Position numbers and translations under genes: made by a program. The notes beneath the pieces are model-generated. The model saw nothing but the letters and a program-made list of their open reading frames with translations. It searched no databases and was not told where the DNA came from. A stretch of 64,000 bases of DNA from a virus. Location: positions 1 to 64,000 of the IMG/VR virus record IMGVR_UViG_3300044655_002353. One strand, given 5' to 3'. Shown one piece after another: positions 1 to 64,000 of this stretch. The first letter of the stretch is position 1. Every line of letters starts with the position of its first letter.

Positions 1-465
1 TGCAACAATACGTTGAACATTGCAATGGCTGAAAAAGGCACAAGAAACGTTGTTCAAGTATCACATCGTTCCGAATGGGACCCTGATACTGTCAAAGTTG
101 AACTTGGTTTGATGGATGGTGCATGGTTGCAATTTATCCAAGATGTTCGCAAATTGTCTGCTACTAAAGTGACTGACAAGAAAGCATACAACTTCTTGAG
201 TAAAGTCGTATTCGACAAACCTACTGAACCTTTGACTAAAGTTCAAGAACGTAAAATCGATAACTTGATGGACTTGTACAAAGGTCAAGGTATGGGTGCT
301 GATATGGCGACTGGTACTCTTTGGGGTGTGGTCAATGCAATCACTCAACAGTACACCCATGGCACTGGCAAACGTGACACCTCGCATCAGTTCTGGGACT
401 CAGAATTCAGTGTGTATGGCAAAATGAAAGACAGAGCTTTTCAACAAGCATTAGCAATGGTATAA
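1..465 (+). CDS. DUF932/DUF945-like phage protein, 5' end outside window
   Basis: C-terminal GTLWGVVNAITQQYTH..K.RAF motif typical of DUF932; frame is open from the window edge. Confidence 0.6.
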   Translation, partial: CNNTLNIAMAEKGTRNVVQVSHRSEWDPDTVKVELGLMDGAWLQFIQDVRKLSATKVTDKKAYNFLSKVVFDKPTEPLTKVQERKIDNLMDLYKGQGMGADMATGTLWGVVNAITQQYTHGTGKRDTSHQFWDSEFSVYGKMKDRAFQQALAMV

Positions 466-469
466 GAAT

Positions 470-769
470 ATGAGCACTCAAACAAAGAAAGTACGTTTAG
501 CTACATACGACCCGAGAGATTTGTTTAGTGAATCTCTTTTGTATGCAATACAAGAATTACTTCAAATACATCAAGCTTATAATGATGTTGGTGTAAGTGA
601 CATTCAATGTGAAGCGATTGACAGCGATATTGTGATTTATGGTATTCGACCTGAAACTCCTGAAGAAGAAGCTAAACGGATTGAATGCTATGAAAAAACT
701 AAACGTGAAGAGCTTGAATTGTTGGCACAACTCCAAGCTAAATACAAGGACCTAACGAATGGCAACTAA
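470..769 (+). CDS. hypothetical protein
   Basis: ORF in tightly packed operon; C-terminal R-PET-EE coiled-coil common in phage ORFs. Confidence 0.6.
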   Translation: MSTQTKKVRLATYDPRDLFSESLLYAIQELLQIHQAYNDVGVSDIQCEAIDSDIVIYGIRPETPEEEAKRIECYEKTKREELELLAQLQAKYKDLTNGN

Positions 770-1202
770 AGTTACAAAAACGATTACCTATGTACAAGCA
801 ATGGACCGAAATATCTGCCCGGCTTGTGGCTCCAAACATATCAAATCGGTCCTAACTCATCATACTAAAGGTTGGAGCACTCCGGCTTGTATTGAATGTG
901 GTTATAGTGCTGGGGGTTTTGGAGCTAATAGCGATGGTGGGATTTGGGTAAGCTTCAACATTCCTCATAACGTTGACACATTCGAGATAACCCATTGGGA
1001 AAAGACGAAGCTTCAACATAACTTGGCAGAATTACTAATTGAAGCTGATATCAATCTCAAAGAAATCGAATGTGAATATGATGGTTTCTTTCGAGACAAG
1101 TTGTATGAACTTGTCAAACTAATCATTGATGAATGTGGCAATCAAATCGAACAACACGGCCATACGCTCAATGACGTTAGACAACACTTCGGAGTAAGAT
1201 AA
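759..1202 (+). CDS. hypothetical protein with zinc ribbon
   Basis: CPAC...CIEC pairs; AGGA upstream. Confidence 0.6.
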   Translation: MATKVTKTITYVQAMDRNICPACGSKHIKSVLTHHTKGWSTPACIECGYSAGGFGANSDGGIWVSFNIPHNVDTFEITHWEKTKLQHNLAELLIEADINLKEIECEYDGFFRDKLYELVKLIIDECGNQIEQHGHTLNDVRQHFGVR

Positions 1203-1426
1203 TGTTAGCAGCTTTTGGTTGGGCAATTTTAGTCATCATCATGCTATTGGTATCAGCCGTTTGGATTGTTTATGCATGGCATGATTTGGGTCAATATACC
1301 AGCTTTGGTGGTATTCCTAATACTATATGGGATAAGATTGGGGTCTGGTTCATATTCATATTAGTCTGCTTTGGCTGGAAGCTCATTTATGACATCTCTC
1401 CTTTCACTCTTACTCTAACTCAATAA
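1202..1426 (+). CDS. small membrane protein
   Basis: two hydrophobic segments; TAATG coupling at both ends. Confidence 0.6.
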   Translation: MLAAFGWAILVIIMLLVSAVWIVYAWHDLGQYTSFGGIPNTIWDKIGVWFIFILVCFGWKLIYDISPFTLTLTQ

Positions 1427-1647
1427 TGAACAATTTCAAATACTTCAAATACTCAATGTCTCGTCAATGGGAACAAATGATAATCGGCTTTGCGTGGATA
1501 CTTCCAAAGCGACTTGTCTATTGGTGTGCTATTCGAGTGATGGCTCATGCAACAACTGGCAAACATAGCAATCAAGTCGTCCCAGAACTATTAGTTATGG
1601 ATGCTCTAAAAAGATGGGATGAACAGTTTACATCGTCCGAAAAGTAG
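1426..1647 (+). CDS. hypothetical protein
   Basis: TAATG-coupled ORF. Confidence 0.55.
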   Translation: MNNFKYFKYSMSRQWEQMIIGFAWILPKRLVYWCAIRVMAHATTGKHSNQVVPELLVMDALKRWDEQFTSSEK

Positions 1648-1682
1648 TATAGAATAGACAAAATTGAGTAGAGAGAGATGAT

Positions 1683-1961
1683 ATGAAAGTTTTTGCTGGT
1701 TTTGAATACTACGAAGATGACTTCATCGGATTTTTTGTTGACCCGTATGTCGATAAAAGTATGACTCGTGAAGCAGTTGATGTCATTATCTGTGGCGGGA
1801 TTGAAGATGGTTGCGATGAACTTGCAAAAGCAGCAAACCGTTATGGTATGTGTTCTCATCAAATGACTTCAGCCATGGCTAAATACGGATGGCGTTTAGT
1901 CTCTACTGAAATTACAACAATAGATGGCTTTACATACTATCCATTTGAACAAGGAGCATAA
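1683..1961 (+). CDS. hypothetical protein
   Basis: ATG with GAGAGAG upstream. Confidence 0.55.
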   Translation: MKVFAGFEYYEDDFIGFFVDPYVDKSMTREAVDVIICGGIEDGCDELAKAANRYGMCSHQMTSAMAKYGWRLVSTEITTIDGFTYYPFEQGA

Positions 1962-1962
1962 C

Positions 1963-2265
1963 ATGTCATTCACACAAAACGACCCTATGATAAAGGTCAC
2001 ATTCCTTGGTAAAGGTTATGGCATTCGTTTGTTCAAACCTGATGGTGTCACTATTCATGATGAGTCTTTCGTAAAGACCCGACTTGAAGTAGGTCCAGCT
2101 TGCCGCGAATTACTTCGTTGGTACGACAAGATGGGTTCTCCTTCCCGTTATGCAGATAAAGCTCGTCATCGTCGTGGCTTCAAAGATGCGATGAGAAGAA
2201 CTGACATCTCAGATGAAATCCGTCAGAAGTCCATAGAGATATACACACGTGGGGATTTGAAATGA
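1963..2265 (+). CDS. hypothetical protein
   Basis: AAGGAG before ATG at 1963. Confidence 0.6.
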   Translation: MSFTQNDPMIKVTFLGKGYGIRLFKPDGVTIHDESFVKTRLEVGPACRELLRWYDKMGSPSRYADKARHRRGFKDAMRRTDISDEIRQKSIEIYTRGDLK

Positions 2266-2507
2266 TACGAAGCTTCAAATCAACTTCATTGAAGAACTTT
2301 GAGAAAATTTTGTCAATAGAAGTATTGAGCAATTACGTTATTGAAATCATTGGAATTGTCGGTAAGCGGAAAAATTGTCAAGCTAAACGGGAACTTTTCT
2401 TTGGATATGAGCCTATTGATTACCACAAAGATGATGGGTCAGTCATTCATTACAATGAAGATATGACTGGATATTTCAACAAAGGTCAGTTCTATAAGTT
2501 TGCATGA
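2262..2507 (+). CDS. hypothetical protein
   Basis: short overlaps with both neighbours. Confidence 0.5.
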   Translation: MIRSFKSTSLKNFEKILSIEVLSNYVIEIIGIVGKRKNCQAKRELFFGYEPIDYHKDDGSVIHYNEDMTGYFNKGQFYKFA

Positions 2508-2704
2508 GTGTTGAAGACACGGTACGAACTCCAGTCAAAGGCTTACGAGTTCGTCTAAGAAACAAGCTAAAGCACGAGTGTCTCGTCTACGAAAAGTTTA
2601 GGGTTACCCATCATCGTCGATTCGGTTTGATTGTAGAGGGGCTCTCGTTCATTAGAGATGACTATCCTGTTGAATTTGATGGCTATCCAGTGCTCTATAA
2701 ATAA
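2504..2704 (+). CDS. hypothetical protein
   Basis: ATGA overlap. Confidence 0.5.
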   Translation: MSVEDTVRTPVKGLRVRLRNKLKHECLVYEKFRVTHHRRFGLIVEGLSFIRDDYPVEFDGYPVLYK

Positions 2705-2735
2705 TGATACTATAAAATCAAAAATGGAGTATAAT

Positions 2736-2924
2736 ATGAGCACATCAGTAGGTAGTACAGTAAGATTGAAATCAGGTGGTCCTTCAATGACAGTAAAAGA
2801 AGTCATGGGAACCTTAGTCAGAGTTCAATGGTTTGATGGTTCTACATTGAAAGAAGATGTAGTAAGCATTTCGACATTAGCATTATCAGAAACGGTAAAT
2901 GAACAGCAAATCTTGCTTGGATAG
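2736..2924 (+). CDS. YodC/DUF2158 family protein
   Basis: VGSTVRLKSGGPSMTV...VQWFDG signature; GGAG before ATG 2736. Confidence 0.8.
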   Translation: MSTSVGSTVRLKSGGPSMTVKEVMGTLVRVQWFDGSTLKEDVVSISTLALSETVNEQQILLG

Positions 2925-2945
2925 AGAATAACGAGGAATAACATT

Positions 2946-3173
2946 ATGGGTGTAGCAAATAGTGGTTCAGTTGGACGAGGTAAAACGAATAATGAACAAC
3001 AACTAATTGATATCATGTTTGAAGTTGCAATGACAGTGCAAAATAATCCATGGTTTCTTGGTAAGTCACAAGAAGAAGTGGCTGAATGGTTGCGAGGACA
3101 ACTAAAAGAATGTGGGTTTGAAACAGAACCGCGTGGTTCAAGTTGGGCAGTTTTAATAAATCATCCTAAATAG
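2946..3173 (+). CDS. hypothetical protein
   Basis: GAGGA RBS. Confidence 0.6.
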   Translation: MGVANSGSVGRGKTNNEQQLIDIMFEVAMTVQNNPWFLGKSQEEVAEWLRGQLKECGFETEPRGSSWAVLINHPK

Positions 3174-3185
3174 GGGAATCAAAAA

Positions 3186-3410
3186 GTGGCAGCAAAAAAA
3201 CCAGCAGTACAAGAAAAAGTAGTAAAGAAAGCTAAACCTCAAGTCAAAGTGAAGATACCAAAACAGGTTAGTTCTTCAACTGACAAAGTCTGGAGAAAGC
3301 TGATGATTACTGCAATTCGTGAAGCAGCTCATCATGCGAAGTATAGCCAGATTGGTAAAGAAGTAAAAACTAGTGGTGCATCAAAAGATACTTCTACTGA
3401 AACAATATGA
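3186..3410 (+). CDS. basic hypothetical protein
   Basis: GGGG-A RBS, GTG start, Lys-rich. Confidence 0.5.
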   Translation: MAAKKPAVQEKVVKKAKPQVKVKIPKQVSSSTDKVWRKLMITAIREAAHHAKYSQIGKEVKTSGASKDTSTETI

Positions 3411-3928
3411 AGTTAAAAGAAGTCTATCATTTTGGAGATTTGACTTTAGATGAAAGTTTATCTCAACCTTTAGATTATGAACTGATTGAAACAAAATCTT
3501 ATAAAGATATTGTTGCTAAATGGTATGAAATAAAATCAAATCCAATACTTATTGTAGCTACTCAAGTAATTCCAATGGATAAAGAAAAAATTGCAGAAGT
3601 TAGCTTTTTTTCGGATGAAGCAGGTTTCAAAGCAATCAATAAGTTCAATGCAGATGGTGTTAGCGGAATTTTAGCAACAGTGATTGATATTTGTCAAAAT
3701 GATAAAGAAATTGATACATGGTATTTTAGTGCTAAACAAATACATTCATCCTCAAATAAAGAATTATTGAAACGAACATCTTTATATTTGCGAGTTGCAA
3801 AAAAAATGGCATCTAAGCTAAATTATCAATGGAAAACTTTTACTTGGTCTGGAGATACGGTTTATGTAGTTTCTAGTAAACCAATTACTAAAGAAAAAAT
3901 CTTGGCATATGAAAAATACACTCAATAA
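3407..3928 (+). CDS. hypothetical protein, possibly virion-packaged
   Basis: 173 aa; N-terminus MKLKEV...LTLDE resembles the paralog-array leader. Confidence 0.6.
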   Translation: MKLKEVYHFGDLTLDESLSQPLDYELIETKSYKDIVAKWYEIKSNPILIVATQVIPMDKEKIAEVSFFSDEAGFKAINKFNADGVSGILATVIDICQNDKEIDTWYFSAKQIHSSSNKELLKRTSLYLRVAKKMASKLNYQWKTFTWSGDTVYVVSSKPITKEKILAYEKYTQ

Positions 3929-3950
3929 TGAAACTCTCTAAACATAACAT

Positions 3951-4295
3951 ATGCTAATTACTGTATTGAAGTCTAAAATCCATCGAGCTACAGTAATCGA
4001 AGCTAACTTGGATTACCATGGTTCATGCTCAATTGATAAAGACTTGATGTATTCAAGTGGTATTGAAGAGCATGAACAAATCCATATATACAACATCAAC
4101 AATGGTGAGCGATTCATTACATATGCTATTCCAAGTGAAGTTCCTGGTATGATAGCATTGAATGGTTCTGCTGCACGACTTGGAATGGTGAATGATTTGA
4201 TTATCATTTGTGCGTATGGACAAGTCAAACGAACTGACGAGTTTCGACCAAAAGTAGTTTTTGTTGATGATAAAAACCTGAAGGTAGAATCATAA
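3951..4295 (+). CDS. panD: aspartate 1-decarboxylase
   Basis: LKSKIHRATV..ANLDYHGSCSID (Gly-Ser self-cleavage site), NGERFITYAI, LNGSAAR, IIICAY. Confidence 0.95.
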   Translation: MLITVLKSKIHRATVIEANLDYHGSCSIDKDLMYSSGIEEHEQIHIYNINNGERFITYAIPSEVPGMIALNGSAARLGMVNDLIIICAYGQVKRTDEFRPKVVFVDDKNLKVES

Positions 4296-4519
4296 TGATT
4301 TCTTTGGTAATAATTGTTATACTTGTATGGACATTAGCAAGTGTGGTAGATTTCGCTAAGAACATAGGTCGTAAACATTCTAACGGTAAGCCAACACCTT
4401 GGTACAAGTGGGTATTAGCATTTCCAATGTTGGCTATTGCTACAATCGGTGGAATACTTTTACATCCAAAAGCAACATTGAAGTACTACAGAAATAAATT
4501 TAGTAAAAAGTATAAATAA
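4295..4519 (+). CDS. small membrane protein
   Basis: two hydrophobic segments; TAATG coupling. Confidence 0.55.
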   Translation: MISLVIIVILVWTLASVVDFAKNIGRKHSNGKPTPWYKWVLAFPMLAIATIGGILLHPKATLKYYRNKFSKKYK

Positions 4520-4522
4520 ATA

Positions 4523-4551
4523 TTTACACTGACAAATTTTTGGTGTATAAT
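4523..4551 (+). promoter_or_regulatory. sigma70-type promoter for tRNA cluster
   Basis: TTTACA-17 bp-TATAAT. Confidence 0.7.
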
Positions 4552-4586
4552 AGTTCTAACAAAATTGATAAAGAAGAGGTTTTATC

Positions 4587-4658
4587 TCCGGGGAACGCAC
4601 AAGGTGTGCGGCCGGTCTGTTAAACCGTGTGAGCGGGGTTCGATTCCCTGCCCCGGAG
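4587..4658 (+). tRNA. tRNA-Asn(GTT), CCA not encoded
   Basis: TCCGGGG/CCCCGGA acceptor, CTGTTAA loop, GTTCGATTC T-loop. Confidence 0.85.
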
Positions 4659-4679
4659 ATAAAACCTTTTAAATAAAAA

Positions 4680-4753
4680 TGCGGGTTATATCAGTGGTAG
4701 ATTACAGGGCTCATAACCCTCGTGGACGCTGTGTTCGAATCCAGCACCCGCTT
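4680..4753 (+). tRNA. tRNA-fMet(CAT), imperfect T-stem
   Basis: GGG-CTCATAA-CCC anticodon arm, unpaired 1:72, GCGGGT/ACCCGC acceptor; one bulged T in T-stem. Confidence 0.7.
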
Positions 4754-5477
4754 CTTTAGATATTTGAGATATTTGAGAAATTAAAAAACTAAAAGCTTGT
4801 TTTGGAGTATAATAACGATCTTCAAAGACTAAAGATTTCCATCCCATTTTGTTGATGATATTTATTTTTAGTTTATCCCTATTTTGAACTTGTTTGAGTG
4901 AATGATTGTTAAAACCTAAATCTTTATAATGCCATGGGCCATTCCAGAGAATAGCAGTTTTGATATCATGAATAATAATGTCAGCATCCCAACCCTCAAA
5001 AATTGGTTGATTATGTTCAACATTAGAAAAATAAGATTTACATAGCTCATATAGAGTAATTTCATCTCTTGAGCGTTTGATTTGAACTGAAGCTGATTTT
5101 TTGCCGGCTGACTGTAGTCTTGCCGTTAAACATTCTTGGGAGCATGTGGATTTCAATCCAATAAAAAGTTTTGAACAGTTAGTGCAAAAAGATATTGGTG
5201 TGTACTCTGGATATTTTTTAATTGGTGGATTAACCGAAAAGATTTCTTTTAAAGTATTTGCAGTTTTTTGTTTAGTTAATTCTGAAGGTGTTCTAGAATT
5301 TGCGCAAATTCTAGAACAAAAGATTCCATGATTAGAATGAATAGATTTACATTTAGGACAAGTCTTAGTAATAATTGGTTTTAAATGACTTTCGTAATGT
5401 TTATTTAAACTTTGCGTAGTAGTTTCTTGATTACATATAATACAAGAACATTTGGTTGAATATTTAAAGTTTTTCAT
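4686..5477 (-). CDS. putative free-standing homing endonuclease (Zn-finger repeats plus Vsr/DUF559-like PD-(D/E)xK domain)
   Basis: CxxC...FCSxxC repeats; WDADI...ILWNGPWHY...RD..K...GW nuclease pattern; inserted antisense in tRNA cluster. Confidence 0.7.
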   Translation of the reverse strand: MKNFKYSTKCSCIICNQETTTQSLNKHYESHLKPIITKTCPKCKSIHSNHGIFCSRICANSRTPSELTKQKTANTLKEIFSVNPPIKKYPEYTPISFCTNCSKLFIGLKSTCSQECLTARLQSAGKKSASVQIKRSRDEITLYELCKSYFSNVEHNQPIFEGWDADIIIHDIKTAILWNGPWHYKDLGFNNHSLKQVQNRDKLKINIINKMGWKSLVFEDRYYTPKQAFSFLISQISQISKEAGAGFEHSVHEGYEPCNLPLI

Positions 5478-5580
5478 GTTTTTTCTCTAGCATAAATAAA
5501 TGTATAGGGACAGCCTGAAACTCTAGCTCAGGTTGCTGATATCTCGTAAATACCAGCTAACCTATTTATAAAAGTTTAAT

Positions 5581-5627
5581 GCCTGTGTAGCTCGTCTAGG
5601 TAGGTTCGATTCCTACACTCGCTTCCA
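5581..5627 (+). pseudogene. chimeric tRNA remnant
   Basis: 5' acceptor/D start GCCTGTG-TA-GCTC fused to GTAGG-TTCGATT-CCTAC-ACTCGCT-TCCA; no anticodon arm; acceptor halves do not pair. Confidence 0.65.
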
Positions 5628-5721
5628 AATAAAGTGATAACCAGTTATCAGTTACGTGAAGATATTGTATACAATAACATATATAAAAGGTATAATATCT
5701 CAAAATTAAGGAGAAGCAGAC

Positions 5722-5955
5722 ATGACTGAACTGATGACTGAAGAACAAATAAAAACATATGAAGCTCTTGGCATGATGGCCCATAAGCCAGGTGCTTCAG
5801 CTGAAGAATTCTTAGTAGAGACTGCAAATTGGCAAGCTGAGATTGAACAGATAATAAAAGAACCTTCTTTCACTGTTCCAAAAGGATTGACCCGAGAACA
5901 AATGAGAGACTGGGTTAGAAAATGTGCAGAAGGCGAAATTGAGGCTGATGCATAA
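5722..5955 (+). CDS. putative antitoxin
   Basis: small acidic ORF with AAGGAG RBS, TAATG-coupled to RelE-like gene. Confidence 0.45.
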   Translation: MTELMTEEQIKTYEALGMMAHKPGASAEEFLVETANWQAEIEQIIKEPSFTVPKGLTREQMRDWVRKCAEGEIEADA

Positions 5956-6401
5956 TGGATGTGCAATATAGTAAAAAGTTCAATGCTTGGTTAGCTAGAC
6001 AGAATGATGCTGATTTTGATAAAATTTATGATTTTGTTCAACATCTAGAAACTAAAGGTTTTGAGGGTTTGCAAGGTAGAAATAAAAATTCTAATGAAGC
6101 AAATACAAATAAACGAGATTTCTTAGCTAAAGCTGAATATGCTAATAAGTTTCATTTGTGGCATTATCATATTGGTATTCCTTCTTATATCAAACAGAAT
6201 CGATATAAGAAATATGAGTTTGGAGATTATGTTTCTGAATTCATAATACATTATCAAATTGTAGATGCGGATACTGTCAAGCTAATAAAACTTGATAATC
6301 ATAAACCTTTTTCAATGCCAGATGAGGCTGAACTAAAAGAAAGGTTTGAGACTTTAGTAAAAAGTTTTTCTTTATTACAAGAAAAAATAAAAAGTCTATA
6401 A
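5955..6401 (+). CDS. putative RelE/YafQ-superfamily RNase toxin
   Basis: V.YSKKF N-terminus, LWHYHIG, IIHY...IKLIKLDNH resemble the RelE-fold pattern. Confidence 0.45.
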   Translation: MDVQYSKKFNAWLARQNDADFDKIYDFVQHLETKGFEGLQGRNKNSNEANTNKRDFLAKAEYANKFHLWHYHIGIPSYIKQNRYKKYEFGDYVSEFIIHYQIVDADTVKLIKLDNHKPFSMPDEAELKERFETLVKSFSLLQEKIKSL

Positions 6402-6591
6402 ATAAATAAATAACACGTAGTATAAATCATTTCAACACACTAAAGGTAATAAATCACATGAAGACATTTATGAGCAAGCGATTTAGATGCCACCATCATC
6501 AACGATGGTGCGTTAAACTTTAGTGTCAATTTAGCTCTCATTCATTCGGACTAAGTTGGCACGGTAAATCAACTTAGAATGAAAAACGAAT

Positions 6592-6667
6592 GAGACGCTA
6601 GCTCAATAGGTAGAGCATCGGATTTTTAATCCGAGGGTTTCGGGTTCAAGCCCCGAGCGTCTCACCA
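6592..6667 (+). tRNA. tRNA-Lys(TTT)
   Basis: full cloverleaf GAGACGC/GCGTCTC, TTTTTAA loop, ACCA. Confidence 0.93.
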
Positions 6668-6725
6668 TCAAAATAATTTTACTTTTAAAAGTTTTTGTGT
6701 TAGAATATCTTTAGTCTAACAAACT

Positions 6726-7268
6726 TTGAGTAGTAAAATGAAACCAGCAACCGCTTTAGAACAAATTGTAATTGGACAGATGATGTATTCTGGAATAATT
6801 CCATATAGTGGAATATTTCAAATAAATGAATATCATTTACAAAGTTACATTACTCACTATGGTAATATTGCTGGAAAAACAAATAAAGGAACACATAAAA
6901 ATTCTAATACTAGATATGCACGACGATTAGCAGGATTAAATTTATTAAAACTTAATTTTCAACGAGATGCAAAATTTCATGATATGAAATCTGGAATGAT
7001 TTATCTCATTGAGAATATAGTATATCCCGATCATTATAAGATTGGTATGACTATTGACCTTCCCTCGAGGTTAAATTCTTATCAAACTTATGATCCGCTA
7101 AGAAGATTTAAAGTATTAAAATATGAGTTTGTATTAGATAGGATTACTGCAGAGAAAAAGATTTTACATCATCCAGAAATATTTAAAGAAACTGGAGAAT
7201 GGATTAAAAGAGATAATGCAATAGAAATGTTTGAAAAAATTATTTTTAAAAAGAATTTGGACCTGTAG
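6726..7268 (+). CDS. T5orf172/GIY-YIG-superfamily endonuclease
   Basis: GMIYLI...YKIGMT...RL.SYQT..P...E..I...GEW motif. Confidence 0.75.
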   Translation: MSSKMKPATALEQIVIGQMMYSGIIPYSGIFQINEYHLQSYITHYGNIAGKTNKGTHKNSNTRYARRLAGLNLLKLNFQRDAKFHDMKSGMIYLIENIVYPDHYKIGMTIDLPSRLNSYQTYDPLRRFKVLKYEFVLDRITAEKKILHHPEIFKETGEWIKRDNAIEMFEKIIFKKNLDL

Positions 7269-7334
7269 CTCAGTAGGAAGAGCACGTGCCTGAAGAGCAT
7301 GGTGTCGATGGTTCGATTCCATCCGGGTCCACCA
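7259..7334 (+). tRNA. tRNA-Phe(GAA)
   Basis: cloverleaf, CTGAAGA loop, ACCA. Confidence 0.93.
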
Positions 7335-7341
7335 AAGATAT

Positions 7342-7417
7342 AGGTGGTTAGTACAACGGCTAGTATTCCGGCCTCCAAAGCCGTGGGATTTCAGTTCGAA
7401 TCTGAAGCCGCCTGCCA
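7342..7417 (+). tRNA. tRNA-Trp(CCA)
   Basis: cloverleaf, CTCCAAA loop, GCCA. Confidence 0.9.
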
Positions 7418-7515
7418 GATAATATGTGAAAACTGTTAACCAGTTTTACATTTGATGATTTACATTTTTGTCGCTTGTAGTTATAATAATTACATATTCG
7501 AAAATGTAGGAGTAA

Positions 7516-7764
7516 ATGAAAATGTTTTGTAAAAAATATTTGTGGAAAGTATTGGATGAAAACGGTGATTTGACTCAAGTAGATACTCACATTTATGGAC
7601 CTCAATATGATGAGTTCAAATTGAATGATGGTTTATTCAATTCAATTGAGCAGGCTGAAAAAGCTCTTGAAGAATACTTAACAAAGTACTATGAGTACTT
7701 TGAGCATTATAGTTTTGAGCAATTTGTTTTATTGACAGTGTATAAAAGCCAAACTGAAGAATGA
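7516..7764 (+). CDS. hypothetical protein
   Basis: AGGAG RBS after sigma70 promoter. Confidence 0.65.
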   Translation: MKMFCKKYLWKVLDENGDLTQVDTHIYGPQYDEFKLNDGLFNSIEQAEKALEEYLTKYYEYFEHYSFEQFVLLTVYKSQTEE

Positions 7765-8024
7765 AGAAAGGTACTTTAGTTCAGATACAACCAGTAAAGC
7801 AAATAGCAATACTTGTTGAAGATGTGGAACATCATGCATCTAGTGTATTAGCATTGCATATGACACGAGAACACCCACGGCCAATGCTGCTTAGACTAGA
7901 CATAGAAAATGGTTTGCTTTATTTCAGCAATGATAGAGGTCGCTTTTTGCAAGATGGTTATGACTTTGAAGCTGAACTTATTCAATTGAAACGAATGGTG
8001 ACATATGCTAAAGTACAGCGTTGA
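7761..8024 (+). CDS. hypothetical protein
   Basis: ATGA overlap. Confidence 0.55.
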   Translation: MKKGTLVQIQPVKQIAILVEDVEHHASSVLALHMTREHPRPMLLRLDIENGLLYFSNDRGRFLQDGYDFEAELIQLKRMVTYAKVQR

Positions 8025-8202
8025 AGATAGAGGTGTTGGTCAGATGAGCTTATCTCAGTTATGGAATACGCGAAAGCAATTGGAAAAAGACATCCAAGAT
8101 GGAATTGATACTGAAGATACTTGGATAGATTTGGATGTTGTTAACTTTGCAATACGTACAGGAATGCAAGCATTACAGGATATTGTCAATGCCAGTAATT
8201 AG
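8005..8202 (+). CDS. hypothetical protein
   Basis: packed ORF. Confidence 0.5.
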   Translation: MLKYSVEDRGVGQMSLSQLWNTRKQLEKDIQDGIDTEDTWIDLDVVNFAIRTGMQALQDIVNASN

Positions 8203-8341
8203 TGGATTAGCTATTGTAGCAGGATTGTTAGTAGTTTGGGGTATTATCAGATTGAGCCGAGGTCATAAGACAGAAGGTTCATTAGAAATCTTGGGCGGTT
8301 TGATAGAGCTCGTTGGTGAAATCTTAGCTGCATTTTTGTGA
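8189..8341 (+). CDS. small membrane protein
   Basis: AGGA before ATG 8189; hydrophobic. Confidence 0.5.
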   Translation: MPVISGLAIVAGLLVVWGIIRLSRGHKTEGSLEILGGLIELVGEILAAFL

Positions 8342-8412
8342 AGTAGTTATCACTTTTAGTTGTTTACAAATCTAGAAAACTGTTTATAATAGACCCATAT
8401 TCAAACAAACGT
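8337..8412 (+). promoter_or_regulatory. conserved early promoter with upstream 16-bp box
   Basis: TGTGAAGTAGTTATCA, then TTTACA...TATAATAGACCCATATTCAAACAAACGT. Confidence 0.75.
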
Positions 8413-8425
8413 ATGGAGAACTACG

Positions 8426-8653
8426 ATGAGTACAACATTTCAGTTTGATAATGGCCAACCCAATCTTAATGAGATTAGAAAGTTTATTCAAGAGCTTGCA
8501 ACAACTAATAAGAAGTATGAATTGTCTCGTGAGTTTACTTTGACAATTCATGGTTATCCTACAGGATTTACTTCATTGGATTGGGTAAAGAACAAGTTTC
8601 CTGAATTCCCACTGAAGTACCAAAAGTTAGTTGTTTATCATTGCTCACTATAA
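8426..8653 (+). CDS. hypothetical protein
   Basis: GGAG RBS after promoter. Confidence 0.6.
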   Translation: MSTTFQFDNGQPNLNEIRKFIQELATTNKKYELSREFTLTIHGYPTGFTSLDWVKNKFPEFPLKYQKLVVYHCSL

Positions 8654-8672
8654 AAGAGAGGGGGAACCTAAG

Positions 8673-9032
8673 ATGATTACTGCAAGAGAAGCCGTTGAAC
8701 TTACCAAAGTTAGCAATACTGTTGTCAAAGAATTTCTTGACAAATTAGATACGAAAGTTAGGGAACATGCTACTAACGGTGGGCGAGTTTTGAACTTGAC
8801 CAAAGAGTTTCCTTCTAAATTTGAACCTAATATTGATGCTCGTGGTATGGTGATATTAACGCCATTTCAAGAAAAGATTAGAAGTGAAGTGAAAGCTATT
8901 GGATTTGGATTTCACGATCAATGCAAAAATCATTATGGTCAGCGGCGGGGCGGTCTCGGTGTTATTGTAGATGAAAATGATAACTTTATTGAAACACCAG
9001 TTACTGAATACTGGTTTGAATTACAATGGTGA
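8673..9032 (+). CDS. hypothetical protein
   Basis: GAGGGG RBS; MITAREA start. Confidence 0.65.
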   Translation: MITAREAVELTKVSNTVVKEFLDKLDTKVREHATNGGRVLNLTKEFPSKFEPNIDARGMVILTPFQEKIRSEVKAIGFGFHDQCKNHYGQRRGGLGVIVDENDNFIETPVTEYWFELQW

Positions 9033-9041
9033 GAAACTAAG

Positions 9042-9215
9042 ATGAAGAATAAAGCAGTTCAAGAAATGATGGCAATCCAACATAACGTAAATCCTAAAGA
9101 TGTTCGTGTGGAATTTACACATGCAGTCGGTTCGGAATACAATTTTGAAGTAACGATTTGGACTGAAGATTTATATCAAAAGTATGAAGTAACGGTTCAA
9201 TCAAAACCATTATAG
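9042..9215 (+). CDS. hypothetical protein (57 aa, not in ORF track)
   Basis: MKNKAVQEMM...SKPL-TAG read by hand. Confidence 0.5.
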   Translation: MKNKAVQEMMAIQHNVNPKDVRVEFTHAVGSEYNFEVTIWTEDLYQKYEVTVQSKPL

Positions 9216-9283
9216 CCTGTCTAGCGGATTCTAGACCCGTCGCTATGAACGATGTAGGAAGTGTTCGACTCACTTACAGACTG
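9214..9283 (+). tRNA. atypical tRNA-like gene, anticodon ATG
   Basis: AGCCTGT/ACAGACT acceptor (1 mismatch), CGTCG-CTATGAA-CGATG, AAGTG-TTCGACT-CACTT; positions 8-9 missing, no CCA. Confidence 0.55.
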
Positions 9284-9311
9284 AAAGTTTTAGAGATAGA
9301 GAGAATAGACG

Positions 9312-9668
9312 ATGAGTGGATTTCAACGAGGCACAGTTTCACATGAAGCAGAAAATACAGCTCGAGAAGCTGGCATAGTTCTGATACGGTTTAGAACTTA
9401 CTATTACTTCTGTAATACTGCAATTGCATTGTGCTTAAAGACAGGTCGTGTTATCCGAAATGACAACATTGAATGGGTTACAAAGCAATTAGCACAATAC
9501 CAATTGCCTGTAGTGTTTACGATTTGGTTTGAGTCAATGTATGATGTTGAACGATATGAACTATTGAAAGTCGAAGAACAAACTCGCTGTAGCTCAGTTG
9601 GAATAGAGCAGAGGGCTTCTATCCCTACGGTCGTGGGTTCAAATCCTACCAGCGAGGCCACCTTATAA
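9312..9668 (+). CDS. hypothetical protein reading through tRNA-Arg
   Basis: GAGAG before ATG; last ~27 codons are tRNA sequence. Confidence 0.4.
   Translation: MSGFQRGTVSHEAENTAREAGIVLIRFRTYYYFCNTAIALCLKTGRVIRNDNIEWVTKQLAQYQLPVVFTIWFESMYDVERYELLKVEEQTRCSSVGIEQRASIPTVVGSNPTSEATL
9583..9660 (+). tRNA. tRNA-Arg(TCT)
   Basis: CTCGCTG/CAGCGAG, CTTCTAT loop, GCCA. Confidence 0.92.
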
Positions 9669-9680
9669 AGTAGGAGTAAT

Positions 9681-9800
9681 ATGAAAGCATCGCGAAATGA
9701 ATGGGTAAGAGCTTTATTTGGAAACTTGTTTAGAGACTTAGCATTTGTCTTCGTTGGAATAATTGTTTTACTTGTAGTACTTTTAGTGATATAATAACTA
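9681..9800 (+). CDS. small membrane protein (39 aa)
   Basis: AGGAG RBS; hydrophobic C-terminus. Confidence 0.5.
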
Positions 9801-9806
9801 AATCAA

Positions 9807-9902
9807 GTCGAGAGAGTCCAGTGGTGCTGGTACGAATCAATAAGAGCATGATTGGGGATTCCATAAATGTCCGACGCAGTTTAAATCTGCATCTCGACTC
9901 CA
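9807..9902 (+). ncRNA. tRNA-like RNA with long variable arm and 9-nt anticodon-position loop
   Basis: GTCGAGA/TCTCGAC-TCCA, GCAG-TTTAAAT-CTGC T-arm, CCAG/CTGG D-arm. Confidence 0.6.
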
Positions 9903-9910
9903 AACATAAA

Positions 9911-9987
9911 GCCTGAATAGCTCAGTTGGGAGAGCGCCGTCCTTACAAGTCGGAGGTCACTTGGTTCGAACCCAGTTTCAGGTACCA
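9911..9987 (+). tRNA. tRNA-Val(TAC)
   Basis: cloverleaf, CTTACAA loop, ACCA; bulged T in T-stem. Confidence 0.85.
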
Positions 9988-10008
9988 AACATTGATAGAG
10001 GATTGTGA

Positions 10009-10437
10009 ATGAACCAATATCCACCTGCTCCAAAAGAAACTAAAGAAATGCTGACAGAAGCATTTGCTCAATTTGCTAAAGAAGTGTTTCAATGTGATTT
10101 GAATACTTTGGTCAAGGCTTACATGTCTTACGGACCGGATGGATTCAAGATTGCTAAAGAATTGGACAGTTATGGTTGGGACCTTACTATTGACGACGTC
10201 AATGAACTTGAAGAACTGCATTGGATTGCAGAATGTGCATTGACTAACGCAAGACAGAAGTGGGTAGAAGACAACAAGATTGAACCTCCATTTGAAGTAG
10301 GAACTGAATTGATTCATGGTGTCATTACTGGAATTTGCGAACATAGCCCAGCACGTTATTTGGTAAAGCGACCAACTGATGGGGATACATCAAGATTGTT
10401 GGTCAAATTTGAAGATGCAAAACTAAAACATGAATAG
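10009..10437 (+). CDS. hypothetical protein
   Basis: GAGGA RBS, 142 aa. Confidence 0.7.
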   Translation: MNQYPPAPKETKEMLTEAFAQFAKEVFQCDLNTLVKAYMSYGPDGFKIAKELDSYGWDLTIDDVNELEELHWIAECALTNARQKWVEDNKIEPPFEVGTELIHGVITGICEHSPARYLVKRPTDGDTSRLLVKFEDAKLKHE

Positions 10438-10684
10438 AGAACTCGGAGACAATAGAATGGAAAGTGAACATAAAATGTGGATATGGCTGGCTGGAATTGG
10501 GGCTACTATCGGATTATGTATAGCACTATTAGTTCAAGCTGGCGAAGCAATCAAAGTCAATGCTGGTTTGCAAGAATGCAAATACGCAGTAGTTGGTTCG
10601 GCTGGAATTGTAACTGCATGGTTGAAAGAATGTCCTACGAGTCAAATTGGTCCGATTGTAGTAGATAGTGAAAATGTGAAGTAG
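10430..10684 (+). CDS. membrane-anchored protein, paralog of 20611-20838
   Basis: TM segment then AGLQEC...W.K.CPT. Confidence 0.6.
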   Translation: MNRELGDNRMESEHKMWIWLAGIGATIGLCIALLVQAGEAIKVNAGLQECKYAVVGSAGIVTAWLKECPTSQIGPIVVDSENVK

Positions 10685-10740
10685 TTATCAAAAATAACCG
10701 TTTACATCTGCTAAAAATTGTTTATAATAGACACATATTC
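10675..10740 (+). promoter_or_regulatory. conserved early promoter with upstream 16-bp box
   Basis: TGTGAAGTAGTTATCA, TTTACA, TATAATAGACACATATTC. Confidence 0.75.
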
Positions 10741-10749
10741 AAAAAGAAG

Positions 10750-10919
10750 GAGTATTTGCGGGAGATACAGTTGGTGAACGATTCCAACTTATCGATAACA
10801 TTGGTAGATTTGGTGGTTCTTATCAGCTAAGTTATTCGGGATGTAATGTGGCCGCTTTCTATAGAAGCATAACCAAGCCACCATACTGGTGAAAACCCAG
10901 TATCTCCTTGCAAATACTC
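10750..10919 (+). ncRNA. putative ~170-nt structured RNA
   Basis: GAGTATTTGCGGGAGATAC pairs with GTATCTCCTTGCAAATACTC; internal hairpins; starts right after promoter. Confidence 0.55.
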
Positions 10920-10948
10920 TTTATAGCAAAAAAGTGGAACATAGAAAG

Positions 10949-11164
10949 ATGAGTAAGATTTGTGCTGAACGAGTAAAAGAAGTGAGTAAGAAGTATGGTG
11001 TTAGTTTGCCAACTGCTCATCAATACTTGAAGAAAGAACAAAAGCGAAATGAACTTTTAGAACGTATCAAACTTTCAACAGATATTACTGACTTGAAAGA
11101 AGTCTTATCAGAACTAGTTCGAGAAACATATCCGTCTTTTACTATTCAACGTGGAAATAACTAA
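10949..11164 (+). CDS. hypothetical protein
   Basis: ORF, ATG 10949 preferred. Confidence 0.5.
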   Translation: MSKICAERVKEVSKKYGVSLPTAHQYLKKEQKRNELLERIKLSTDITDLKEVLSELVRETYPSFTIQRGNN

Positions 11165-11165
11165 G

Positions 11166-11486
11166 ATGAGCGATAATAAAGTTTGGGCAATCATTGATGA
11201 TATCCGAGAACTCAATTGTGAATTGATTGCAAAGAATGCTCGTGATGGCATCAAAATGGTAATGGAAAATTTTGACCGAATTGAATGTCTTTGTCTTGAC
11301 CATGATTTAGGTGAAGCAATGAATGGCTATGATGTATTGTGTCATTTGATGTATAGAGGTTTTGTTCCAGACCATGTTCAATTAGTGACGTCAAATCCTG
11401 TTGGTCGAACTAATATGGCTCGAGTGTTGGAACATTATGGGTATGAAACGAAAGATGGTCGAAACTTTTACAAAGTAGAGAAATAA
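11166..11486 (+). CDS. cyclic-phosphate processing receiver (REC-like) domain protein
   Basis: IIDDIR...LDHDLG...GYDVL...TSNPVGR..M motifs. Confidence 0.8.
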   Translation: MSDNKVWAIIDDIRELNCELIAKNARDGIKMVMENFDRIECLCLDHDLGEAMNGYDVLCHLMYRGFVPDHVQLVTSNPVGRTNMARVLEHYGYETKDGRNFYKVEK

Positions 11487-11487
11487 G

Positions 11488-11820
11488 ATGAACTATCAAG
11501 AAGTCTTCCAATTGAAAACGATGGCTGATACACTACGGGAAGTGGAGCAAATCGAGAATAAGTTTCCGGTGACTCCCGAATTATTGGCATCTTTGGTTCA
11601 ATATTTCAAAGAAAATTTTGAATTTATGACACAGATTTATGCATCAAAACAGATGAAACTAGATATGTTTCAAGAACTAATGTTGCAGCCTTATTCTGAT
11701 GCTTGTTGTTGTATGGGTCCTCAAGGTAGTCATCCATACTGTAATTGCACAATGCGAGAACTTCGTTATATGTATCGTTATGATATAGCATTAGTTCTTT
11801 TGGAAGAAGGATTGATATAA
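11488..11820 (+). CDS. hypothetical protein with Cys cluster
   Basis: ACCCMGPQ..HPYCNC.M. Confidence 0.6.
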   Translation: MNYQEVFQLKTMADTLREVEQIENKFPVTPELLASLVQYFKENFEFMTQIYASKQMKLDMFQELMLQPYSDACCCMGPQGSHPYCNCTMRELRYMYRYDIALVLLEEGLI

Positions 11821-11821
11821 C

Positions 11822-12007
11822 ATGGGTGGAGTAAGACGTAAGAAAGAAGTAAGATATACAATTGAAGAACTTCAGTCAATGTTACAAACATTTGAAGATA
11901 CTCATGAAAGAAAAGGTAATGAACCACTTTTGCAATATGATGATGCAGCTATAATGCAACGTGATGGAGCTGAAGAGTTTTTGGATTGGGTAAAAGAACA
12001 ATCGTGA
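11822..12007 (+). CDS. hypothetical protein
   Basis: AGGA RBS; stop lies inside tRNA. Confidence 0.5.
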   Translation: MGGVRRKKEVRYTIEELQSMLQTFEDTHERKGNEPLLQYDDAAIMQRDGAEEFLDWVKEQS

Positions 12008-12078
12008 TGTAGCTCAGTCGGTAGAGCAAAGCATTCATAATGCTTGTGTCCTTGGTTCGAATCCAAGCTTCACGACCA
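12003..12078 (+). tRNA. tRNA-Met/Ile2(CAT)
   Basis: cloverleaf, TTCATAA loop, ACCA. Confidence 0.88.
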
Positions 12079-12107
12079 ATTAGAATAAGACTATAAATAA
12101 AAAATAT

Positions 12108-12182
12108 GCTCCTATAGTTTAACGGGAAAAACGGCGGCTTTGTAACCCGCGGTTCTCGGGTCAGTTCCGGGTGGGAGCTCCA
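12108..12182 (+). tRNA. tRNA-Thr(TGT)
   Basis: GCTCCTA/TGGGAGC-TCCA, TTTGTAA loop; atypical T-loop GTCAGTT. Confidence 0.75.
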
Positions 12183-12188
12183 ATTATT

Positions 12189-12264
12189 GCCTCGTTAGCT
12201 CAGTTGGTAGAGCAATTCACTAGTAATGAATAGGTCATCTGTTCGAATCAGATACGAGGCTCCA
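12189..12264 (+). tRNA. tRNA-Thr(AGT)
   Basis: perfect cloverleaf, ATTCA-CTAGTAA-TGAAT, TCCA. Confidence 0.92.
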
Positions 12265-12280
12265 TACTATAAGGTACTAA

Positions 12281-12772
12281 ATGTTTTGGCCATTTTGTAA
12301 GAAGAAGGAAGAACAAGTTCGCGTTCTTTATCCATATAAGCTATCAGGTTCTGCATGGGTAATGAATGACAAAGACGGCAAGGAAATTGAAGGTTATGAC
12401 ATTTGGGTATTTGATGACAAAGAAACTGGGCTCAAATGGGAAGCCTTTATTTCCGGTACTGATGAAGCAATTGATTTCTTAGTCAGAGACATTCCCTCTG
12501 CTAAGAATGGGTTCAAGATGTCATTTAGTGATAAGCCTTTCAAAGGTCACCAATTGATTGGTGATTGGGTTAAAGAGGGATTAGACTATAGCGGAAATAT
12601 CCATGGCAACTGGTATCGTTGGCATGTTCCTGGACATTGGACTCCAGGTATTAGTGGTTGGTTATGTCCTGCTCTATTTTTGTACTTCAGTAAAGCTCCA
12701 GAAAAGTTATACTTGAAGGCAGAAGCAATAGATGCAGATGAAGCAATGTTAAGAACTATGGTAAAATGGTAA
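12281..12772 (+). CDS. DUF6717-like protein
   Basis: WVFDD...EAF..G.D..ID...FS..PF...GNWY...GWLCPAL..YF..APE.LY. Confidence 0.65.
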   Translation: MFWPFCKKKEEQVRVLYPYKLSGSAWVMNDKDGKEIEGYDIWVFDDKETGLKWEAFISGTDEAIDFLVRDIPSAKNGFKMSFSDKPFKGHQLIGDWVKEGLDYSGNIHGNWYRWHVPGHWTPGISGWLCPALFLYFSKAPEKLYLKAEAIDADEAMLRTMVKW

Positions 12773-12778
12773 GAATTT

Positions 12779-12855
12779 GTCGAAGTAGCAAAATTGGTAA
12801 GTGCATCAGTCTGCAAAACTGAATACTACGAGTTCAAGTCTCGTCTTCGACTCCA
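12779..12855 (+). tRNA. tRNA-Cys(GCA)
   Basis: cloverleaf, CTGCAAA loop, U73-CCA. Confidence 0.92.
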
Positions 12856-12873
12856 CTTGAAAGGAGAGAGTAA

Positions 12874-13023
12874 ATGAAGAAAATAAATAACATAGTAGCG
12901 AAGTATTGTTGTCGCTTCAATCGTGCTAAAGTTGAAGAAGATAAATCCAAGCAATACAAACGTAAAGAAAAACACTGTAAAAAATTTATTGACTATTCTT
13001 ATGCATTTTTAATACTTGCATAA
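12874..13023 (+). CDS. ArfA-like basic peptide (49 aa, not in ORF track)
   Basis: AAGGAG RBS; MKKINNIVAKYCCRFNRAKVEEDKSKQYKRKEKHCKKFIDYSYAFLILA. Confidence 0.55.
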   Translation: MKKINNIVAKYCCRFNRAKVEEDKSKQYKRKEKHCKKFIDYSYAFLILA

Positions 13024-13038
13024 GAATAGTCAATAAAT
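12984..13038. repeat. perfect 22-bp inverted repeat
   Basis: ATTTATTGACTATTCTTATGCA / TGCATAAGAATAGTCAATAAAT with 11-nt loop. Confidence 0.95.
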
Positions 13039-13073
13039 ACTAAATTATATCAACACAATAGGAAAGATACACA

Positions 13074-13340
13074 ATGAAAAAAATTGCATTACTTTTTACC
13101 ATCTTCGCTCTAACTGGTTGCGCAACTAATGGTGACATTGAAAACTTACAAGGTCAAATCGATGCATTAGCTCCAAAAGTAGCTGCTGCTTCTAATTCAG
13201 CTTCTGAAGCTAAAGCTTTGGCTGCTCAAGCTTCTGCTCGTGCCGGTGCTGCTGAACAAGCTGCTAACCTTGCTGCTCAGTATGCAAAAGATACAAACGA
13301 AAAATTGGACAGATTGTTCAACAAAACTCAATACAAATAA
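13074..13340 (+). CDS. Lpp/OprI-family alanine-zipper lipoprotein
   Basis: LTGC lipobox, Ala heptads, TNEKLDRLF, C-terminal Lys. Confidence 0.85.
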   Translation: MKKIALLFTIFALTGCATNGDIENLQGQIDALAPKVAAASNSASEAKALAAQASARAGAAEQAANLAAQYAKDTNEKLDRLFNKTQYK

Positions 13341-13448
13341 AGCACACATACTATGAATCGACAGCAACAACAGATTATCGAAGAACTTACTGACGTATAA
13401 TACCTAATGTGTATAATGTGTCTCTAGGTTCTTCAAACAAGAACATTT

Positions 13449-13523
13449 AGGCACGTCGTACAACGGTTAGTACATCAGACTTTGACTCTGACAATGTTGG
13501 TTCGATTCCAGCCGTGCTTGCCA
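13449..13523 (+). tRNA. tRNA-Gln(TTG)
   Basis: cloverleaf, CTTTGAC loop, GCCA. Confidence 0.92.
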
Positions 13524-13740
13524 AATTCTGTAAAAAGAATGAATGATTCTCCATGAACATTAGGATGATTTTCATGGAGCGTTATTTGTAAAACCTGTAT
13601 GAAATAGTACTTGTAACAATAAGTGGAACTATTATACCTGATGATAAAGATACTCTTAGTGGAGTGTGATAGAACATACTTACGTTATGCGTTTATTTCA
13701 TATACTCCCTTTAGTATAACTCCTTATAAGGTATATTCAT

Positions 13741-15924
13741 ATGAAATCAAAAGCTATATTCCTGCTCGCGTCAGCAGTAGGACTCTTTAGTTTGCCGATT
13801 GTGTCTGAGGCAGTGTTGTTCATTCAACCAACTCCTCTAAATACTGCGGTCAAACCTCCAATGACCGTCACAATTGATGGTGTTTCACAGCTCAACGGTA
13901 TCACTTCAATTACCCGTAACAATGCTGCACTGGTTCAATTAGGTAAAGCATTATTCTGGGATACTGCGGTTGGTTCTGACGGTATGGCTTGTGCTTCTTG
14001 TCACTTTGCAGCAGGTGCTGATAGTCGTACAATCAATCAAATCAATCCAGGTTTCAATCATAACAACCATACTTATGATGCTCTTCCTGGTGGAACTGTT
14101 GGTCCTAATGCTCAACTGAAAGTTAGCGATTTTCCTCTTTGGGTATTTGGTGCTCCAAATGATCCTGCCAATCCAACTAAGTTATCTGCTACTGTAGTTG
14201 ATGATGTTATCAGTTCTGCTGGTACTTTGAACGGAACTTTTGTTGGAAATGATCCACTTTTAGATGGCGATACTTGTACATCAAGAATTCTTGATGAAGC
14301 ATCTGTGAATGGTATCAACGTTCGTCGTGTAGAACCTCGTAATACTCCATCTTCAATCAATGCTACATTCTATGTCAGAAACTTCTGGGATGGTCGTGCA
14401 AACAAAGTCTTCAATGGAGCAAATCCATTTGGACTACGTGACCAAAACTCTAAAGTATGGATGACTCCAGTTGGTGGTGTTCCAACACAAGTCAAACTCG
14501 TTATTGATAATGCATCACTTGCTTCTCAAGCAGTTGGTCCTGTATTATCTGACTTGGAAATGAGCTGTGCAGGTAGAACCTTTACGACTGTTGGTACTAA
14601 GCTTGTTGGTAGAAAGATTTTGAATACCCAAACAATTAGTGCTACTGATAGTGTTTTATCAACTTTCAGAACTAACAAACCATTATACAGAACTCTTATT
14701 CAAAGAGCTTTCCAACCAGTATTCTGGACAGGTGTCAATCCATCAAACATTCCACTTGATGAAGCCAACTTTCCATTGTTCTTCGGTTTAGCAGTTCAAG
14801 CTTATGAAGATACCTTACGTTCTGGTAATTCTCCATATGATAACTTACTACGTGTAAGACAACCTATTACTGTTGCTGGTAATCCCGTTCCAGTGGGAAC
14901 TGCTCCTCAGCTAATTCGTCGTCCTAATGGAACATTCATTGGTATGAACAGAAGTCAATCACGTGGTTTCGATTTGTTCATGGGAGCAGTTAGTCCATTG
15001 AATCCGCAAGTTGGTGTTGACCCTGTAACTCTTGCTCCTATTCCACAAAAGAATGGTGCTTGTATCTTCTGTCATAATGGTCCTGAGTTCTCATCAGCTA
15101 CATTTACTGCATTAGCTCCTGCTCCAATTGGTGTCAATATAACTGACCCGAATGCAGTTCCAAATGGCTTTATGGTTGAACCAATGCCGTTCTTACCAGG
15201 TGCAGTTGTTGCAGAAGCGGTTGTTCCAGTGTTTGACCCAGCTTTACAATTTGGTTCTTATGACTTAGGGTTCTATGATATTGGTGTGACTCCAATTGCA
15301 TTTGACCGTGGTCTTGGTGGTAATGATCCTTGGGGAAATCCTCTTGCATTTTCACAACAATGGCAAAATGCTTTTGGTTTAGCTTCATGCCCAACTGACT
15401 TAGTGACTCCTGCGAATGGTGGTGCTTGTGCTCCTCCAAATACAGTTGATGTATTCAATGTTGCTACTAACTTTGTTGATGTCAATGGTGTTCCACTTGT
15501 TATGACTCCAGCTTTATCACCTGCTAGAACTGATGGTTCATTCAAAACTCCATCATTACGTAATGTTAGTTTGACTGCTCCATACTTCCATAATGGTTCT
15601 GCTAAGAATTTGAACGAAGTGATGATGTTATATAACAATGGTGGTTTGTTCAACAATCCAAACTTACATCCTGAAATCAAGGTGCTTGGATTTGATGCAA
15701 CTGACTTTACTGACATCACGAACTTTATGTTGATGCTAACTGATAATCGTGTTGCTCGTGAAGCTGCTCCGTTTGACCATCCTTCGTTGACTATTCCTAA
15801 TGGTCATACTATAACAGCTAAACCAAATACCAATGATGCAGTGGATAACTTCTTAGTTCTTCCTGCAACTGGACGTAATGGACGTGCTGCTCCGGCTACC
15901 TTTGAAACCAAGTTAGCTCCATAA
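13741..15924 (+). CDS. secreted di-heme cytochrome c peroxidase (bCcP/MauG superfamily, large type)
   Basis: signal peptide; [48 protein letters not shown]. Confidence 0.93.
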
Positions 15925-15946
15925 CAAGTAAGTCCTTGTGAAAATG

Positions 15947-15982
15947 AAAAGGGGGAAGAATGTAAAAGTTCTTCCCTTTTTT
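15947..15982 (+). terminator. intrinsic terminator
   Basis: GGGAAGAA/TTCTTCCC stem plus T tract. Confidence 0.75.
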
Positions 15983-16007
15983 GTTATCTGGTTAACACTT
16001 TCAACCG

Positions 16008-16057
16008 TTTACATCTACTTTGGATGTTGTATAATAGACCCATATTCAAACAAACGT
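16008..16057 (+). promoter_or_regulatory. early promoter, copy 1 of exact 50-bp repeat
   Basis: TTTACATCTACTTTGGATGTTGTATAATAGACCCATATTCAAACAAACGT. Confidence 0.85.
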
Positions 16058-16068
16058 GGAGAACTACA

Positions 16069-16371
16069 ATGGCTGCCTCTAAATCATATGAATACGAAAT
16101 TGAATACATTCAATTTTTGGTAAAAACTGAAGAAGTTCCATCTGACGCAGTTGAAACCACAACTTCTTGGATCGGCGGCAGTGTAAAAACTGACGACCCA
16201 AATAACATTCTCGAATATGTAAAAGGTCAGCTTGCTGAAATTGAAGAACCTGTCAAAAACTATGTTGCATTCAAAGTATGGCAAAACTTTGGCAAATGCG
16301 CATTGATTATCGAGCAAGATATTTCTGAACACCCAGTTCATGTTGGCACTCCAATTTATGTTGGAGCATAA
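16069..16371 (+). CDS. hypothetical protein
   Basis: GGAG RBS after promoter. Confidence 0.65.
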   Translation: MAASKSYEYEIEYIQFLVKTEEVPSDAVETTTSWIGGSVKTDDPNNILEYVKGQLAEIEEPVKNYVAFKVWQNFGKCALIIEQDISEHPVHVGTPIYVGA

Positions 16372-16372
16372 C

Positions 16373-16936
16373 ATGATCGGAAAAACAAAACTTGAGCTTT
16401 TTGCAGAAGCTCAAATCTTACTAAAAGATTTTCTGATTTTGAATCCGCAAATACCAACACCTACTATAAAAGTTGTTGATACGCTGCCTGCACACGGACA
16501 AGCAACAAAAAGAACTATCAAAATCAATATCAAAAAATGTGCTGTTGCTACAAAAACACCAGGCTTCAAATGGTCATATCCCGGCTATAAAGCTGACCTT
16601 ACTCCTATTGGAGTTTTGTGTCATGAGCTTGGGCATATCATACATTTCAACATACAACGTGATTATGATAAGTATGTACCAAAAGTTCGCAAAAAGGAAT
16701 CAAAGGTATCTTCATATGAGCCTAACATTTGGGAAACAATTGCTGAATCTACAAAGCTATTCATTTCAAATCCCAACCTATTGAAAGTTGGGCGGCCGTA
16801 CAGATTTGAAATGCTAACCGAATTTATTGGGGTACAACCAGTTCATGATACTGATTGGCATGAAGCATTTGTAAATGCTAATCCTAAGTTTATTGCCGCT
16901 GCAGAAAAATGGATTGCAAATAAAGGTAAAATTTGA
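16373..16936 (+). CDS. putative zinc metallopeptidase
   Basis: LCHELGH (HExxH) and downstream E..AE. Confidence 0.6.
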   Translation: MIGKTKLELFAEAQILLKDFLILNPQIPTPTIKVVDTLPAHGQATKRTIKINIKKCAVATKTPGFKWSYPGYKADLTPIGVLCHELGHIIHFNIQRDYDKYVPKVRKKESKVSSYEPNIWETIAESTKLFISNPNLLKVGRPYRFEMLTEFIGVQPVHDTDWHEAFVNANPKFIAAAEKWIANKGKI

Positions 16937-16967
16937 TAACTAGTTATCATTTTTGATGTTGGGTCTA

Positions 16968-17017
16968 TTTACATCTACTTTGGATGTTGTATAATAGACC
17001 CATATTCAAACAAACGT
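16968..17017 (+). promoter_or_regulatory. early promoter, copy 2 of exact 50-bp repeat
   Basis: identical to 16008-16057. Confidence 0.85.
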
Positions 17018-17032
17018 AGAGAGAGAATTACG

Positions 17033-17443
17033 ATGACTACCACCACTTCAATCCAAACATTAGTTTCAACCATTTCAACTTCAAACGTTAAAACTGCAGC
17101 TTCACCTTTAGTCAAAGAACTAATTGAAGAACTGAAATATGCTGATGTTTTAGATGATGAAATGTTGGAATCTTTTGCTGCTAAAAGCTGGCCCAATAAA
17201 CCATCAAAACTCCAATACATTTTGGACTTAGCTAATGAAGTTCTAAATCCAAGAAGAACTTCAGTTACAAAAGGTGAAGATACAAAAGTTTTTCGTGATA
17301 CAAAAACTAATGATGAATTTATTTTGACTCTTGACAAACAGTTTTGTTTTGGTTTGAAACCAAGAGGTTCAAAAAAATTTACTATATTACTCCAACCTTT
17401 AGTGTTCACTGTTGGTAAAAGAACTTTTGTTGAAGTAGTATAA
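17033..17443 (+). CDS. hypothetical protein
   Basis: first ORF after promoter. Confidence 0.65.
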   Translation: MTTTTSIQTLVSTISTSNVKTAASPLVKELIEELKYADVLDDEMLESFAAKSWPNKPSKLQYILDLANEVLNPRRTSVTKGEDTKVFRDTKTNDEFILTLDKQFCFGLKPRGSKKFTILLQPLVFTVGKRTFVEVV

Positions 17444-17464
17444 TTGTTGCTAAGGAGAATTACG

Positions 17465-17680
17465 ATGAAAGCAAAAATTAACAGATTAGAACTAAATGGT
17501 GAAGTTGAAATCCTGAAAGACCGGGCACAAGTCAATTGGAGATTTCTGCACGTTACTGATGAAGATGGAACTATCATTGAAATCAACAAACATTTAGTTT
17601 GCAAATTGTATCAACATATGTTGGATACTAAAGACCCTTGGGTAGAATCTTATGGTATTGGTGATGGAGTTCCAAAATGA
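17465..17680 (+). CDS. hypothetical protein
   Basis: AAGGAG RBS. Confidence 0.6.
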   Translation: MKAKINRLELNGEVEILKDRAQVNWRFLHVTDEDGTIIEINKHLVCKLYQHMLDTKDPWVESYGIGDGVPK

Positions 17681-17859
17681 TTACTGTCAAAGAAACAACC
17701 TTCAAAGGTGCTGATGCTAAATACAATCAAACATTCTTTCTTTCAGATGACAAGTTTCATTGTCACGGTTATATTTCATCAAACGGTATTGAACCTGTGA
17801 TGTTCAAGGTTCCAATGAGATTCAATTCAAAAGGAAGGACATTTCAAAATGTTGCATGA
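17677..17859 (+). CDS. hypothetical protein
   Basis: ATGA overlap. Confidence 0.55.
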   Translation: MITVKETTFKGADAKYNQTFFLSDDKFHCHGYISSNGIEPVMFKVPMRFNSKGRTFQNVA

Positions 17860-18034
17860 TTTTCAACCGTTCTTGGTAAGGTCTGAACAAAAGACTATGG
17901 TATTCTTTGATAGTTCAACTGAAAGAGCCGAAATGCATTTTAGAAACATGGCTCCTGACCAAGAAATTATCGAATCCCGTTCTGCAACTAACGAAGAAAT
18001 TGCAATTTACAGCTCAAAGAAAAAGGAAAGCTAA
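17849..18034 (+). CDS. hypothetical protein
   Basis: AGGA RBS. Confidence 0.5.
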   Translation: MLHDFQPFLVRSEQKTMVFFDSSTERAEMHFRNMAPDQEIIESRSATNEEIAIYSSKKKES

Positions 18035-18036
18035 CG

Positions 18037-18240
18037 ATGAGCACTATCCGAATTCCAGACGAAAATATGAAGTTCAGAACTGTTCGCGTGATTGACCTTC
18101 GAGAAGATGCATTATTCCAAATGATTGTCAATGGACAGATTACATTAGCTCATTTTACTTCATGGGTTGAAAATACTCGTGATGAATGGTTTGCTATTGG
18201 AGCCAATACGGAACGTAAGCTAAATGAGGTATCCAAATGA
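18037..18240 (+). CDS. hypothetical protein
   Basis: AAGGA RBS. Confidence 0.55.
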   Translation: MSTIRIPDENMKFRTVRVIDLREDALFQMIVNGQITLAHFTSWVENTRDEWFAIGANTERKLNEVSK

Positions 18241-19001
18241 CACAATTCTTTACACCTGATGAATATGTTCTTTACATGCTCCAAAAGTTTCCGTCTTTGT
18301 TTCGTGATACTACATTGCATGGAGTAAAGCTTCGAGTATTTGACCAGTTATTCAATGTAAATGGTAATGGAGTTTCTACAAACGGAATCTTGAAAGAACA
18401 TTTGACATATAAAGAGTTCGATAAAGAGTATGCATTATCTTTCATTTCAAATGAAGATATGTATTATGGCTATACTGAAGTAAGATGGATAACAAAAGAA
18501 TACTCAATGCCGGCGGAAGGTGCTAAACCAATCTATGTTCTTGATAGCGATCGAATCAATCATCCAGAAATCAAGAAATGGGTCAAAAGCACAATATATC
18601 CATGGGTTCCATATCCAAACTTTCAAAAAAACTATTCAACAATCTTTCAAACAAACTTTGCTACTAAATGTAGAACTGAATGGTTAGAAGCTGCTGAATG
18701 GTTTTACAATCAATGTGGGTGGTGGTTTGCTCAATCTGAAAATGTCGGCTTGTATCATTATGCATTTCCAAAAGCAACTCAGTTAGAAACTGATAGAGCT
18801 TTACATGACATAAAGAACTGGTTGAAGAAGTACGAAACATATGAACAAATTGAACACGGTTATGGTGTTCCATTTGATGGCGATTATGAAAAGTTTATGG
18901 TGCTACGTTGGCAAAAGAACTTGCGTGGTATTCATGAGTTCTTAGGTGAAGTCCAACAATTTTTATCGGAGCAAATCAATGCCAGAACCAGTGAAGTCTG
19001 A
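18237..19001 (+). CDS. hypothetical protein
   Basis: 254-aa ORF, GAGGT RBS. Confidence 0.7.
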   Translation: MTQFFTPDEYVLYMLQKFPSLFRDTTLHGVKLRVFDQLFNVNGNGVSTNGILKEHLTYKEFDKEYALSFISNEDMYYGYTEVRWITKEYSMPAEGAKPIYVLDSDRINHPEIKKWVKSTIYPWVPYPNFQKNYSTIFQTNFATKCRTEWLEAAEWFYNQCGWWFAQSENVGLYHYAFPKATQLETDRALHDIKNWLKKYETYEQIEHGYGVPFDGDYEKFMVLRWQKNLRGIHEFLGEVQQFLSEQINARTSEV

Positions 19002-19260
19002 AGATGCTAAATATCGTATAGTTCAGAAAGCTATTGGCTATAATAGCTTTGTTGATGAATATGATTATGTGTATTATGCTCAAACCAAAGAACTTGGAAA
19101 TGACAACATTTATCATTGGACAGATATCATATCATCTGAAAATGAAGACTGTTCTCGTGTAGGTCTTCCCACTTATGAACGAGCTCTTGAAGTTATTGAA
19201 GAACTTCGTATAAAAGAAAAAATTGAGCTTCACCCGGTTGAAATCACTTACTTTGCCTAA
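18979..19260 (+). CDS. hypothetical protein
   Basis: GGAG RBS; KYRIV motif. Confidence 0.55.
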   Translation: MPEPVKSEDAKYRIVQKAIGYNSFVDEYDYVYYAQTKELGNDNIYHWTDIISSENEDCSRVGLPTYERALEVIEELRIKEKIELHPVEITYFA

Positions 19261-19518
19261 ATGATGATAGCTTCTGATGTTGGTCAATCATTCAAGCTGA
19301 TTGGTTTCAAACCAACAATTAGTAAGACATATCGGAAGAAGCTACTTTCATTTGGTTTTACTCCAGGTATAGACTTTATGATTATTCGTGTTGCTCCAAT
19401 GGGTGACCCGATAGAAGTAAAGCTGAGAGGTTTTAGTGTCACATTACGTAAAGATGAACTTGACGGACTTATAGCAGTAATAAATACAAACTGCGAAAAT
19501 TGTCAAACATGTCATTAG
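19261..19518 (+). CDS. feoA: ferrous iron transport protein A
   Basis: YRKKLLSFGFTPG...IRVAPMGDPIEVKLRGFSVTLRKDE. Confidence 0.9.
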   Translation: MMIASDVGQSFKLIGFKPTISKTYRKKLLSFGFTPGIDFMIIRVAPMGDPIEVKLRGFSVTLRKDELDGLIAVINTNCENCQTCH

Positions 19519-19533
19519 GAAAGGTGTTATAAT

Positions 19534-19764
19534 ATGACTTATTATCTTAGATTCGAAAACGAAGTTCTTTTAGGAATTGATGAATTTGCCGGAGCTACTA
19601 ACATTGTAGTTTCTACAATCAATGACACTACAACTGGGCTTCAGGTTATGGCTTTTACAACTCGTGCTGACGCTGAAAACTTCAAGCAAAAGTATTACGT
19701 TAGTCTTCGCAATTTTACGGTATCAAACAACTTAGAATATGAACAACCTCCATCATCTAATTGA
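19534..19764 (+). CDS. hypothetical protein
   Basis: AAGGT RBS. Confidence 0.55.
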   Translation: MTYYLRFENEVLLGIDEFAGATNIVVSTINDTTTGLQVMAFTTRADAENFKQKYYVSLRNFTVSNNLEYEQPPSSN

Positions 19765-20065
19765 AAAAGAATTTGCTAAATGGGCTTTACCTGATGAACT
19801 ATGGGAAGCTCAAGATGTCAAAGATTTTGCTTATACTGTCATCAAAGAAGCAATTCAAACGACGATTGGTATTTGCAGAATGCAATTGAGTCATGATTAT
19901 GTTCTAGGTGGTTCTCCAACAGAAAGTGATGTAGCTAATGCTAAAATTCGTGAAGAAGTTCTAAAGTATTTTGATATTGAAGAACGCGATATCGATGAAA
20001 TCTTTGATACAAATGCTCAATTTAGAGCACATTTCAAATGTCCTCGTAAGGATGACCCTATATGA
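19739..20065 (+). CDS. hypothetical protein
   Basis: packed ORF. Confidence 0.55.
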   Translation: MNNLHHLIEKEFAKWALPDELWEAQDVKDFAYTVIKEAIQTTIGICRMQLSHDYVLGGSPTESDVANAKIREEVLKYFDIEERDIDEIFDTNAQFRAHFKCPRKDDPI

Positions 20066-20397
20066 GTTTTGATTACTTACAATATCGTGGCAAGTGCAAA
20101 GAATATGCAGAAGAGCTTTGTGCTGAAGACCCATCACTTCGATTAGTTCGTGGCTTTTATCATTGCCCAATGTGGGGTAAGCAAGATCATTGGTGGTGTG
20201 AGAAACCAGATGGAACCATCGTTGACCCTACTGTCAAACAGTTTCCTACTAATGGCATCGGTGCTGAGTATGAAGAGTTTGATGGAATGTGTGAATGCGC
20301 TGAATGCGGCAAACGAATTCCAGAAGCAGAAGCAAGGTTTGATAGTCGTTATGCTTTCTGTTCAACACAGTGTAATATGAGGTTTGTAGGATTATGA
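20062..20397 (+). CDS. hypothetical protein (HWW..DG.IVDPT..QF motif plus Zn finger)
   Basis: C...H...D pattern and CAEC...FCS..C. Confidence 0.65.
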   Translation: MSFDYLQYRGKCKEYAEELCAEDPSLRLVRGFYHCPMWGKQDHWWCEKPDGTIVDPTVKQFPTNGIGAEYEEFDGMCECAECGKRIPEAEARFDSRYAFCSTQCNMRFVGL

Positions 20398-20621
20398 GCG
20401 ATAACGTAGAACAATCAACAGACGAACTAACACGATTAGTTCGTACATTCTTTACTGATTTCTTAGATGTAGTAGAAGAATCAGATAGTGGTACGATATT
20501 TCATCCGATTTATATTAGTTGTTGTCGTTGTATGAAGCTTGAACCCCTAAACAAACTGCTTGCTCAAATGCGAGAACAAGTTGGATTAGAACCTTATAAA
20601 GGACTTGGAAATGACCGATAA
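20394..20621 (+). CDS. hypothetical protein
   Basis: AGGA RBS, ATGA overlap. Confidence 0.6.
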   Translation: MSDNVEQSTDELTRLVRTFFTDFLDVVEESDSGTIFHPIYISCCRCMKLEPLNKLLAQMREQVGLEPYKGLGNDR

Positions 20622-20838
20622 AGCAATGATAGTATTGATAGTTTTTGGATTTGCAGCGTTTTACTTTGGAGGTTCCTTTCTAGAAACTTATGAAAGGATA
20701 AGCATGGCTAAAGCAGGTCTTCAACAATGTGTCGTGCAACTTCATCCAACGAGCAATACTCATATTGTCTGGATGAAAGACTGCCCAACTAATAAACCGA
20801 TACCGAATGATGGCGGAGATACTAATGAACTATTGTAG
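20611..20838 (+). CDS. membrane-anchored protein, paralog of 10430-10684
   Basis: TM then AGLQQC...W.KDCPT. Confidence 0.6.
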   Translation: MTDKAMIVLIVFGFAAFYFGGSFLETYERISMAKAGLQQCVVQLHPTSNTHIVWMKDCPTNKPIPNDGGDTNELL

Positions 20839-21310
20839 CGATAGTCAAGCATTAGAAGTTTGGTTAGACCTTGAAGGAACTGTCATCAATAATTGGGATG
20901 ATGGTTTGTTCATTCAGCATGTGTCTAAAATCAAAGACTACTTACAAGATGTCAAGCCAACTTTCTTGAACATTTGGTCTTTTGCTATTTGGACCCAAAA
21001 AGAAAAGGAAGAGTTCGACTATTCGGGTATGAAGGAAAGAATTGAACAGTGTTTTGGATTACCCATCATTGAATACCCATCAGTTGATGAAATGATGGTG
21101 CTTTGCAAGCCATATGAATTCTTGTTCAACTACACATGTCCATTAGAATTCATGCAAATCAATGGTAAGTACTTCTCATTTTTGAAGCATGCAATGTCAC
21201 AGACTTCTAAAAAGATGGTGTTGATTGATGACTGTGTGCCCGGAAGTGTGATACAATATACTAACAAAAATGTTGAAGTGGAAACACTCAATATTGAAAC
21301 CGATTTATAA
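20825..21310 (+). CDS. HAD-like hydrolase
   Basis: VWLDLEGTVI (motif I-like), IWSFA, VLIDD (motif IV). Confidence 0.6.
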   Translation: MNYCSDSQALEVWLDLEGTVINNWDDGLFIQHVSKIKDYLQDVKPTFLNIWSFAIWTQKEKEEFDYSGMKERIEQCFGLPIIEYPSVDEMMVLCKPYEFLFNYTCPLEFMQINGKYFSFLKHAMSQTSKKMVLIDDCVPGSVIQYTNKNVEVETLNIETDL

Positions 21311-21491
21311 ACAGTAGAAAAAGGTGTGAAAATTATGATGTTCTTTGGTGCTCTTACTTTTGGCTTTTTAGCCGCAACTATTTTCAGTTCTAACATTTGG
21401 ATACTACTTGCAATGGGTGGATATATGTTAGCAAAACGCGGAACCTTTCCAATCATCTAAAAACTTCTCTCTCTCTCTCTCTCAATACGGT

Positions 21492-22337
21492 ATGAAATCA
21501 AATATGAATACTCTAAATATCAAACTTATGGCAGTCGTTGCAGCATTGTCTATCATCATTGGTGCATGTAGTGACCAACACCAATATGATGCTAATACGA
21601 TGGCAGCTCTTCAACCATGTATGTCAATGGGCTTTCAACCGGCTCAATGTATGGCTGCTTATCAACAAGCTGGACGACCACAATCATCTGATACTAATTG
21701 GTTAGGAACTGTAGCAGCTTTTGCTGCTGGGGCTGCTGCTAATCATTGGTGGAACAGACCATCGTATCAAAGCTATCAATATCATCCTGAGTATATGAAC
21801 CAGCCTGATTACTATGACCGTTACTACAATACACCACAACGTAGAACTTGGGTGACACCTCAGGTGCGTGGTATTCCACAAACGACTAATCCATCAGTAC
21901 CTCAATTGGTTCCAGAAAAGAACACAAATCAATTGATACCTGGTCAAAAAATTCAGCCATTGTTTGCTAATCCGACTAACATTGCTCCTAATCAAGCGAC
22001 ACCTAAACCTGTGACTACTCCACCTGCAACAGCTACTGCTACTCAATCATTCAAACCGATACAAGTAGTACCGCCAACTACTAGTACGCAAGCAGCAACT
22101 ACGGCAACTCAGTTCAAACCAGTTCAAGTTACGCCTCCACCGGCTCCAGCTCCAGTAGCTAAAAAGCCTTCTTCAAGCTGGTCTTTGTTTGGTGGAAGTA
22201 CTTCAACTAAGTCTACTACTCCACCATCAGTAGCTTCAAAACCGGCTTCAAAACCTTCAAGCACATTTGCTCCAATACGAGTAAGTCCTCCTAAATCTTC
22301 ATCAAGTTCTTCTTCATCATCAAGCCGTCGAAAATGA
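21492..22337 (+). CDS. putative lipoprotein with Pro/Thr/Ser-rich tail
   Basis: signal ending IGAC; low-complexity C-terminus. Confidence 0.65.
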   Translation: MKSNMNTLNIKLMAVVAALSIIIGACSDQHQYDANTMAALQPCMSMGFQPAQCMAAYQQAGRPQSSDTNWLGTVAAFAAGAAANHWWNRPSYQSYQYHPEYMNQPDYYDRYYNTPQRRTWVTPQVRGIPQTTNPSVPQLVPEKNTNQLIPGQKIQPLFANPTNIAPNQATPKPVTTPPATATATQSFKPIQVVPPTTSTQAATTATQFKPVQVTPPPAPAPVAKKPSSSWSLFGGSTSTKSTTPPSVASKPASKPSSTFAPIRVSPPKSSSSSSSSSSRRK

Positions 22338-22597
22338 GCTTCTCCGACCTAACATATATGACTCCTGGCAAACTTCGTCAATTAGATGAGTTTGCTGGGA
22401 AATACACTTACTTCAAAACCTTCTTGGAGTTGGTAGATAAGTCTAACAATTACAAGCCTGTGTGGTATAACGAACCGCTTGCTCCATCATTTCAAAAGCG
22501 GGACCTTGAAACTTTAGCAAAAGCATATGATGACCATATGATACGTAATAATGATGAGCGTCGAGTGTATAAAACTTTTGACCATCCATTGTTATGA
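22334..22597 (+). CDS. hypothetical protein
   Basis: ATGA overlaps. Confidence 0.55.
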   Translation: MSFSDLTYMTPGKLRQLDEFAGKYTYFKTFLELVDKSNNYKPVWYNEPLAPSFQKRDLETLAKAYDDHMIRNNDERRVYKTFDHPLL

Positions 22598-22905
22598 ATT
22601 CAAAACGTAGAAGTACAGGATTAGTTCTTCAGTGCCTTCAGGAAGAATGTGCTGAAGTTATCCAAGCAGCATCAAAAATCAGTCGCTTTGGAGCTTATAG
22701 CAGAAATCCAGAAGACCCAAATTCTTTGTCAAATATCGAGCTTTTGCATCAAGAAATAGGCGATGTTTATGCAGTACTTGAAGTACTCAAAAATCAAACC
22801 GTTCTGACAATTGATGATGAGCTTATTGAAAAAATGAAGCAAAAGAAGTTAGAAAAGTTGGAAATCTATTTGCCTTATATTTGTGAAGTAGATAACAGTT
22901 TATAA
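22594..22905 (+). CDS. MazG-like nucleotide pyrophosphohydrolase
   Basis: LQEECAEVIQAASKI.RFG...EIGDV. Confidence 0.8.
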   Translation: MNSKRRSTGLVLQCLQEECAEVIQAASKISRFGAYSRNPEDPNSLSNIELLHQEIGDVYAVLEVLKNQTVLTIDDELIEKMKQKKLEKLEIYLPYICEVDNSL

Positions 22906-22917
22906 AGTCCCGGACTA

Positions 22918-22945
22918 TTTACATCTAATCAAAAAAGGTTATAAT
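22918..22945 (+). promoter_or_regulatory. early promoter
   Basis: TTTACA...TATAATAGAC. Confidence 0.65.
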
Positions 22946-23012
22946 AGACTCAAGATACGGAAATAAAGAAGTTAAGGATGAACCAATCTTAGTTTATTCT
23001 GTGGAGAATATC

Positions 23013-24458
23013 ATGTTGAGAAAAACTACAATGGCTGTTGCAGTCGCAATTGCAACATTAGGTATTAGTGCAGTTAGTGCTAATGAAACTTCTACTCCTA
23101 CTGGCACAGTTCAACACATTGTTGAAGGTAAAGTAGTCAAAACAATTCATACATATGGTATCGGTGAGATGCCATCAGTGTATAGTCCGGTTCGTCACGT
23201 CGGTGGAACAATTCCGGAAGTCTATAACCCGTTTGATGCTAAAGGTTTGGCAAAAGTTGAATTGGATAAAAGTCACTTTTTATCCCAAAAAGTCGGTGAC
23301 AAAACTACATTAGGTCTGATTGGCGAAGATGTCGAATATACGACTGAAAGCGTAGTGACTGATGCAAATGGTGTTGTTACCTGGATGGGTAACACTGTTG
23401 ATGGCGATGGTGCAATTATTTCAATGGGTCCAACTGGTGATGTATTCGGTTCGATTTATACTGATGAAGACACCTATGCCATCGAAACTCAAGGTGATGA
23501 ATCAAATCCTGAAGCTTGGTTGATTAGCCAACAAAAGTCCGGGGTTAAAATGCCAACAGTAAAAGGTGATACTGAAGTTGCGCATAACCACACATCATTG
23601 GATGCGGTGGTTTACATAGGCGTAAAACCTGATGGCACAAAAGTATATAGAGATACTGTTACAGGCGCACTTACCTATGTTGCCCCTCCTCCTACACCTG
23701 TTGCAAATGCGCCAATAGTAATTGATTTGCTGTATGCATATAGCACTTCATTCAAACCACGAATTGATACTTATGTTGCGTCAATGACACCTGCAATGAC
23801 CAAAGCATTTAGTGATAGTGGCATGCCAAATGTAGCCTTTAGAACTGTAGGTAAAATTGAAGTACCGTATGCGGATACTGAACCAACAACTGGTGTTCCA
23901 TCTAAAATGCAACAAGGTTTAGGTATTTGGAAACCTGTACGAGACATGAGAGCCAGAGTTGGTGCTGACTTGGTCGTCTTTATCCGTCCATTCAAACAAT
24001 CACATGTAATCTGTGGCCAAGCATTGTTGAATGGTGCAAATCAAACCGCTTTTAATGCAAATGTTGCAAATGCTGTTGTTGATTGGGGTTCTGATGGTGG
24101 TTATGGTTGCTATGGAGATACGATGATTCATGAAGTAGGTCATATCATGGGGGTTGTTCACAATAAAGAAACCATGGAAGAATTTGGTTTAGGTTCTGTG
24201 AAAGGTGTCTATGAAGATTCTTATGGTTATGCTCATAACTATAAGTATGGCTATGGTGGTTCAAACTGTGGAATTGCAGATATTATGAGCTATTGCTTCA
24301 ATCGTAAGGCTAAGTATTCAAATCCTGATGTAATTGGTGTAACGTTGAATAATGGTACAAAACTTTACTTAGGCGTAAGAGACGTAGCAGATGCAACAAG
24401 AACTCTGAAAATTACTGCTCCAAAAATTGCAAACTTCATGCCTAAAAAAGTTCAATAA
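23013..24458 (+). CDS. secreted reprolysin-like (M12/metzincin) metallopeptidase
   Basis: signal peptide; ADLV; HEVGHIMGVVH; DIMSY Met-turn; YSNP. Confidence 0.85.
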   Translation: MLRKTTMAVAVAIATLGISAVSANETSTPTGTVQHIVEGKVVKTIHTYGIGEMPSVYSPVRHVGGTIPEVYNPFDAKGLAKVELDKSHFLSQKVGDKTTLGLIGEDVEYTTESVVTDANGVVTWMGNTVDGDGAIISMGPTGDVFGSIYTDEDTYAIETQGDESNPEAWLISQQKSGVKMPTVKGDTEVAHNHTSLDAVVYIGVKPDGTKVYRDTVTGALTYVAPPPTPVANAPIVIDLLYAYSTSFKPRIDTYVASMTPAMTKAFSDSGMPNVAFRTVGKIEVPYADTEPTTGVPSKMQQGLGIWKPVRDMRARVGADLVVFIRPFKQSHVICGQALLNGANQTAFNANVANAVVDWGSDGGYGCYGDTMIHEVGHIMGVVHNKETMEEFGLGSVKGVYEDSYGYAHNYKYGYGGSNCGIADIMSYCFNRKAKYSNPDVIGVTLNNGTKLYLGVRDVADATRTLKITAPKIANFMPKKVQ

Positions 24459-24475
24459 ATCAATAACCTAACGAA

Positions 24476-24507
24476 AGAAGGAGAGAGTAAAATCTCTCCT
24501 CCTTTTT
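24476..24507 (+). terminator. intrinsic terminator
   Basis: GAGAG/CTCTC-centred stem plus T tract. Confidence 0.65.
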
Positions 24508-24553
24508 GTTTATGTAAATAGATCTGTTCTTCACTATCATAACATAAAACCAT

Positions 24554-25042
24554 ATGAAACTATTCATCCTATTCAATTCAACTATTTCAATGTCAATAGT
24601 TGCAGCACATGCTGAAAAGATAATCAGCAAATTAGTCTATCAAAATACTCATACACCGAGTCAAGCTATTTCAGGTTGGATGAACTTTCATCGATTTGTT
24701 TCATTAGCTTCTGCAGGAAATAATAAGTTTGCAATGGCAAACATTTTCAAAGAACTTACTAATTTATCAAACGGCTCTTATATTGTTGAAAGTAGTAATG
24801 ATGAGAATACTGAAGAATATGTTGCCATTGGTATTCTACTACCTTCAATCGTATATGATATTGCACCGAAATTATTTCAAGATAACGACCATAGCTTTAT
24901 CCTAAAACATGGTGAAACTACTTCTTCAATAGAAAGAATGGTTGGTGGAAGAACTGCTGAAACTGCTTCATTTCCAGTAAATGATGTAAAACTAGTTCAG
25001 CTTTTACAAAAGTACTTTACCTGCAAAAACAAATCTTTATGA
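24554..25042 (+). CDS. hypothetical protein
   Basis: 162-aa ORF. Confidence 0.55.
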   Translation: MKLFILFNSTISMSIVAAHAEKIISKLVYQNTHTPSQAISGWMNFHRFVSLASAGNNKFAMANIFKELTNLSNGSYIVESSNDENTEEYVAIGILLPSIVYDIAPKLFQDNDHSFILKHGETTSSIERMVGGRTAETASFPVNDVKLVQLLQKYFTCKNKSL

Positions 25043-25044
25043 AT

Positions 25045-25075
25045 AAAAAAGGGGGATTTAAATCCCCCTTTTTTT
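25045..25075. terminator. bidirectional terminator
   Basis: AAAAAAGGGGGAT-TTAA-ATCCCCCTTTTTT between convergent genes. Confidence 0.85.
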
Positions 25076-25080
25076 CTAAT

Positions 25081-27045
25081 TTAGGCAGTTCCCATCTTAG
25101 CACCAGTAGACAATACTCGAATTGGAATGATAATAAATTCTACAGCTTTCATTGGTTTTATTCCAATGTCAACCCAAAGTTCATTTCTATCAATTCTAGC
25201 TGGAGTATTATTGCTACTATCGCATAATGTTACGAAGTCATACAATCCACGTCTCATCATAATATCACCAAGGAACCCATCAATCATTGCTTTGATATCA
25301 TCACGAGTTGGTTGATCATTTGGTTCAAACAAGAATGGCATACTCGCTTTACGTAATGAGCGACGAATGTAGCATAGTAATCTTTCAACATTGATACGGT
25401 CACGAGCAGAAGTAGCGTTGTATGAAGTTTTTTGACCCCAGATAACCAAGCCGCGAGTTGGGAAAAACACGATTGGATTGATGTTCTTGAAGAAGTCATA
25501 TAATGCATCACGTTGACCTTGGTTCAAATTGACTTGAACGTAAGTTGTTGGAAGTCCTAATGTTCCGGTAACATAACCTACACTTTCAACTCCAGATACT
25601 GTACCACGACGAAGACCGGCTGGAGCAAACCAAAGTTCTGAAGCATTATCAGAAAATGCAAAGGTTCTTAATGCAGTTCCTGATGGAGCCACAAGAACAT
25701 TGTAACCGTCAAGATTAGAAGATAAGCACCATGGATAGTAATACGCAATCGTAGATTTTTTGATACGCTCAGAAGTATTAGCCCAGTTAGCAGCTTGTTC
25801 TGGAGTTTTAGTTACAGGAACATCAGCAATCACAAATGCTTCATTACTAATACTATCATTCAATGAATCAAGCTCATCAACAACTTCAGGATAACCAGGG
25901 CAAAGAATCAAGTTGTATTCAAAGATTTCCGATCTTACATCTTGGTTACTATTGATTTCAGCTTGAAGTGCAGTTCTAATTGCAAGACGACGAGTTGCAT
26001 CATCAAAACCAAGAGGATTCATGTTTTGAACTTGATCAAATTCTATTGCAAATGCGTCACCTGCAGCAAAAGCAGTCGAACCTGCTAAAATAGTAAACGA
26101 TATTTTACCTGCAACGTCAATGAATGGGGTAGAACCACCAACTGTGCCGAATTGACCAGTTGTTGTAATTGCGTTAGTCACCGGATGATATCCGATAACT
26201 TTGAAGTTTGTTGCATCAAGAAACTCAACAATAAAGTTTTCTTCAACAGCATTAGCTTCAGGAACTAAGTCAATCAACGTACCATTACCTGTCATTGGTC
26301 CAACAGTAAAGTCAGTATACGCAAGACCAGTCATTGCTGATGTACCTTTTTTAGCTGCGTAAACAGTATTGAATTCAAAGTAATCACCCGGCTTGAATAC
26401 GGTAGCGCCATTAGTTATTGTCAACTGTATATTACTGTGAACAAATGCAGTACCATTGGCTTTAGCTACACCAATCATTCCTGATTTTGAACCGGTGATT
26501 GTAAATGATTCGTTACCAATAGTATCGGTTCCTTGTAAGCCAATACATACTAAAGTAAATGATTCTGGTTCTTTCAATGCAGAAGGCACAGATATAGCTG
26601 AAAGAGTACCATTACCAACACCTACATAATTATATGAGCCTGCATCATATACAGGAATACCAGCCGAAATAAATTGACGAGGACTATCAGTCAAGTCAAT
26701 GTTAGCACGAACTACATATGCAAGATTACCTATTCCTAAGAATTGGTTCAATGCAAACAATCCATACTCATTTCGGCAATCGCCATGATACTGTGCAGGT
26801 TCTCCAGCTCCACTATTATCTTTCCAGAAATATGGAATACCATAAGTTTCTACTGATTGCCCAATAGATGTAATCGTACGAACTACACTATGTTCATTAG
26901 TACCTGCTGCAATATGAACACCATCAGGTTGAAGCTTATTTGCACGAGTTGCGATAAAAATTAGCGGAACTGTTGAAGCAGAAGCCGGTATATAAAAAGA
27001 TTGATCAGTAATAGTAACTGAAACACCTGGACTAACCATTGACAT
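25081..27045 (-). CDS. tail sheath protein (gp18-like)
   Basis: SPGVSV...; YYPW; APSG; WFAPAG.RRG; INPI; WGQKT; RINVERL; FEPND; NNTP.RIDRNEL. Confidence 0.95.
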   Translation of the reverse strand: MSMVSPGVSVTITDQSFYIPASASTVPLIFIATRANKLQPDGVHIAAGTNEHSVVRTITSIGQSVETYGIPYFWKDNSGAGEPAQYHGDCRNEYGLFALNQFLGIGNLAYVVRANIDLTDSPRQFISAGIPVYDAGSYNYVGVGNGTLSAISVPSALKEPESFTLVCIGLQGTDTIGNESFTITGSKSGMIGVAKANGTAFVHSNIQLTITNGATVFKPGDYFEFNTVYAAKKGTSAMTGLAYTDFTVGPMTGNGTLIDLVPEANAVEENFIVEFLDATNFKVIGYHPVTNAITTTGQFGTVGGSTPFIDVAGKISFTILAGSTAFAAGDAFAIEFDQVQNMNPLGFDDATRRLAIRTALQAEINSNQDVRSEIFEYNLILCPGYPEVVDELDSLNDSISNEAFVIADVPVTKTPEQAANWANTSERIKKSTIAYYYPWCLSSNLDGYNVLVAPSGTALRTFAFSDNASELWFAPAGLRRGTVSGVESVGYVTGTLGLPTTYVQVNLNQGQRDALYDFFKNINPIVFFPTRGLVIWGQKTSYNATSARDRINVERLLCYIRRSLRKASMPFLFEPNDQPTRDDIKAMIDGFLGDIMMRRGLYDFVTLCDSSNNTPARIDRNELWVDIGIKPMKAVEFIIIPIRVLSTGAKMGTA

Positions 27046-27092
27046 AAGAATTCTCCTATTTCATATTTGAAATTGTAATTTGTTTGATATAT

Positions 27093-27100
27093 TATTTATG
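27093..27100 (-). promoter_or_regulatory. T4-type late promoter
   Basis: CATAAATA upstream of sheath gene. Confidence 0.55.
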
Positions 27101-27143
27101 ACTTATCCAACTTTTTTAGCAAAAAATATCTTTTTTATAAATC

Positions 27144-27200
27144 TGATAACCGGTAATCACTTTTAGCTATTTACATTTTTGCTAACTGTTATACAATAGA
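27144..27200 (+). promoter_or_regulatory. early promoter with upstream 16-bp box
   Basis: TGATAACCGGTAATCA, TTTACA, TACAAT. Confidence 0.65.
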
Positions 27201-27231
27201 ACCATATTCTAGAACAGGAGGACTTTATCAC

Positions 27232-27564
27232 ATGAACACTTCATCAGTCAACAAAGTTATTGCTTTAGCACTTACTTCTTCAATTGCTTTCACCGGATGT
27301 ATGTCTACTTCTGGAGGTTATGGAAGTAATGGCTATGGTCGAATGGAATATAGTAATGTTCAATACATTTATGGTTCTGATGAACCAGCTATGACATACG
27401 AAGAATTGTCAAAGTACAATGGCATTCGAGTTGGAGCTGATGGTTATGTAAAATCATTGGTTCAATTACCGCAAACTGCACGCGAAGACTTACCACATTT
27501 TACATATACTCCACCAGAGTATTTTAGAGATAACTATGAACGGGAACGTGGGTGGAAGAAGTGA
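27232..27564 (+). CDS. putative lipoprotein
   Basis: AGGAGG RBS; FTGC lipobox. Confidence 0.65.
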   Translation: MNTSSVNKVIALALTSSIAFTGCMSTSGGYGSNGYGRMEYSNVQYIYGSDEPAMTYEELSKYNGIRVGADGYVKSLVQLPQTAREDLPHFTYTPPEYFRDNYERERGWKK

Positions 27565-27603
27565 ATAAATAGTAGTATATTTTAACTACTACTATTTTTC
27601 GTT

Positions 27604-28446
27604 ATGAAATTGCAAGACCTATTGACTGAAGTACCAGCTGCTTCTAGTAAATCAGCTTTTCAACCAAATCTTAAACCTTGGATGTATCAAACTAAGGAAG
27701 AAATAGAAAAGTGGTTAAAGGATGCTAAAATTGAAGCTCAGATTTCTAAAGAACTTGAAGTTCATCCAACTCGTAAAGACCTTATATTAGGAAATTTATT
27801 TGGTAATGGACCAAAAGAATCTTTAGTTGAATATAATGGAAAGTGGTTACTTCCTGTTCAATTCAATACTGCTCCAGGAAAATTAGAAGTCAGTCATTTG
27901 GAACTCGGTTCAATGATTGGATTACCACATGTTGTATTAGGTCCTATGGTTCTATTGAATGTAGAAATTGAAGATTTTGAAGGATGTCCTAAACATATTT
28001 CAGGAACAGATTCTTCAGGGTTTTATGATATTCAAATCGACTCAAAGAAACCTATCAAGTCTTTTGTTGGATGTCCGCCAGTACAATCTATGGATGTTAG
28101 CGATATCATTGGATTAGATGGGCTTCCTAATACTTTGACATGGTTACGAATTGGAAAGTTTTCAGACATTACCGCAATTTTGAAAAAATGTCCAAATCTT
28201 AAAACCCTTGGCATAGGTAATATTGAAATTGGTAAAGACAATATCCAACCATTAAGTGTATTCAAATCGAAAAAGATTACTAGATTTAATATCTATCCGA
28301 TAGATTTATCTACAGAGATACCACCTGAATATAAACTAGCTAATACTATTATCAACAAACATTTGAAGTCAGAAGAAAGAAGTATGATTGCTTGTCAACG
28401 AGAATTGATTGAAAATGATTTAGATGAAAGCGGATGGGCTGAGTAG
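27604..28446 (+). CDS. CQRELIE-family paralog, solo copy
   Basis: MKLQDLLTE start; FEGCP repeats; IACQRELIENDLDE tail. Confidence 0.85.
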   Translation: MKLQDLLTEVPAASSKSAFQPNLKPWMYQTKEEIEKWLKDAKIEAQISKELEVHPTRKDLILGNLFGNGPKESLVEYNGKWLLPVQFNTAPGKLEVSHLELGSMIGLPHVVLGPMVLLNVEIEDFEGCPKHISGTDSSGFYDIQIDSKKPIKSFVGCPPVQSMDVSDIIGLDGLPNTLTWLRIGKFSDITAILKKCPNLKTLGIGNIEIGKDNIQPLSVFKSKKITRFNIYPIDLSTEIPPEYKLANTIINKHLKSEERSMIACQRELIENDLDESGWAE

Positions 28447-28452
28447 GTTATA

Positions 28453-29205
28453 CTATTCTTCATAATGAATGTTAAGAACAGGTCCATAGACTTCTTGGAA
28501 CGGTTGTAATTCGCCGTCAGCGTCAACTTCATCTAGTGCCATGCCATTCATATTCCCAATACGTATATTGATTTCACGAATAATTTCATCTCTAATATCC
28601 ATTGGCGCCGATAAGTAGATTTGAACTAAAAAGTTGAACGACCAAACTATAATTCTTTTTTCTGTTCCAATCGGATAATTCTCTTCATTATTGATACCTG
28701 TCAATTCAACGCTAGTAATCTTAGTCCAATCAAAAGGAGCATCGCTAGTTTGAAGTTGTAGAACTGGGTCAAATAGCATTAGAATTTGTTCAATCATCTG
28801 ATGCATTTGTTCAGTGTTACTAGCATAAACAGCAAGTTCCATATTTGCATTATACGGAATAGGCATGATACGTTTGTTCAAGCGTAAGTCATCAGGAAAT
28901 ACGCCACCAGTTGGAAGGTAAACTTTTCTATCAACTACGCCAACTCCTTTGCGACGTTCAGGAGATAAGTCCAATCCAGACAATGTCGCTGACATCATAG
29001 GAATACTGAAAGGTTTGTTTTGAGTATTACCTGACATAATTGCAGCTACAACTCTATCTCTACTTCCAACTACTATCGGAACGCGATATGTTGAAGGTTC
29101 GCCGGTCTCTCCAATGCCAGTGACAATAGTAAGTCCTGTAAAGATACCGCAAAATTGACGAATGTAGCTTCTTAGTTGTTTTGCATAAAAGTATTCTGTA
29201 ATCAT
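28453..29205 (-). CDS. tail terminator/sheath stabilizer (gp15-like)
   Basis: YFY..QLR.Y...F...F; P.PY....EL...QM.EQIL..F.P; position. Confidence 0.8.
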   Translation of the reverse strand: MITEYFYAKQLRSYIRQFCGIFTGLTIVTGIGETGEPSTYRVPIVVGSRDRVVAAIMSGNTQNKPFSIPMMSATLSGLDLSPERRKGVGVVDRKVYLPTGGVFPDDLRLNKRIMPIPYNANMELAVYASNTEQMHQMIEQILMLFDPVLQLQTSDAPFDWTKITSVELTGINNEENYPIGTEKRIIVWSFNFLVQIYLSAPMDIRDEIIREINIRIGNMNGMALDEVDADGELQPFQEVYGPVLNIHYEE

Positions 29206-30989
29206 TATATGTCAGTATCCTGTAAAGTTCTTCTTCCAAGGCTAATAAGAGCATTACGAACCGAGGGTTTATGACTTGAATATTCTCCTCGTCTATCAGT
29301 CTCAACATACAACCAACGATTTTTGATTGCGCTAAACTTATAGAGACGAGCAGGGATGTTTGTAGAACTTTCATAGTTGAGGCGATAGTATTCACCATCA
29401 GTTGCAACCGTGATGTCTGGAAGTTTGTAACCTTCACCATAAGGTTCTCCGTTTGGTGGAAGTCCGTTCTCAACATACATATTCGTTTGCTGAGGAGCTA
29501 TCTTATCTTTCCATGGTTCAGGGATACGAGTGTCTAAATCAGTAATGTCTTCACCAACTTCAGGAACTGCTGCTTGGGACTCGACTTTAGTCGTTTCGCT
29601 TGCACGTAATGAAGTCGTTTCAATTTGAGTGATAGACTCGAAGAAAGAACCATCGCTTACGCGTTGAACAGCTTCTTCTGGCATTGGAAGAATGTCTCGT
29701 ACTTCAATAGAAGGAATAAGCTGAATTGCTTGGAAGCGATAAAGCATTGGTTTCCATTGAGCAGAATAACCATCAGCACTCCATCCAGTGTCAGTGACTT
29801 CAAGATACTTTTTAACAGGCATCAAGTTATGGTCATATGCAAGTTCAGGTGTCACTTCAATGACATCGCCTGTTACAACGGGTCTTCCTAACAGTTGGAC
29901 CATACGAGCGAATGAACACGTAAAGACATATTGGTCAAGGATTGAAAAGCCAAACTTGCCAAGGTCGCCAATGCTATCAAACGGTTGGTATTGACATTTG
30001 AGTGTGATGGAGTTCTGTGCATAGTCTCTATCACGATTTTCAAGGAACAAAGTGTCTTGAATGTTGTTGATGTTTGTTGATTGATAGTCTATCAGTTCAA
30101 GCTTTATGACTTCCCAATAGTCAGTGATTCCTCCATTGAACATCAACGGAACTATTCGCCAAAAAGGTGAAGGCACACTAGGTCTTATTGCAATAGTTTC
30201 AACATTTGCACTATTTGGTAGATTGACAATGTCTACGCGAAGCCAATTGAGTTCAAGTTTTATCGTAAAGGTATCACCTACACTGAACGGAATGCTGCCT
30301 GGTTGAATGGTAAAGCGAACATCTTGATTAGCATAATGAACTCCAACAGTTGCATTAGGCTGAGGACCACGAATTGAGCTAAAGACTGAAAATGAAGTAG
30401 GCGTTAATGCAGTAACCAAGATGGTACATTCAGACGGATTGAAGCCAGGTTGGATATTGACCAAAAGTCCGTTGCCAGAACCAATGAATGTGTTAGACGC
30501 TTTTAGCTCGCCTGTCGCTCTATCAACACGGACTTGTAATGCTCGGTTTTGAGCAAGTGGTCCTTGTTGGATTTTAAGAGTTGTGATGTGATGCGAAAGC
30601 TTAGCAGGTGGAGCACTTGATGCTTGACCCGTAATCGCTGATTTGACTGTTCCAAAGTTGTAGCCAAGATACGCTGGAGTCGATACAACTAGTGACCCAA
30701 CTTGAGCAGAATGCCACGAAGTTGAGCTAATGTCAAATGCATTAGACGCATCAGACCCTGCCCCAGCACCACTTGAAAGTGGGTAACCCTGACCAGTTAG
30801 GTCTATCAATCGGCCTTGTTCGTGAACTCCAAGTAGCTTGAAAATGTTGATTGGGGCACCTGCTATCTCAAGGCTTTCGGCAATCAGGTTCTCAGTAAAC
30901 TTTTCATCAAGCTTAGTACAATCATTCTGCATCGTCCAATCGCCGAAGCAAAAGTCTGCAGGTGGAACATAAGGAGTAATTTCGGCCAT
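29205..30989 (-). CDS. neck/head-closure protein (gp14-like) with inserted domains
   Basis: IQD.LFLENRDRDY, L.KFG, LGRP..GDVIE; position beside gp15. Confidence 0.7.
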   Translation of the reverse strand: MAEITPYVPPADFCFGDWTMQNDCTKLDEKFTENLIAESLEIAGAPINIFKLLGVHEQGRLIDLTGQGYPLSSGAGAGSDASNAFDISSTSWHSAQVGSLVVSTPAYLGYNFGTVKSAITGQASSAPPAKLSHHITTLKIQQGPLAQNRALQVRVDRATGELKASNTFIGSGNGLLVNIQPGFNPSECTILVTALTPTSFSVFSSIRGPQPNATVGVHYANQDVRFTIQPGSIPFSVGDTFTIKLELNWLRVDIVNLPNSANVETIAIRPSVPSPFWRIVPLMFNGGITDYWEVIKLELIDYQSTNINNIQDTLFLENRDRDYAQNSITLKCQYQPFDSIGDLGKFGFSILDQYVFTCSFARMVQLLGRPVVTGDVIEVTPELAYDHNLMPVKKYLEVTDTGWSADGYSAQWKPMLYRFQAIQLIPSIEVRDILPMPEEAVQRVSDGSFFESITQIETTSLRASETTKVESQAAVPEVGEDITDLDTRIPEPWKDKIAPQQTNMYVENGLPPNGEPYGEGYKLPDITVATDGEYYRLNYESSTNIPARLYKFSAIKNRWLYVETDRRGEYSSHKPSVRNALISLGRRTLQDTDI

Positions 30990-31027
30990 GTTATGTGGTT
31001 ATTCTACAATGTTTTAGATGATAGAGC

Positions 31028-31051
31028 TATTTATCACAACTTCTATAAATA
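31028..31051. promoter_or_regulatory. divergent late promoters
   Basis: GATAAATA (-) at 31028-31035 and TATAAATA (+) at 31044-31051. Confidence 0.6.
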
Positions 31052-31228
31052 AAATAGCATCGACTCGATACACATTACGGATTTTAGTGTAAAATGGATA
31101 GAGTAGGTGTAATCAAACTGAGGAGACGAGAGCGCGAGTTTAAAGTGCTCACGGAAGTCAAACTTTCTCGTAAGGCAACAATGCTAAACGGACTTTACAA
31201 CATTGTTGCTTTACTACATCATCTACTA

Positions 31229-31256
31229 TTTACATCAGGCGAAAACTTGTTATAAT
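31229..31256 (+). promoter_or_regulatory. early promoter; further sigma70-like promoters near 31356 and 31434
   Basis: TTTACATC...TATAATAGACACATATTC. Confidence 0.7.
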
Positions 31257-31514
31257 AGACACATATTCTGTTGAAACATTTACAAAATTGCTTCAACGGA
31301 AATAATCAAGTTTTTTATTGTAAAACATTCTTACAAAGTTCCACAAAAATAAATGTTTACATCGACAAAAAACTAGATTATAATAAATCTAACAAATGTT
31401 GTAAAAACTGATTTTAAAGCGATTGAAAAAATTTATACAGTCTGCAAAAAATTAGTTTATAATATATCTACTAAATGTTTTTATAACCACATAAGTTCGA
31501 GGAGTAAAGATGAG

Positions 31515-31889
31515 ATGAGACGAGTGGTAAGAAATTCGTTGTTAGTAACTGCTGCTTTATCTGCATTAGTATTAACTACTGATGTAATGGCATCAAAGCA
31601 TGATAAAAATCGTCATGATAAAAATCATCATGATAACAATCGTCATGATGAACATAATGAACAAATTTTCAAACAACCATTTGCAGGTAATACTCAAATC
31701 CAAACAAACAATGGCAATAACAATGGTGGCAATTTGCAAACCGGTGGAAATGGTGGTGGTAATAACGGTGTAGGTAATGGAAATGGTGGCCCAATTGTTC
31801 CGTCAGTTCCGGTGCCAGGTGCAGTATGGTTATTTGGTTCTGCATTAGTTGGGTTTGTAACAATTTCAAGGAATCGCAAGTCTAAGTAA
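31515..31889 (+). CDS. VPLPA-CTERM/PEP-CTERM sorting-domain surface protein
   Basis: signal peptide; His/Asn and Gly/Asn repeats; VPVPGAVWLFGSALVGF..SRNRK. Confidence 0.85.
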   Translation: MRRVVRNSLLVTAALSALVLTTDVMASKHDKNRHDKNHHDNNRHDEHNEQIFKQPFAGNTQIQTNNGNNNGGNLQTGGNGGGNNGVGNGNGGPIVPSVPVPGAVWLFGSALVGFVTISRNRKSK

Positions 31890-32223
31890 GGGATTCAAAA
31901 GGAAATGTAGGAAAAATAGTCGCAATGATTATTTTAGTGAGGCATATTTTTGATATGCACGATATGGATACAGTTGGATATGTATGTGAATACCTATTCC
32001 CAACAATGCACGATGAGTTGAACTGAGGAGAAAATAGTTTCTATGCGATGAGAATACTAAACTATTTTAGTAATTCTGAGGAGAATAATATAACACTATT
32101 TATGTTGTCTTATCTCTTGAAATCGGTTGAGAAATGAAATCAAATTTCATGGATGTGGAGTAATTGAGAGAAGGATAATATGAATAGTTTTTCTACTTAA
32201 AATTATCAAAGGAAAACTTCAAT

Positions 32224-32883
32224 ATGAAAACTTCAATCAAAATGTTAACTGCTGTAATCGCTACTTTGGCTGCTGGCGCTGTGTTTGCAGAAGGTTATGG
32301 TCACTATGGTCACGGTGTGACTTCAACTGACACTTCTTCATTCTCAGGTGTTTCTGTTTCTTCCGGTAGTGAAATCGCTGTTGTAGGTAACGGTGCAGCT
32401 TATTCAAACCAAATCGTAGGTGCAGGCGCTCAAAACACTGCAACTGCAGTTGCTGAAGCTGGTCACGGTTCTGTTGGAACTTTGGCTGCTACTTCAGGTT
32501 CAACCGGTGTATTGGCTGCTAGCCAATCAGATGCAATTGGACATGCTTATGTAGATGCTGGAACTAGTGCTGTTGCTGTTCAAGGTGGTTCTGCTGAAGC
32601 TAATGCTGCTAATCGTTATCATCACCCTTCTTTGAGTGCTGAAAGCGAAGCTGCTGTAGGTTCTGTAAGCGGTGCTGGTACAAACGAAAATGGTTTTGGT
32701 ATAGCTGGTCAAGAAACCTCTGCTGGCAACATTGCTTGGGGTACTCGTGACGGACGTGGTGACACTGTAAGTACTTCTGCTGCTACTTTAGGTGGTACTT
32801 CTAACGAAGCGTTTAGCTTAGGTCAAGCTGGTTCATTAGGTTTCGCTGTAGAAGAAGGTGAAGTATTCTCAATCGTTCGTTAA
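32224..32883 (+). CDS. secreted Ala/Gly/Ser-rich protein
   Basis: signal peptide ending VFA; AAGGA RBS. Confidence 0.75.
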   Translation: MKTSIKMLTAVIATLAAGAVFAEGYGHYGHGVTSTDTSSFSGVSVSSGSEIAVVGNGAAYSNQIVGAGAQNTATAVAEAGHGSVGTLAATSGSTGVLAASQSDAIGHAYVDAGTSAVAVQGGSAEANAANRYHHPSLSAESEAAVGSVSGAGTNENGFGIAGQETSAGNIAWGTRDGRGDTVSTSAATLGGTSNEAFSLGQAGSLGFAVEEGEVFSIVR

Positions 32884-32995
32884 TACGAACTTTTGATTAT
32901 ACTAACTGCTTAGCGGTGTAAATTGAATAGTGGGTGAGTATGTTTTTTATACTCACCCACTGTTTATTCAAATAATCTTTTTTAAAGGAAATGAC

Positions 32996-33625
32996 ATGAA
33001 AAAAATAATCGCAATTATCGCTTTGTTGTGTATTTCTGCAACTAGCTTTGCGGATGTGAACTCAGGTTCTGAAGCAAGATCGAATCAAACTCAAAGTGCC
33101 GGTGTTGCAGTTGGTGGTGAAGGTCGTGGTGCAGGTTTAGGTAATGATAACAGCGTAAACAATGTTGCTGCTTCTGATATGTCAAAAGCTGTTGGCTTTG
33201 CTGCTGCTCCTGCTTTGACAACTACTTTGACTGAAACCTGTATGGGTTCAACTTCAGTTGGTGGTGGTTTTTCTGGTGGTTCTTTCAGCTTTGGTACAAC
33301 CTGGAGAGATTCAGCTTGCGTACGTCGTTTAGATGCTCGTGAGATTAAAACTTTCGGCGATGTTCAAGCTGCTAAAGAAATTATGTGTGACAGCGATTTA
33401 GTTCGTGAAGCATTTAAACGTGTTGGCCGTCCTTGTGCTGAAGACGGTGGTATCTATACTGTAGCGGCTCCTGCTCCTGCTCCAGCACCTGTTGCTGAAG
33501 TTGTAAAAGAAGTGCCTGCTCCTGCTACTGATGCAGTTGTTCGTGATGACCAAGATGAAGTTGCAAAACGTACTCAAGAAATCTTGAATCAACTTGAACA
33601 AGCTCAAGCTTCACGCACTTACTAA
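32996..33625 (+). CDS. secreted protein with 4 mature-region Cys
   Basis: signal ending SFA; TCMGSTS.G...FG.T..D..C.R motif. Confidence 0.75.
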   Translation: MKKIIAIIALLCISATSFADVNSGSEARSNQTQSAGVAVGGEGRGAGLGNDNSVNNVAASDMSKAVGFAAAPALTTTLTETCMGSTSVGGGFSGGSFSFGTTWRDSACVRRLDAREIKTFGDVQAAKEIMCDSDLVREAFKRVGRPCAEDGGIYTVAAPAPAPAPVAEVVKEVPAPATDAVVRDDQDEVAKRTQEILNQLEQAQASRTY

Positions 33626-33667
33626 GAATAAGACTTACCGGTAAGTTTTAAATCTTAGACACAATAC

Positions 33668-33710
33668 AAACTGCTGGTGTTGGATTTCGGTCTGATAACC
33701 GGCAGTTTTT
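33668..33710 (+). terminator. possible terminator
   Basis: AAACTGCTGG/CCGGCAGTTT stem plus T tract. Confidence 0.5.
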
Positions 33711-33729
33711 GTTTATACCTACAGAGGTT

Positions 33730-34314
33730 ATGAATCAAATGTTTAAACATTCATCGTTGTTGTTAGTAATAGGTATTAGCATATTCTTAAGTACAGGTTG
33801 TATGACTATACAAGAATACGATGCTGAAAAATTAGAATATGATCAAATCAATAAAGTCAAAAACGCTCAGAAGAAAAAAGAAGACCCGTTTGTATCTGAA
33901 AAAACTGCAGACTATGTAAAGGTAAAAGAAGAAGATGATGTAGTTATTGAAGCTGTTCGTTCAGCACCAATTGAACATCGTGGTGTTAAACTCGATGTAT
34001 GGGTTATCAATGGAAATAATAAATCTTCTACTCCAAAATGTGTTACTATAGATTGGAGATTACAAGATTTTACATTTGAAACTTCTCTTCCATATGAGTT
34101 CTTAATTGACAAAAATGCATTTATCAAAATCGGTAAAATGACTCAAACTATTTGGGCTTTTGACGATGTTGCAATTGCAATACCCCCATCGGGTTATATC
34201 AATGAAATGAGAGTTCGTGATGCAGATTATGAAAAAACTACTAATCGTTTAACCTGTGATACTCTTGAAGAAGATATCCAAACTCCAGAAGAAAAAGATA
34301 CATTAGAACTATGA
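33730..34314 (+). CDS. putative lipoprotein
   Basis: STGC lipobox-like. Confidence 0.65.
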   Translation: MNQMFKHSSLLLVIGISIFLSTGCMTIQEYDAEKLEYDQINKVKNAQKKKEDPFVSEKTADYVKVKEEDDVVIEAVRSAPIEHRGVKLDVWVINGNNKSSTPKCVTIDWRLQDFTFETSLPYEFLIDKNAFIKIGKMTQTIWAFDDVAIAIPPSGYINEMRVRDADYEKTTNRLTCDTLEEDIQTPEEKDTLEL

Positions 34315-34805
34315 AATCAGTATTTGCCTTTTTGATAACGATTAGCTTTTCGCAGTTAGTAACAGCCTCTACTGACAAAGATCCTGTTATTATCGCGGAT
34401 AAAAAACAAGCAACGATATCAGTATTTTATCCTGAAACTGGTCAAAAAATTACTCAACCAGCTTTATTTGGTAAAGTGAAATCTGATAAGCTAGATATGA
34501 ATGTATATGATTATCCGTCTAAAACGAACTATGTCACTCCATCAGGTTCGTTCAAAACATCTAAAACTTTTTCATGGCGATTAGGTGAAGATATGCTAGT
34601 TTTTATCAAAGGTCAGAATGCAGTTGCAGCTATTCATCCACTTTGGAAGGGGAATCCTGACCAAAAAAGAATTGAAAGATTGAAAAGTCCGCAAATAGAT
34701 GATAACCGTATTACCGGTGGATGTATCAATGTTGATTCTGATTTCTTCTATCAAAAATTGAATACTTTGCCTGAAGGAACACTGCTAATCGTATTACCTG
34801 AATAA
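34311..34805 (+). CDS. L,D-transpeptidase (YkuD-like)
   Basis: signal peptide; TPSG.F; AIH...RITGGCINV catalytic His/Cys. Confidence 0.8.
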   Translation: MKSVFAFLITISFSQLVTASTDKDPVIIADKKQATISVFYPETGQKITQPALFGKVKSDKLDMNVYDYPSKTNYVTPSGSFKTSKTFSWRLGEDMLVFIKGQNAVAAIHPLWKGNPDQKRIERLKSPQIDDNRITGGCINVDSDFFYQKLNTLPEGTLLIVLPE

Positions 34806-34842
34806 ACTTATAACCACATTTCTCACAAAGGAGAACTTAATT

Positions 34843-35139
34843 ATGAAATACTTACTAACCCTTTTACTTATCAGTGCTAACGTTTGTTTTGCACAACCTG
34901 TAGTTGTTACCCCTAAAACGGCTGCAGCCGCAACTGTAGTAAATGAATCAACCATGACAAACAATCCTGACCGTCGTCGTGTTGCCGGAAGTGCTATGAT
35001 TCTAAAAACTGATGGTGTTATCGACGATGCAACTATTCCAAAAATTGAAACACCTGAATCTGATGTACCGTCTAATGTTATCAATCCTCCATTACCTGAA
35101 TTAGAATTCCCAAAATTAGAGCTTTCAATTATCGACTAA
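34843..35139 (+). CDS. secreted hypothetical protein
   Basis: AAGGAG RBS; signal peptide. Confidence 0.6.
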   Translation: MKYLLTLLLISANVCFAQPVVVTPKTAAAATVVNESTMTNNPDRRRVAGSAMILKTDGVIDDATIPKIETPESDVPSNVINPPLPELEFPKLELSIID

Positions 35140-35140
35140 A

Positions 35141-35839
35141 ATGAGTTCGTTATCGATGGATAAGTTTAGAGAATTGTTTTTAGGTCAATTTGAGCCTGAC
35201 TATTCTCAATCATACTTTGGAGACAGTGAACCGAATGTCAGTAAGATGACATTTTCCTCAGGGATGAGGATTTCTGTCAAAACAATGTATGATAATTATG
35301 TGGGTACCGCTTTTAATAATTGGCAATATAATGTTCCATCAAGAGTTCAACAAAAACAACTTATAACATTTGAAAAAGTTCGTGGTAATATTGATTCCTG
35401 TATTCCAGATAGTCAGAAGAACGAGTTTTATCGATTACTTTCTTCCGTGGATGGCGATGTGATTGTTGAAGGAAATCTAACTTCTTTTGAAGGCATTCCA
35501 AAGAAAATCAATGGAAGATTAGATTTATCAAGATGTCAATCATTACATTCTTTATCTGGCATTGATAAGTACTTTGGTAAAGATGGCTTTATTGCTGAAC
35601 GATTACCTTTACCAAGTACTCTTGGATATGCAATTCTTGGAGTACTAAAAATACCAAAACTAATAGGAATTAGTTTCAATGATGAATTTGGTGTATCTGA
35701 AGTTGGCACTCCTAATGAACGAGTAAATGCTTTACGAACTCTGTCAGATATTGTCAATAGTCATATGAAATCAAAAGATGTAATTACGTGTCAACGTGAA
35801 CTTATTGAAAACGATTTTGACGAGTATGCTACTTTTTAG
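35141..35839 (+). CDS. CQRELIE-family paralog, solo copy
   Basis: LTSFEGIP repeats; ILGVLKIPKL; ITCQRELIENDFDEYATF. Confidence 0.85.
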   Translation: MSSLSMDKFRELFLGQFEPDYSQSYFGDSEPNVSKMTFSSGMRISVKTMYDNYVGTAFNNWQYNVPSRVQQKQLITFEKVRGNIDSCIPDSQKNEFYRLLSSVDGDVIVEGNLTSFEGIPKKINGRLDLSRCQSLHSLSGIDKYFGKDGFIAERLPLPSTLGYAILGVLKIPKLIGISFNDEFGVSEVGTPNERVNALRTLSDIVNSHMKSKDVITCQRELIENDFDEYATF

Positions 35840-37350
35840 CCTAATAAGAAAGCAACATTTCCGCCACCTACGTTGTTGCCAACTTCAAAATCGTTCATCT
35901 GTCTCATAAGTTCTGTATACATGGTTTCTGACTTCTGGAGTAACATGTCACCATTTAATGTCAATCCACCACCTGCTCCAGGTAACGTACCAAACTTAGA
36001 ACGGTTCATCCCTAACATCTCCCAGCATTTCGCTAATGCCCAGTCGCGTATCCAATTCTTAGCCCATCTATCTGTCAATAACTCTTGCTCAGAACGTTCC
36101 ATAAAGCATTCTAATACTACTTTCTCATCTTTATAGATTTTGCGAAGTATATTAAATTCTCGCTTAGCTTCATTCCATTCAAATGGCCAATCTGCTGCAA
36201 AGATTTTACCATACTCTTCTGCAAGTTGTTGAGCTAAGTGAATTGAAAGAATATCAATCTGACTTCCATAGAAAAACTGATTGTAAAAGATTTGCGAATA
36301 GATACCATTATCTCCACCCAATACATTCAAACCGATAGTGCTAACACGATGAGCTTTATAGATGTCAACTATTCTATCAGTTCCAACTGTCGGGTCATTC
36401 ATGTAATAAGCATTTTGTCCAGCTGTAACAGTAAAGAAAATATGTCTTCTTTCATATGCATTATCAGCACGTCTTCTAAACTCAGATAGTGAAATGTCGA
36501 TAGCAGTCTCAAAATTTTCTTCCTTCAATTCGACACATACTGAAGGCCAACCAAGTTGTGCTTTCAATACATTGACCAATCGAACTCGTTCGTCTAACGA
36601 ACCTGTCGTGCCGATTGGAACCTTATCATATGAAGGGGTTCCCACTTGGTCAACGTTAGCTTGTATCCATTGAACCGCATTCCATACATATAAGATATGT
36701 GTGTTTAAGTTATAGAAGAACTCACCAGCAATTGGAGAGGTTGGAAAAGCATGACCTGTTTTGACTGTACCTGCACTTGCAGGTATCCATGCAGCACCGT
36801 TCCACATTGATACAGAATTTGACACAGGGTTATAGAAGACCTGTCCAACTGTTGGATTGAGTGGAGGTGTTGTTGATTGAGGAATTGAACCAGTATATCC
36901 ATCAACATTATGTTCAGCTCGTGACCCATCTAGTGCATATGATTTTGAACCAAATGGATAGTACTGAATGACATTAGTACATATATGAATAGATGCGTAA
37001 TAGACTTCGTTAGGGTCAGCATTAGTAATAGTAACCGATTGAGTAGTAAGAGGGTCTTGAAATATCCAATAATTTGCAGATACTACTTGAGCGCCACCTA
37101 TTGTATCAGCTGCAACTAATAAGTCAGTTGAACTCGTGTAACGAACACCATCGACAGGTTGTTGAGCAACTTCTAATGGAGAGGTCGAAAGAAGAACGAC
37201 TTGACCTTTATAAGCAATGGTTGATGTTGGAATTGTCCAAGACAATTGAACTGTCGTTGGAGTAGGGCGAGTTAAGGTAAGAGTGACTGCTCGCCCTTCA
37301 GCCCAAAGTTCAGCAGTTGAAAATTCGTTATTGTCATTGATTGTTGTCAT
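35836..37350 (-). CDS. neck protein (gp13-like) with N-terminal extension
   Basis: QLGWP.V.VEL; W.RDWALA....LG..RSKF.TLPG.GG.LTLNG. Confidence 0.88.
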   Translation of the reverse strand: MTTINDNNEFSTAELWAEGRAVTLTLTRPTPTTVQLSWTIPTSTIAYKGQVVLLSTSPLEVAQQPVDGVRYTSSTDLLVAADTIGGAQVVSANYWIFQDPLTTQSVTITNADPNEVYYASIHICTNVIQYYPFGSKSYALDGSRAEHNVDGYTGSIPQSTTPPLNPTVGQVFYNPVSNSVSMWNGAAWIPASAGTVKTGHAFPTSPIAGEFFYNLNTHILYVWNAVQWIQANVDQVGTPSYDKVPIGTTGSLDERVRLVNVLKAQLGWPSVCVELKEENFETAIDISLSEFRRRADNAYERRHIFFTVTAGQNAYYMNDPTVGTDRIVDIYKAHRVSTIGLNVLGGDNGIYSQIFYNQFFYGSQIDILSIHLAQQLAEEYGKIFAADWPFEWNEAKREFNILRKIYKDEKVVLECFMERSEQELLTDRWAKNWIRDWALAKCWEMLGMNRSKFGTLPGAGGGLTLNGDMLLQKSETMYTELMRQMNDFEVGNNVGGGNVAFLLG

Positions 37351-37396
37351 ATGAGTAATATGTCCACGATAAAGTTATTGGATGATACGTATAAAC

Positions 37397-37412
37397 TATT
37401 TATCAATAAATA
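37397..37412. promoter_or_regulatory. back-to-back late promoters
   Basis: GATAAATA (-) adjoining AATAAATA (+). Confidence 0.55.
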
Positions 37413-37452
37413 ACTTATCACTATAATCTAACTTATATCGGTTTGTACTCTC

Positions 37453-38637
37453 ATGAAAATATTTGAACTCTTTTCTTCTACTAATAAAGTTATTATAGAA
37501 GAAGATAATTTCTTTGAACTTCTATTTGAAGATTTGAAGAATCTTTCTTTCATTGAACCTGATTTACTAAAGGTTCTAAAAACTTCACTTGAATATGAAA
37601 GAGGACGATATTATGGCGGAAGCGTTAATTATTCTCGTACTACTAAACATAAGTTCCCGTCGTTCTTAGGACAATATGCAAAGATAGATGAAGTTCCAAA
37701 CGCTAAAAGTGCAGCTGAACTGCATCGTCTAATTAAAGATGATGAAACTGTCAAGGGCGTAGTAATACTATTTGATGATAGACAAGTGCTATCGCTTTTG
37801 AAACTTCCACCTCATCCTGGACATGACAACAAAGAACTTTACATTTGGGCATGTTCTTGGCAAAACTTTTTCAAAGATGACCATGATTTGATGAATCAAT
37901 CTTCTGAAATTATGGCTGCCTTCAAGAAAGCGGAACTTGAAGACCTCAAAACATCTGAAGGTTCAGAAGGAAAACTATATAAAGCACTTATTGCATTAAT
38001 GAAAGGTCAAAAAGAAATTTATGGTAAAACAGGTTCAATCAAAGTAAAAGTTATCAGAAGCGATGAAGAACGAACTGCCCTAAATGCTCGACGCAAAAAA
38101 GCTCGTGAGATTGATGCTAAGTATGCTCATTTAATAACTCCGCCTAAAGAAGATTTATCTACTGAAAAAGGTATGAGAAATTGGATAAGCATGATGAAAG
38201 CTAAGTTGAACGCTCGTTTAGATACTTACAAAGAACATAAAGCTCCAGCAGCAGATACTCCAGAAGAATTTCTTGACTTAATAAAGAATGAAGGGTTCTT
38301 GGACAAAATCAAAATTAATGGTCTTCCGTACATATTGAAGTACAACCGTTTAGACTTTGATTACCTTCGTGCTAAACAAGTTGCTGAACATAATCGTAGT
38401 CACATTGAATACCAGTTAGACTCACAGAGTAATGAGTATCATAACTATTGGAAAGCATTAAGTGAATATCGCAAAAATATTAGAAACGAATACCCTAATG
38501 ATGAAGAAGCTTTAGAAGTTGCAATGGAAAAGTTTAGGGTTCCTTCCGCAATTAAAGTTTATATGAAACTTGACAAATCTTCAATCGTGGTCGATTCAAT
38601 CAACATTGAGAGCTTCAATAAATGGAATGCCAAATAA
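37453..38637 (+). CDS. hypothetical protein, possibly virion-packaged
   Basis: 394 aa; MKIFELF leader; heads array 1. Confidence 0.7.
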   Translation: MKIFELFSSTNKVIIEEDNFFELLFEDLKNLSFIEPDLLKVLKTSLEYERGRYYGGSVNYSRTTKHKFPSFLGQYAKIDEVPNAKSAAELHRLIKDDETVKGVVILFDDRQVLSLLKLPPHPGHDNKELYIWACSWQNFFKDDHDLMNQSSEIMAAFKKAELEDLKTSEGSEGKLYKALIALMKGQKEIYGKTGSIKVKVIRSDEERTALNARRKKAREIDAKYAHLITPPKEDLSTEKGMRNWISMMKAKLNARLDTYKEHKAPAADTPEEFLDLIKNEGFLDKIKINGLPYILKYNRLDFDYLRAKQVAEHNRSHIEYQLDSQSNEYHNYWKALSEYRKNIRNEYPNDEEALEVAMEKFRVPSAIKVYMKLDKSSIVVDSINIESFNKWNAK

Positions 38638-38834
38638 CAATTTCTGGTTACGAACCCTTCCTGTTCATGCCTGGTATGACCATTGAAGCAGCTATTCGTT
38701 ATAAGAATAAGTACATTCATGGCGAAATCTTGAAGCAGCTAATGGACAAGTTCAATGAAGTCAATGGCTTACGAGTTCCTAAAGCAGGTGAAAGCTTTTT
38801 GATTCCTGTAATGGAGGAAGGGCCAGGTGTCTAA
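38622..38834 (+). CDS. hypothetical protein (degenerate LysM-like)
   Basis: F.EVNG...PKAGE...IP. Confidence 0.45.
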   Translation: MECQITISGYEPFLFMPGMTIEAAIRYKNKYIHGEILKQLMDKFNEVNGLRVPKAGESFLIPVMEEGPGV

Positions 38835-39465
38835 TACTTTCAAACAATACTTACTAAAAGAAGAACGCGAATCGACTTTCTATACTAAGAAGTCTCAAAT
38901 CAATGCTTGGATGAAAGCTCATGGCATTGGTCAGGGGAATTATGAAATTCATAAAGATATGAGTATCACATGTCATTGGAGTTTATCAATTTCTGGAAGT
39001 GATTTGGTCTGGTACAAAGGGAAGCAGTGTGTATTGCCAATCAACTTTAGAGAATGTACTAAAGATGTTCATGTATTAGCAAATGATATGATTGACTTGA
39101 AAGGGGTACCAAAATTTGTGGGTGGACAGTTCAATGTAAAGGGTAAGAACATTACTTCAGTTGAATACTTACCTGAAGAAGCTGAAGATATCTATCTGCA
39201 TAATACAGGTATTATCAATTTCAAAGGTATTGAAAAAGTGGTCAAAAAAGTCTATTCAATTTCAATACCTGAAGAAACTAAAGGGTTACTAAGCTTTGTT
39301 AAGATACAAAACCTAATGAAGGTTTCGCCATTATCAACTGCTTCTGACGAACTAAAGGAAGCATGCAAAATTGTAACTAAATATTGTGAAGCAAATCGAC
39401 ATGATGCTATTGCTTGTCAACGTAAACTTATTGAAAGCGACTTGGACGAATATGCAGAGTTTTAA
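38827..39465 (+). CDS. CQRELIE-family paralog A1
   Basis: FKQYLLKE leader; conserved tail. Confidence 0.9.
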   Translation: MSNTFKQYLLKEERESTFYTKKSQINAWMKAHGIGQGNYEIHKDMSITCHWSLSISGSDLVWYKGKQCVLPINFRECTKDVHVLANDMIDLKGVPKFVGGQFNVKGKNITSVEYLPEEAEDIYLHNTGIINFKGIEKVVKKVYSISIPEETKGLLSFVKIQNLMKVSPLSTASDELKEACKIVTKYCEANRHDAIACQRKLIESDLDEYAEF

Positions 39466-40123
39466 AGAATACTTACAAGAAGTAGAAACTGATTCAAATA
39501 TTCAACTTGGGATGTTTGTTGAAACTAAAGTCAAAATTGAATATTCTCCATATTCTTTAGAATCTGAGCTTAAAAATTTGATAATAAAAGTAGCAAAAAA
39601 GAAAGGTTATGATATTTCAAGTTATCTCAGTACTACTTATGGAATTGATTTGAAGTTTAAGATAACAAAACAAATCCAGTGTCAAGCAGAAACTATTCAA
39701 AAGTTACGTGATACTATTAGTTCAACTGTGAATGAGTTTTTTACGACTAAGATTTCACCTGAATTACAAGTAAAATTTTCTACAGCTGAGTTATCTTGTT
39801 TTGGATTTCCAAATTTTAAGCTAAGTATAAATGATGGTAACATTTCATATTGGTGTGAAGAAGGTCAATCGATTTCTAACTTAGATAAAGTTATTCTAAA
39901 GTGTGATGAGTTCAGACTTTATAAAGCAAATATGATAAAAGGGGGAATACTTAGTTTGCTCAAACTAAAAATGCCAGTCAATATTATTGGCGCAGGTCCT
40001 TTTGGAAGTAATAGCCCACGATGGTATTCAATTGTCAATCCTTATTTGCAAGGCAATAGAAATGCTATTGCTTGCCAACGAGAACTCATTGAAAAAGACT
40101 TAGACGAATATGCGGAGTTTTAA
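39452..40123 (+). CDS. CQRELIE-family paralog A2
   Basis: MQSFKEYLQE; conserved tail. Confidence 0.9.
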   Translation: MQSFKEYLQEVETDSNIQLGMFVETKVKIEYSPYSLESELKNLIIKVAKKKGYDISSYLSTTYGIDLKFKITKQIQCQAETIQKLRDTISSTVNEFFTTKISPELQVKFSTAELSCFGFPNFKLSINDGNISYWCEEGQSISNLDKVILKCDEFRLYKANMIKGGILSLLKLKMPVNIIGAGPFGSNSPRWYSIVNPYLQGNRNAIACQRELIEKDLDEYAEF

Positions 40124-40796
40124 AGAATACTTAGCAGAAGGCAATGATCATTGGGTAGAACCAATTCGCCCATTGCTTCTTCAAATAAAAGTACGTGGAG
40201 ATGATTACATTTCTCCAAAGTATAATAGAGAACAGCTTTTTCAGCGAAACAATATAATTATTCGTGAATTATCTGAACTCTGTGAAAAAGCAAATCTTCC
40301 TAAAGTAAAAGAAGTCTATCATTTTGGAGTTGATAGAGTAACGTTTCATTTAGTTCTTGAACCCCATACTCATTATACTAAACCGCAACTTGATACTATA
40401 GCAACAAAGTTTATCAAGTTAGCAGATAAGTATGAAATTTATAAGAATGACTTTGAACCAGTATCTTCTGAAATGCCAGTAGTTATCTTAGAAGATAACT
40501 TTGATAAAACGACTACAGTTGAAGTCAATCACGTTATCATTGAAGAAAGTGTCAAATCCTTACAAGATATACATAAAGTCATATTATCTGCTAAACAGAT
40601 TTCTATGGGTGACTCTTCTAATATAACACAAAATGTATTAGGATTACTAAAGATAAAGAATGCTATAACATTATATGCTTCAGCTAAAGTTCAATGGTTT
40701 AACATTGTAAAGGAATATTTCGATACAGGAAAAGACTTTATAGCTTGCCAACGAAAACTAATTGAACTTGACTTGGACGATTATGCAGAGCTTTAA
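40110..40796 (+). CDS. CQRELIE-family paralog A3
   Basis: MRSFKEYLAE; conserved tail. Confidence 0.9.
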   Translation: MRSFKEYLAEGNDHWVEPIRPLLLQIKVRGDDYISPKYNREQLFQRNNIIIRELSELCEKANLPKVKEVYHFGVDRVTFHLVLEPHTHYTKPQLDTIATKFIKLADKYEIYKNDFEPVSSEMPVVILEDNFDKTTTVEVNHVIIEESVKSLQDIHKVILSAKQISMGDSSNITQNVLGLLKIKNAITLYASAKVQWFNIVKEYFDTGKDFIACQRKLIELDLDDYAEL

Positions 40797-41451
40797 GCAA
40801 TACTTATCTGAAGCTTCTAATCCGGATGATAAACAAATCCGTGAAATGATTGGAAAGTATAAGAGTGGAGAACTTGGCAGATGTAGGTTTCCGAATAAAT
40901 TTCCACGACATGCAGTTAAGAATGGAAAAATCTATTTGAAGAAACCTTTAATTATTGAGCATTGCATGTTTGATGACAATGATGAATTACTATTTCCAAT
41001 TGCAGAAGCTCTTCGATTAGTAATATGGAATGTTCCTAAGACGTTCAAGAACTTTCCTGAAATAGTTGGCGAAGGTGGTATTGAATTTTCTACAGGTAAC
41101 CAAATACAATCTCTTGATGGATTTCCATCAGATATTAGTAATAGACTTGATACATCAAGAATTAGAAACTTTGATTTTACAAATTTCAATAAGTATGTCA
41201 AAAGACTTGATGGATGGTTAATAACTAGTGCTTTATATGAAGGGCCCTTATTATCATTACTAAAAATTAGAGACTTGAAGCATGTAGGATTTATTGACCA
41301 CCATTCTGGTAAATCTCAAGATGAAGTAAAAATTAAAGTGAATTTAAGAAATGCTTGTAATATTATCAACAAATATTTACCACTTGGAAATTTTATTGAA
41401 TGCCAACGAGAACTTATTGAAAACGACCTGGACGAATACGCAGAACTATGA
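40783..41451 (+). CDS. CQRELIE-family paralog A4
   Basis: MQSFKQYLSE; conserved tail. Confidence 0.9.
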   Translation: MQSFKQYLSEASNPDDKQIREMIGKYKSGELGRCRFPNKFPRHAVKNGKIYLKKPLIIEHCMFDDNDELLFPIAEALRLVIWNVPKTFKNFPEIVGEGGIEFSTGNQIQSLDGFPSDISNRLDTSRIRNFDFTNFNKYVKRLDGWLITSALYEGPLLSLLKIRDLKHVGFIDHHSGKSQDEVKIKVNLRNACNIINKYLPLGNFIECQRELIENDLDEYAEL

Positions 41452-42125
41452 AAATCTCTGAACTACTAACTGAAGAAACTGCCGAAGATAAAGCTGTACG
41501 ACTCGAAATAAATGCGATTCGTAAAGGTAAGTATGCATCACATCCGATGCCAGTCAGCTTTGGGAAATTTAGCGTTGTTAATAGTATGGTATCAATTGAT
41601 GGACGTTGGAACTTAAAGAATACTCTTATTCCTAAAGATGGACCTGATGCCGGTAAGCTAACTTTCAAAATGATAAAGTGTGGTCAGATTGAATTGGGTG
41701 CCAATAGATTATCATCATTTGAAGGATTTCCACCAGATGTATCATTCACCGGCGATAAGATGTATGGAAGAACTGCTATCGTGACTACCTGTGCGCATCC
41801 ACTTCTAACAAAGTTAGATGGCATTTCAAAACGAATTGATGGAAACCTTGGATTAGGCTTGTGTCATAATCTTGATTGGTCTAATGCTCACAAACATTTT
41901 GAATACATAGATGGCACTTTAACAATTTCTAATCAATGGAAAGGTGGTGTCTTATGGGCATTAAAGATTCCAAAACTTCAAGCTTTGTTTTTTGGCCAAT
42001 GTTCAAGCGAACACCGAGATGTTCAAGTAATTATTAGCAAATACTTAAGGTCAGAGTCAAAAGATATTGTAGCTTGTCAACGTGAACTTATCGAAAAGGA
42101 TTTAGACGAATATGCAGAGTTTTAA
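41448..42125 (+). CDS. CQRELIE-family paralog A5
   Basis: MKISELLTE; conserved tail. Confidence 0.9.
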   Translation: MKISELLTEETAEDKAVRLEINAIRKGKYASHPMPVSFGKFSVVNSMVSIDGRWNLKNTLIPKDGPDAGKLTFKMIKCGQIELGANRLSSFEGFPPDVSFTGDKMYGRTAIVTTCAHPLLTKLDGISKRIDGNLGLGLCHNLDWSNAHKHFEYIDGTLTISNQWKGGVLWALKIPKLQALFFGQCSSEHRDVQVIISKYLRSESKDIVACQRELIEKDLDEYAEF

Positions 42126-42816
42126 AGAATTCTTATTGAAAGAAGAAATTATTAATCATGAACTTCCCACTAACGCGTACATTGATATTAGCACTGGTAT
42201 CTTTACGTCTGAGGTTGAGCAATGGATTACTGACGGTGATGGTGACGATAATCCACATATTACTTTCGAAAAATGGATAACATCTCATCTTCAAGATTAC
42301 TTTGGACATAATGAAGTTGAAGCTTTTTTCGGAGCTGATGAAATGCTTATTACATATGAACTAGATGAGACTAACTTACATGCTAATCATGTTAGAGAAA
42401 TACGTAAAAAATGCACTGAAATAGTTGATGAGCTTTTAGGAACCGATATATTTCACCGTGATGAAGACAATACATACATATCTTTTAGAGAACAACTTGG
42501 TCCAAATGTTTATACTGATTGGCCATATATCGAATTTTACTTAGATCATTCTCCTTCAATATCTCTAAAAGATATTCATAAGAAAATGCCTCATTGCAAA
42601 AAAATTATTTTCTATAATGCGATTAATAAAATAAATTCTAATGTATTAGGATTATTAAAGTTAAAAGAATTGAAGCATATTACAATTTGGCCACGTTCTC
42701 AAAAGATACCTCCTTGGTATGAAATTGTAATGAAACATTTCGACGCCGATAAAAACTTCATCGCGTGTCAACGTGAACTAATTGAAAAAGATTTAGACGA
42801 GTATGCGGAGTTATAA
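42112..42816 (+). CDS. CQRELIE-family paralog A6
   Basis: MQSFKEFLLKE; conserved tail. Confidence 0.9.
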   Translation: MQSFKEFLLKEEIINHELPTNAYIDISTGIFTSEVEQWITDGDGDDNPHITFEKWITSHLQDYFGHNEVEAFFGADEMLITYELDETNLHANHVREIRKKCTEIVDELLGTDIFHRDEDNTYISFREQLGPNVYTDWPYIEFYLDHSPSISLKDIHKKMPHCKKIIFYNAINKINSNVLGLLKLKELKHITIWPRSQKIPPWYEIVMKHFDADKNFIACQRELIEKDLDEYAEL

Positions 42817-43465
42817 CATGTCAAATGGCGCACAAAGAATTACCTATTATGTTTATTGTAAGGTTCCCGGTAACCTACCAAATTCTTCATTACCCTCGAC
42901 TTCAGAAACAATAGAAAATGCAATCGGCAATCTGTTACATAATCAATTTGAGAATAGAATAGTTTCTATAGAATACCGAGATAAAGAATTTGCTTTTAAA
43001 GTACCAATCACAAATGCAACTGAAGGTAGTACAGAAGGTATTAGTGCTTTTGACAAAAAACTGCTTGGTCTGCTAAATAACTATTACAAAGATATTATTA
43101 CTAAACCCTTGAAGTTAAAAGAACAGTTTGTAAGTATCTTTAATATCATACCCCCATTTAAAATTGAGCATCCTAAGGTGGCTCTTAACTTTACAGTAAA
43201 TGGTGGTGCTGAAGTATCTTTACATGATATTCATAAAGCTATAAATCCTAAAGATTTGGCTTTATACGTAAGTGCCGCGGTTAAAGTCACTGGGCAAGTA
43301 TTAGGATTGTTGAAAATGACAAATCTTCAAAATCTTGAATGGGCAATGAGTAATGAACCAGAATGGTTTAAGATTGTTCATAGACATTTTGAAAATAATA
43401 ACGATATTATTGAATGCCAACGCGAACTTATTATAAAGGATTTAGACGAGTATGCAGAGCTTTAA
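42803..43465 (+). CDS. CQRELIE-family paralog A7, leader degenerate
   Basis: MRSYNMS start; conserved tail. Confidence 0.85.
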   Translation: MRSYNMSNGAQRITYYVYCKVPGNLPNSSLPSTSETIENAIGNLLHNQFENRIVSIEYRDKEFAFKVPITNATEGSTEGISAFDKKLLGLLNNYYKDIITKPLKLKEQFVSIFNIIPPFKIEHPKVALNFTVNGGAEVSLHDIHKAINPKDLALYVSAAVKVTGQVLGLLKMTNLQNLEWAMSNEPEWFKIVHRHFENNNDIIECQRELIIKDLDEYAEL

Positions 43466-44120
43466 ACAATACTTACTAAAAGAAAATGAATCTCCATTTG
43501 TTTTCCCATGGCTTGTCTTAGAACTAGAGAACAAAGAAACTTTTGGCGAAGCTATGGGAAATCATAGAAATCGCGATGCTTTTGATAATGAAGTTGAAAA
43601 GTTTGTCAACGATCTTAAAAGTCATTTAGGTATGAAAGATATTGATTGGGGTTTCAATAGAGATGACAATCTACAAGTTGAAATTAAACTAAGCAATCGA
43701 CATTATGTACAAGATGAGTTAGAAGAAATAGCGACTGAAGCAGCGAATTTTTCTAATCGTGAGCTAAGCGGTGGATTGACACTAGATGAAGTCAATCCAA
43801 GTGTATGGTTCTTTGGTCCGGTCAATCCTAATACTATCATACATTATCCAGTCATAGTATTTGATTTGAAACGTAATAAAAGTATCTCACTTAGCAACTT
43901 TGACAAACATTTCCCTGATACTCAAGTGTTCAGGTTTGAACATATAGTAGGAGAAGTCACTAACGTGTTGAGTATGTTGAAGATAAAATCATTACATTCA
44001 GTATTAGGAAAAAATGAACACTGGATTGAAATACTAAATAAATATGCAAAATCCCATGACACTATTGCTGCCCAACGCGAACTAATTGAAAACGACCTGG
44101 ACGAATATGCAGAATTTTAA
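43452..44120 (+). CDS. CQRELIE-family paralog A8
   Basis: MQSFKQYLLKE; conserved tail. Confidence 0.9.
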   Translation: MQSFKQYLLKENESPFVFPWLVLELENKETFGEAMGNHRNRDAFDNEVEKFVNDLKSHLGMKDIDWGFNRDDNLQVEIKLSNRHYVQDELEEIATEAANFSNRELSGGLTLDEVNPSVWFFGPVNPNTIIHYPVIVFDLKRNKSISLSNFDKHFPDTQVFRFEHIVGEVTNVLSMLKIKSLHSVLGKNEHWIEILNKYAKSHDTIAAQRELIENDLDEYAEF

Positions 44121-44901
44121 GAACTTTATTGCTGAAGCTAAGCAAACGAACTTGGCACCTTGGCACCCAACAACTCCAGAAGCAACTAAGGAAGTACTTC
44201 ATGAGTTTTATCTTGAACATTATGGAAATAAATATTTGCCAACTACATTCGTATTCCTAAAGAATGGAAGTATTTCTGTTCGAGGAGAGCAATTCTTCGC
44301 TATTCGTGAAATCGGACCTGTTGATAATGGTGAAGTTGGACTACTTGTAAAGTATAACAATATCAATTGCCCAGGTAGAGTTAGTATAAAAGATTTCAAT
44401 ACTAGGAAATTGACTACATTAGAATATGGACCTAATAAAGTCGGAATGAGTTTAAACATACAACTTTCACAAATTACTTCATTCAAAGGATTTGCATGTG
44501 AAGTTAAAGAGGCATTGATATTGACCGATTGTCTAAAGTTGAAAGAATGGGGTCAAGGATGTCAAATTACATGTCATAGATTAGTGCTTGACTACGAATT
44601 TGACTATGAATTGTTTAGAACTATCGGACAACATTTCAAAATAGTAAATAACATAACATTGTCTAATGCCGCAGCAAAAACTTTAGTTGGAAAAGGATTA
44701 CTTAGTATATTCAAAATTAAAAAGCCTACACGAAATATGTTTGGTATTCAACTTTACTTTTCTGATAAAACTAAAGTAAACGAAGAATTAGTTGAAGCAA
44801 CTAGAATAGTCAATACATACTTAGCGTCAAACAACCCTGATATTATTGGATGCCAACGTAAACTAATAGAAAACGACTTGGACGAATATGCAGAGTTTTA
44901 A
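44107..44901 (+). CDS. CQRELIE-family paralog A9
   Basis: MQNFKNFIAE; conserved tail. Confidence 0.9.
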   Translation: MQNFKNFIAEAKQTNLAPWHPTTPEATKEVLHEFYLEHYGNKYLPTTFVFLKNGSISVRGEQFFAIREIGPVDNGEVGLLVKYNNINCPGRVSIKDFNTRKLTTLEYGPNKVGMSLNIQLSQITSFKGFACEVKEALILTDCLKLKEWGQGCQITCHRLVLDYEFDYELFRTIGQHFKIVNNITLSNAAAKTLVGKGLLSIFKIKKPTRNMFGIQLYFSDKTKVNEELVEATRIVNTYLASNNPDIIGCQRKLIENDLDEYAEF

Positions 44902-45532
44902 AGAATACTTATTAGAAAGTGCTGGACACTTACCAATTGTCAATGTACAAATTGACTTTGCTGGTCCTATTTCTGTCGGCAAACGTAAAACTCTAGTATT
45001 CCTAATTACAAAATTTATCAAGGAAGAATACAACCTTTCTAATACAATAGAGTTCACTTCTATTTTTGATTCAATAATTGTCAAAATACACGATGTTCCG
45101 CAACATCTTTTTGAAACTGTTGATTTCTTAGGTGATATACATGACATAGTTACTGACCACTTTGAACCTGTTGACGCTTACAGTCATATTGAATGTCATT
45201 GGCCACCTGCTTTCAAGATGGTCATTCAAAATCATTTGACTACTATCTATACTAACCAAGAGTCTGTTAAAGGTATCGAAAAACTAATAGAAGGTTCAAG
45301 TGCATTTCAATTGGACATTCGTTTTGAAGCACCGGCTAAATCAATTGGAATACTATCGCTTCTAAAAGTAAAAGGTTTTGATAGCATCATGATAAATGGT
45401 CCAGATGAATTACTTAGCGACCTTAAAATTGTTAATGACATTTTACATAAATACTATAATGGGAGTAAAGATACTATTGGCTTTCAACGAGAACTAATTG
45501 AACGTGACTTAGACGAATATGCAGAATTTTAA
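44888..45532 (+). CDS. CQRELIE-family paralog A10
   Basis: MQSFKEYLLE; conserved tail. Confidence 0.9.
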   Translation: MQSFKEYLLESAGHLPIVNVQIDFAGPISVGKRKTLVFLITKFIKEEYNLSNTIEFTSIFDSIIVKIHDVPQHLFETVDFLGDIHDIVTDHFEPVDAYSHIECHWPPAFKMVIQNHLTTIYTNQESVKGIEKLIEGSSAFQLDIRFEAPAKSIGILSLLKVKGFDSIMINGPDELLSDLKIVNDILHKYYNGSKDTIGFQRELIERDLDEYAEF

Positions 45533-46256
45533 ATCTTATCTTGCTGAAAAGTTAGCAACCAATTTTGCCCCTTGGCATATTACTGACCCTGAGAAAGTTC
45601 AGTACTATATGAAAAATTATGCTAATATGTCTGGATGGAAAGTGAATAAAGACGGAACTGTATCTGTCACTAAGTCGGACTATTCGCCTAATGGGGTATA
45701 TGGCGACATTGGCGGATACGGTCATGGTGAAACTGCACTCATGGTAAAGTACAGAACTGCTAAGAAGTTTGAAATAAATGTTGCAGATGGTTCAAATTTC
45801 AAATCACTTTGGGGAATTCCTGATGCATGCGACCAATTGAATATAAGTGTTCCGTCATTAGAAACATTAGAACATTGTACTCCAGTTATCAAAGATTCGT
45901 TATATCTCTATACTCCTAACTTGAAAAGTTTTGATTGTGGAAAAGTTTCGATTGCACAAGAACTAAAAATTGGAAGTATTGGGAAAGCACCGCTTAGAGA
46001 TTTACACAAACATTTTGCAGTTCCACAAATTCGTTTCTATAACACCGCTCTACACCTAATCAAACAAAAACCGCTGTTATCATTGTTGAAATGTAATGCT
46101 AAATTGACATGGGGTTCAATTATGACAATTAATGGAACGTCTCTAACTGAAGTAGTAGAAGTGTTAAAAATACTAAATAAGTATAATAGTTCTAGTATTA
46201 TACAATGTCAGCGAGAACTTATCGAAAAAGACCTAGACGAATATGCGGAGTTTTAA
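45519..46256 (+). CDS. CQRELIE-family paralog A11
   Basis: MQNFKSYLAE; conserved tail. Confidence 0.9.
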   Translation: MQNFKSYLAEKLATNFAPWHITDPEKVQYYMKNYANMSGWKVNKDGTVSVTKSDYSPNGVYGDIGGYGHGETALMVKYRTAKKFEINVADGSNFKSLWGIPDACDQLNISVPSLETLEHCTPVIKDSLYLYTPNLKSFDCGKVSIAQELKIGSIGKAPLRDLHKHFAVPQIRFYNTALHLIKQKPLLSLLKCNAKLTWGSIMTINGTSLTEVVEVLKILNKYNSSSIIQCQRELIEKDLDEYAEF

Positions 46257-46915
46257 TGAAAATAAAAGAACTATTTGAGAATGAATTACCGATGACGACA
46301 CAAGGCAGAGTTAGTAGTGGAACATATGTTGTAGACCTTTCTCTTGAAAATCTTCCATCAGAAAATCTTAGACAAAGGATAGTCAAAAACATCAAGTTTG
46401 TCTATCCTCAAGCTGAAGTTCATATTGATAAAGAAGCTATTTTGACTAAAATACCAAAGATTGTGGCATCTTATATTCATGAACTACCGGATATACATGA
46501 TGACATTATTCAAACAGTTGAAGAAACAGTTAATGATTTTAATAATAAAGATGAAGATCCTATTGCTCATGGTCAATCAGAATTAGTTTTCGATGGTGTT
46601 CCATCATTCAAAGTTATTACTGAAAGAGTAACTATCAATTGTCAAGAAAATTCCATTGGTCTTACCGGGTTAGACAAGCTCATAGGACCAGAAGTTCAAG
46701 AACTATTCATTAACGATATTCAAAAGCTGAAAGGTCATATCTTGTCATTATGCAAAATACCTATGAGCGTTGATATGTATCTCTATTCAAGATCGTCTGG
46801 AGATTTACATCATAAGATTGACGAAATGCTGATAAAGCATCGTCCTACACAGGATGTCATTGGTTTTCAACGTGAACTTATCGAAAAGGATTTAGACGAA
46901 TATGCAGAGTTTTAA
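46256..46915 (+). CDS. CQRELIE-family paralog A12
   Basis: MKIKELFE; conserved tail. Confidence 0.9.
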   Translation: MKIKELFENELPMTTQGRVSSGTYVVDLSLENLPSENLRQRIVKNIKFVYPQAEVHIDKEAILTKIPKIVASYIHELPDIHDDIIQTVEETVNDFNNKDEDPIAHGQSELVFDGVPSFKVITERVTINCQENSIGLTGLDKLIGPEVQELFINDIQKLKGHILSLCKIPMSVDMYLYSRSSGDLHHKIDEMLIKHRPTQDVIGFQRELIEKDLDEYAEF

Positions 46916-47651
46916 AACATATCTAGCAGAAGCATCTGCCAAAAACCTTGCTCCATGGCAAGACCCGTCTAATCCAGCATATGTTAATGTCAATGTAAGT
47001 GATTACTTTAGAGGAAGTGTAAAGAGGAATAAGAATGGTACTTATTCAACTTCTGCGCCTCATGGATATTTTATTTCGTGTCTAAAGTTAGATAATGGTA
47101 AGCAATACGTACTACCTGTCAAGTTTTCAATTATGAGTTACTTTGAAACTATTTCCGGTGTTGAAAATGGTCTTACTACTCTTCAAGGTTGTCCTGATAC
47201 AATAAGACATGAAATGGTTATTGACTCAAAGAACTTAACCACCTTAGATTATCTTTATACTCAAGTACATTGGAAGCTCAGCATTCAATGTCCTAATCTC
47301 AAAACATTTGGAGATGCAAAAACAAAATGTCTTGACTTAGTTCTATATGACATTGGTGATGTTCCTCTCAAAGAGGTTCAATATCACGTTGAAGTAATTC
47401 ATACTATCTATCTTGGATTTGATGCTGCCTATAAAAAACCTGTCTTATCAATATTCAAAATCAAAGGACATTGGGTTTCAATAGAACAAAGAACCAGTTT
47501 TGACCAATGGAAGTCAGACCCAGATGGTTCTAAAGCTAAAGAATTTGATTTAGTATGCAAAATACTAAGCAAGTATGCTAAATCTCGAAACGCCATTGCG
47601 TGCCAACGCGAACTAATTGAAAATGACTTGGATGAATACGCAGAGTTCTAA
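46902..47651 (+). CDS. CQRELIE-family paralog A13
   Basis: MQSFKTYLAE; conserved tail. Confidence 0.9.
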   Translation: MQSFKTYLAEASAKNLAPWQDPSNPAYVNVNVSDYFRGSVKRNKNGTYSTSAPHGYFISCLKLDNGKQYVLPVKFSIMSYFETISGVENGLTTLQGCPDTIRHEMVIDSKNLTTLDYLYTQVHWKLSIQCPNLKTFGDAKTKCLDLVLYDIGDVPLKEVQYHVEVIHTIYLGFDAAYKKPVLSIFKIKGHWVSIEQRTSFDQWKSDPDGSKAKEFDLVCKILSKYAKSRNAIACQRELIENDLDEYAEF

Positions 47652-47857
47652 GAGTTTAACAAGTTAGTCAAAAAGTCTATCTTAACAGCAAGTTCGAGTT
47701 TCTCTGCTTCCATTTTTCCTATTGCATTATTGATATTGTCGAGACCGTTTACTCTGGCGTAAAAGTTATAGTTTTCTTTAAAAAACCCTAATGATTTTGC
47801 GACGAATTCATAATCTTGACTTAGTTTTTCTAAATATTCTGCTGAAAAGTTATTCAT
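47648..47857 (-). CDS. hypothetical protein
   Basis: GAGGG RBS on minus strand. Confidence 0.5.
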   Translation of the reverse strand: MNNFSAEYLEKLSQDYEFVAKSLGFFKENYNFYARVNGLDNINNAIGKMEAEKLELAVKIDFLTNLLNS

Positions 47858-47863
47858 GTGTTT

Positions 47864-48175
47864 TTATCCCTCTTTATTTTGATATCTTAAATGTAGTCCA
47901 CAACTTGCTTTTCCACAAGTTGTTCTATAGCCTCTGTATAATACATAAGACCGTTTATTGCCACAGAACTGGCATAATGGCATATCATCAATATTATTCA
48001 ATATGCAATAAATCCGTTCATGAAGTGTAGCTTCTTTTGGAAGAAAAAGTGTCTCACGTAGAATACTTTCGAATAAGTCAGGGTCAATAGACTCAAGATA
48101 TTCAGTCTTTCTTGAGTTCAACTTTTTCTTATTAGATACTAATAAAGATTGTTCTATTTGAGATTTGATTTCCAT
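47864..48175 (-). CDS. Zn-finger protein resembling the N-terminal DNA-binding part of phage homing endonucleases
   Basis: ERIYCILN....P.C..CG...RGY.TTC...C; TATAAATA (-) at 48182-48189. Confidence 0.55.
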   Translation of the reverse strand: MEIKSQIEQSLLVSNKKKLNSRKTEYLESIDPDLFESILRETLFLPKEATLHERIYCILNNIDDMPLCQFCGNKRSYVLYRGYRTTCGKASCGLHLRYQNKEG

Positions 48176-48299
48176 ATACTCTATTTATATGTAGGGTTAC
48201 ATACATATTTCGAGAATTAGAAGGCTCTAATGATAAATACTCTCATATAGAAATATAATTCTTTATATATATAATTCAATTTCAAAGGAGAGCTTACTT

Positions 48300-48893
48300 A
48301 TGGCAACTTTATCACAAACAGGGATACCATTATCTGGTAACGGTATTCTTCATCCTAAACACCGTAATAGATTTCAAGTTCAATTCGTAGGTATGTTGAA
48401 CGACGGCACAAACCTAACAAGACAGGTTGTTACATGTAATCGTCCAACATTAACATTTGATGAAGTCCCATTACATCGTTACAATTCAATCTCATTTGTT
48501 GCAGGAAAGCATTCTTGGTCAGATTTCCAAGTAACTTTGGAAGATGACTTGACAGGTTTAGCATCTTCTGCTGTTCAAGCTCAATTAGAAAGACAACAGC
48601 GTTTGATTGGTGCTGACCATGCTTCAGGTCAATTTTTGAATACTGCAGCGACTGCATCAGGTTACAAATTTGGTGTAGTTCTTCAAATGCTTGATGGTAA
48701 TGAAGCTATTGCGGAACAATGGAAAATGGAAGGTGCTTGGATAAAAGAAGCAACTTATGGAGACCTTGACTATTCGTCAGCTGACCAAGTTCAAATCCAA
48801 TTATCAATCAAATATGACCATGCATGGCAAGAATTGAATAATGGCGTAGTTGGAACTGATGGTATAAATGCTACAGCTGGTTTCTTGTTGTAA
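48300..48893 (+). CDS. tail tube protein (gp19-like)
   Basis: P...NRF.V.F; RP.L.F.E; AGKH.W; W..EGAW.....GDLDYS; I.YD.A; GATAAATA upstream. Confidence 0.88.
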   Translation: MATLSQTGIPLSGNGILHPKHRNRFQVQFVGMLNDGTNLTRQVVTCNRPTLTFDEVPLHRYNSISFVAGKHSWSDFQVTLEDDLTGLASSAVQAQLERQQRLIGADHASGQFLNTAATASGYKFGVVLQMLDGNEAIAEQWKMEGAWIKEATYGDLDYSSADQVQIQLSIKYDHAWQELNNGVVGTDGINATAGFLL

Positions 48894-48908
48894 GTTTCAT
48901 ACTCATAG

Positions 48909-48947
48909 AAGGGGGGAGAATACCAATAAAGTATTCTCCCCTTTTTT
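48909..48947 (+). terminator. intrinsic terminator
   Basis: GGGGAGAATAC/GTATTCTCCCC plus T tract. Confidence 0.85.
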
Positions 48948-49034
48948 GTTTATATTATTAGTAAATATTAGTTTTCCAAATAAAGATAAATACATTTAGT
49001 ACATGTATTACCAGAAAACAAGGAACTTATATAA

Positions 49035-50303
49035 ATGTCAGCAATTGATTTTAGCAAAATAGTCAGTGGAGCAGGGATACAGCTCGAACAAGCAGCTTAT
49101 AACAAATTTGGAGCAGCGGTCGACCAGTTTACTCGTGCTCCATTTTCTGACATGATTACCGCAAGGACTTCGAGTTTTGGAGGTTTAGACCCGCATTTTA
49201 GACCAGACCAAAAAGGAATATGGCGACCTGCTAACTATGCGCAGGATTTAATTACGTATCAACCGAAACATAGGTTTATGTTTCGTGTATTGTTCGAAAT
49301 GAATCCTAACTTTACTGAACTGATAGGCGGAAGAAAAGACGTATTTCAATATGTTATCAAAAATATTGATAGACCTAAATTGAACTTTGATTATGAAGCT
49401 GTCAATATGTATAACTATAAGACAAAGGTTTTGAAGACAATCAACCATGAACCTTTGTCAATGACGTTGATTGACGATATCGCAGATACTTTTCATGCGT
49501 TCTTTGCTGCTTATCTTCGTGCTCATTCACCAGCGGCTCGTTCATGGACACCAGAAAAGTCATTAGCTATGATGGAAAGCAGTGGTATGGCTTTTTCCAA
49601 ATCACGTGACGGAACGCAGATTGACTCTGCTGCGCGAGGTGCTTTACCTGATGATGCTATCAATCCATTTCGTTCTATTCGTCTTATTCAGTACTTTGGA
49701 CATGCTACACAATTGAATACTTTTTGGTTTGTCAATCCACGTATCCTTGACATTTCTTATGACTCTGCTGATAATGAAGGTGGAGATGTTGGTAACCATG
49801 CCACTATAAGATTTGATTATGATGCTTTGTCAATTGGACAACCGACACAAGTCACAGGTCGTTCAGAATATGCTGCTCCAGGGTCTGATATGTTTAGTCC
49901 AGAAATCCCAGTTCAAAACATTGGTTTTCCTTCTCCTCATTGGTACGGTGATAGTGCCGGTCCTGGAGGATTTGGTGGAGGTGGAGGATGGTTAGGTAAT
50001 GTGTTATCAGGTGTTGTAGGAGGAGCAGTCAATCAAGTAGCAAGTGGAATAGTAGGTAACATCAAAATTCCAATTCTTGGACAAGCAGCACGAAATGTTG
50101 TCTTTGGAGCTTCACGTCAGATTACCAATACTACTCGTAATACTTTATTTGGTGTAACTGGCGGTTTAAGTTCAGCTATCTCTAACTCAGCATCAAGTGC
50201 TGGACGATGGATAAGTGACTCGGTGTCTAACATGGGGAAAACTTCACCGCCAGTAGGAACTCAAACATCTGATGAAATGTTTAGGAAAATAAGAGAAGAA
50301 TAA
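49035..50303 (+). CDS. tail tube-like baseplate/tube-initiator protein (gp48/gp54-like)
   Basis: PKHRFMF.V.F; K.IDRPK; N.YN; NP.I; F.YD parallels tube fold. Confidence 0.6.
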   Translation: MSAIDFSKIVSGAGIQLEQAAYNKFGAAVDQFTRAPFSDMITARTSSFGGLDPHFRPDQKGIWRPANYAQDLITYQPKHRFMFRVLFEMNPNFTELIGGRKDVFQYVIKNIDRPKLNFDYEAVNMYNYKTKVLKTINHEPLSMTLIDDIADTFHAFFAAYLRAHSPAARSWTPEKSLAMMESSGMAFSKSRDGTQIDSAARGALPDDAINPFRSIRLIQYFGHATQLNTFWFVNPRILDISYDSADNEGGDVGNHATIRFDYDALSIGQPTQVTGRSEYAAPGSDMFSPEIPVQNIGFPSPHWYGDSAGPGGFGGGGGWLGNVLSGVVGGAVNQVASGIVGNIKIPILGQAARNVVFGASRQITNTTRNTLFGVTGGLSSAISNSASSAGRWISDSVSNMGKTSPPVGTQTSDEMFRKIREE

Positions 50304-50307
50304 GATT

Positions 50308-50883
50308 ATGGCTCAAGGTCGTTTTATTCCGCGCAATCCTCAAAAGTATTTTGGAAATGCTGCTCAAATCTTCTTTCGTTCTTCATGGGAACTAACTGTC
50401 ATGAAGTTCTTTGATAGTTCTATAAGTGTTACTAGATGGAATAGTGAAGAAGTTGCAATACCTTACATTTCTCCAAAAGATGGACGAGTCCATCGGTATT
50501 ATCCTGACTTTATGTTTGAGATGATAAATACAAATCAAGAAGTTGAAAGATGGATAGTTGAAGTAAAACCGTTGAAAGAAGCAAGTGCTGAACATGCTAA
50601 GTCAGCTTATGATAGAGTTGCACTTATGGTCAATGAAGCGAAGTGGATTGCCGCTGAAAGGTTTTGCCAGGTCAATGGAATGAAATTCAAGGTCATCACT
50701 GAAGTTGATATCTATCGAATGATGCCACGAACTGCAAAGAAGAAAGCACCAAAAGTCAAAAAGCTAGCTGCCAATGGAACTAAGAAACCTGTAGCACCAA
50801 GAAAACCGAAAACTGCAAGTAAGACATCTATAACAAGAGCGCCAACAAATGATAAAAGAAAATCTAAAAAAACATCCGCTTGA
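50308..50883 (+). CDS. head completion nuclease (gp4-like, TnsA-type)
   Basis: GRF.P.NPQKY; RSSWE; W.SEE..IPY.SP.DGRVHRYYPDF; VEVKP; N.AKW.AA; F.VITE. Confidence 0.92.
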   Translation: MAQGRFIPRNPQKYFGNAAQIFFRSSWELTVMKFFDSSISVTRWNSEEVAIPYISPKDGRVHRYYPDFMFEMINTNQEVERWIVEVKPLKEASAEHAKSAYDRVALMVNEAKWIAAERFCQVNGMKFKVITEVDIYRMMPRTAKKKAPKVKKLAANGTKKPVAPRKPKTASKTSITRAPTNDKRKSKKTSA

Positions 50884-51322
50884 AGATATCTTCAACATTG
50901 AACCAGGTTCAACTTATGATATGACTACAAGTTCATCATCTTCATATGAAGATGATATGATTGCTGTTCCTCAACAAACGGTTGCCCAATCATATCAAGA
51001 TGATGCAGAAGATATTGATATCAACAATAAGATTGAGAGTATTTTTGAAGCTGCTATGGATGCTTATGAAAACCAAACAGCACTTACTGAAATAGTAGAA
51101 CCTCGATATGCTGCAAGGAATGCAGAAGTGGCGGCACAGTACCTCAATACTGCGTTGAATGCAACGGCTCTTAAAGCAAGAACTAAAAATGACAAAAGAA
51201 AGACTGCTCCATTTATTCCATTTGGAAATAATACAAATATTTCTGGGAACAACATCGTTGTCGCGGATAGAAATCAGATATTAGAAATGTTACGTAACAA
51301 AAACAAGGATTCGTTAGACTAA
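50849..51322 (+). CDS. putative terminase small subunit
   Basis: LEDIFN; EPRYAAR.AEVA...L..AL.A; ADRNQIL; nearest non-array gene upstream of terL. Confidence 0.6.
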   Translation: MIKENLKKHPLEDIFNIEPGSTYDMTTSSSSSYEDDMIAVPQQTVAQSYQDDAEDIDINNKIESIFEAAMDAYENQTALTEIVEPRYAARNAEVAAQYLNTALNATALKARTKNDKRKTAPFIPFGNNTNISGNNIVVADRNQILEMLRNKNKDSLD

Positions 51323-51999
51323 TGAAAATAAAAGAATTATTTGAAACATCAAGTACTCAACAAATGACTAATCCAGAAGTCCGTGAGTTAATTCAATACT
51401 GGGTTGATAAGGGTTGGCTAAAGGAAGGTTTTAACAATGGTGATTCTATACATGGTTTCCAAGTAGCTTCTGATGGTTCTGCTGAACGTAAACTTGATAA
51501 GCTAGAAATAGTGAATGAAATGCTAACTCCTGAAGGAACCTTTCCGTTCAAGTTATCTCGTGCTAAGTATGTCGCAGTTAGAGCAAATAATCTTTCTTCG
51601 TTCAAAAACTTTCCTGAACAAATTGAACATCGAATTTCTGGCAATCTTTTGTGTCTTGACATGTTAGCACCTAGCTTCCCTCATCTTACATCTTTAGAAG
51701 GATGTCCAAAATACTGTAGAGGTCACGCGAGATTATCACGAGCAAAAAATCTATCATATGCTAACGTTCATAAACATATCTTAGCTGCAGATGTGATTTC
51801 TATAAATGAAGAATATGTTGGCCCAATGTTAGGATTTCTAAAGATAGTCAATCTTAAAGAAATTAGACACTTATATTCAGAAAATGGAAAATTAGCTGAA
51901 GCAGCAGAGATTATCAATGAGTATCTACCAAAAGGAGATTCTGTTGCATGCCAACGAAAACTAATTGAAAATGATTTAGACGAGTACGCGGAGTTTTAA
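51322..51999 (+). CDS. CQRELIE-family paralog B1
   Basis: MKIKELFE; LTSLEGCP; conserved tail. Confidence 0.9.
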   Translation: MKIKELFETSSTQQMTNPEVRELIQYWVDKGWLKEGFNNGDSIHGFQVASDGSAERKLDKLEIVNEMLTPEGTFPFKLSRAKYVAVRANNLSSFKNFPEQIEHRISGNLLCLDMLAPSFPHLTSLEGCPKYCRGHARLSRAKNLSYANVHKHILAADVISINEEYVGPMLGFLKIVNLKEIRHLYSENGKLAEAAEIINEYLPKGDSVACQRKLIENDLDEYAEF

Positions 52000-52670
52000 T
52001 GAAAATTAAAGAACTATTATCAGAAGATACTGTCAAAGAATGCACATTAGAATGCGTTTATTATTTTCCATTTACAGTTAACGGTTATGATAAACTTTCT
52101 AAAACATTGATTAGAAAAGCTGTATATAATCTTTTAAAAGGATTTAAATACTCAATAGAGAATGTTAGCGAACACTCATTCAATATCAAAATAAAAAGTC
52201 CTGATAGTAATTTGCTAAAATCAAAAGCAAATCAATTCAAGTTTCATGATAAAGTAATGGAAGCTGTTTGTGATGCTATTGGTGAAAATTATATTGACGT
52301 TATCAATAATCAGTTATTTCAAGTATTTTGTAATATCTATAGTAACTATATCCCAACTTTTCCGGTTGAATGTGAGTTCTTTAAATTGACAATAACTCCA
52401 GATATCAAATTTACTGGAATACATAAAGTATTAGATTGTTTCCAATTACAATTAAATGACTTTCATAATTTCAAAGGTGGGGGCTTATTAAGTTTATTGA
52501 AACTTAACCCGTCAACTACAGTAAGACTTAGTATAAACGGAAAAATGTACCCGGAATTAGCTAGTGCTTGGAACATTATTCAAACATATTTATCATCAAA
52601 AAATCGTGATCTCGTTGCATGTCAACGAAAACTAATTGAAAAGGATTTAGACGAGTACGCAGAACTATGA
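51999..52670 (+). CDS. CQRELIE-family paralog B2
   Basis: MKIKELLSE; conserved tail. Confidence 0.9.
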   Translation: MKIKELLSEDTVKECTLECVYYFPFTVNGYDKLSKTLIRKAVYNLLKGFKYSIENVSEHSFNIKIKSPDSNLLKSKANQFKFHDKVMEAVCDAIGENYIDVINNQLFQVFCNIYSNYIPTFPVECEFFKLTITPDIKFTGIHKVLDCFQLQLNDFHNFKGGGLLSLLKLNPSTTVRLSINGKMYPELASAWNIIQTYLSSKNRDLVACQRKLIEKDLDEYAEL

Positions 52671-53383
52671 AAATACGAGAACTACTTCAAGAAGCACCTA
52701 AAGTTTCAGAAGAAACAAAACGAGTTAGAGCCATTATTAAACAATGGCGAGAAGAAATAAAAGCTAATCCGCAATTTTCAGAATCTGCTTTTGGTCACTT
52801 CGAGCTAACCCCAGATAATCATCTTATTCATAAAGGACGAGCATTAGTAATTCGAAACTACATGTTAGATGAAAATGGAGAATTACCAATCAAAATCCAT
52901 AGTTGTTATAAGTTATCAGTTGGAACTCCAAAAATTAAGTCATTCAAAAACTTTCCTAATGAAATACTTAGAGATTATAGAAATAAAGTAGGATTTGGAA
53001 GATTTGATTGGTCACTTAACTTTGGAGGGGTTTATTCAAATGATGAACGATATGATCATATCACTTCGTTAGAAGGAATTACTCCAGAAGTTCAGGGTGG
53101 TATTGATATGAGCATGCTAGAAAAAGTGAATTTTTCTAATGTTGATAAGTATATCAAAAGTTGTTCTGTTGTTGCTATTGACCGTGATTATGTTGGCCCA
53201 TTACTAAGTTTTCTGAAAATACCAAACTTGCAAAAAATTAATGGTCCAACATTACAAAATGCTACAACTAATAAAGAAAAAGCTTGTGCTATTGTTACTG
53301 AACATTTAAAAGGTAAAAGAAACATCATTGAGTGCCAACGAGAACTAATTGAAAAGGATTTAGACGAGTACGCAGAACTATGA
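52667..53383 (+). CDS. CQRELIE-family paralog B3
   Basis: MKIRELLQE; conserved tail. Confidence 0.9.
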   Translation: MKIRELLQEAPKVSEETKRVRAIIKQWREEIKANPQFSESAFGHFELTPDNHLIHKGRALVIRNYMLDENGELPIKIHSCYKLSVGTPKIKSFKNFPNEILRDYRNKVGFGRFDWSLNFGGVYSNDERYDHITSLEGITPEVQGGIDMSMLEKVNFSNVDKYIKSCSVVAIDRDYVGPLLSFLKIPNLQKINGPTLQNATTNKEKACAIVTEHLKGKRNIIECQRELIEKDLDEYAEL

Positions 53384-54072
53384 AAATTGGAGAGTTGTTA
53401 AATGAAGCAGTAAAGAAGCATCCGGAAGAATTTGCTATCATGGCTAAGATACATAAATGGCGAACCAAAATTGCTTCTGAAAAAGCTGCAACATATTCTT
53501 CATGGTATCCACCATTCGGAAAATATAAAATAGTTCCATATAAAGGTGGAGGTTATGGTGTAGAGCATTTGAGCGAAAATCTAAAACTTTATGAATGGAT
53601 GTTTGAGAACGGAGAGCTTCCATTCAAGTTTATATCATGTATTTCACTTGATGTTTATGGTGTTAATGCAATGACAACGTTTAAAAACTTTCCAGATAAA
53701 GTTCTTAATAATAGTAATGGCACAATGCTGAACATATTCGGAGTTAATAGCACAATGAAAGGGCCTAATATTCATTCATTAGAAGGTGTGCCTCGACATA
53801 TTAATGGTTCCGCAGATTTTTCTCATTTTCCGAAACTATCTTTTGCAAATGTTCATAAACATATCGATTATGTTGAAGGTGTTAAATTTCCATATCCGTA
53901 TAAAGGTCCTATTCTTGGATTTCTAAAGATAAATGGATTGAGTTCAGTTACAGACCATGGTGATAAGTGGCAACAGATACTAAATAAACATTTAGCAAGT
54001 TCTAAACGAGATGCCATTGCATGTCAACGCGAATTGATTGAAAAAGATTTAGACGAGTACGCGGAGTTTTAA
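53380..54072 (+). CDS. CQRELIE-family paralog B4
   Basis: MKIGELLNE; conserved tail. Confidence 0.9.
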   Translation: MKIGELLNEAVKKHPEEFAIMAKIHKWRTKIASEKAATYSSWYPPFGKYKIVPYKGGGYGVEHLSENLKLYEWMFENGELPFKFISCISLDVYGVNAMTTFKNFPDKVLNNSNGTMLNIFGVNSTMKGPNIHSLEGVPRHINGSADFSHFPKLSFANVHKHIDYVEGVKFPYPYKGPILGFLKINGLSSVTDHGDKWQQILNKHLASSKRDAIACQRELIEKDLDEYAEF

Positions 54073-54737
54073 TGAAAATACAAGAACTATTTGAACAAAC
54101 ATCTAGTAATCAACAAATGTCTAAGGATGAAGTACTTGCTATTATTGATGAATGGCGAAGTTGGCAAACTTTTCCGCATGATTACTATGACAAATTTGTA
54201 GTCGCTAAAGATGGAACAGTTTCATGCAATATGCCAAAATTTCAAATTACGGAAAGAATGCTAACGCCAGAAGGAACTCTTCCATTCAAGATTACCCGAG
54301 CTAAATGTATTCACGTTTATACGTCTGCACTTTCTTCATTCAAAAACTTTCCAGAGTATATTGAAACTCCTAAAAGCTCAAAGATTGATGCTCTAAAATT
54401 AGAGGGAGTAAATTTCCCTAAGCTTACTTCTTTAGAAAGTATTCCAAAGTATTCCAAAGGAGTATTGAATTTATGGGAAGCTCAAAATTTATCATTCGCT
54501 AATGTTCATAACCATATCTTAGAAGCTGATAAGATTTATATTTCTGGGAATAAGCCAAGTCCGATATTAGGATTTTTGAAAATCAAAAACCTTAAAACTG
54601 TTTGGATATCAAGTGAAAGTATTGACGATTTCGAAAGAGCAATTGATATTCTCAATGAATTCTTACCTAATGGCAACACCATTGCGTGCCAACGAAAACT
54701 AATTGAAAATGACTTAGACGAGTATGCGGAGTTTTAA
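54072..54737 (+). CDS. CQRELIE-family paralog B5
   Basis: MKIQELFE; conserved tail. Confidence 0.9.
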   Translation: MKIQELFEQTSSNQQMSKDEVLAIIDEWRSWQTFPHDYYDKFVVAKDGTVSCNMPKFQITERMLTPEGTLPFKITRAKCIHVYTSALSSFKNFPEYIETPKSSKIDALKLEGVNFPKLTSLESIPKYSKGVLNLWEAQNLSFANVHNHILEADKIYISGNKPSPILGFLKIKNLKTVWISSESIDDFERAIDILNEFLPNGNTIACQRKLIENDLDEYAEF

Positions 54738-55378
54738 TGAAAATAAAAGAATTGTTTGAACAGGAAGAAGAACAAATACCATATAAAGTAGCAGAGCAAT
54801 TGAGAATGCTTACTCAAGGTACTATCAATCTAAATAAAATGGGCATATTATATGCTAATTCTAAATTAGACTTATCGCAATCTGATACGGCATTTGGAGC
54901 TTTCGCTGATAAAGTTGAAAATGGATATGAACTAAAATATAAACTTGACGTAGTATTAGGTGATTTTGATATTGAAGATAGACAAATAGTTTCATTCAAA
55001 AACTTTCCAAACTCGGTTCATGGTGCTGTAAATTGTTATAAAAATAATATTACTTCACTTGAAGGTGCTCCTTATAATATAAGTGGTTCTTTAGATTTGA
55101 TTGATAATCCTATCACTTCATTCAAAGATATTCATAAACATATTCAGAGTTGCAGTAAGATTTATGTTCCTGTATCAGTTCAATCAAACTTATTAGGTGT
55201 ATTGAAGATGAAAAATATTCCTTTACTTTCTACTGCTTCAACTGATAGATGGAAAGAAGGTTATAATACTTTATTAAAAGCTATATCTATCATAAATAGT
55301 TATCAAACAGCCAATGATTGGATTGCATGTCAACGAAAACTAATTGAAAACGACCTGGACGAGTACGCAGAATTATGA
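54737..55378 (+). CDS. CQRELIE-family paralog B6
   Basis: MKIKELFE; ITSLEGAP; conserved tail. Confidence 0.9.
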   Translation: MKIKELFEQEEEQIPYKVAEQLRMLTQGTINLNKMGILYANSKLDLSQSDTAFGAFADKVENGYELKYKLDVVLGDFDIEDRQIVSFKNFPNSVHGAVNCYKNNITSLEGAPYNISGSLDLIDNPITSFKDIHKHIQSCSKIYVPVSVQSNLLGVLKMKNIPLLSTASTDRWKEGYNTLLKAISIINSYQTANDWIACQRKLIENDLDEYAEL

Positions 55379-56031
55379 AAATATCAGAATTATTAAATGA
55401 AGCAACAAGTAATAGAACCGATACTTTTGAAATAAAGTTATCGTTTGAAACACATTTTGCACCAAAAGTAATTGCTATTCGAGATGCTTTGATTAAAGCT
55501 AATCTTACTGGCGTAAAAGTTAAACTTGTCGATAAACCATCATCAAGTAACCAAGTACGAATAACTTTGAACGGAAAACTTCCATTCAACAAAACTAATA
55601 TTGAACATCAATTAGAAAGAGTTCGCGAAGTAGTCGAAAGCTTTAACAAAATCGATAAAAGCCCTTATAACGAAGGTTCATCATTTCCTATTGTCTTTAT
55701 TGACAATATGCCAAATAGCCCAATTGAATGGCCGGTTATCTATTTGAACTCAAATAGTAATACAGCTCTTTCATTAGCAGGTGTTGATAAACTTATTAAA
55801 GCAGATGAATTATTTAGAATTGAATATGCTAATATGATTAGCGATAGTGTTGTAGGGTTATTGAAAATCAAAGGCAAACTCATTCTAAATAATGCAGATT
55901 GGGGTAATAAGTTTAAAACTGTTGAATGGGTTAAAATTATTACTAGTTATAGAAAATCAGAAAATCAAGATATAGTTGCATGTCAACGTGAAATGATTGA
56001 ACAAGACTTAGACGAATACGCGGAATTTTAA
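55375..56031 (+). CDS. CQRELIE-family paralog B7
   Basis: MKISELLNE; conserved tail. Confidence 0.9.
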   Translation: MKISELLNEATSNRTDTFEIKLSFETHFAPKVIAIRDALIKANLTGVKVKLVDKPSSSNQVRITLNGKLPFNKTNIEHQLERVREVVESFNKIDKSPYNEGSSFPIVFIDNMPNSPIEWPVIYLNSNSNTALSLAGVDKLIKADELFRIEYANMISDSVVGLLKIKGKLILNNADWGNKFKTVEWVKIITSYRKSENQDIVACQREMIEQDLDEYAEF

Positions 56032-56666
56032 TGAAAATAAAAGAACTATTTGAAACCTCAGTTAGAAAAGATTATTTTATAGACTTATGGCTGTCGTATA
56101 ATGCTCTAACTACTACTTTAACAAAACTCAATGAAAATCCTAAAAAGATAACTGATGCTATTGACAAAAAAACCGGATTGAGTTCAATTATTCAAGTTGG
56201 TAAAGGTACATTTGATATTAGCCTTGAAGTTCCAGAACATCAGGTGAATGATTTTGCGAATTACATAGATGATGTCAATGCTGTTCTTAAAGCGTTTTTT
56301 GATATCACTGAAATTCGTGAAGATTCAGGGTCGCATATAGTTCATTTAACATTTGACAAACAGGTTCCTTCATTACCAATACCAATTGAGTTTCCGAATA
56401 TCTTTATTCAGAACCTTAATAAAACTTCATTATCTGGTATTCATAAAATAATAAAAGATTTTAGTTATTTAGAAATCAATAATTCTGAGAATATTACAGG
56501 TGGTGTTTTGGGTTTGATAAAGTTAGCAAAACATGGAGTAATAAAAATCAATACTCCAAATCCTGAATGGGCTAACATTGTTTTAAAATATTTAAACTCG
56601 GGTGATGTCATTGCATGTCAACGAAAACTAATTGAAAAGGATTTAGACGAGTACGCAGAACTATGA
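56031..56666 (+). CDS. CQRELIE-family paralog B8
   Basis: MKIKELFE; conserved tail. Confidence 0.9.
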   Translation: MKIKELFETSVRKDYFIDLWLSYNALTTTLTKLNENPKKITDAIDKKTGLSSIIQVGKGTFDISLEVPEHQVNDFANYIDDVNAVLKAFFDITEIREDSGSHIVHLTFDKQVPSLPIPIEFPNIFIQNLNKTSLSGIHKIIKDFSYLEINNSENITGGVLGLIKLAKHGVIKINTPNPEWANIVLKYLNSGDVIACQRKLIEKDLDEYAEL

Positions 56667-57589
56667 AAATATCAGAATTGTTAAATGAAGCATCTAAAGG
56701 TGCAGACTATTCAGCGGTCATTGACCAATTAGAACAAACTCCAGAGTTTAAGGACTTCTCGAAGTACTTTGACTTGAACTCCACGAAAATACAAAGAAAG
56801 AATGGTTCTTTGCAAATAGTGACTAAAGATACCTATCTAAAAGAACCACGAGAATACTTTGTCAATTATGCAGGTGATATCAAAGTCAAAAATTCTTACG
56901 CCTCTATTTGGGGTAAAGCGGGTTATGGTGCGGGTCCAGACGGTTCATTACAAATGTATCTGAACTGTTTAGATACAATACATACCCATTTTGTGAATTG
57001 GTTTGCAAAACGTCTAAAGAATGCTAAAGATGATGTGCGTAATCTTAGTCTTACTACGCTAAAAGGCAGAATTTATCCAAATAAGATTTCAAACTTCAAT
57101 TGTTCTTACAATAATCTTACAACCTTAGAAGGAGCACCTGAACTTAATGCGGCGGGGGATTTCTCAGTAGGTGGGGATTTCTATTGTAACAACAATGAAC
57201 TGACTTCGCCTTTAGTTGGTGGTCCTGAACAATGTAGATTGTTTAATGCTGCTAATAATAAGCTAACATCTTTTGAAGGATTTCCAAAGCATGCTCAGTT
57301 TATTCAAGCGTATGGTAATCCAATCACTTCATTCTCTGACGTTCATAAGCATATTCCGAGGTGTCAAGGATTTACTTTACCGCCAGTCAAAACTGGGGTC
57401 TTAGCATTTTTCAAAGTAAAAGATTGTACTTCAATTGCATTTACTATAAATGGTAGAAAAACAGAAGATGGAGAATTTGGTTTAGTTGCTCAAATTGTTT
57501 CTAAGCATTTATTCTCTAGTGAACGAAGTGCTATCAAATGTCAACGTGAACTAATTGAAAACGACTTGGATGATTATGCAGAGTTTTAG
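56663..57589 (+). CDS. CQRELIE-family paralog B9, extended LRR-like repeats
   Basis: MKISELLNE; NNLTTLEGAP repeats; conserved tail. Confidence 0.9.
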   Translation: MKISELLNEASKGADYSAVIDQLEQTPEFKDFSKYFDLNSTKIQRKNGSLQIVTKDTYLKEPREYFVNYAGDIKVKNSYASIWGKAGYGAGPDGSLQMYLNCLDTIHTHFVNWFAKRLKNAKDDVRNLSLTTLKGRIYPNKISNFNCSYNNLTTLEGAPELNAAGDFSVGGDFYCNNNELTSPLVGGPEQCRLFNAANNKLTSFEGFPKHAQFIQAYGNPITSFSDVHKHIPRCQGFTLPPVKTGVLAFFKVKDCTSIAFTINGRKTEDGEFGLVAQIVSKHLFSSERSAIKCQRELIENDLDDYAEF

Positions 57590-58301
57590 ACAATACTTAT
57601 TAAAAGAACAGGCTAACAACGATTTCGACTTTTGGCCGGAAGAAGATATTATCGACTGGATTACTAGAAATGGTCATCGAGTTCTAAAGAAGTATAACAT
57701 TGAAGATTTAGACCCTGGCAACTTTGAAAATGCAAAGTATGATTATGGTATTGTAAATGCTACGGCTGTGTTATTATCTGGTGATGAAGAATGTTTGCCA
57801 CGTATTAATGGTTCAACTCATCTTCGTTATTTGCCATGTCAGTTTGGACAAATAGAAAGGAACTTCTTTATAGCAAATTGTAGTTTAGGTTCTTTGAAAG
57901 GATGTCCTAAAATCGTGGGTGGTCGTTTTAGCATTAGCAACAATCCAGAAATCACATCACTTGATTATTTTCCTGAAAGAGCTTCTTCATATATACTTCG
58001 TGGAACTGGTATTACTTCTTTGAGTGGCATTCACAAAGTCATCAAAGAAATAAGACCTAATAGACAAGGTGATGGTGAAATTGTCGTTCCGCATACTTTG
58101 ACTAATTCTATATTAGGCTTGCTAAAGATACCAGGATTGAGAACTATTTCATATCCAGCAACTGAAAGAGCTAAATACTCTAATGAACTTCGCCAAGCAA
58201 TTGGAATAGTCTATAACCATTTACAAACAGACGAAAAAAATGCTATTGCCTGCCAACGAGAACTAATTGAAAATAATCTAGACGATTACGCGGAGTTTTA
58301 A
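57576..58301 (+). CDS. CQRELIE-family paralog B10
   Basis: MQSFRQYLLKE; SLKGCP; conserved tail. Confidence 0.9.
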   Translation: MQSFRQYLLKEQANNDFDFWPEEDIIDWITRNGHRVLKKYNIEDLDPGNFENAKYDYGIVNATAVLLSGDEECLPRINGSTHLRYLPCQFGQIERNFFIANCSLGSLKGCPKIVGGRFSISNNPEITSLDYFPERASSYILRGTGITSLSGIHKVIKEIRPNRQGDGEIVVPHTLTNSILGLLKIPGLRTISYPATERAKYSNELRQAIGIVYNHLQTDEKNAIACQRELIENNLDDYAEF

Positions 58302-59239
58302 TGAAACTAAATGAACTATTTCCATTACTAAAAGAAGCCGGTGTTTCGATACCTGCTGTTAAAGATTTGCCGCCTATTGACCCGGTTGATTTAGCTGATA
58401 CTCTAAATAAAGTCAAACAATCAAACGAATATAAAGAAATACTTTCAAAAACATTTGATATCAGTTCTGCTATAAAACTAAAAAACGGAACTTTAACATT
58501 CAAGTTGAAAAATGGAACTATGGATTATTCGATTTATTCTAATGGACAGATAAGAGCTCAGGCAGCACATGCTGATAGAGCCACTAAGATGAATTCGCCT
58601 ATTCCCGTTCCTAATCTATATGTTCGTTATATCAACTGTTTAAAAAAGCTGAAAGACATAGCTGAAAAAAAATTAGCTAAGAAAGAAGAAAATAAAACAA
58701 TTATATTATCTGGAGAAATGGGCCCTGACTTAACTCAAATTGAATTCCCAAAAGATACAATTTATCTCAATGTTCTTAAATCTTCAATTCGTTCCCTAAA
58801 AGGTTGTCCGCCAACAATTGAACATTTGATGATAAGTGACAATGAAAATCTAATATCTTTAGAAGGTTGTCCATCTAAATTAACAAATTTAGCTATATGG
58901 GATAATAAAAACTTATCATCATTAGAACATATTGCTTCTGATATTGATGGTAATCTACAAATTTATCGTAATGCAAAAATTACTTCTTTTGACAATTTAG
59001 ATAAGTTAGTAAAAAGAATAGGCATCATGTTACAATTTGACCCAACTATTAAAAGTGGTGTTCTTTCTATTTTGAAAATTAAAGGATTAGAACAAGGTGT
59101 TCGACAAACAAAACCACCACAAGAAGTTGATCTTATCTTAGGTAAAATTCTAACTAAACATATATTTGCAGGGCGCAACAGGATTGCGTGCCAACGTGAT
59201 CTAATTGAAAACGACCTAGACGAGTACGCGGAGTTTTAA
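58301..59239 (+). CDS. CQRELIE-family paralog B11, extended LRR-like repeats
   Basis: MKLNELF; SLEGCP repeats; conserved tail. Confidence 0.9.
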   Translation: MKLNELFPLLKEAGVSIPAVKDLPPIDPVDLADTLNKVKQSNEYKEILSKTFDISSAIKLKNGTLTFKLKNGTMDYSIYSNGQIRAQAAHADRATKMNSPIPVPNLYVRYINCLKKLKDIAEKKLAKKEENKTIILSGEMGPDLTQIEFPKDTIYLNVLKSSIRSLKGCPPTIEHLMISDNENLISLEGCPSKLTNLAIWDNKNLSSLEHIASDIDGNLQIYRNAKITSFDNLDKLVKRIGIMLQFDPTIKSGVLSILKIKGLEQGVRQTKPPQEVDLILGKILTKHIFAGRNRIACQRDLIENDLDEYAEF

Positions 59240-59907
59240 TGAAAGTAAAAGAACTATTTGAACACGAAGCTATTCCAAAGTTAAAACAAAATCATATGAT
59301 AGAGCTTACATTAGAATTTAGCGGATTGACTGACTTATGTAAGAAGATGAAAGCAAATTTGCAACAGTTCAAAAAACTTATCAATGAAAAGACTGGAACT
59401 GATAGTATTATATTAGTTAGTACTATTTCATTTTCTATTAAATTATTGATTGAAGATAAAAATGTTGATGCTTTTGATAATTATCGTGAAAATGTTTTAG
59501 ACGTATTGAATGAATTTGCAGGTGATTCTTCTAACTATCGAGAAAATCATGAAGACCACCATGTTAATCTATTCTTTTCACATGAGGTTCCTAAACTTTC
59601 AATTCCAATTTCATATGATACTGTTTATGTAAATGTAGAAAATAAATCTTCATTATCCGGAATTGATAAAATTATATCTTCTTTTAGAAACTTATATATT
59701 CGTAATTGTGAAAACGTTACCGGAAAGGCATTAGGCATTATTAGGTTAGCTAAGAAAGGTAAAGCAATCAACTTATCAACATCAGATTATCATGAATTGC
59801 ATTGGATGTATGTTATCAATAAGCATTTGAATCCTGAACGTCAAAATGTTGTAGCTTGTCAACGAGAACTAATTGAACGTGATTTAGACGAATATGCAGA
59901 ATTTTAA
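59239..59907 (+). CDS. CQRELIE-family paralog B12
   Basis: MKVKELFE; conserved tail. Confidence 0.9.
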   Translation: MKVKELFEHEAIPKLKQNHMIELTLEFSGLTDLCKKMKANLQQFKKLINEKTGTDSIILVSTISFSIKLLIEDKNVDAFDNYRENVLDVLNEFAGDSSNYRENHEDHHVNLFFSHEVPKLSIPISYDTVYVNVENKSSLSGIDKIISSFRNLYIRNCENVTGKALGIIRLAKKGKAINLSTSDYHELHWMYVINKHLNPERQNVVACQRELIERDLDEYAEF

Positions 59908-60568
59908 ACAATACTTGCAAGAAGGTGAAACTCAGAATTCAGTTTATCTTGAATGTTGTTATTACTTTCCAGGAAATCCTATAACAGACATAACTTCAGC
60001 AAAAGTTCGTGGTATAGTCTCACCAGTGTTGAAAGGCTTTAAGTTTTCACTTCAAGATGTAAGCACTGAAGGTTTTGTTGTAGTTATTATAGACCCTGAT
60101 AGTAATTGGTTGAAATCTGAAAAAGCTCAGTTTGATTTGCATGGTAAGATTATGGAAGCAGTTTGCTCTGAGTATAAAATGAACTTTGCGCATGTCATTA
60201 ATCATCATAAGTTTTCGGCTAATTGTAATATAGGATTGAATAGATTACTTCCATTTCAAGTAGTTTGTCATTTATTGTCTATCAATGTTCAAGTTGATAC
60301 AGTTTTTACAAATATCAAAAAGCTAGTAAAATGTGATGCGATTCACATTTATCAAATGGAGTATTTTAATGGAGGGTTATTAGGATTATTACAAATACCT
60401 CATCCAACTCAAGTTTGGTTTTCTTCTAATAGTATTAGATTAGCAAAATACGATAAATTAAATGAGGCCATTCGAATTGTCAGAACACATTTAGATGGTG
60501 ATAGAAATGTTGTAGCTTGTCAACGAGAACTAATTGAAAAGGATTTAGATGAATATGCAGAGCTTTAA
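59894..60568 (+). CDS. CQRELIE-family paralog B13
   Basis: MQNFKQYLQE; conserved tail. Confidence 0.9.
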   Translation: MQNFKQYLQEGETQNSVYLECCYYFPGNPITDITSAKVRGIVSPVLKGFKFSLQDVSTEGFVVVIIDPDSNWLKSEKAQFDLHGKIMEAVCSEYKMNFAHVINHHKFSANCNIGLNRLLPFQVVCHLLSINVQVDTVFTNIKKLVKCDAIHIYQMEYFNGGLLGLLQIPHPTQVWFSSNSIRLAKYDKLNEAIRIVRTHLDGDRNVVACQRELIEKDLDEYAEL

Positions 60569-61256
60569 ACAATACTTACAAGAAGACACGGCTTCAAATA
60601 GCGAATACGTTCAACGTATTCGAGACCTATTAAATGATTGGGCAAGTCAAGAACTTATACCGAATGACCCAAAGAAAAACTCTTTGCACGGTTTCAAAAT
60701 ATCTGCATCTGGGATAGTTGATTGTCAGTTAGGAACTCTTATAATTTATGATGAAATGTTAGATGCTAATGGTGAATTCCCATTCAAAATCCGAAATGCA
60801 AAATATATGATTTTGGAGCGTTTAGAAAAATTAAAATCATTCAAAAACTTTCCTGAAAAATTAGTATGTAAATCAGATTATAGGGATGTTTTTATAACAT
60901 ATCATCTTTTTAAGTATCGTAAAATTACATCTTTTGAGAATTTTCCAAAATATTGTCCTAATGGAGAAATACAACTAGAGGCATTTGTAAATGCTTCTTT
61001 TTCAAATATTCATAAACATATTTTGGATGCAGAAACAATAAGAATAAATCCTAATTATGTTGGACCTATTTTATCATTTTTAAAGATTCCAACTTTAACA
61101 GATGTATATGCATTTACGGGGGATGTAAATGACGAAAGTGAATCATGTAAAGAAGCTCTTAGTATTCTAAATAAACATTTAAATGGTAATAGAGACTTTA
61201 TTGCATGTCAACGAGAACTAATTGAAAAGGATTTAGATGAATATGCTGAATTATAA
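60555..61256 (+). CDS. CQRELIE-family paralog B14
   Basis: MQSFKQYLQE; conserved tail. Confidence 0.9.
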   Translation: MQSFKQYLQEDTASNSEYVQRIRDLLNDWASQELIPNDPKKNSLHGFKISASGIVDCQLGTLIIYDEMLDANGEFPFKIRNAKYMILERLEKLKSFKNFPEKLVCKSDYRDVFITYHLFKYRKITSFENFPKYCPNGEIQLEAFVNASFSNIHKHILDAETIRINPNYVGPILSFLKIPTLTDVYAFTGDVNDESESCKEALSILNKHLNGNRDFIACQRELIEKDLDEYAEL

Positions 61257-61259
61257 GAA

Positions 61260-61299
61260 TATAAATATAGATATTAATTACTATTCTAATATCTATATT
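61260..61299 (+). promoter_or_regulatory. T4-type late promoter overlapped by a 13-bp hairpin
   Basis: TATAAATA 61260-61267; AATATAGATATTA/TAATATCTATATT. Confidence 0.75.
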
Positions 61300-61301
61300 A
61301 T

Positions 61302-62861
61302 ATGGCAAATCCTTATCTAAAGCGAGCGAATACAGAAACTGAATACGAAGCTTGGCAAATCCAAGAACTTGAGAAGTGTATGAATGACCCGATATACTTC
61401 ATCAAAAACTATGTCAAAATTCAGCATGCTATTAAAGGTACGGTTCTATTTGAGCTGTTTGACTATCAAGAAGAATTCATTCTAGCAATTCACAATAACA
61501 AAGATACGTTAGCACTAATGTCTCGCCAGCTTGGTAAGACAACTACTGCGGCAATCTACATCTTTTGGCTTTCTGCTTTTACTGATGACCAAGCATGTGT
61601 GATAGCATCTAAGAACATGGACCATGCTACAGACATCATGGCCAAAATCAAATTTGCATATGAAGAGCTTCCAAATTGGTTGAAGCCTGGAGTCAAGTTC
61701 TACAATCGTACATCAATCGAATTTGACAATGGTTCAATCATCAAATCACAAGCAACTACAGAAAAAACTGGTCGTGGTAATTCACCATCAATTCTAATGC
61801 TTGACGAGATTAGCTTTATTTCAACTCGTATCCAAGAAAAGATTTGGGCTTCAATTGCTCCGGCTCTTTCAACTGGTGGTAAGTTGATTATGACAACTAC
61901 TCCTAATGGTGATACTGACTTGTTTGCTAGATTGTGGAGAGAATGTCTTGCAGGTCTAAACAGCTTTAGTCATACTTTTGCTCATTATACTCAACATCCT
62001 GAACGTGGTCCTGAATCTGGTTATCGAGAAGAAATGCTTGCAAAACTAGGGGAACTTGTTGTACGAGTAGAACTTGATTGCGAATTCCTTTCTTCTGATG
62101 CTCTTCTTATCCAATCACAACGTCTTATCGAACTTAGACATCAACAACCAATCTTTATTGACAAGGGCTTTTCTTTCTGGGAAAACATTCGTGCTGATGC
62201 TGCTTATCTTGTAGGTGTTGATATTGCAACGGGTTCGGGTCGAGATTACAGTGTTGTTGAAGTGTTTGAGTTTCCATCACTTATTCAAGTTGCTGAGCTT
62301 CGAACTAATAGTCTAAACATACCTGACTTATATGATAGAATAAAGTGGTTACTAAACAAAATGTCAAGTCATACTATGAATAACAAACGACCTGAAGTAT
62401 TCTGGACATTTGAACGAAATGGAGTTGGTGAAGCTATTGGTGCTCTTTATAATACCGATGAACATCCACCTGAGTATGCCGAACTTATCAATGATGTGCC
62501 TGGCAAGTTAGGAATGCAAACAACAAATCGTAACAAAATCCTCGCTTGTCTTCAACTAAAGTCTATGGTTGAAAAGATAAAGAACGGATTGGAGATAAGG
62601 TCTGAAATCAATATCTTTGAACTTAAGAACTTTATTGCTTCAGGTGGTTCTTATGCCGCTAAGATTGGAGCTACTGATGACAGTGTGTCTGCATTATTAC
62701 TTATTATTAGATTGCTAAAGCATGTAAGTGAGTTTGATGACAAAGCTAGAAAGTTGTTATATGAATATAATGCCGAAGATTATAACCCAGCGGTAAATAG
62801 CTTTGGACCTGACACTCCATTAGATGAAAGTGATGAAGCAATACCTTTTATGGTGCTTTGA
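61302..62861 (+). CDS. terL: terminase large subunit (gp17-like)
   Basis: DPIYFIKNYVKI; L.DYQ; SRQLGKTT Walker A; LMLDE Walker B; TTPNG; GVDIATG.G.DYS; ERNGVG; DD. Confidence 0.96.
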   Translation: MANPYLKRANTETEYEAWQIQELEKCMNDPIYFIKNYVKIQHAIKGTVLFELFDYQEEFILAIHNNKDTLALMSRQLGKTTTAAIYIFWLSAFTDDQACVIASKNMDHATDIMAKIKFAYEELPNWLKPGVKFYNRTSIEFDNGSIIKSQATTEKTGRGNSPSILMLDEISFISTRIQEKIWASIAPALSTGGKLIMTTTPNGDTDLFARLWRECLAGLNSFSHTFAHYTQHPERGPESGYREEMLAKLGELVVRVELDCEFLSSDALLIQSQRLIELRHQQPIFIDKGFSFWENIRADAAYLVGVDIATGSGRDYSVVEVFEFPSLIQVAELRTNSLNIPDLYDRIKWLLNKMSSHTMNNKRPEVFWTFERNGVGEAIGALYNTDEHPPEYAELINDVPGKLGMQTTNRNKILACLQLKSMVEKIKNGLEIRSEINIFELKNFIASGGSYAAKIGATDDSVSALLLIIRLLKHVSEFDDKARKLLYEYNAEDYNPAVNSFGPDTPLDESDEAIPFMVL

Positions 62862-62929
62862 GGAAAAACCTCGTTTTTCTTAAAAAATTGCCGAGTGATT
62901 AGTCATGGAAAATGATGTGTTTGAAAACT

Positions 62930-63145
62930 AGTAATAAAATCAATAAGTTACGAAGATAATGATAAATATTTTTAGTAATAAAATCAACTACTTAGAAAAA
63001 CGTCAACTTCTAGTAATAACGAAATTGAAGAGGAGAGGAGAGAGACAACTGAATATAATATATACCCTTAGTCTGTCAGTTTTTCGAGTAATAAAATCAA
63101 CTGCTTAGACACGAGCGAAATCAATTATATAGTCTGTCAGTTTTT
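62930..63145. repeat. intergenic direct repeats
   Basis: AGTAATAAAATCAA at 62930, 62974, 63087; TAGTCTGTCAGTTTTT at 63069, 63130. Confidence 0.85.
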
Positions 63146-63219
63146 TAGCTTGCATAGATTATGGCTTAGGTGTAAATAGTAAATCAAACATTTATATAAA
63201 GAGAGAGAGAACATCTATC

Positions 63220-63636
63220 ATGAAACTTATCGACATCAAACCACATGTTATCAGTGAGTCAAGCACTCCTATACATATGACTATGCTTCTTGACGAAGTA
63301 AGAAACGCAGGCAAAATCACTAACACTGCACAAACTGTTCTGATTGCACAACTTGTTCAATTGTTCAAGTTTTCACCAGTCAATCCGCAGAATGATATTC
63401 TTCAGTTCCAACAATCTCATAGTGCAATGAAACCTCGTTATGTCTATGAGAATCCAACTCCTAAGGAATTACTTGATGATATCAAAGGTCTGAAAGATGA
63501 TGAACAAGTCAAGTTAGCAGAATGGCTATTACGTCAACTTGCAATCGTTGAGGCAAATGAAGATTTGGAACTTTATCATAATCCTGAAATGGCATTGAAT
63601 AAATGGATAAGCCTTGTAACGAAGGCTCAACATTAA
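63220..63636 (+). CDS. hypothetical protein
   Basis: GAGAGAG upstream; MKLIDIK...ISE leader. Confidence 0.65.
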   Translation: MKLIDIKPHVISESSTPIHMTMLLDEVRNAGKITNTAQTVLIAQLVQLFKFSPVNPQNDILQFQQSHSAMKPRYVYENPTPKELLDDIKGLKDDEQVKLAEWLLRQLAIVEANEDLELYHNPEMALNKWISLVTKAQH

Positions 63637-63688
63637 TAAATATTATTATATTCAAATACTCGCTTTCTATAGATGGAGCTAAATTAAC

Positions 63689-64000
63689 ATGACTTATCAA
63701 ATAAAACATGCTGATACTTCGGTCGCAGATATACCTCTTGCGCCGCTTACTACAGATGATACTTCAACTTCATTGACCTTTGTTGGTCGTGGAGTTCCAA
63801 ATCATGGGCAAATACATCAAACAAATTTTTTGAAAATACTTGAAAACTTTGCTTCTGATACTGCGCCTCTTCATCCTGTTTACGGACAACAATGGTACAG
63901 TAAGACGCTAAAACAACTGAAAGTCTGGGATGGGACAGCTTGGATACTTTCACAGTCTTGCGCATGTCAGGTTGGTCCAACTGCTCCAACTTTTATCGCA
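63689..64000 (+). CDS. baseplate/tail-fibre-associated protein, runs off window end
   Basis: hand translation MTYQIKHAD...SLTFVGRG.PNHG....NFLKILENFAS..AP..P.YGQQWY...LKVWDG; GGAG RBS. Confidence 0.7.
   Translation, partial: MTYQIKHADTSVADIPLAPLTTDDTSTSLTFVGRGVPNHGQIHQTNFLKILENFASDTAPLHPVYGQQWYSKTLKQLKVWDGTAWILSQSCACQVGPTAPTFIA

What the first reader, a model, noticed from the sequence alone, without database searches (positions are those of the whole stretch)
38827..61256. 29-member hypervariable paralog arsenal with capsid-targeting-like leader and invariant C-terminal tail
Seen: two tandem arrays (13 genes at 38827-47651, 14 at 51322-61256) plus solo copies at 27604 and 35141, together about 20 kb. 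Each ~210-310 aa protein has a short leader (M-Q/R-S/N-F-K-x-Y/F-L-x-E or M-K-I-x-E-L-L/F-x-E), a divergent ~100-150 aa core, degenerate LRR-like units (LTSLEGCP, SFKNFP), a G-x-L-x-x-L-K-I motif and the tail I-A-C-Q-R-E/K-L-I-E-K/N-D-L-D-E-Y-A-E-F/L. Known: T4 internal proteins carry the capsid-targeting sequence MKTYQEFIAE, are cut by prohead protease after L/I-x-E and are ejected into the host, and IPI* inhibits the GmrSD nuclease; A9 begins MQNFKNFIAE. Inference: this is a late-expressed, head-packaged library of injected proteins. The variable core plus LRR would be the target-binding part (for example anti-defence) and the constant tail a shared docking or ejection handle. I do not know of a described system with this layout and scale.
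Basis: partly seen in the sequence, partly recalled or inferred. Interest (0 to 1): 0.92.

Follow-up and report, generated by a model that had tools for sequence, protein, structure and literature searches.

The report
Phage paralog arsenal with head-loading tags
A giant lake-water phage related to T4 carries 29 fast-diverging copies of an unnamed protein family, each starting with a short tag like the one T4 uses to load proteins into its head, and a cultured relative carries one such protein in its particles, so they are probably cargo delivered into the host with the DNA.

Summary
The 90-kb record has 29 paralogs: 13 at 38827-47651, 14 at 51322-61256, and solo copies at 27604 and 35141. All 29 share a C-terminal module; 28 keep an N-terminal leader or a variant of it.

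The leader comes in two interchangeable forms. Both resemble T4 head-loading propeptides fetched here: IpII/IpIII MKTYQEFIAE, IpI MKTFKEF, Alt MELITELFDE. 27 of 29 have [LI]-x-E within 13 residues, against 8 of 77 other ORFs.

Ralstonia phage RsoM2USA is the only one of 50,697 phage records that the three tblastn queries found. It has 4-5 members. Its ORF89 was reported among the 10 major bands of purified virions. So was ORF132, an unrelated protein with the same leader.

The cores have at least two folds: an LRR solenoid and a ferredoxin-like domain. They evolve faster than the flanking virion genes, with gene gain and loss. The family is large and unannotated, with 1,537 cluster representatives at E<=1e-10.

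Cleavage, a position inside the head, ejection and anti-defence function are inferred, not shown. The idea of tagged, variable head cargo is known from T4. This scan has noted similar leader-tagged paralog arrays on other DNA.

The parts
27604..28446 (+). solo family member, 280 aa, type B leader MKLQDLLTE, variant tail ...DLDESGWAE
   Evidence: weak LRR_4 hit of 15.9 bits, below the 27-bit cut-off
35141..35839 (+). solo family member, 232 aa, variant leader MSSLSMDKFRELFLGQFE, tail ...DFDEYATF
   Evidence: ortholog in relative SXGU01063245.1 at 39% core identity
38827..39465 (+). array 1 member 1, 212 aa, GTG start, leader (V)SNTFKQYLLKE
39452..40123 (+). array 1 member 2, 223 aa, type A leader, non-LRR core
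40110..40796 (+). array 1 member 3, 228 aa, type A leader MRSFKEYLAE, non-LRR core
   Evidence: ortholog at 91% core identity
40783..41451 (+). array 1 member 4, 222 aa, type A leader, LRR units; no counterpart in the relative
41448..42125 (+). array 1 member 5, 225 aa, type B leader MKISELLTE, LRR unit
42112..42816 (+). array 1 member 6, 234 aa, type A leader, non-LRR core, pI 4.9
42803..43465 (+). array 1 member 7, 220 aa, leader lost (MRSYNMSNG...), tail kept
43452..44120 (+). array 1 member 8, 222 aa, type A leader, non-LRR core
   Evidence: ortholog at 84%
44107..44901 (+). array 1 member 9, 264 aa, leader MQNFKNFIAE; its ortholog in the relative carries a type B leader instead
44888..45532 (+). 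array 1 member 10, 214 aa, type A leader, non-LRR core
45519..46256 (+). array 1 member 11, 245 aa, type A leader
   Evidence: ortholog at 87%
46256..46915 (+). array 1 member 12, 219 aa, type B leader MKIKELFE (TAATG junction), non-LRR core
46902..47651 (+). array 1 member 13, 249 aa, type A leader; tail kept although no gene overlaps it
51322..51999 (+). array 2 member 1, 225 aa, type B leader; modelled as disordered leader, helical cap, LRR solenoid and two C-terminal helices
   Evidence: AF2 pLDDT 90.6, residues 1-11 below 50; only LRR folds found, best Z 8.0
51999..52670 (+). array 2 member 2, 223 aa, type B leader; its ortholog in the relative has a type A leader
52667..53383 (+). array 2 member 3, 238 aa, type B leader, LRR
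53380..54072 (+). array 2 member 4, 230 aa, type B leader, LRR
54072..54737 (+). array 2 member 5, 221 aa, type B leader, LRR; closest paralog pair with 51322 (46% core identity); absent from the relative
54737..55378 (+). array 2 member 6, 213 aa, type B leader, LRR
55375..56031 (+). array 2 member 7, 218 aa, type B leader; modelled as ferredoxin-like N-domain plus the shared C-terminal module
   Evidence: AF2 pLDDT 74.4, C-terminal half 82-96; N-domain matches are generic alpha/beta folds, Z up to 7.7
56031..56666 (+). array 2 member 8, 211 aa, type B leader, non-LRR core; absent from the relative
56663..57589 (+). array 2 member 9, 308 aa, type B leader, longer LRR
   Evidence: phrog_21719 at 7.7e-6
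57576..58301 (+). array 2 member 10, 241 aa, type A leader MQSFRQYLLKE, LRR
58301..59239 (+). array 2 member 11, 312 aa, leader MKLNELFPLLKE, LRR
   Evidence: ortholog at 84%
59239..59907 (+). array 2 member 12, 222 aa, type B leader, non-LRR core
59894..60568 (+). array 2 member 13, 224 aa, type A leader, non-LRR core; absent from the relative
60555..61256 (+). array 2 member 14, 233 aa, type A leader, LRR; absent from the relative; followed by TATAAATA (61260) and the large terminase gene
37453..38637 (+). 394-aa gene just upstream of array 1 with a leader-like start (MKIFELFSSTNKVIIEE) but no family tail; possibly another tagged protein
   Evidence: 81% identical in the relative; no Pfam, PHROG or phage-record match

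Best explanation
The 29 genes encode a family of virion cargo proteins of a T4-related giant phage.

Each protein has four parts:
(a) a flexible 5-12-residue N-terminal propeptide of the T4 capsid-targeting type;
(b) a variable N-terminal domain, either extra LRR turns under a helical cap or a ferredoxin-like alpha/beta domain;
(c) a conserved module of about 100 aa made of a few LRR-like strands;
(d) a two-helix C-terminal cap ending in the near-invariant I-A-C-Q-R-E-L-I-E-x-D-L-D-E-Y-A-E-F/L.

Proposed mechanism:
1. The genes are made from long operons by translational coupling, through overlaps of 1, 4 or 14 nt.
2. The leader takes each protein into the scaffold core of the prohead.
3. A T4-type (S77) prohead protease removes the leader after [LI]-x-E.
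4. The mature proteins stay in the DNA-filled head and enter the cell with the DNA.
5. There the variable surfaces bind different host targets, most plausibly defence or other host proteins.
6. The constant C-terminal module supplies a common fold or cap and perhaps a common contact.

Shown: the family, its anatomy, the likeness of the leader to T4 propeptides, the predicted folds, fast evolution with cassette gain, loss and leader swapping, and a published virion detection of a homolog in a cultured relative.

Inferred: a position inside the head, cleavage, ejection, and what is bound.
For: 1. Leader likeness. T4 IpII/IpIII start MKTYQEFIAE, IpI MKTFKEF..., Alt MELITELFDE. Window type A is M-Q-S-F-K-E-Y-L-A-E and type B is M-K-I-K-E-L-F-E. 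Type A has an aromatic residue at positions 4 and 7, L/I at 8 and usually E at 10. A review passage names these positions for targeting (4, 7) and processing (8, 10). Alt is cut at ITE-6 (passage), and type B has I-x-E at residues 3-5.
2. Enrichment. 27 of 29 members have [LI]-x-E within 13 residues, against 8 of 77 other ORFs. 117 of 134 metagenomic representatives also have it.
3. The leader is predicted disordered: pLDDT below 50 for residues 1-11 and 4-14.
4. RsoM2USA has the closest large terminase (44%). The family profile finds four places at E from 3e-20 to 2e-8, including gp88, gp89 and gp90, plus a fifth weak match (E 0.026) inside the gp88 frame.
5. The RsoM2USA paper lists ORF89 (28.57 kDa) among the 10 bands of purified virions assigned by SDS-PAGE and LC-MS/MS (passages). 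My computed mass of gp89 is 28.56 kDa.
6. The strict type A leader occurs at only 4 places in that 344-kb genome: gp89, gp81, gp385 (next to the capsid gene) and gp132. gp132 is an unrelated 674-aa protein that is also on the virion list (76.64 kDa reported, 76.62 computed). Two of 4 falling among 10 of 486 ORFs has hypergeometric P = 0.0022.
7. RsoM2USA encodes Peptidase_S77 (4.8e-24) and Gp23 (2e-97). The Gp23 match starts at residue 52, which leaves room for a propeptide.
8. Selection acts on the peptides, not just the DNA. Tail residues are invariant while codons vary (Arg CGT 8, CGA 15, CGC 4; one Leu uses 4 codons). The same leader stands on non-overlapping genes in RsoM2USA and T4.
9. 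Arms-race-like evolution. Against relative SXGU01063245.1, flanking proteins are 79-99.5% identical (tail tube 99.5, gp13 95, large terminase 87). Family cores are 36-91% identical. 5 members are window-only and 3 relative-only, and 2 orthologs have swapped leader type. Pooled core dN/dS is 0.22, against 0.01-0.09 for structural genes.
10. The genes lie among neck, tail and packaging genes, on the same strand as the tail tube and terminase genes.
11. Contigs identical to the arrays occur in two metatranscriptome libraries, with uneven depth where the DNA is flat. This is only a weak hint of transcription.
Against: - No data exist on this phage's own virions.
- The RsoM2USA paper says the bands 'most likely correspond' to the ORFs. 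It gives no N-terminal peptides in the text I saw, and supplements were closed.
- Virion presence does not tell inside from outside.
- The members are acidic to neutral (pI 4.9-8.8). A review passage speaks of related basic CTS-bearing proteins in T-even phages.
- Neither the prohead protease nor the capsid gene was found in the window's own record. That record is only about 25% of the genome, and the search had no positive control.
- TATAAATA is not enriched (8 found, 7 expected). A sigma-70-like site lies before the gene that leads into array 1. Timing is therefore open.
- Part of the type A leader (MQSFK) is forced by the overlap with the tail codons.
- XacN1 and PA5oct gave no match with the family profile.
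- dN/dS is below 1 everywhere, so there is no direct sign of positive selection.
- No member matches any known anti-defence or defence model.
Confidence: 0.55

Rival explanations
1. External virion decoration or adhesin set. The constant C-terminal module docks on a repeated site on the capsid, collar or baseplate. The variable N-terminal or LRR part points outward and binds different cell-surface or environmental ligands. Particles would then carry a mixed coat that widens adsorption.
For: LRR solenoids are typical binding modules; the fold search returned only LRR proteins, among them internalins. A constant module joined to variable binding domains is how Goslar's DUF7941 'fibre cloud' proteins are described, some with LRR domains (passages). 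The genes sit among neck and tail genes. Virion detection of ORF89 fits this equally well. The acidic pI suits an exterior position better than a place among DNA.
Against: This reading leaves the conserved, disordered N-terminal leader with [LI]-x-E unexplained. It also does not explain why the same leader sits on an unrelated virion protein, gp132. The two models are of compact single chains of 218-225 aa.
Confidence: 0.15
2. Cytoplasmic host-takeover or adaptor family that is not packaged. The variable part binds a host protein and the constant C-terminal helix docks on one common hub. This resembles viral and bacterial repeat-protein adaptor families (recalled analogy: poxvirus ankyrin/F-box-like proteins). 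The virion band in RsoM2USA would then be carry-over.
For: A constant C-terminal helix on a variable binder fits an adaptor. There is a sigma-70-like site at 37400-37427 ahead of the operon that holds array 1. The late motif is not enriched. The pI is acidic. Some F-box/LRR proteins appear among the fold rows (Z 8.0 and 7.3), which shows only a shared LRR fold.
Against: ORF89 was one of only 10 major bands of purified virions. The leader co-occurs with virion presence (P = 0.0022). Array 2 is translationally coupled into an operon with the tail tube paralog and runs into the terminase gene.
Confidence: 0.15
3. Generic head-filling or core proteins with no target specificity. They are packaged through the leader but serve assembly, internal pressure or DNA organisation. 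The divergence would then be drift in a weakly constrained region.
For: Head paralog families of unknown role are described in SPN3US (passages). dN/dS is below 1 with no sign of positive selection.
Against: Acidic to neutral proteins are poor DNA counter-ions. At least two different folded N-terminal domains are kept. Orthologs are retained in order in a relative, with purifying selection (dN/dS 0.12-0.47), which argues that each copy matters. LRR surfaces are binding modules.
Confidence: 0.15

Closest known systems
T4 internal proteins IPI, IPII, IPIII with their capsid-targeting sequence (CTS)
   Same: They have a short N-terminal propeptide of near-identical pattern. Per review passages, T-even internal proteins are a diverse set that shares only the CTS, which loads them into the scaffold core and is cut off by the prohead protease; IPI* blocks a host nuclease. 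The phages are T4-related: gp15, sheath and T4-type terminase here; S77 protease and Gp23 in RsoM2USA.
   Different: There is no sequence homology of the mature parts (no Pfam or PHROG hit). Here there are 29 copies in two operon-like arrays, about 25-35 kDa each, acidic or neutral. They have LRR or alpha/beta cores and a constant C-terminal module of about 100 aa that T4 IPs lack. Cleavage and ejection are untested.
T4 Alt (packaged, injected ADP-ribosyltransferase)
   Same: The Alt N-terminus MELITELFDE resembles the type B leader MKIKELFE. Alt loses 6 residues at ITE-6 and also a C-terminal piece at LTE-619 (passage). That is a precedent for signals at both ends; the window's tail contains L-I-E nine residues from the end.
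   Different: Alt is a single 682-aa enzyme. No enzyme domain was found here. C-terminal cutting of this family is pure speculation, and L-I-E is not kept across the wider family.
Ralstonia phage RsoM2USA ORF88, ORF89, ORF90 (and the gene at 47332-48024): the only homologs found in cultured phages
   Same: True family members: profile E from 3e-20 to 2e-8, same leader (MKTFKQFLSE, MSFKTFLES), same tail pattern (...CQEELIDMGYEKLAEM). ORF89 was reported in purified virions.
   Different: There are only 4-5 copies, placed far from the terminase and head genes. They are annotated as hypothetical proteins, and the paper does not describe a family in the passages I saw.
Head paralog families and ejection proteins of phiKZ-like giant phages (SPN3US, phiKZ, 201phi2-1)
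   Same: Several paralogous proteins inside a giant phage head are processed by a T4-related prohead protease and thought to be ejected (passages).
   Different: Those phages mostly use long propeptides (over 100 residues) and S/A/G-x-E cut sites. Here the leaders are 5-12 residues with L/I-x-E. The sequences are unrelated.
Goslar (Chimalliviridae) DUF7941 'fibre cloud' proteins
   Same: A paralog family with one constant docking module and variable binding domains, some LRR, on the virion (passages).
   Different: The constant module there is N-terminal and forms head-to-tail filaments outside the particle. It has no CTS-like leader, and the phage lineage is different.
LRR effector and adaptor proteins of bacteria (IpaH/SspH LRR domains, internalins)
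   Same: The same kind of short LRR solenoid: VIA Z 6.2-7.1 to SspH1, IpaH and InlA/InlB, rmsd 4-5 A over 134-168 residues.
   Different: The match is to the fold only, at Z values the tool calls common. There is no NEL or other effector domain. Function cannot be transferred.

Membership tests
T4-type CTS-bearing head cargo (functional class: IPI-III, Alt) | Short N-terminal propeptide with the CTS pattern: aromatic or hydrophobic residues at the targeting positions, then [LI]-x-E | tested here: met
   26 of 29 match the two leader patterns. 27 of 29 have [LI]-x-E within 13 aa, against 8 of 77 controls. T4 leaders were fetched for comparison, and the key positions come from a review passage.
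T4-type CTS-bearing head cargo (functional class: IPI-III, Alt) | The phage encodes a T4-type prohead protease (Peptidase_S77) and gp23-type capsid | tested here: inconclusive
   Not found in the window's own record. That record is about 25% of the genome and the search had no positive control. Both are present in the closest cultured relative, RsoM2USA: S77 at 4.8e-24, Gp23 at 2e-97.
T4-type CTS-bearing head cargo (functional class: IPI-III, Alt) | The protein is present in purified virions | not testable with these tools
   No virion data exist for this uncultured phage. Homolog RsoM2USA ORF89 is reported among 10 virion bands (passages; mass check).
T4-type CTS-bearing head cargo (functional class: IPI-III, Alt) | The propeptide is removed by the prohead protease, and the mature protein is ejected into the host | not testable with these tools
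   This needs N-terminal or semi-tryptic mass spectrometry and infection assays. The supplements of the RsoM2USA paper were closed.
T4 IPI/IPII/IPIII/Alt as homologous protein families | Sequence similarity of the mature part | tested here: not met
   No Pfam or PHROG family for 8 members, apart from weak LRR_4 and phrog_21719 hits. The family is therefore not a homolog of the T4 IPs. It only shares the tag.
Leucine-rich repeat superfamily | Tandem beta-strand/turn repeats forming a solenoid with a conserved Leu pattern | tested here: met
   The AF2 model (pLDDT 90.6) has successive short strands. All 50 rows shown by the wide VIA search are LRR or LRR-containing proteins, best Z 8.0, rmsd 4.1 A over 140 residues. 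Foldseek's top rows are LRR proteins but none reaches E<=0.001. 17 of 29 members carry an x-L-x-G-x-P unit. The Pfam LRR_4 hit is below threshold (15.9 against 27 bits).
phiKZ/SPN3US-type processed head paralogs | Long propeptides and S/A/G-x-E (or A-x-E) cleavage motif | tested here: not met
   The leaders are 5-12 residues with L/I-x-E. The motif description comes from passages.
Goslar-type DUF7941 virion fibre proteins | N-terminal DUF7941 docking module | tested here: inconclusive
   The Pfam scan of 8 members gave no such hit. I do not know whether this Pfam copy holds DUF7941.

The most novel reading that the evidence does not exclude
Each particle of this phage lineage carries a mixed, pre-made cocktail of some two dozen different binder proteins, LRR or alpha/beta heads on one constant C-terminal module. 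They are loaded by a T4-type tag and injected with the DNA. The constant C-terminal helix is a second address. It could be a second propeptide or contact for the scaffold or capsid interior, as Alt is processed at both ends. Or it could be a handle that couples every bound host target to one common host or phage machine. On that reading the arrays are a cassette library of injected, target-specific adaptors. The family of more than 1,500 clusters in environmental giant phages would then be a major, unrecognised class of injected counter-defence proteins.
Probability: 0.17. Interest if true: 0.9.

Novelty: new variant of a known kind. Interest (0 to 1): 0.68.

Why it matters
If these are injected cargo, T4's IPI strategy is used on a far larger scale than known. 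T4 injects one inhibitor against one nuclease; here about 29 diverging binders sit on a common scaffold.

The family is big and unannotated: 4,168 cluster representatives at E<=0.001 and 1,537 at E<=1e-10.

It has members in a cultured phage, RsoM2USA, one of which is already reported in virions. Packaging, cleavage, ejection and host targets are therefore directly testable.

The two interchangeable leaders and the constant C-terminal module could also serve as tools for loading foreign proteins into giant phage heads, as the T4 CTS already does (passage).

Tried and rejected
- Family names. Pfam, PHROGs and PADLOC gave none: only sub-threshold LRR_4, phrog_21719 for the two long members, and chance hits. 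A profile search of PDB sequences gave only weak LRR hits (dynein light chain 1, E 0.02).
- Foldseek against PDB gave no match at E<=0.001.
- Foldseek against BFVD gave four matches at E from 1e-8 to 1e-5 to unnamed viral proteins (accessions A0A8D4G...). I could not identify them.
- The ESM Atlas returned only unnamed viral clusters.
- The N-terminal domain of the second model matched only generic ferredoxin-like folds, and that part of the model has low confidence (pLDDT 53-74).
- tblastn of three members or homologs against 50,697 phage records found only RsoM2USA, plus LRR-only similarities in Vibrio and uncultured phages. XacN1 and PA5oct gave nothing with the profile. The 394-aa neighbour has no match in phage records.
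- Genome-contig scan: no relative.
- Own record: no S77 or Gp23 match, with no control. The 157-aa gene before array 2 could not be named as the small terminase.
- Promoters: the TATAAATA count equals chance. Sigma-70-like and terminator scans were at shuffle level. My reading of the intergenic DNA gave no clear late-promoter consensus, so expression timing stays open.
- Laid contigs. All joints (skips and back-steps) lie at the repeated gene junctions and come from short-word contigs. I take them as assembly ambiguity, not as evidence of cassette deletion or rearrangement. Contig depth cannot rank genes, and RNA libraries may hold DNA.
- Array 2 is present almost letter for letter (0.99 of words) in 18 lake or freshwater DNA runs from 2020-2025. 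These may be one campaign and may include the source sample. There is thus no sign of rapid within-population switching.
- I considered and rejected the idea that leader and tail are conserved only as a DNA recombination handle. Codons vary while residues do not, and the leader stands on non-overlapping genes elsewhere.
- I considered the tail's L-I-E as a second protease site. It is not conserved in the wider family, and the tail is modelled as folded.
- Complex prediction was not used. I claim no specific binding pair, and the phage's own scaffold and capsid proteins are not in the record.
- Literature. Four searches found no description of this family: 'capsid targeting sequence', 'internal protein', 'jumbo'; RsoM2USA; internal proteins, CTS, T4-like, hyperplastic; jumbo phage, leucine-rich repeat, paralog. 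These cover only the held library.
- Papers were seen as passages only: PMC8504454, PMC3012670, PMC9026906, PMC5694885, bioRxiv 10.64898/2026.04.21.720040. Mullaney and Black 1996 is known to me only as cited there.
- Supplements were closed and not requested. The RsoM2USA supplements might hold peptide lists that bear on N-terminal cleavage.

Full report
WHAT IS THERE

The window is the first 64 kb of a 90,028-base IMG/VR virus record that CheckV rates about 25% complete, which points to a genome of roughly 350 kb. Marker genes place it among T4-related myoviruses:
- a gp15-type tail sheath stabiliser (28453-29205, minus strand), the tail sheath (25081-27045, minus) and a T4-type large terminase (61302-62861);
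- a head-tail adaptor (35836-37350, minus), the tail tube (48300-48893) and a 422-aa tube paralog (49035-50303);
- a B-family DNA polymerase, primase and helicase further downstream.

The closest large terminase among 50,697 phage records is that of Ralstonia phage RsoM2USA (44%), followed by XacN1 and PA5oct-like giant phages.

THE OBSERVATION

It is confirmed. One member finds 29 intact copies in the record:
- 13 abutting or overlapping genes at 38827-47651;
- 14 at 51322-61256;
- solo copies at 27604-28446 and 35141-35839.

Lengths are 211-312 aa. Median pairwise identity is 18.8% for the cores (maximum 46.4%) and 83% for the last 18 residues. In the 29-way alignment the Q, R, I, D and A of the tail are invariant.

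26 of 29 start with one of two leaders:
- type A, M-Q/R-S/N-F-K/R-x-Y/F-L/I, 12 genes;
- type B, M-K-I/L/V-x-E/D-L/F-L/F, 14 genes.

27 of 29 have [LI]-x-E within the first 13 residues, against 8 of 77 other ORFs of at least 100 aa in the record. The gene at 42803 has lost the leader, 35141 has a variant, and 38827 has a GTG start and one extra residue.

JUNCTIONS

Type A genes start 14 nt inside the previous gene. MQSFK is read from ...T ATG CAG AGT TTT AA, which in the other frame is Y-A-E-F-stop. Type B genes start at TAATG or ATGA. So part of the type A leader is forced by the tail, or the tail by the leader.

Three facts show that both ends are selected as peptides and not only as a DNA repeat:
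- Tail residues are invariant while codons vary. Arg uses CGT 8, CGA 15 and CGC 4; one Leu uses four codons; Cys, Asp, Tyr, Ala and Glu each use two or three.
- The last gene of each array keeps the tail although nothing overlaps it.
- The same leader stands on non-overlapping genes in RsoM2USA (MKTFKQFLSE) and T4 (IpI MKTFKEF).

STRUCTURE

Member 51322, modelled with 19 homologs (pLDDT 90.6, pTM 0.85), has these parts in order:
- a disordered leader (residues 1-11, pLDDT below 50);
- an N-terminal helix;
- a run of short strands;
- two C-terminal helices that include the 'tail' at pLDDT 94-98.

The tail is therefore part of a folded cap, not a free peptide. Foldseek against PDB found nothing at E<=0.001, though its top rows are LRR proteins. 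The wide VIA search listed only LRR proteins. The best was Z 8.0, rmsd 4.1 A over 140 residues, which the tool calls a middling score.

Member 55375 (pLDDT 74.4) has a beta-alpha-beta-beta-alpha N-domain of low confidence. It matches only generic ferredoxin-like folds (Z up to 7.7). The same well-predicted C-terminal module follows it.

By a simple motif count, 17 of 29 carry x-L-x-G-x-P LRR units and 12 do not. The family is thus a constant C-terminal module of about 100 aa under at least two kinds of variable head.

WHAT THE LEADER LOOKS LIKE

I fetched the T4 genes rather than rely on memory. IpII and IpIII begin MKTYQEFIAE, IpI begins MKTFKEF..., and Alt begins MELITELFDE.
- Type A (MQSFKEYLAE) matches IpIII position by position in character. 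It has an aromatic residue at 4 and 7, L/I at 8 and E at 10.
- A review passage states that residues 4 and 7 matter for capsid targeting, and 8 and 10 for processing.
- Type B (MKIKELFE) resembles Alt. Alt loses six residues at ITE-6 (passage), and type B has I-x-E at residues 3-5 and usually L-x-E at 6-8 or 7-9.
- Review passages describe T-even internal proteins as a diverse set of defence-countering proteins that share only the capsid-targeting sequence.

EXPERIMENTAL LINK THROUGH A CULTURED RELATIVE

The family profile finds four places in RsoM2USA at E from 3e-20 to 2e-8: gp88, gp89, gp90 and a gene at 47332-48024. A fifth, weak match lies in the same open frame as gp88. XacN1 and PA5oct gave none. 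The RsoM2USA proteins have the leader (MKTFKQFLSE, MSFKTFLES) and the tail pattern (...CQEELIDMGYEKLAEM).

The RsoM2USA paper cut the most abundant SDS-PAGE bands of purified virions and assigned ten by LC-MS/MS. Among them are ORF89 (28.57 kDa), ORF132 (76.64 kDa) and ORF86 (96.44 kDa) (passages). My computed masses for locus tags 89, 132 and 86 are 28.56, 76.62 and 96.43 kDa, so the numbering agrees.

A degenerate pattern for the type A leader hits only four places in that 344-kb genome:
- gp89;
- gp81;
- gp385, which lies beside the capsid gene;
- gp132, a 674-aa protein with no likeness to the family.

Two of these four ORFs fall among the ten virion proteins out of 486 ORFs, which has hypergeometric P = 0.0022. 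RsoM2USA also encodes a Peptidase_S77 prohead protease (4.8e-24) and a Gp23 capsid protein whose Pfam match starts at residue 52.

This is the best evidence that the leader marks virion proteins in this lineage. It does not show cleavage, and it does not tell inside from outside.

EVOLUTION

A metagenome contig, SXGU01063245.1 (63.7 kb), carries the same layout with 25 members: one solo copy, 13 and 11.
- Flanking proteins are 79-99.5% identical: tail tube 99.5, tube paralog 94-96, adaptor 95, large terminase 87.
- Family cores are 36-91% identical.
- Five window members have no counterpart (40783, 54072, 56031, 59894, 60555), and three of the relative's have none.
- Two orthologous cores carry the other leader type. 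Database homologs show the same swap.
- Pooled dN/dS is 0.22 for cores (range 0.12-0.47), against 0.01-0.09 for the structural genes and 0.15 for the 394-aa neighbour.

The copies are functional, evolve several times faster than virion genes, and are gained, lost and re-tagged as cassettes. Overall dN/dS stays below 1.

Other viral contigs hold 3-5 copies per fragment.

The family is large. There are 4,168 cluster representatives at E<=0.001, 1,537 at E<=1e-10 and 37 at E<=1e-30 among 1.84 billion. Some of the weak hits are probably general LRR proteins.
- 129 end in the tail pattern;
- 117 have [LI]-x-E within 13 residues;
- 68 start like type B and 24 like type A.

EXPRESSION AND POPULATION

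Array 2 occurs almost letter for letter in 18 lake or freshwater DNA runs from 2020 to 2025. These may be one campaign and may include the source sample. It also occurs in two metatranscriptome libraries.

Laid contigs from the RNA libraries are identical to the arrays. Word depth there is uneven (tail tube bin 33.5 and 13.2, arrays about 4-15, terminase 1.4-3.8), while the DNA is flat at about 17 over the tube gene and 17-25 over the arrays and terminase. This is a weak hint of real transcription. Promoter motifs do not settle the timing.

VERDICT

The most likely reading (0.55) is a family of virion cargo proteins. They would be loaded by a T4-type propeptide and delivered to the host, with the variable heads as target binders and the constant C-terminal module as a common cap or contact.

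Three rivals stand at about 0.15 each:
- an external adhesin or decoration set on a constant docking module, like Goslar's DUF7941 proteins;
- unpackaged cytoplasmic adaptors;
- non-specific head-filling proteins.

The acidic to neutral pI (4.9-8.8) and the absence of the phage's own head genes from the record are the main weaknesses.

The principle is known from T4, and this scan has noted leader-tagged paralog arrays in other T4-related phages. The family itself, its LRR-plus-constant-module build, its size (29 copies here, more than 1,500 clusters worldwide) and its link to virion proteins of a cultured phage appear to be undescribed in the library I could search.

Noticed in passing
window 50308-50883: A TnsA-like endonuclease gene (Pfam Tn7_TnsA-like_N, 1.6e-18) sits between the tail tube paralog and the 157-aa gene that leads into array 2. 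It is 94% identical in the relative, so it is a stable resident and not a recent insertion.
   Followed up: partly
window 50849-51322: A 157-aa gene is translationally coupled to the first gene of array 2. It stands where a small terminase would be, upstream of the large terminase gene with 10 kb of array between them. It has no Pfam or PHROG match, so the small-terminase identity is unconfirmed.
   Followed up: partly
window 49035-50303: A 422-aa paralog of the tail tube protein (phrog_4542, 1.7e-10 over residues 75-277) lies directly after the tube gene and a strong terminator-like hairpin at 48905-48949.
   Followed up: no
window 31200-31500: A stack of strong sigma-70-like promoters (TTTACA, 17 nt, TATAAT) precedes the plus-strand genes at 31515-34805, which lie between minus-strand neck genes.
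   Followed up: no
window 61260-61267: A T4-type late promoter octamer, TATAAATA, lies 35 nt before the large terminase start, right after the last array gene. The motif is not enriched in the window overall.
   Followed up: partly
L011 16644-19166 (RsoM2USA gp86): The 96-kDa protein reported in RsoM2USA virions lies next to the family genes and has two AAA+ ATPase domains (PF00004, 2.9e-14). Its neighbour gp85 has a 53% identical homolog at the end of the window's own record (G000 88715-89668). No gp86 homolog is in the record.
   Followed up: partly
L009 6452-7954 (G000 86452-87954): A 500-aa protein matches the PHROG family named 'ribosomal protein S6 glutaminyl transferase' (RimK-like ATP-grasp, 2.1e-24).
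   Followed up: no
protein P0062 (database hit, 1755 aa): A giant protein matches the LRR part of the family profile in nine stretches (E 1e-49) but lacks both the leader and the tail. It may be a source of, or a relative of, the repeat units.
   Followed up: no
RsoM2USA MG752970 329469-329495 (minus strand): This is the only strict type B leader pattern in RsoM2USA (MKFRELFAE). I did not look at the gene.
   Followed up: no
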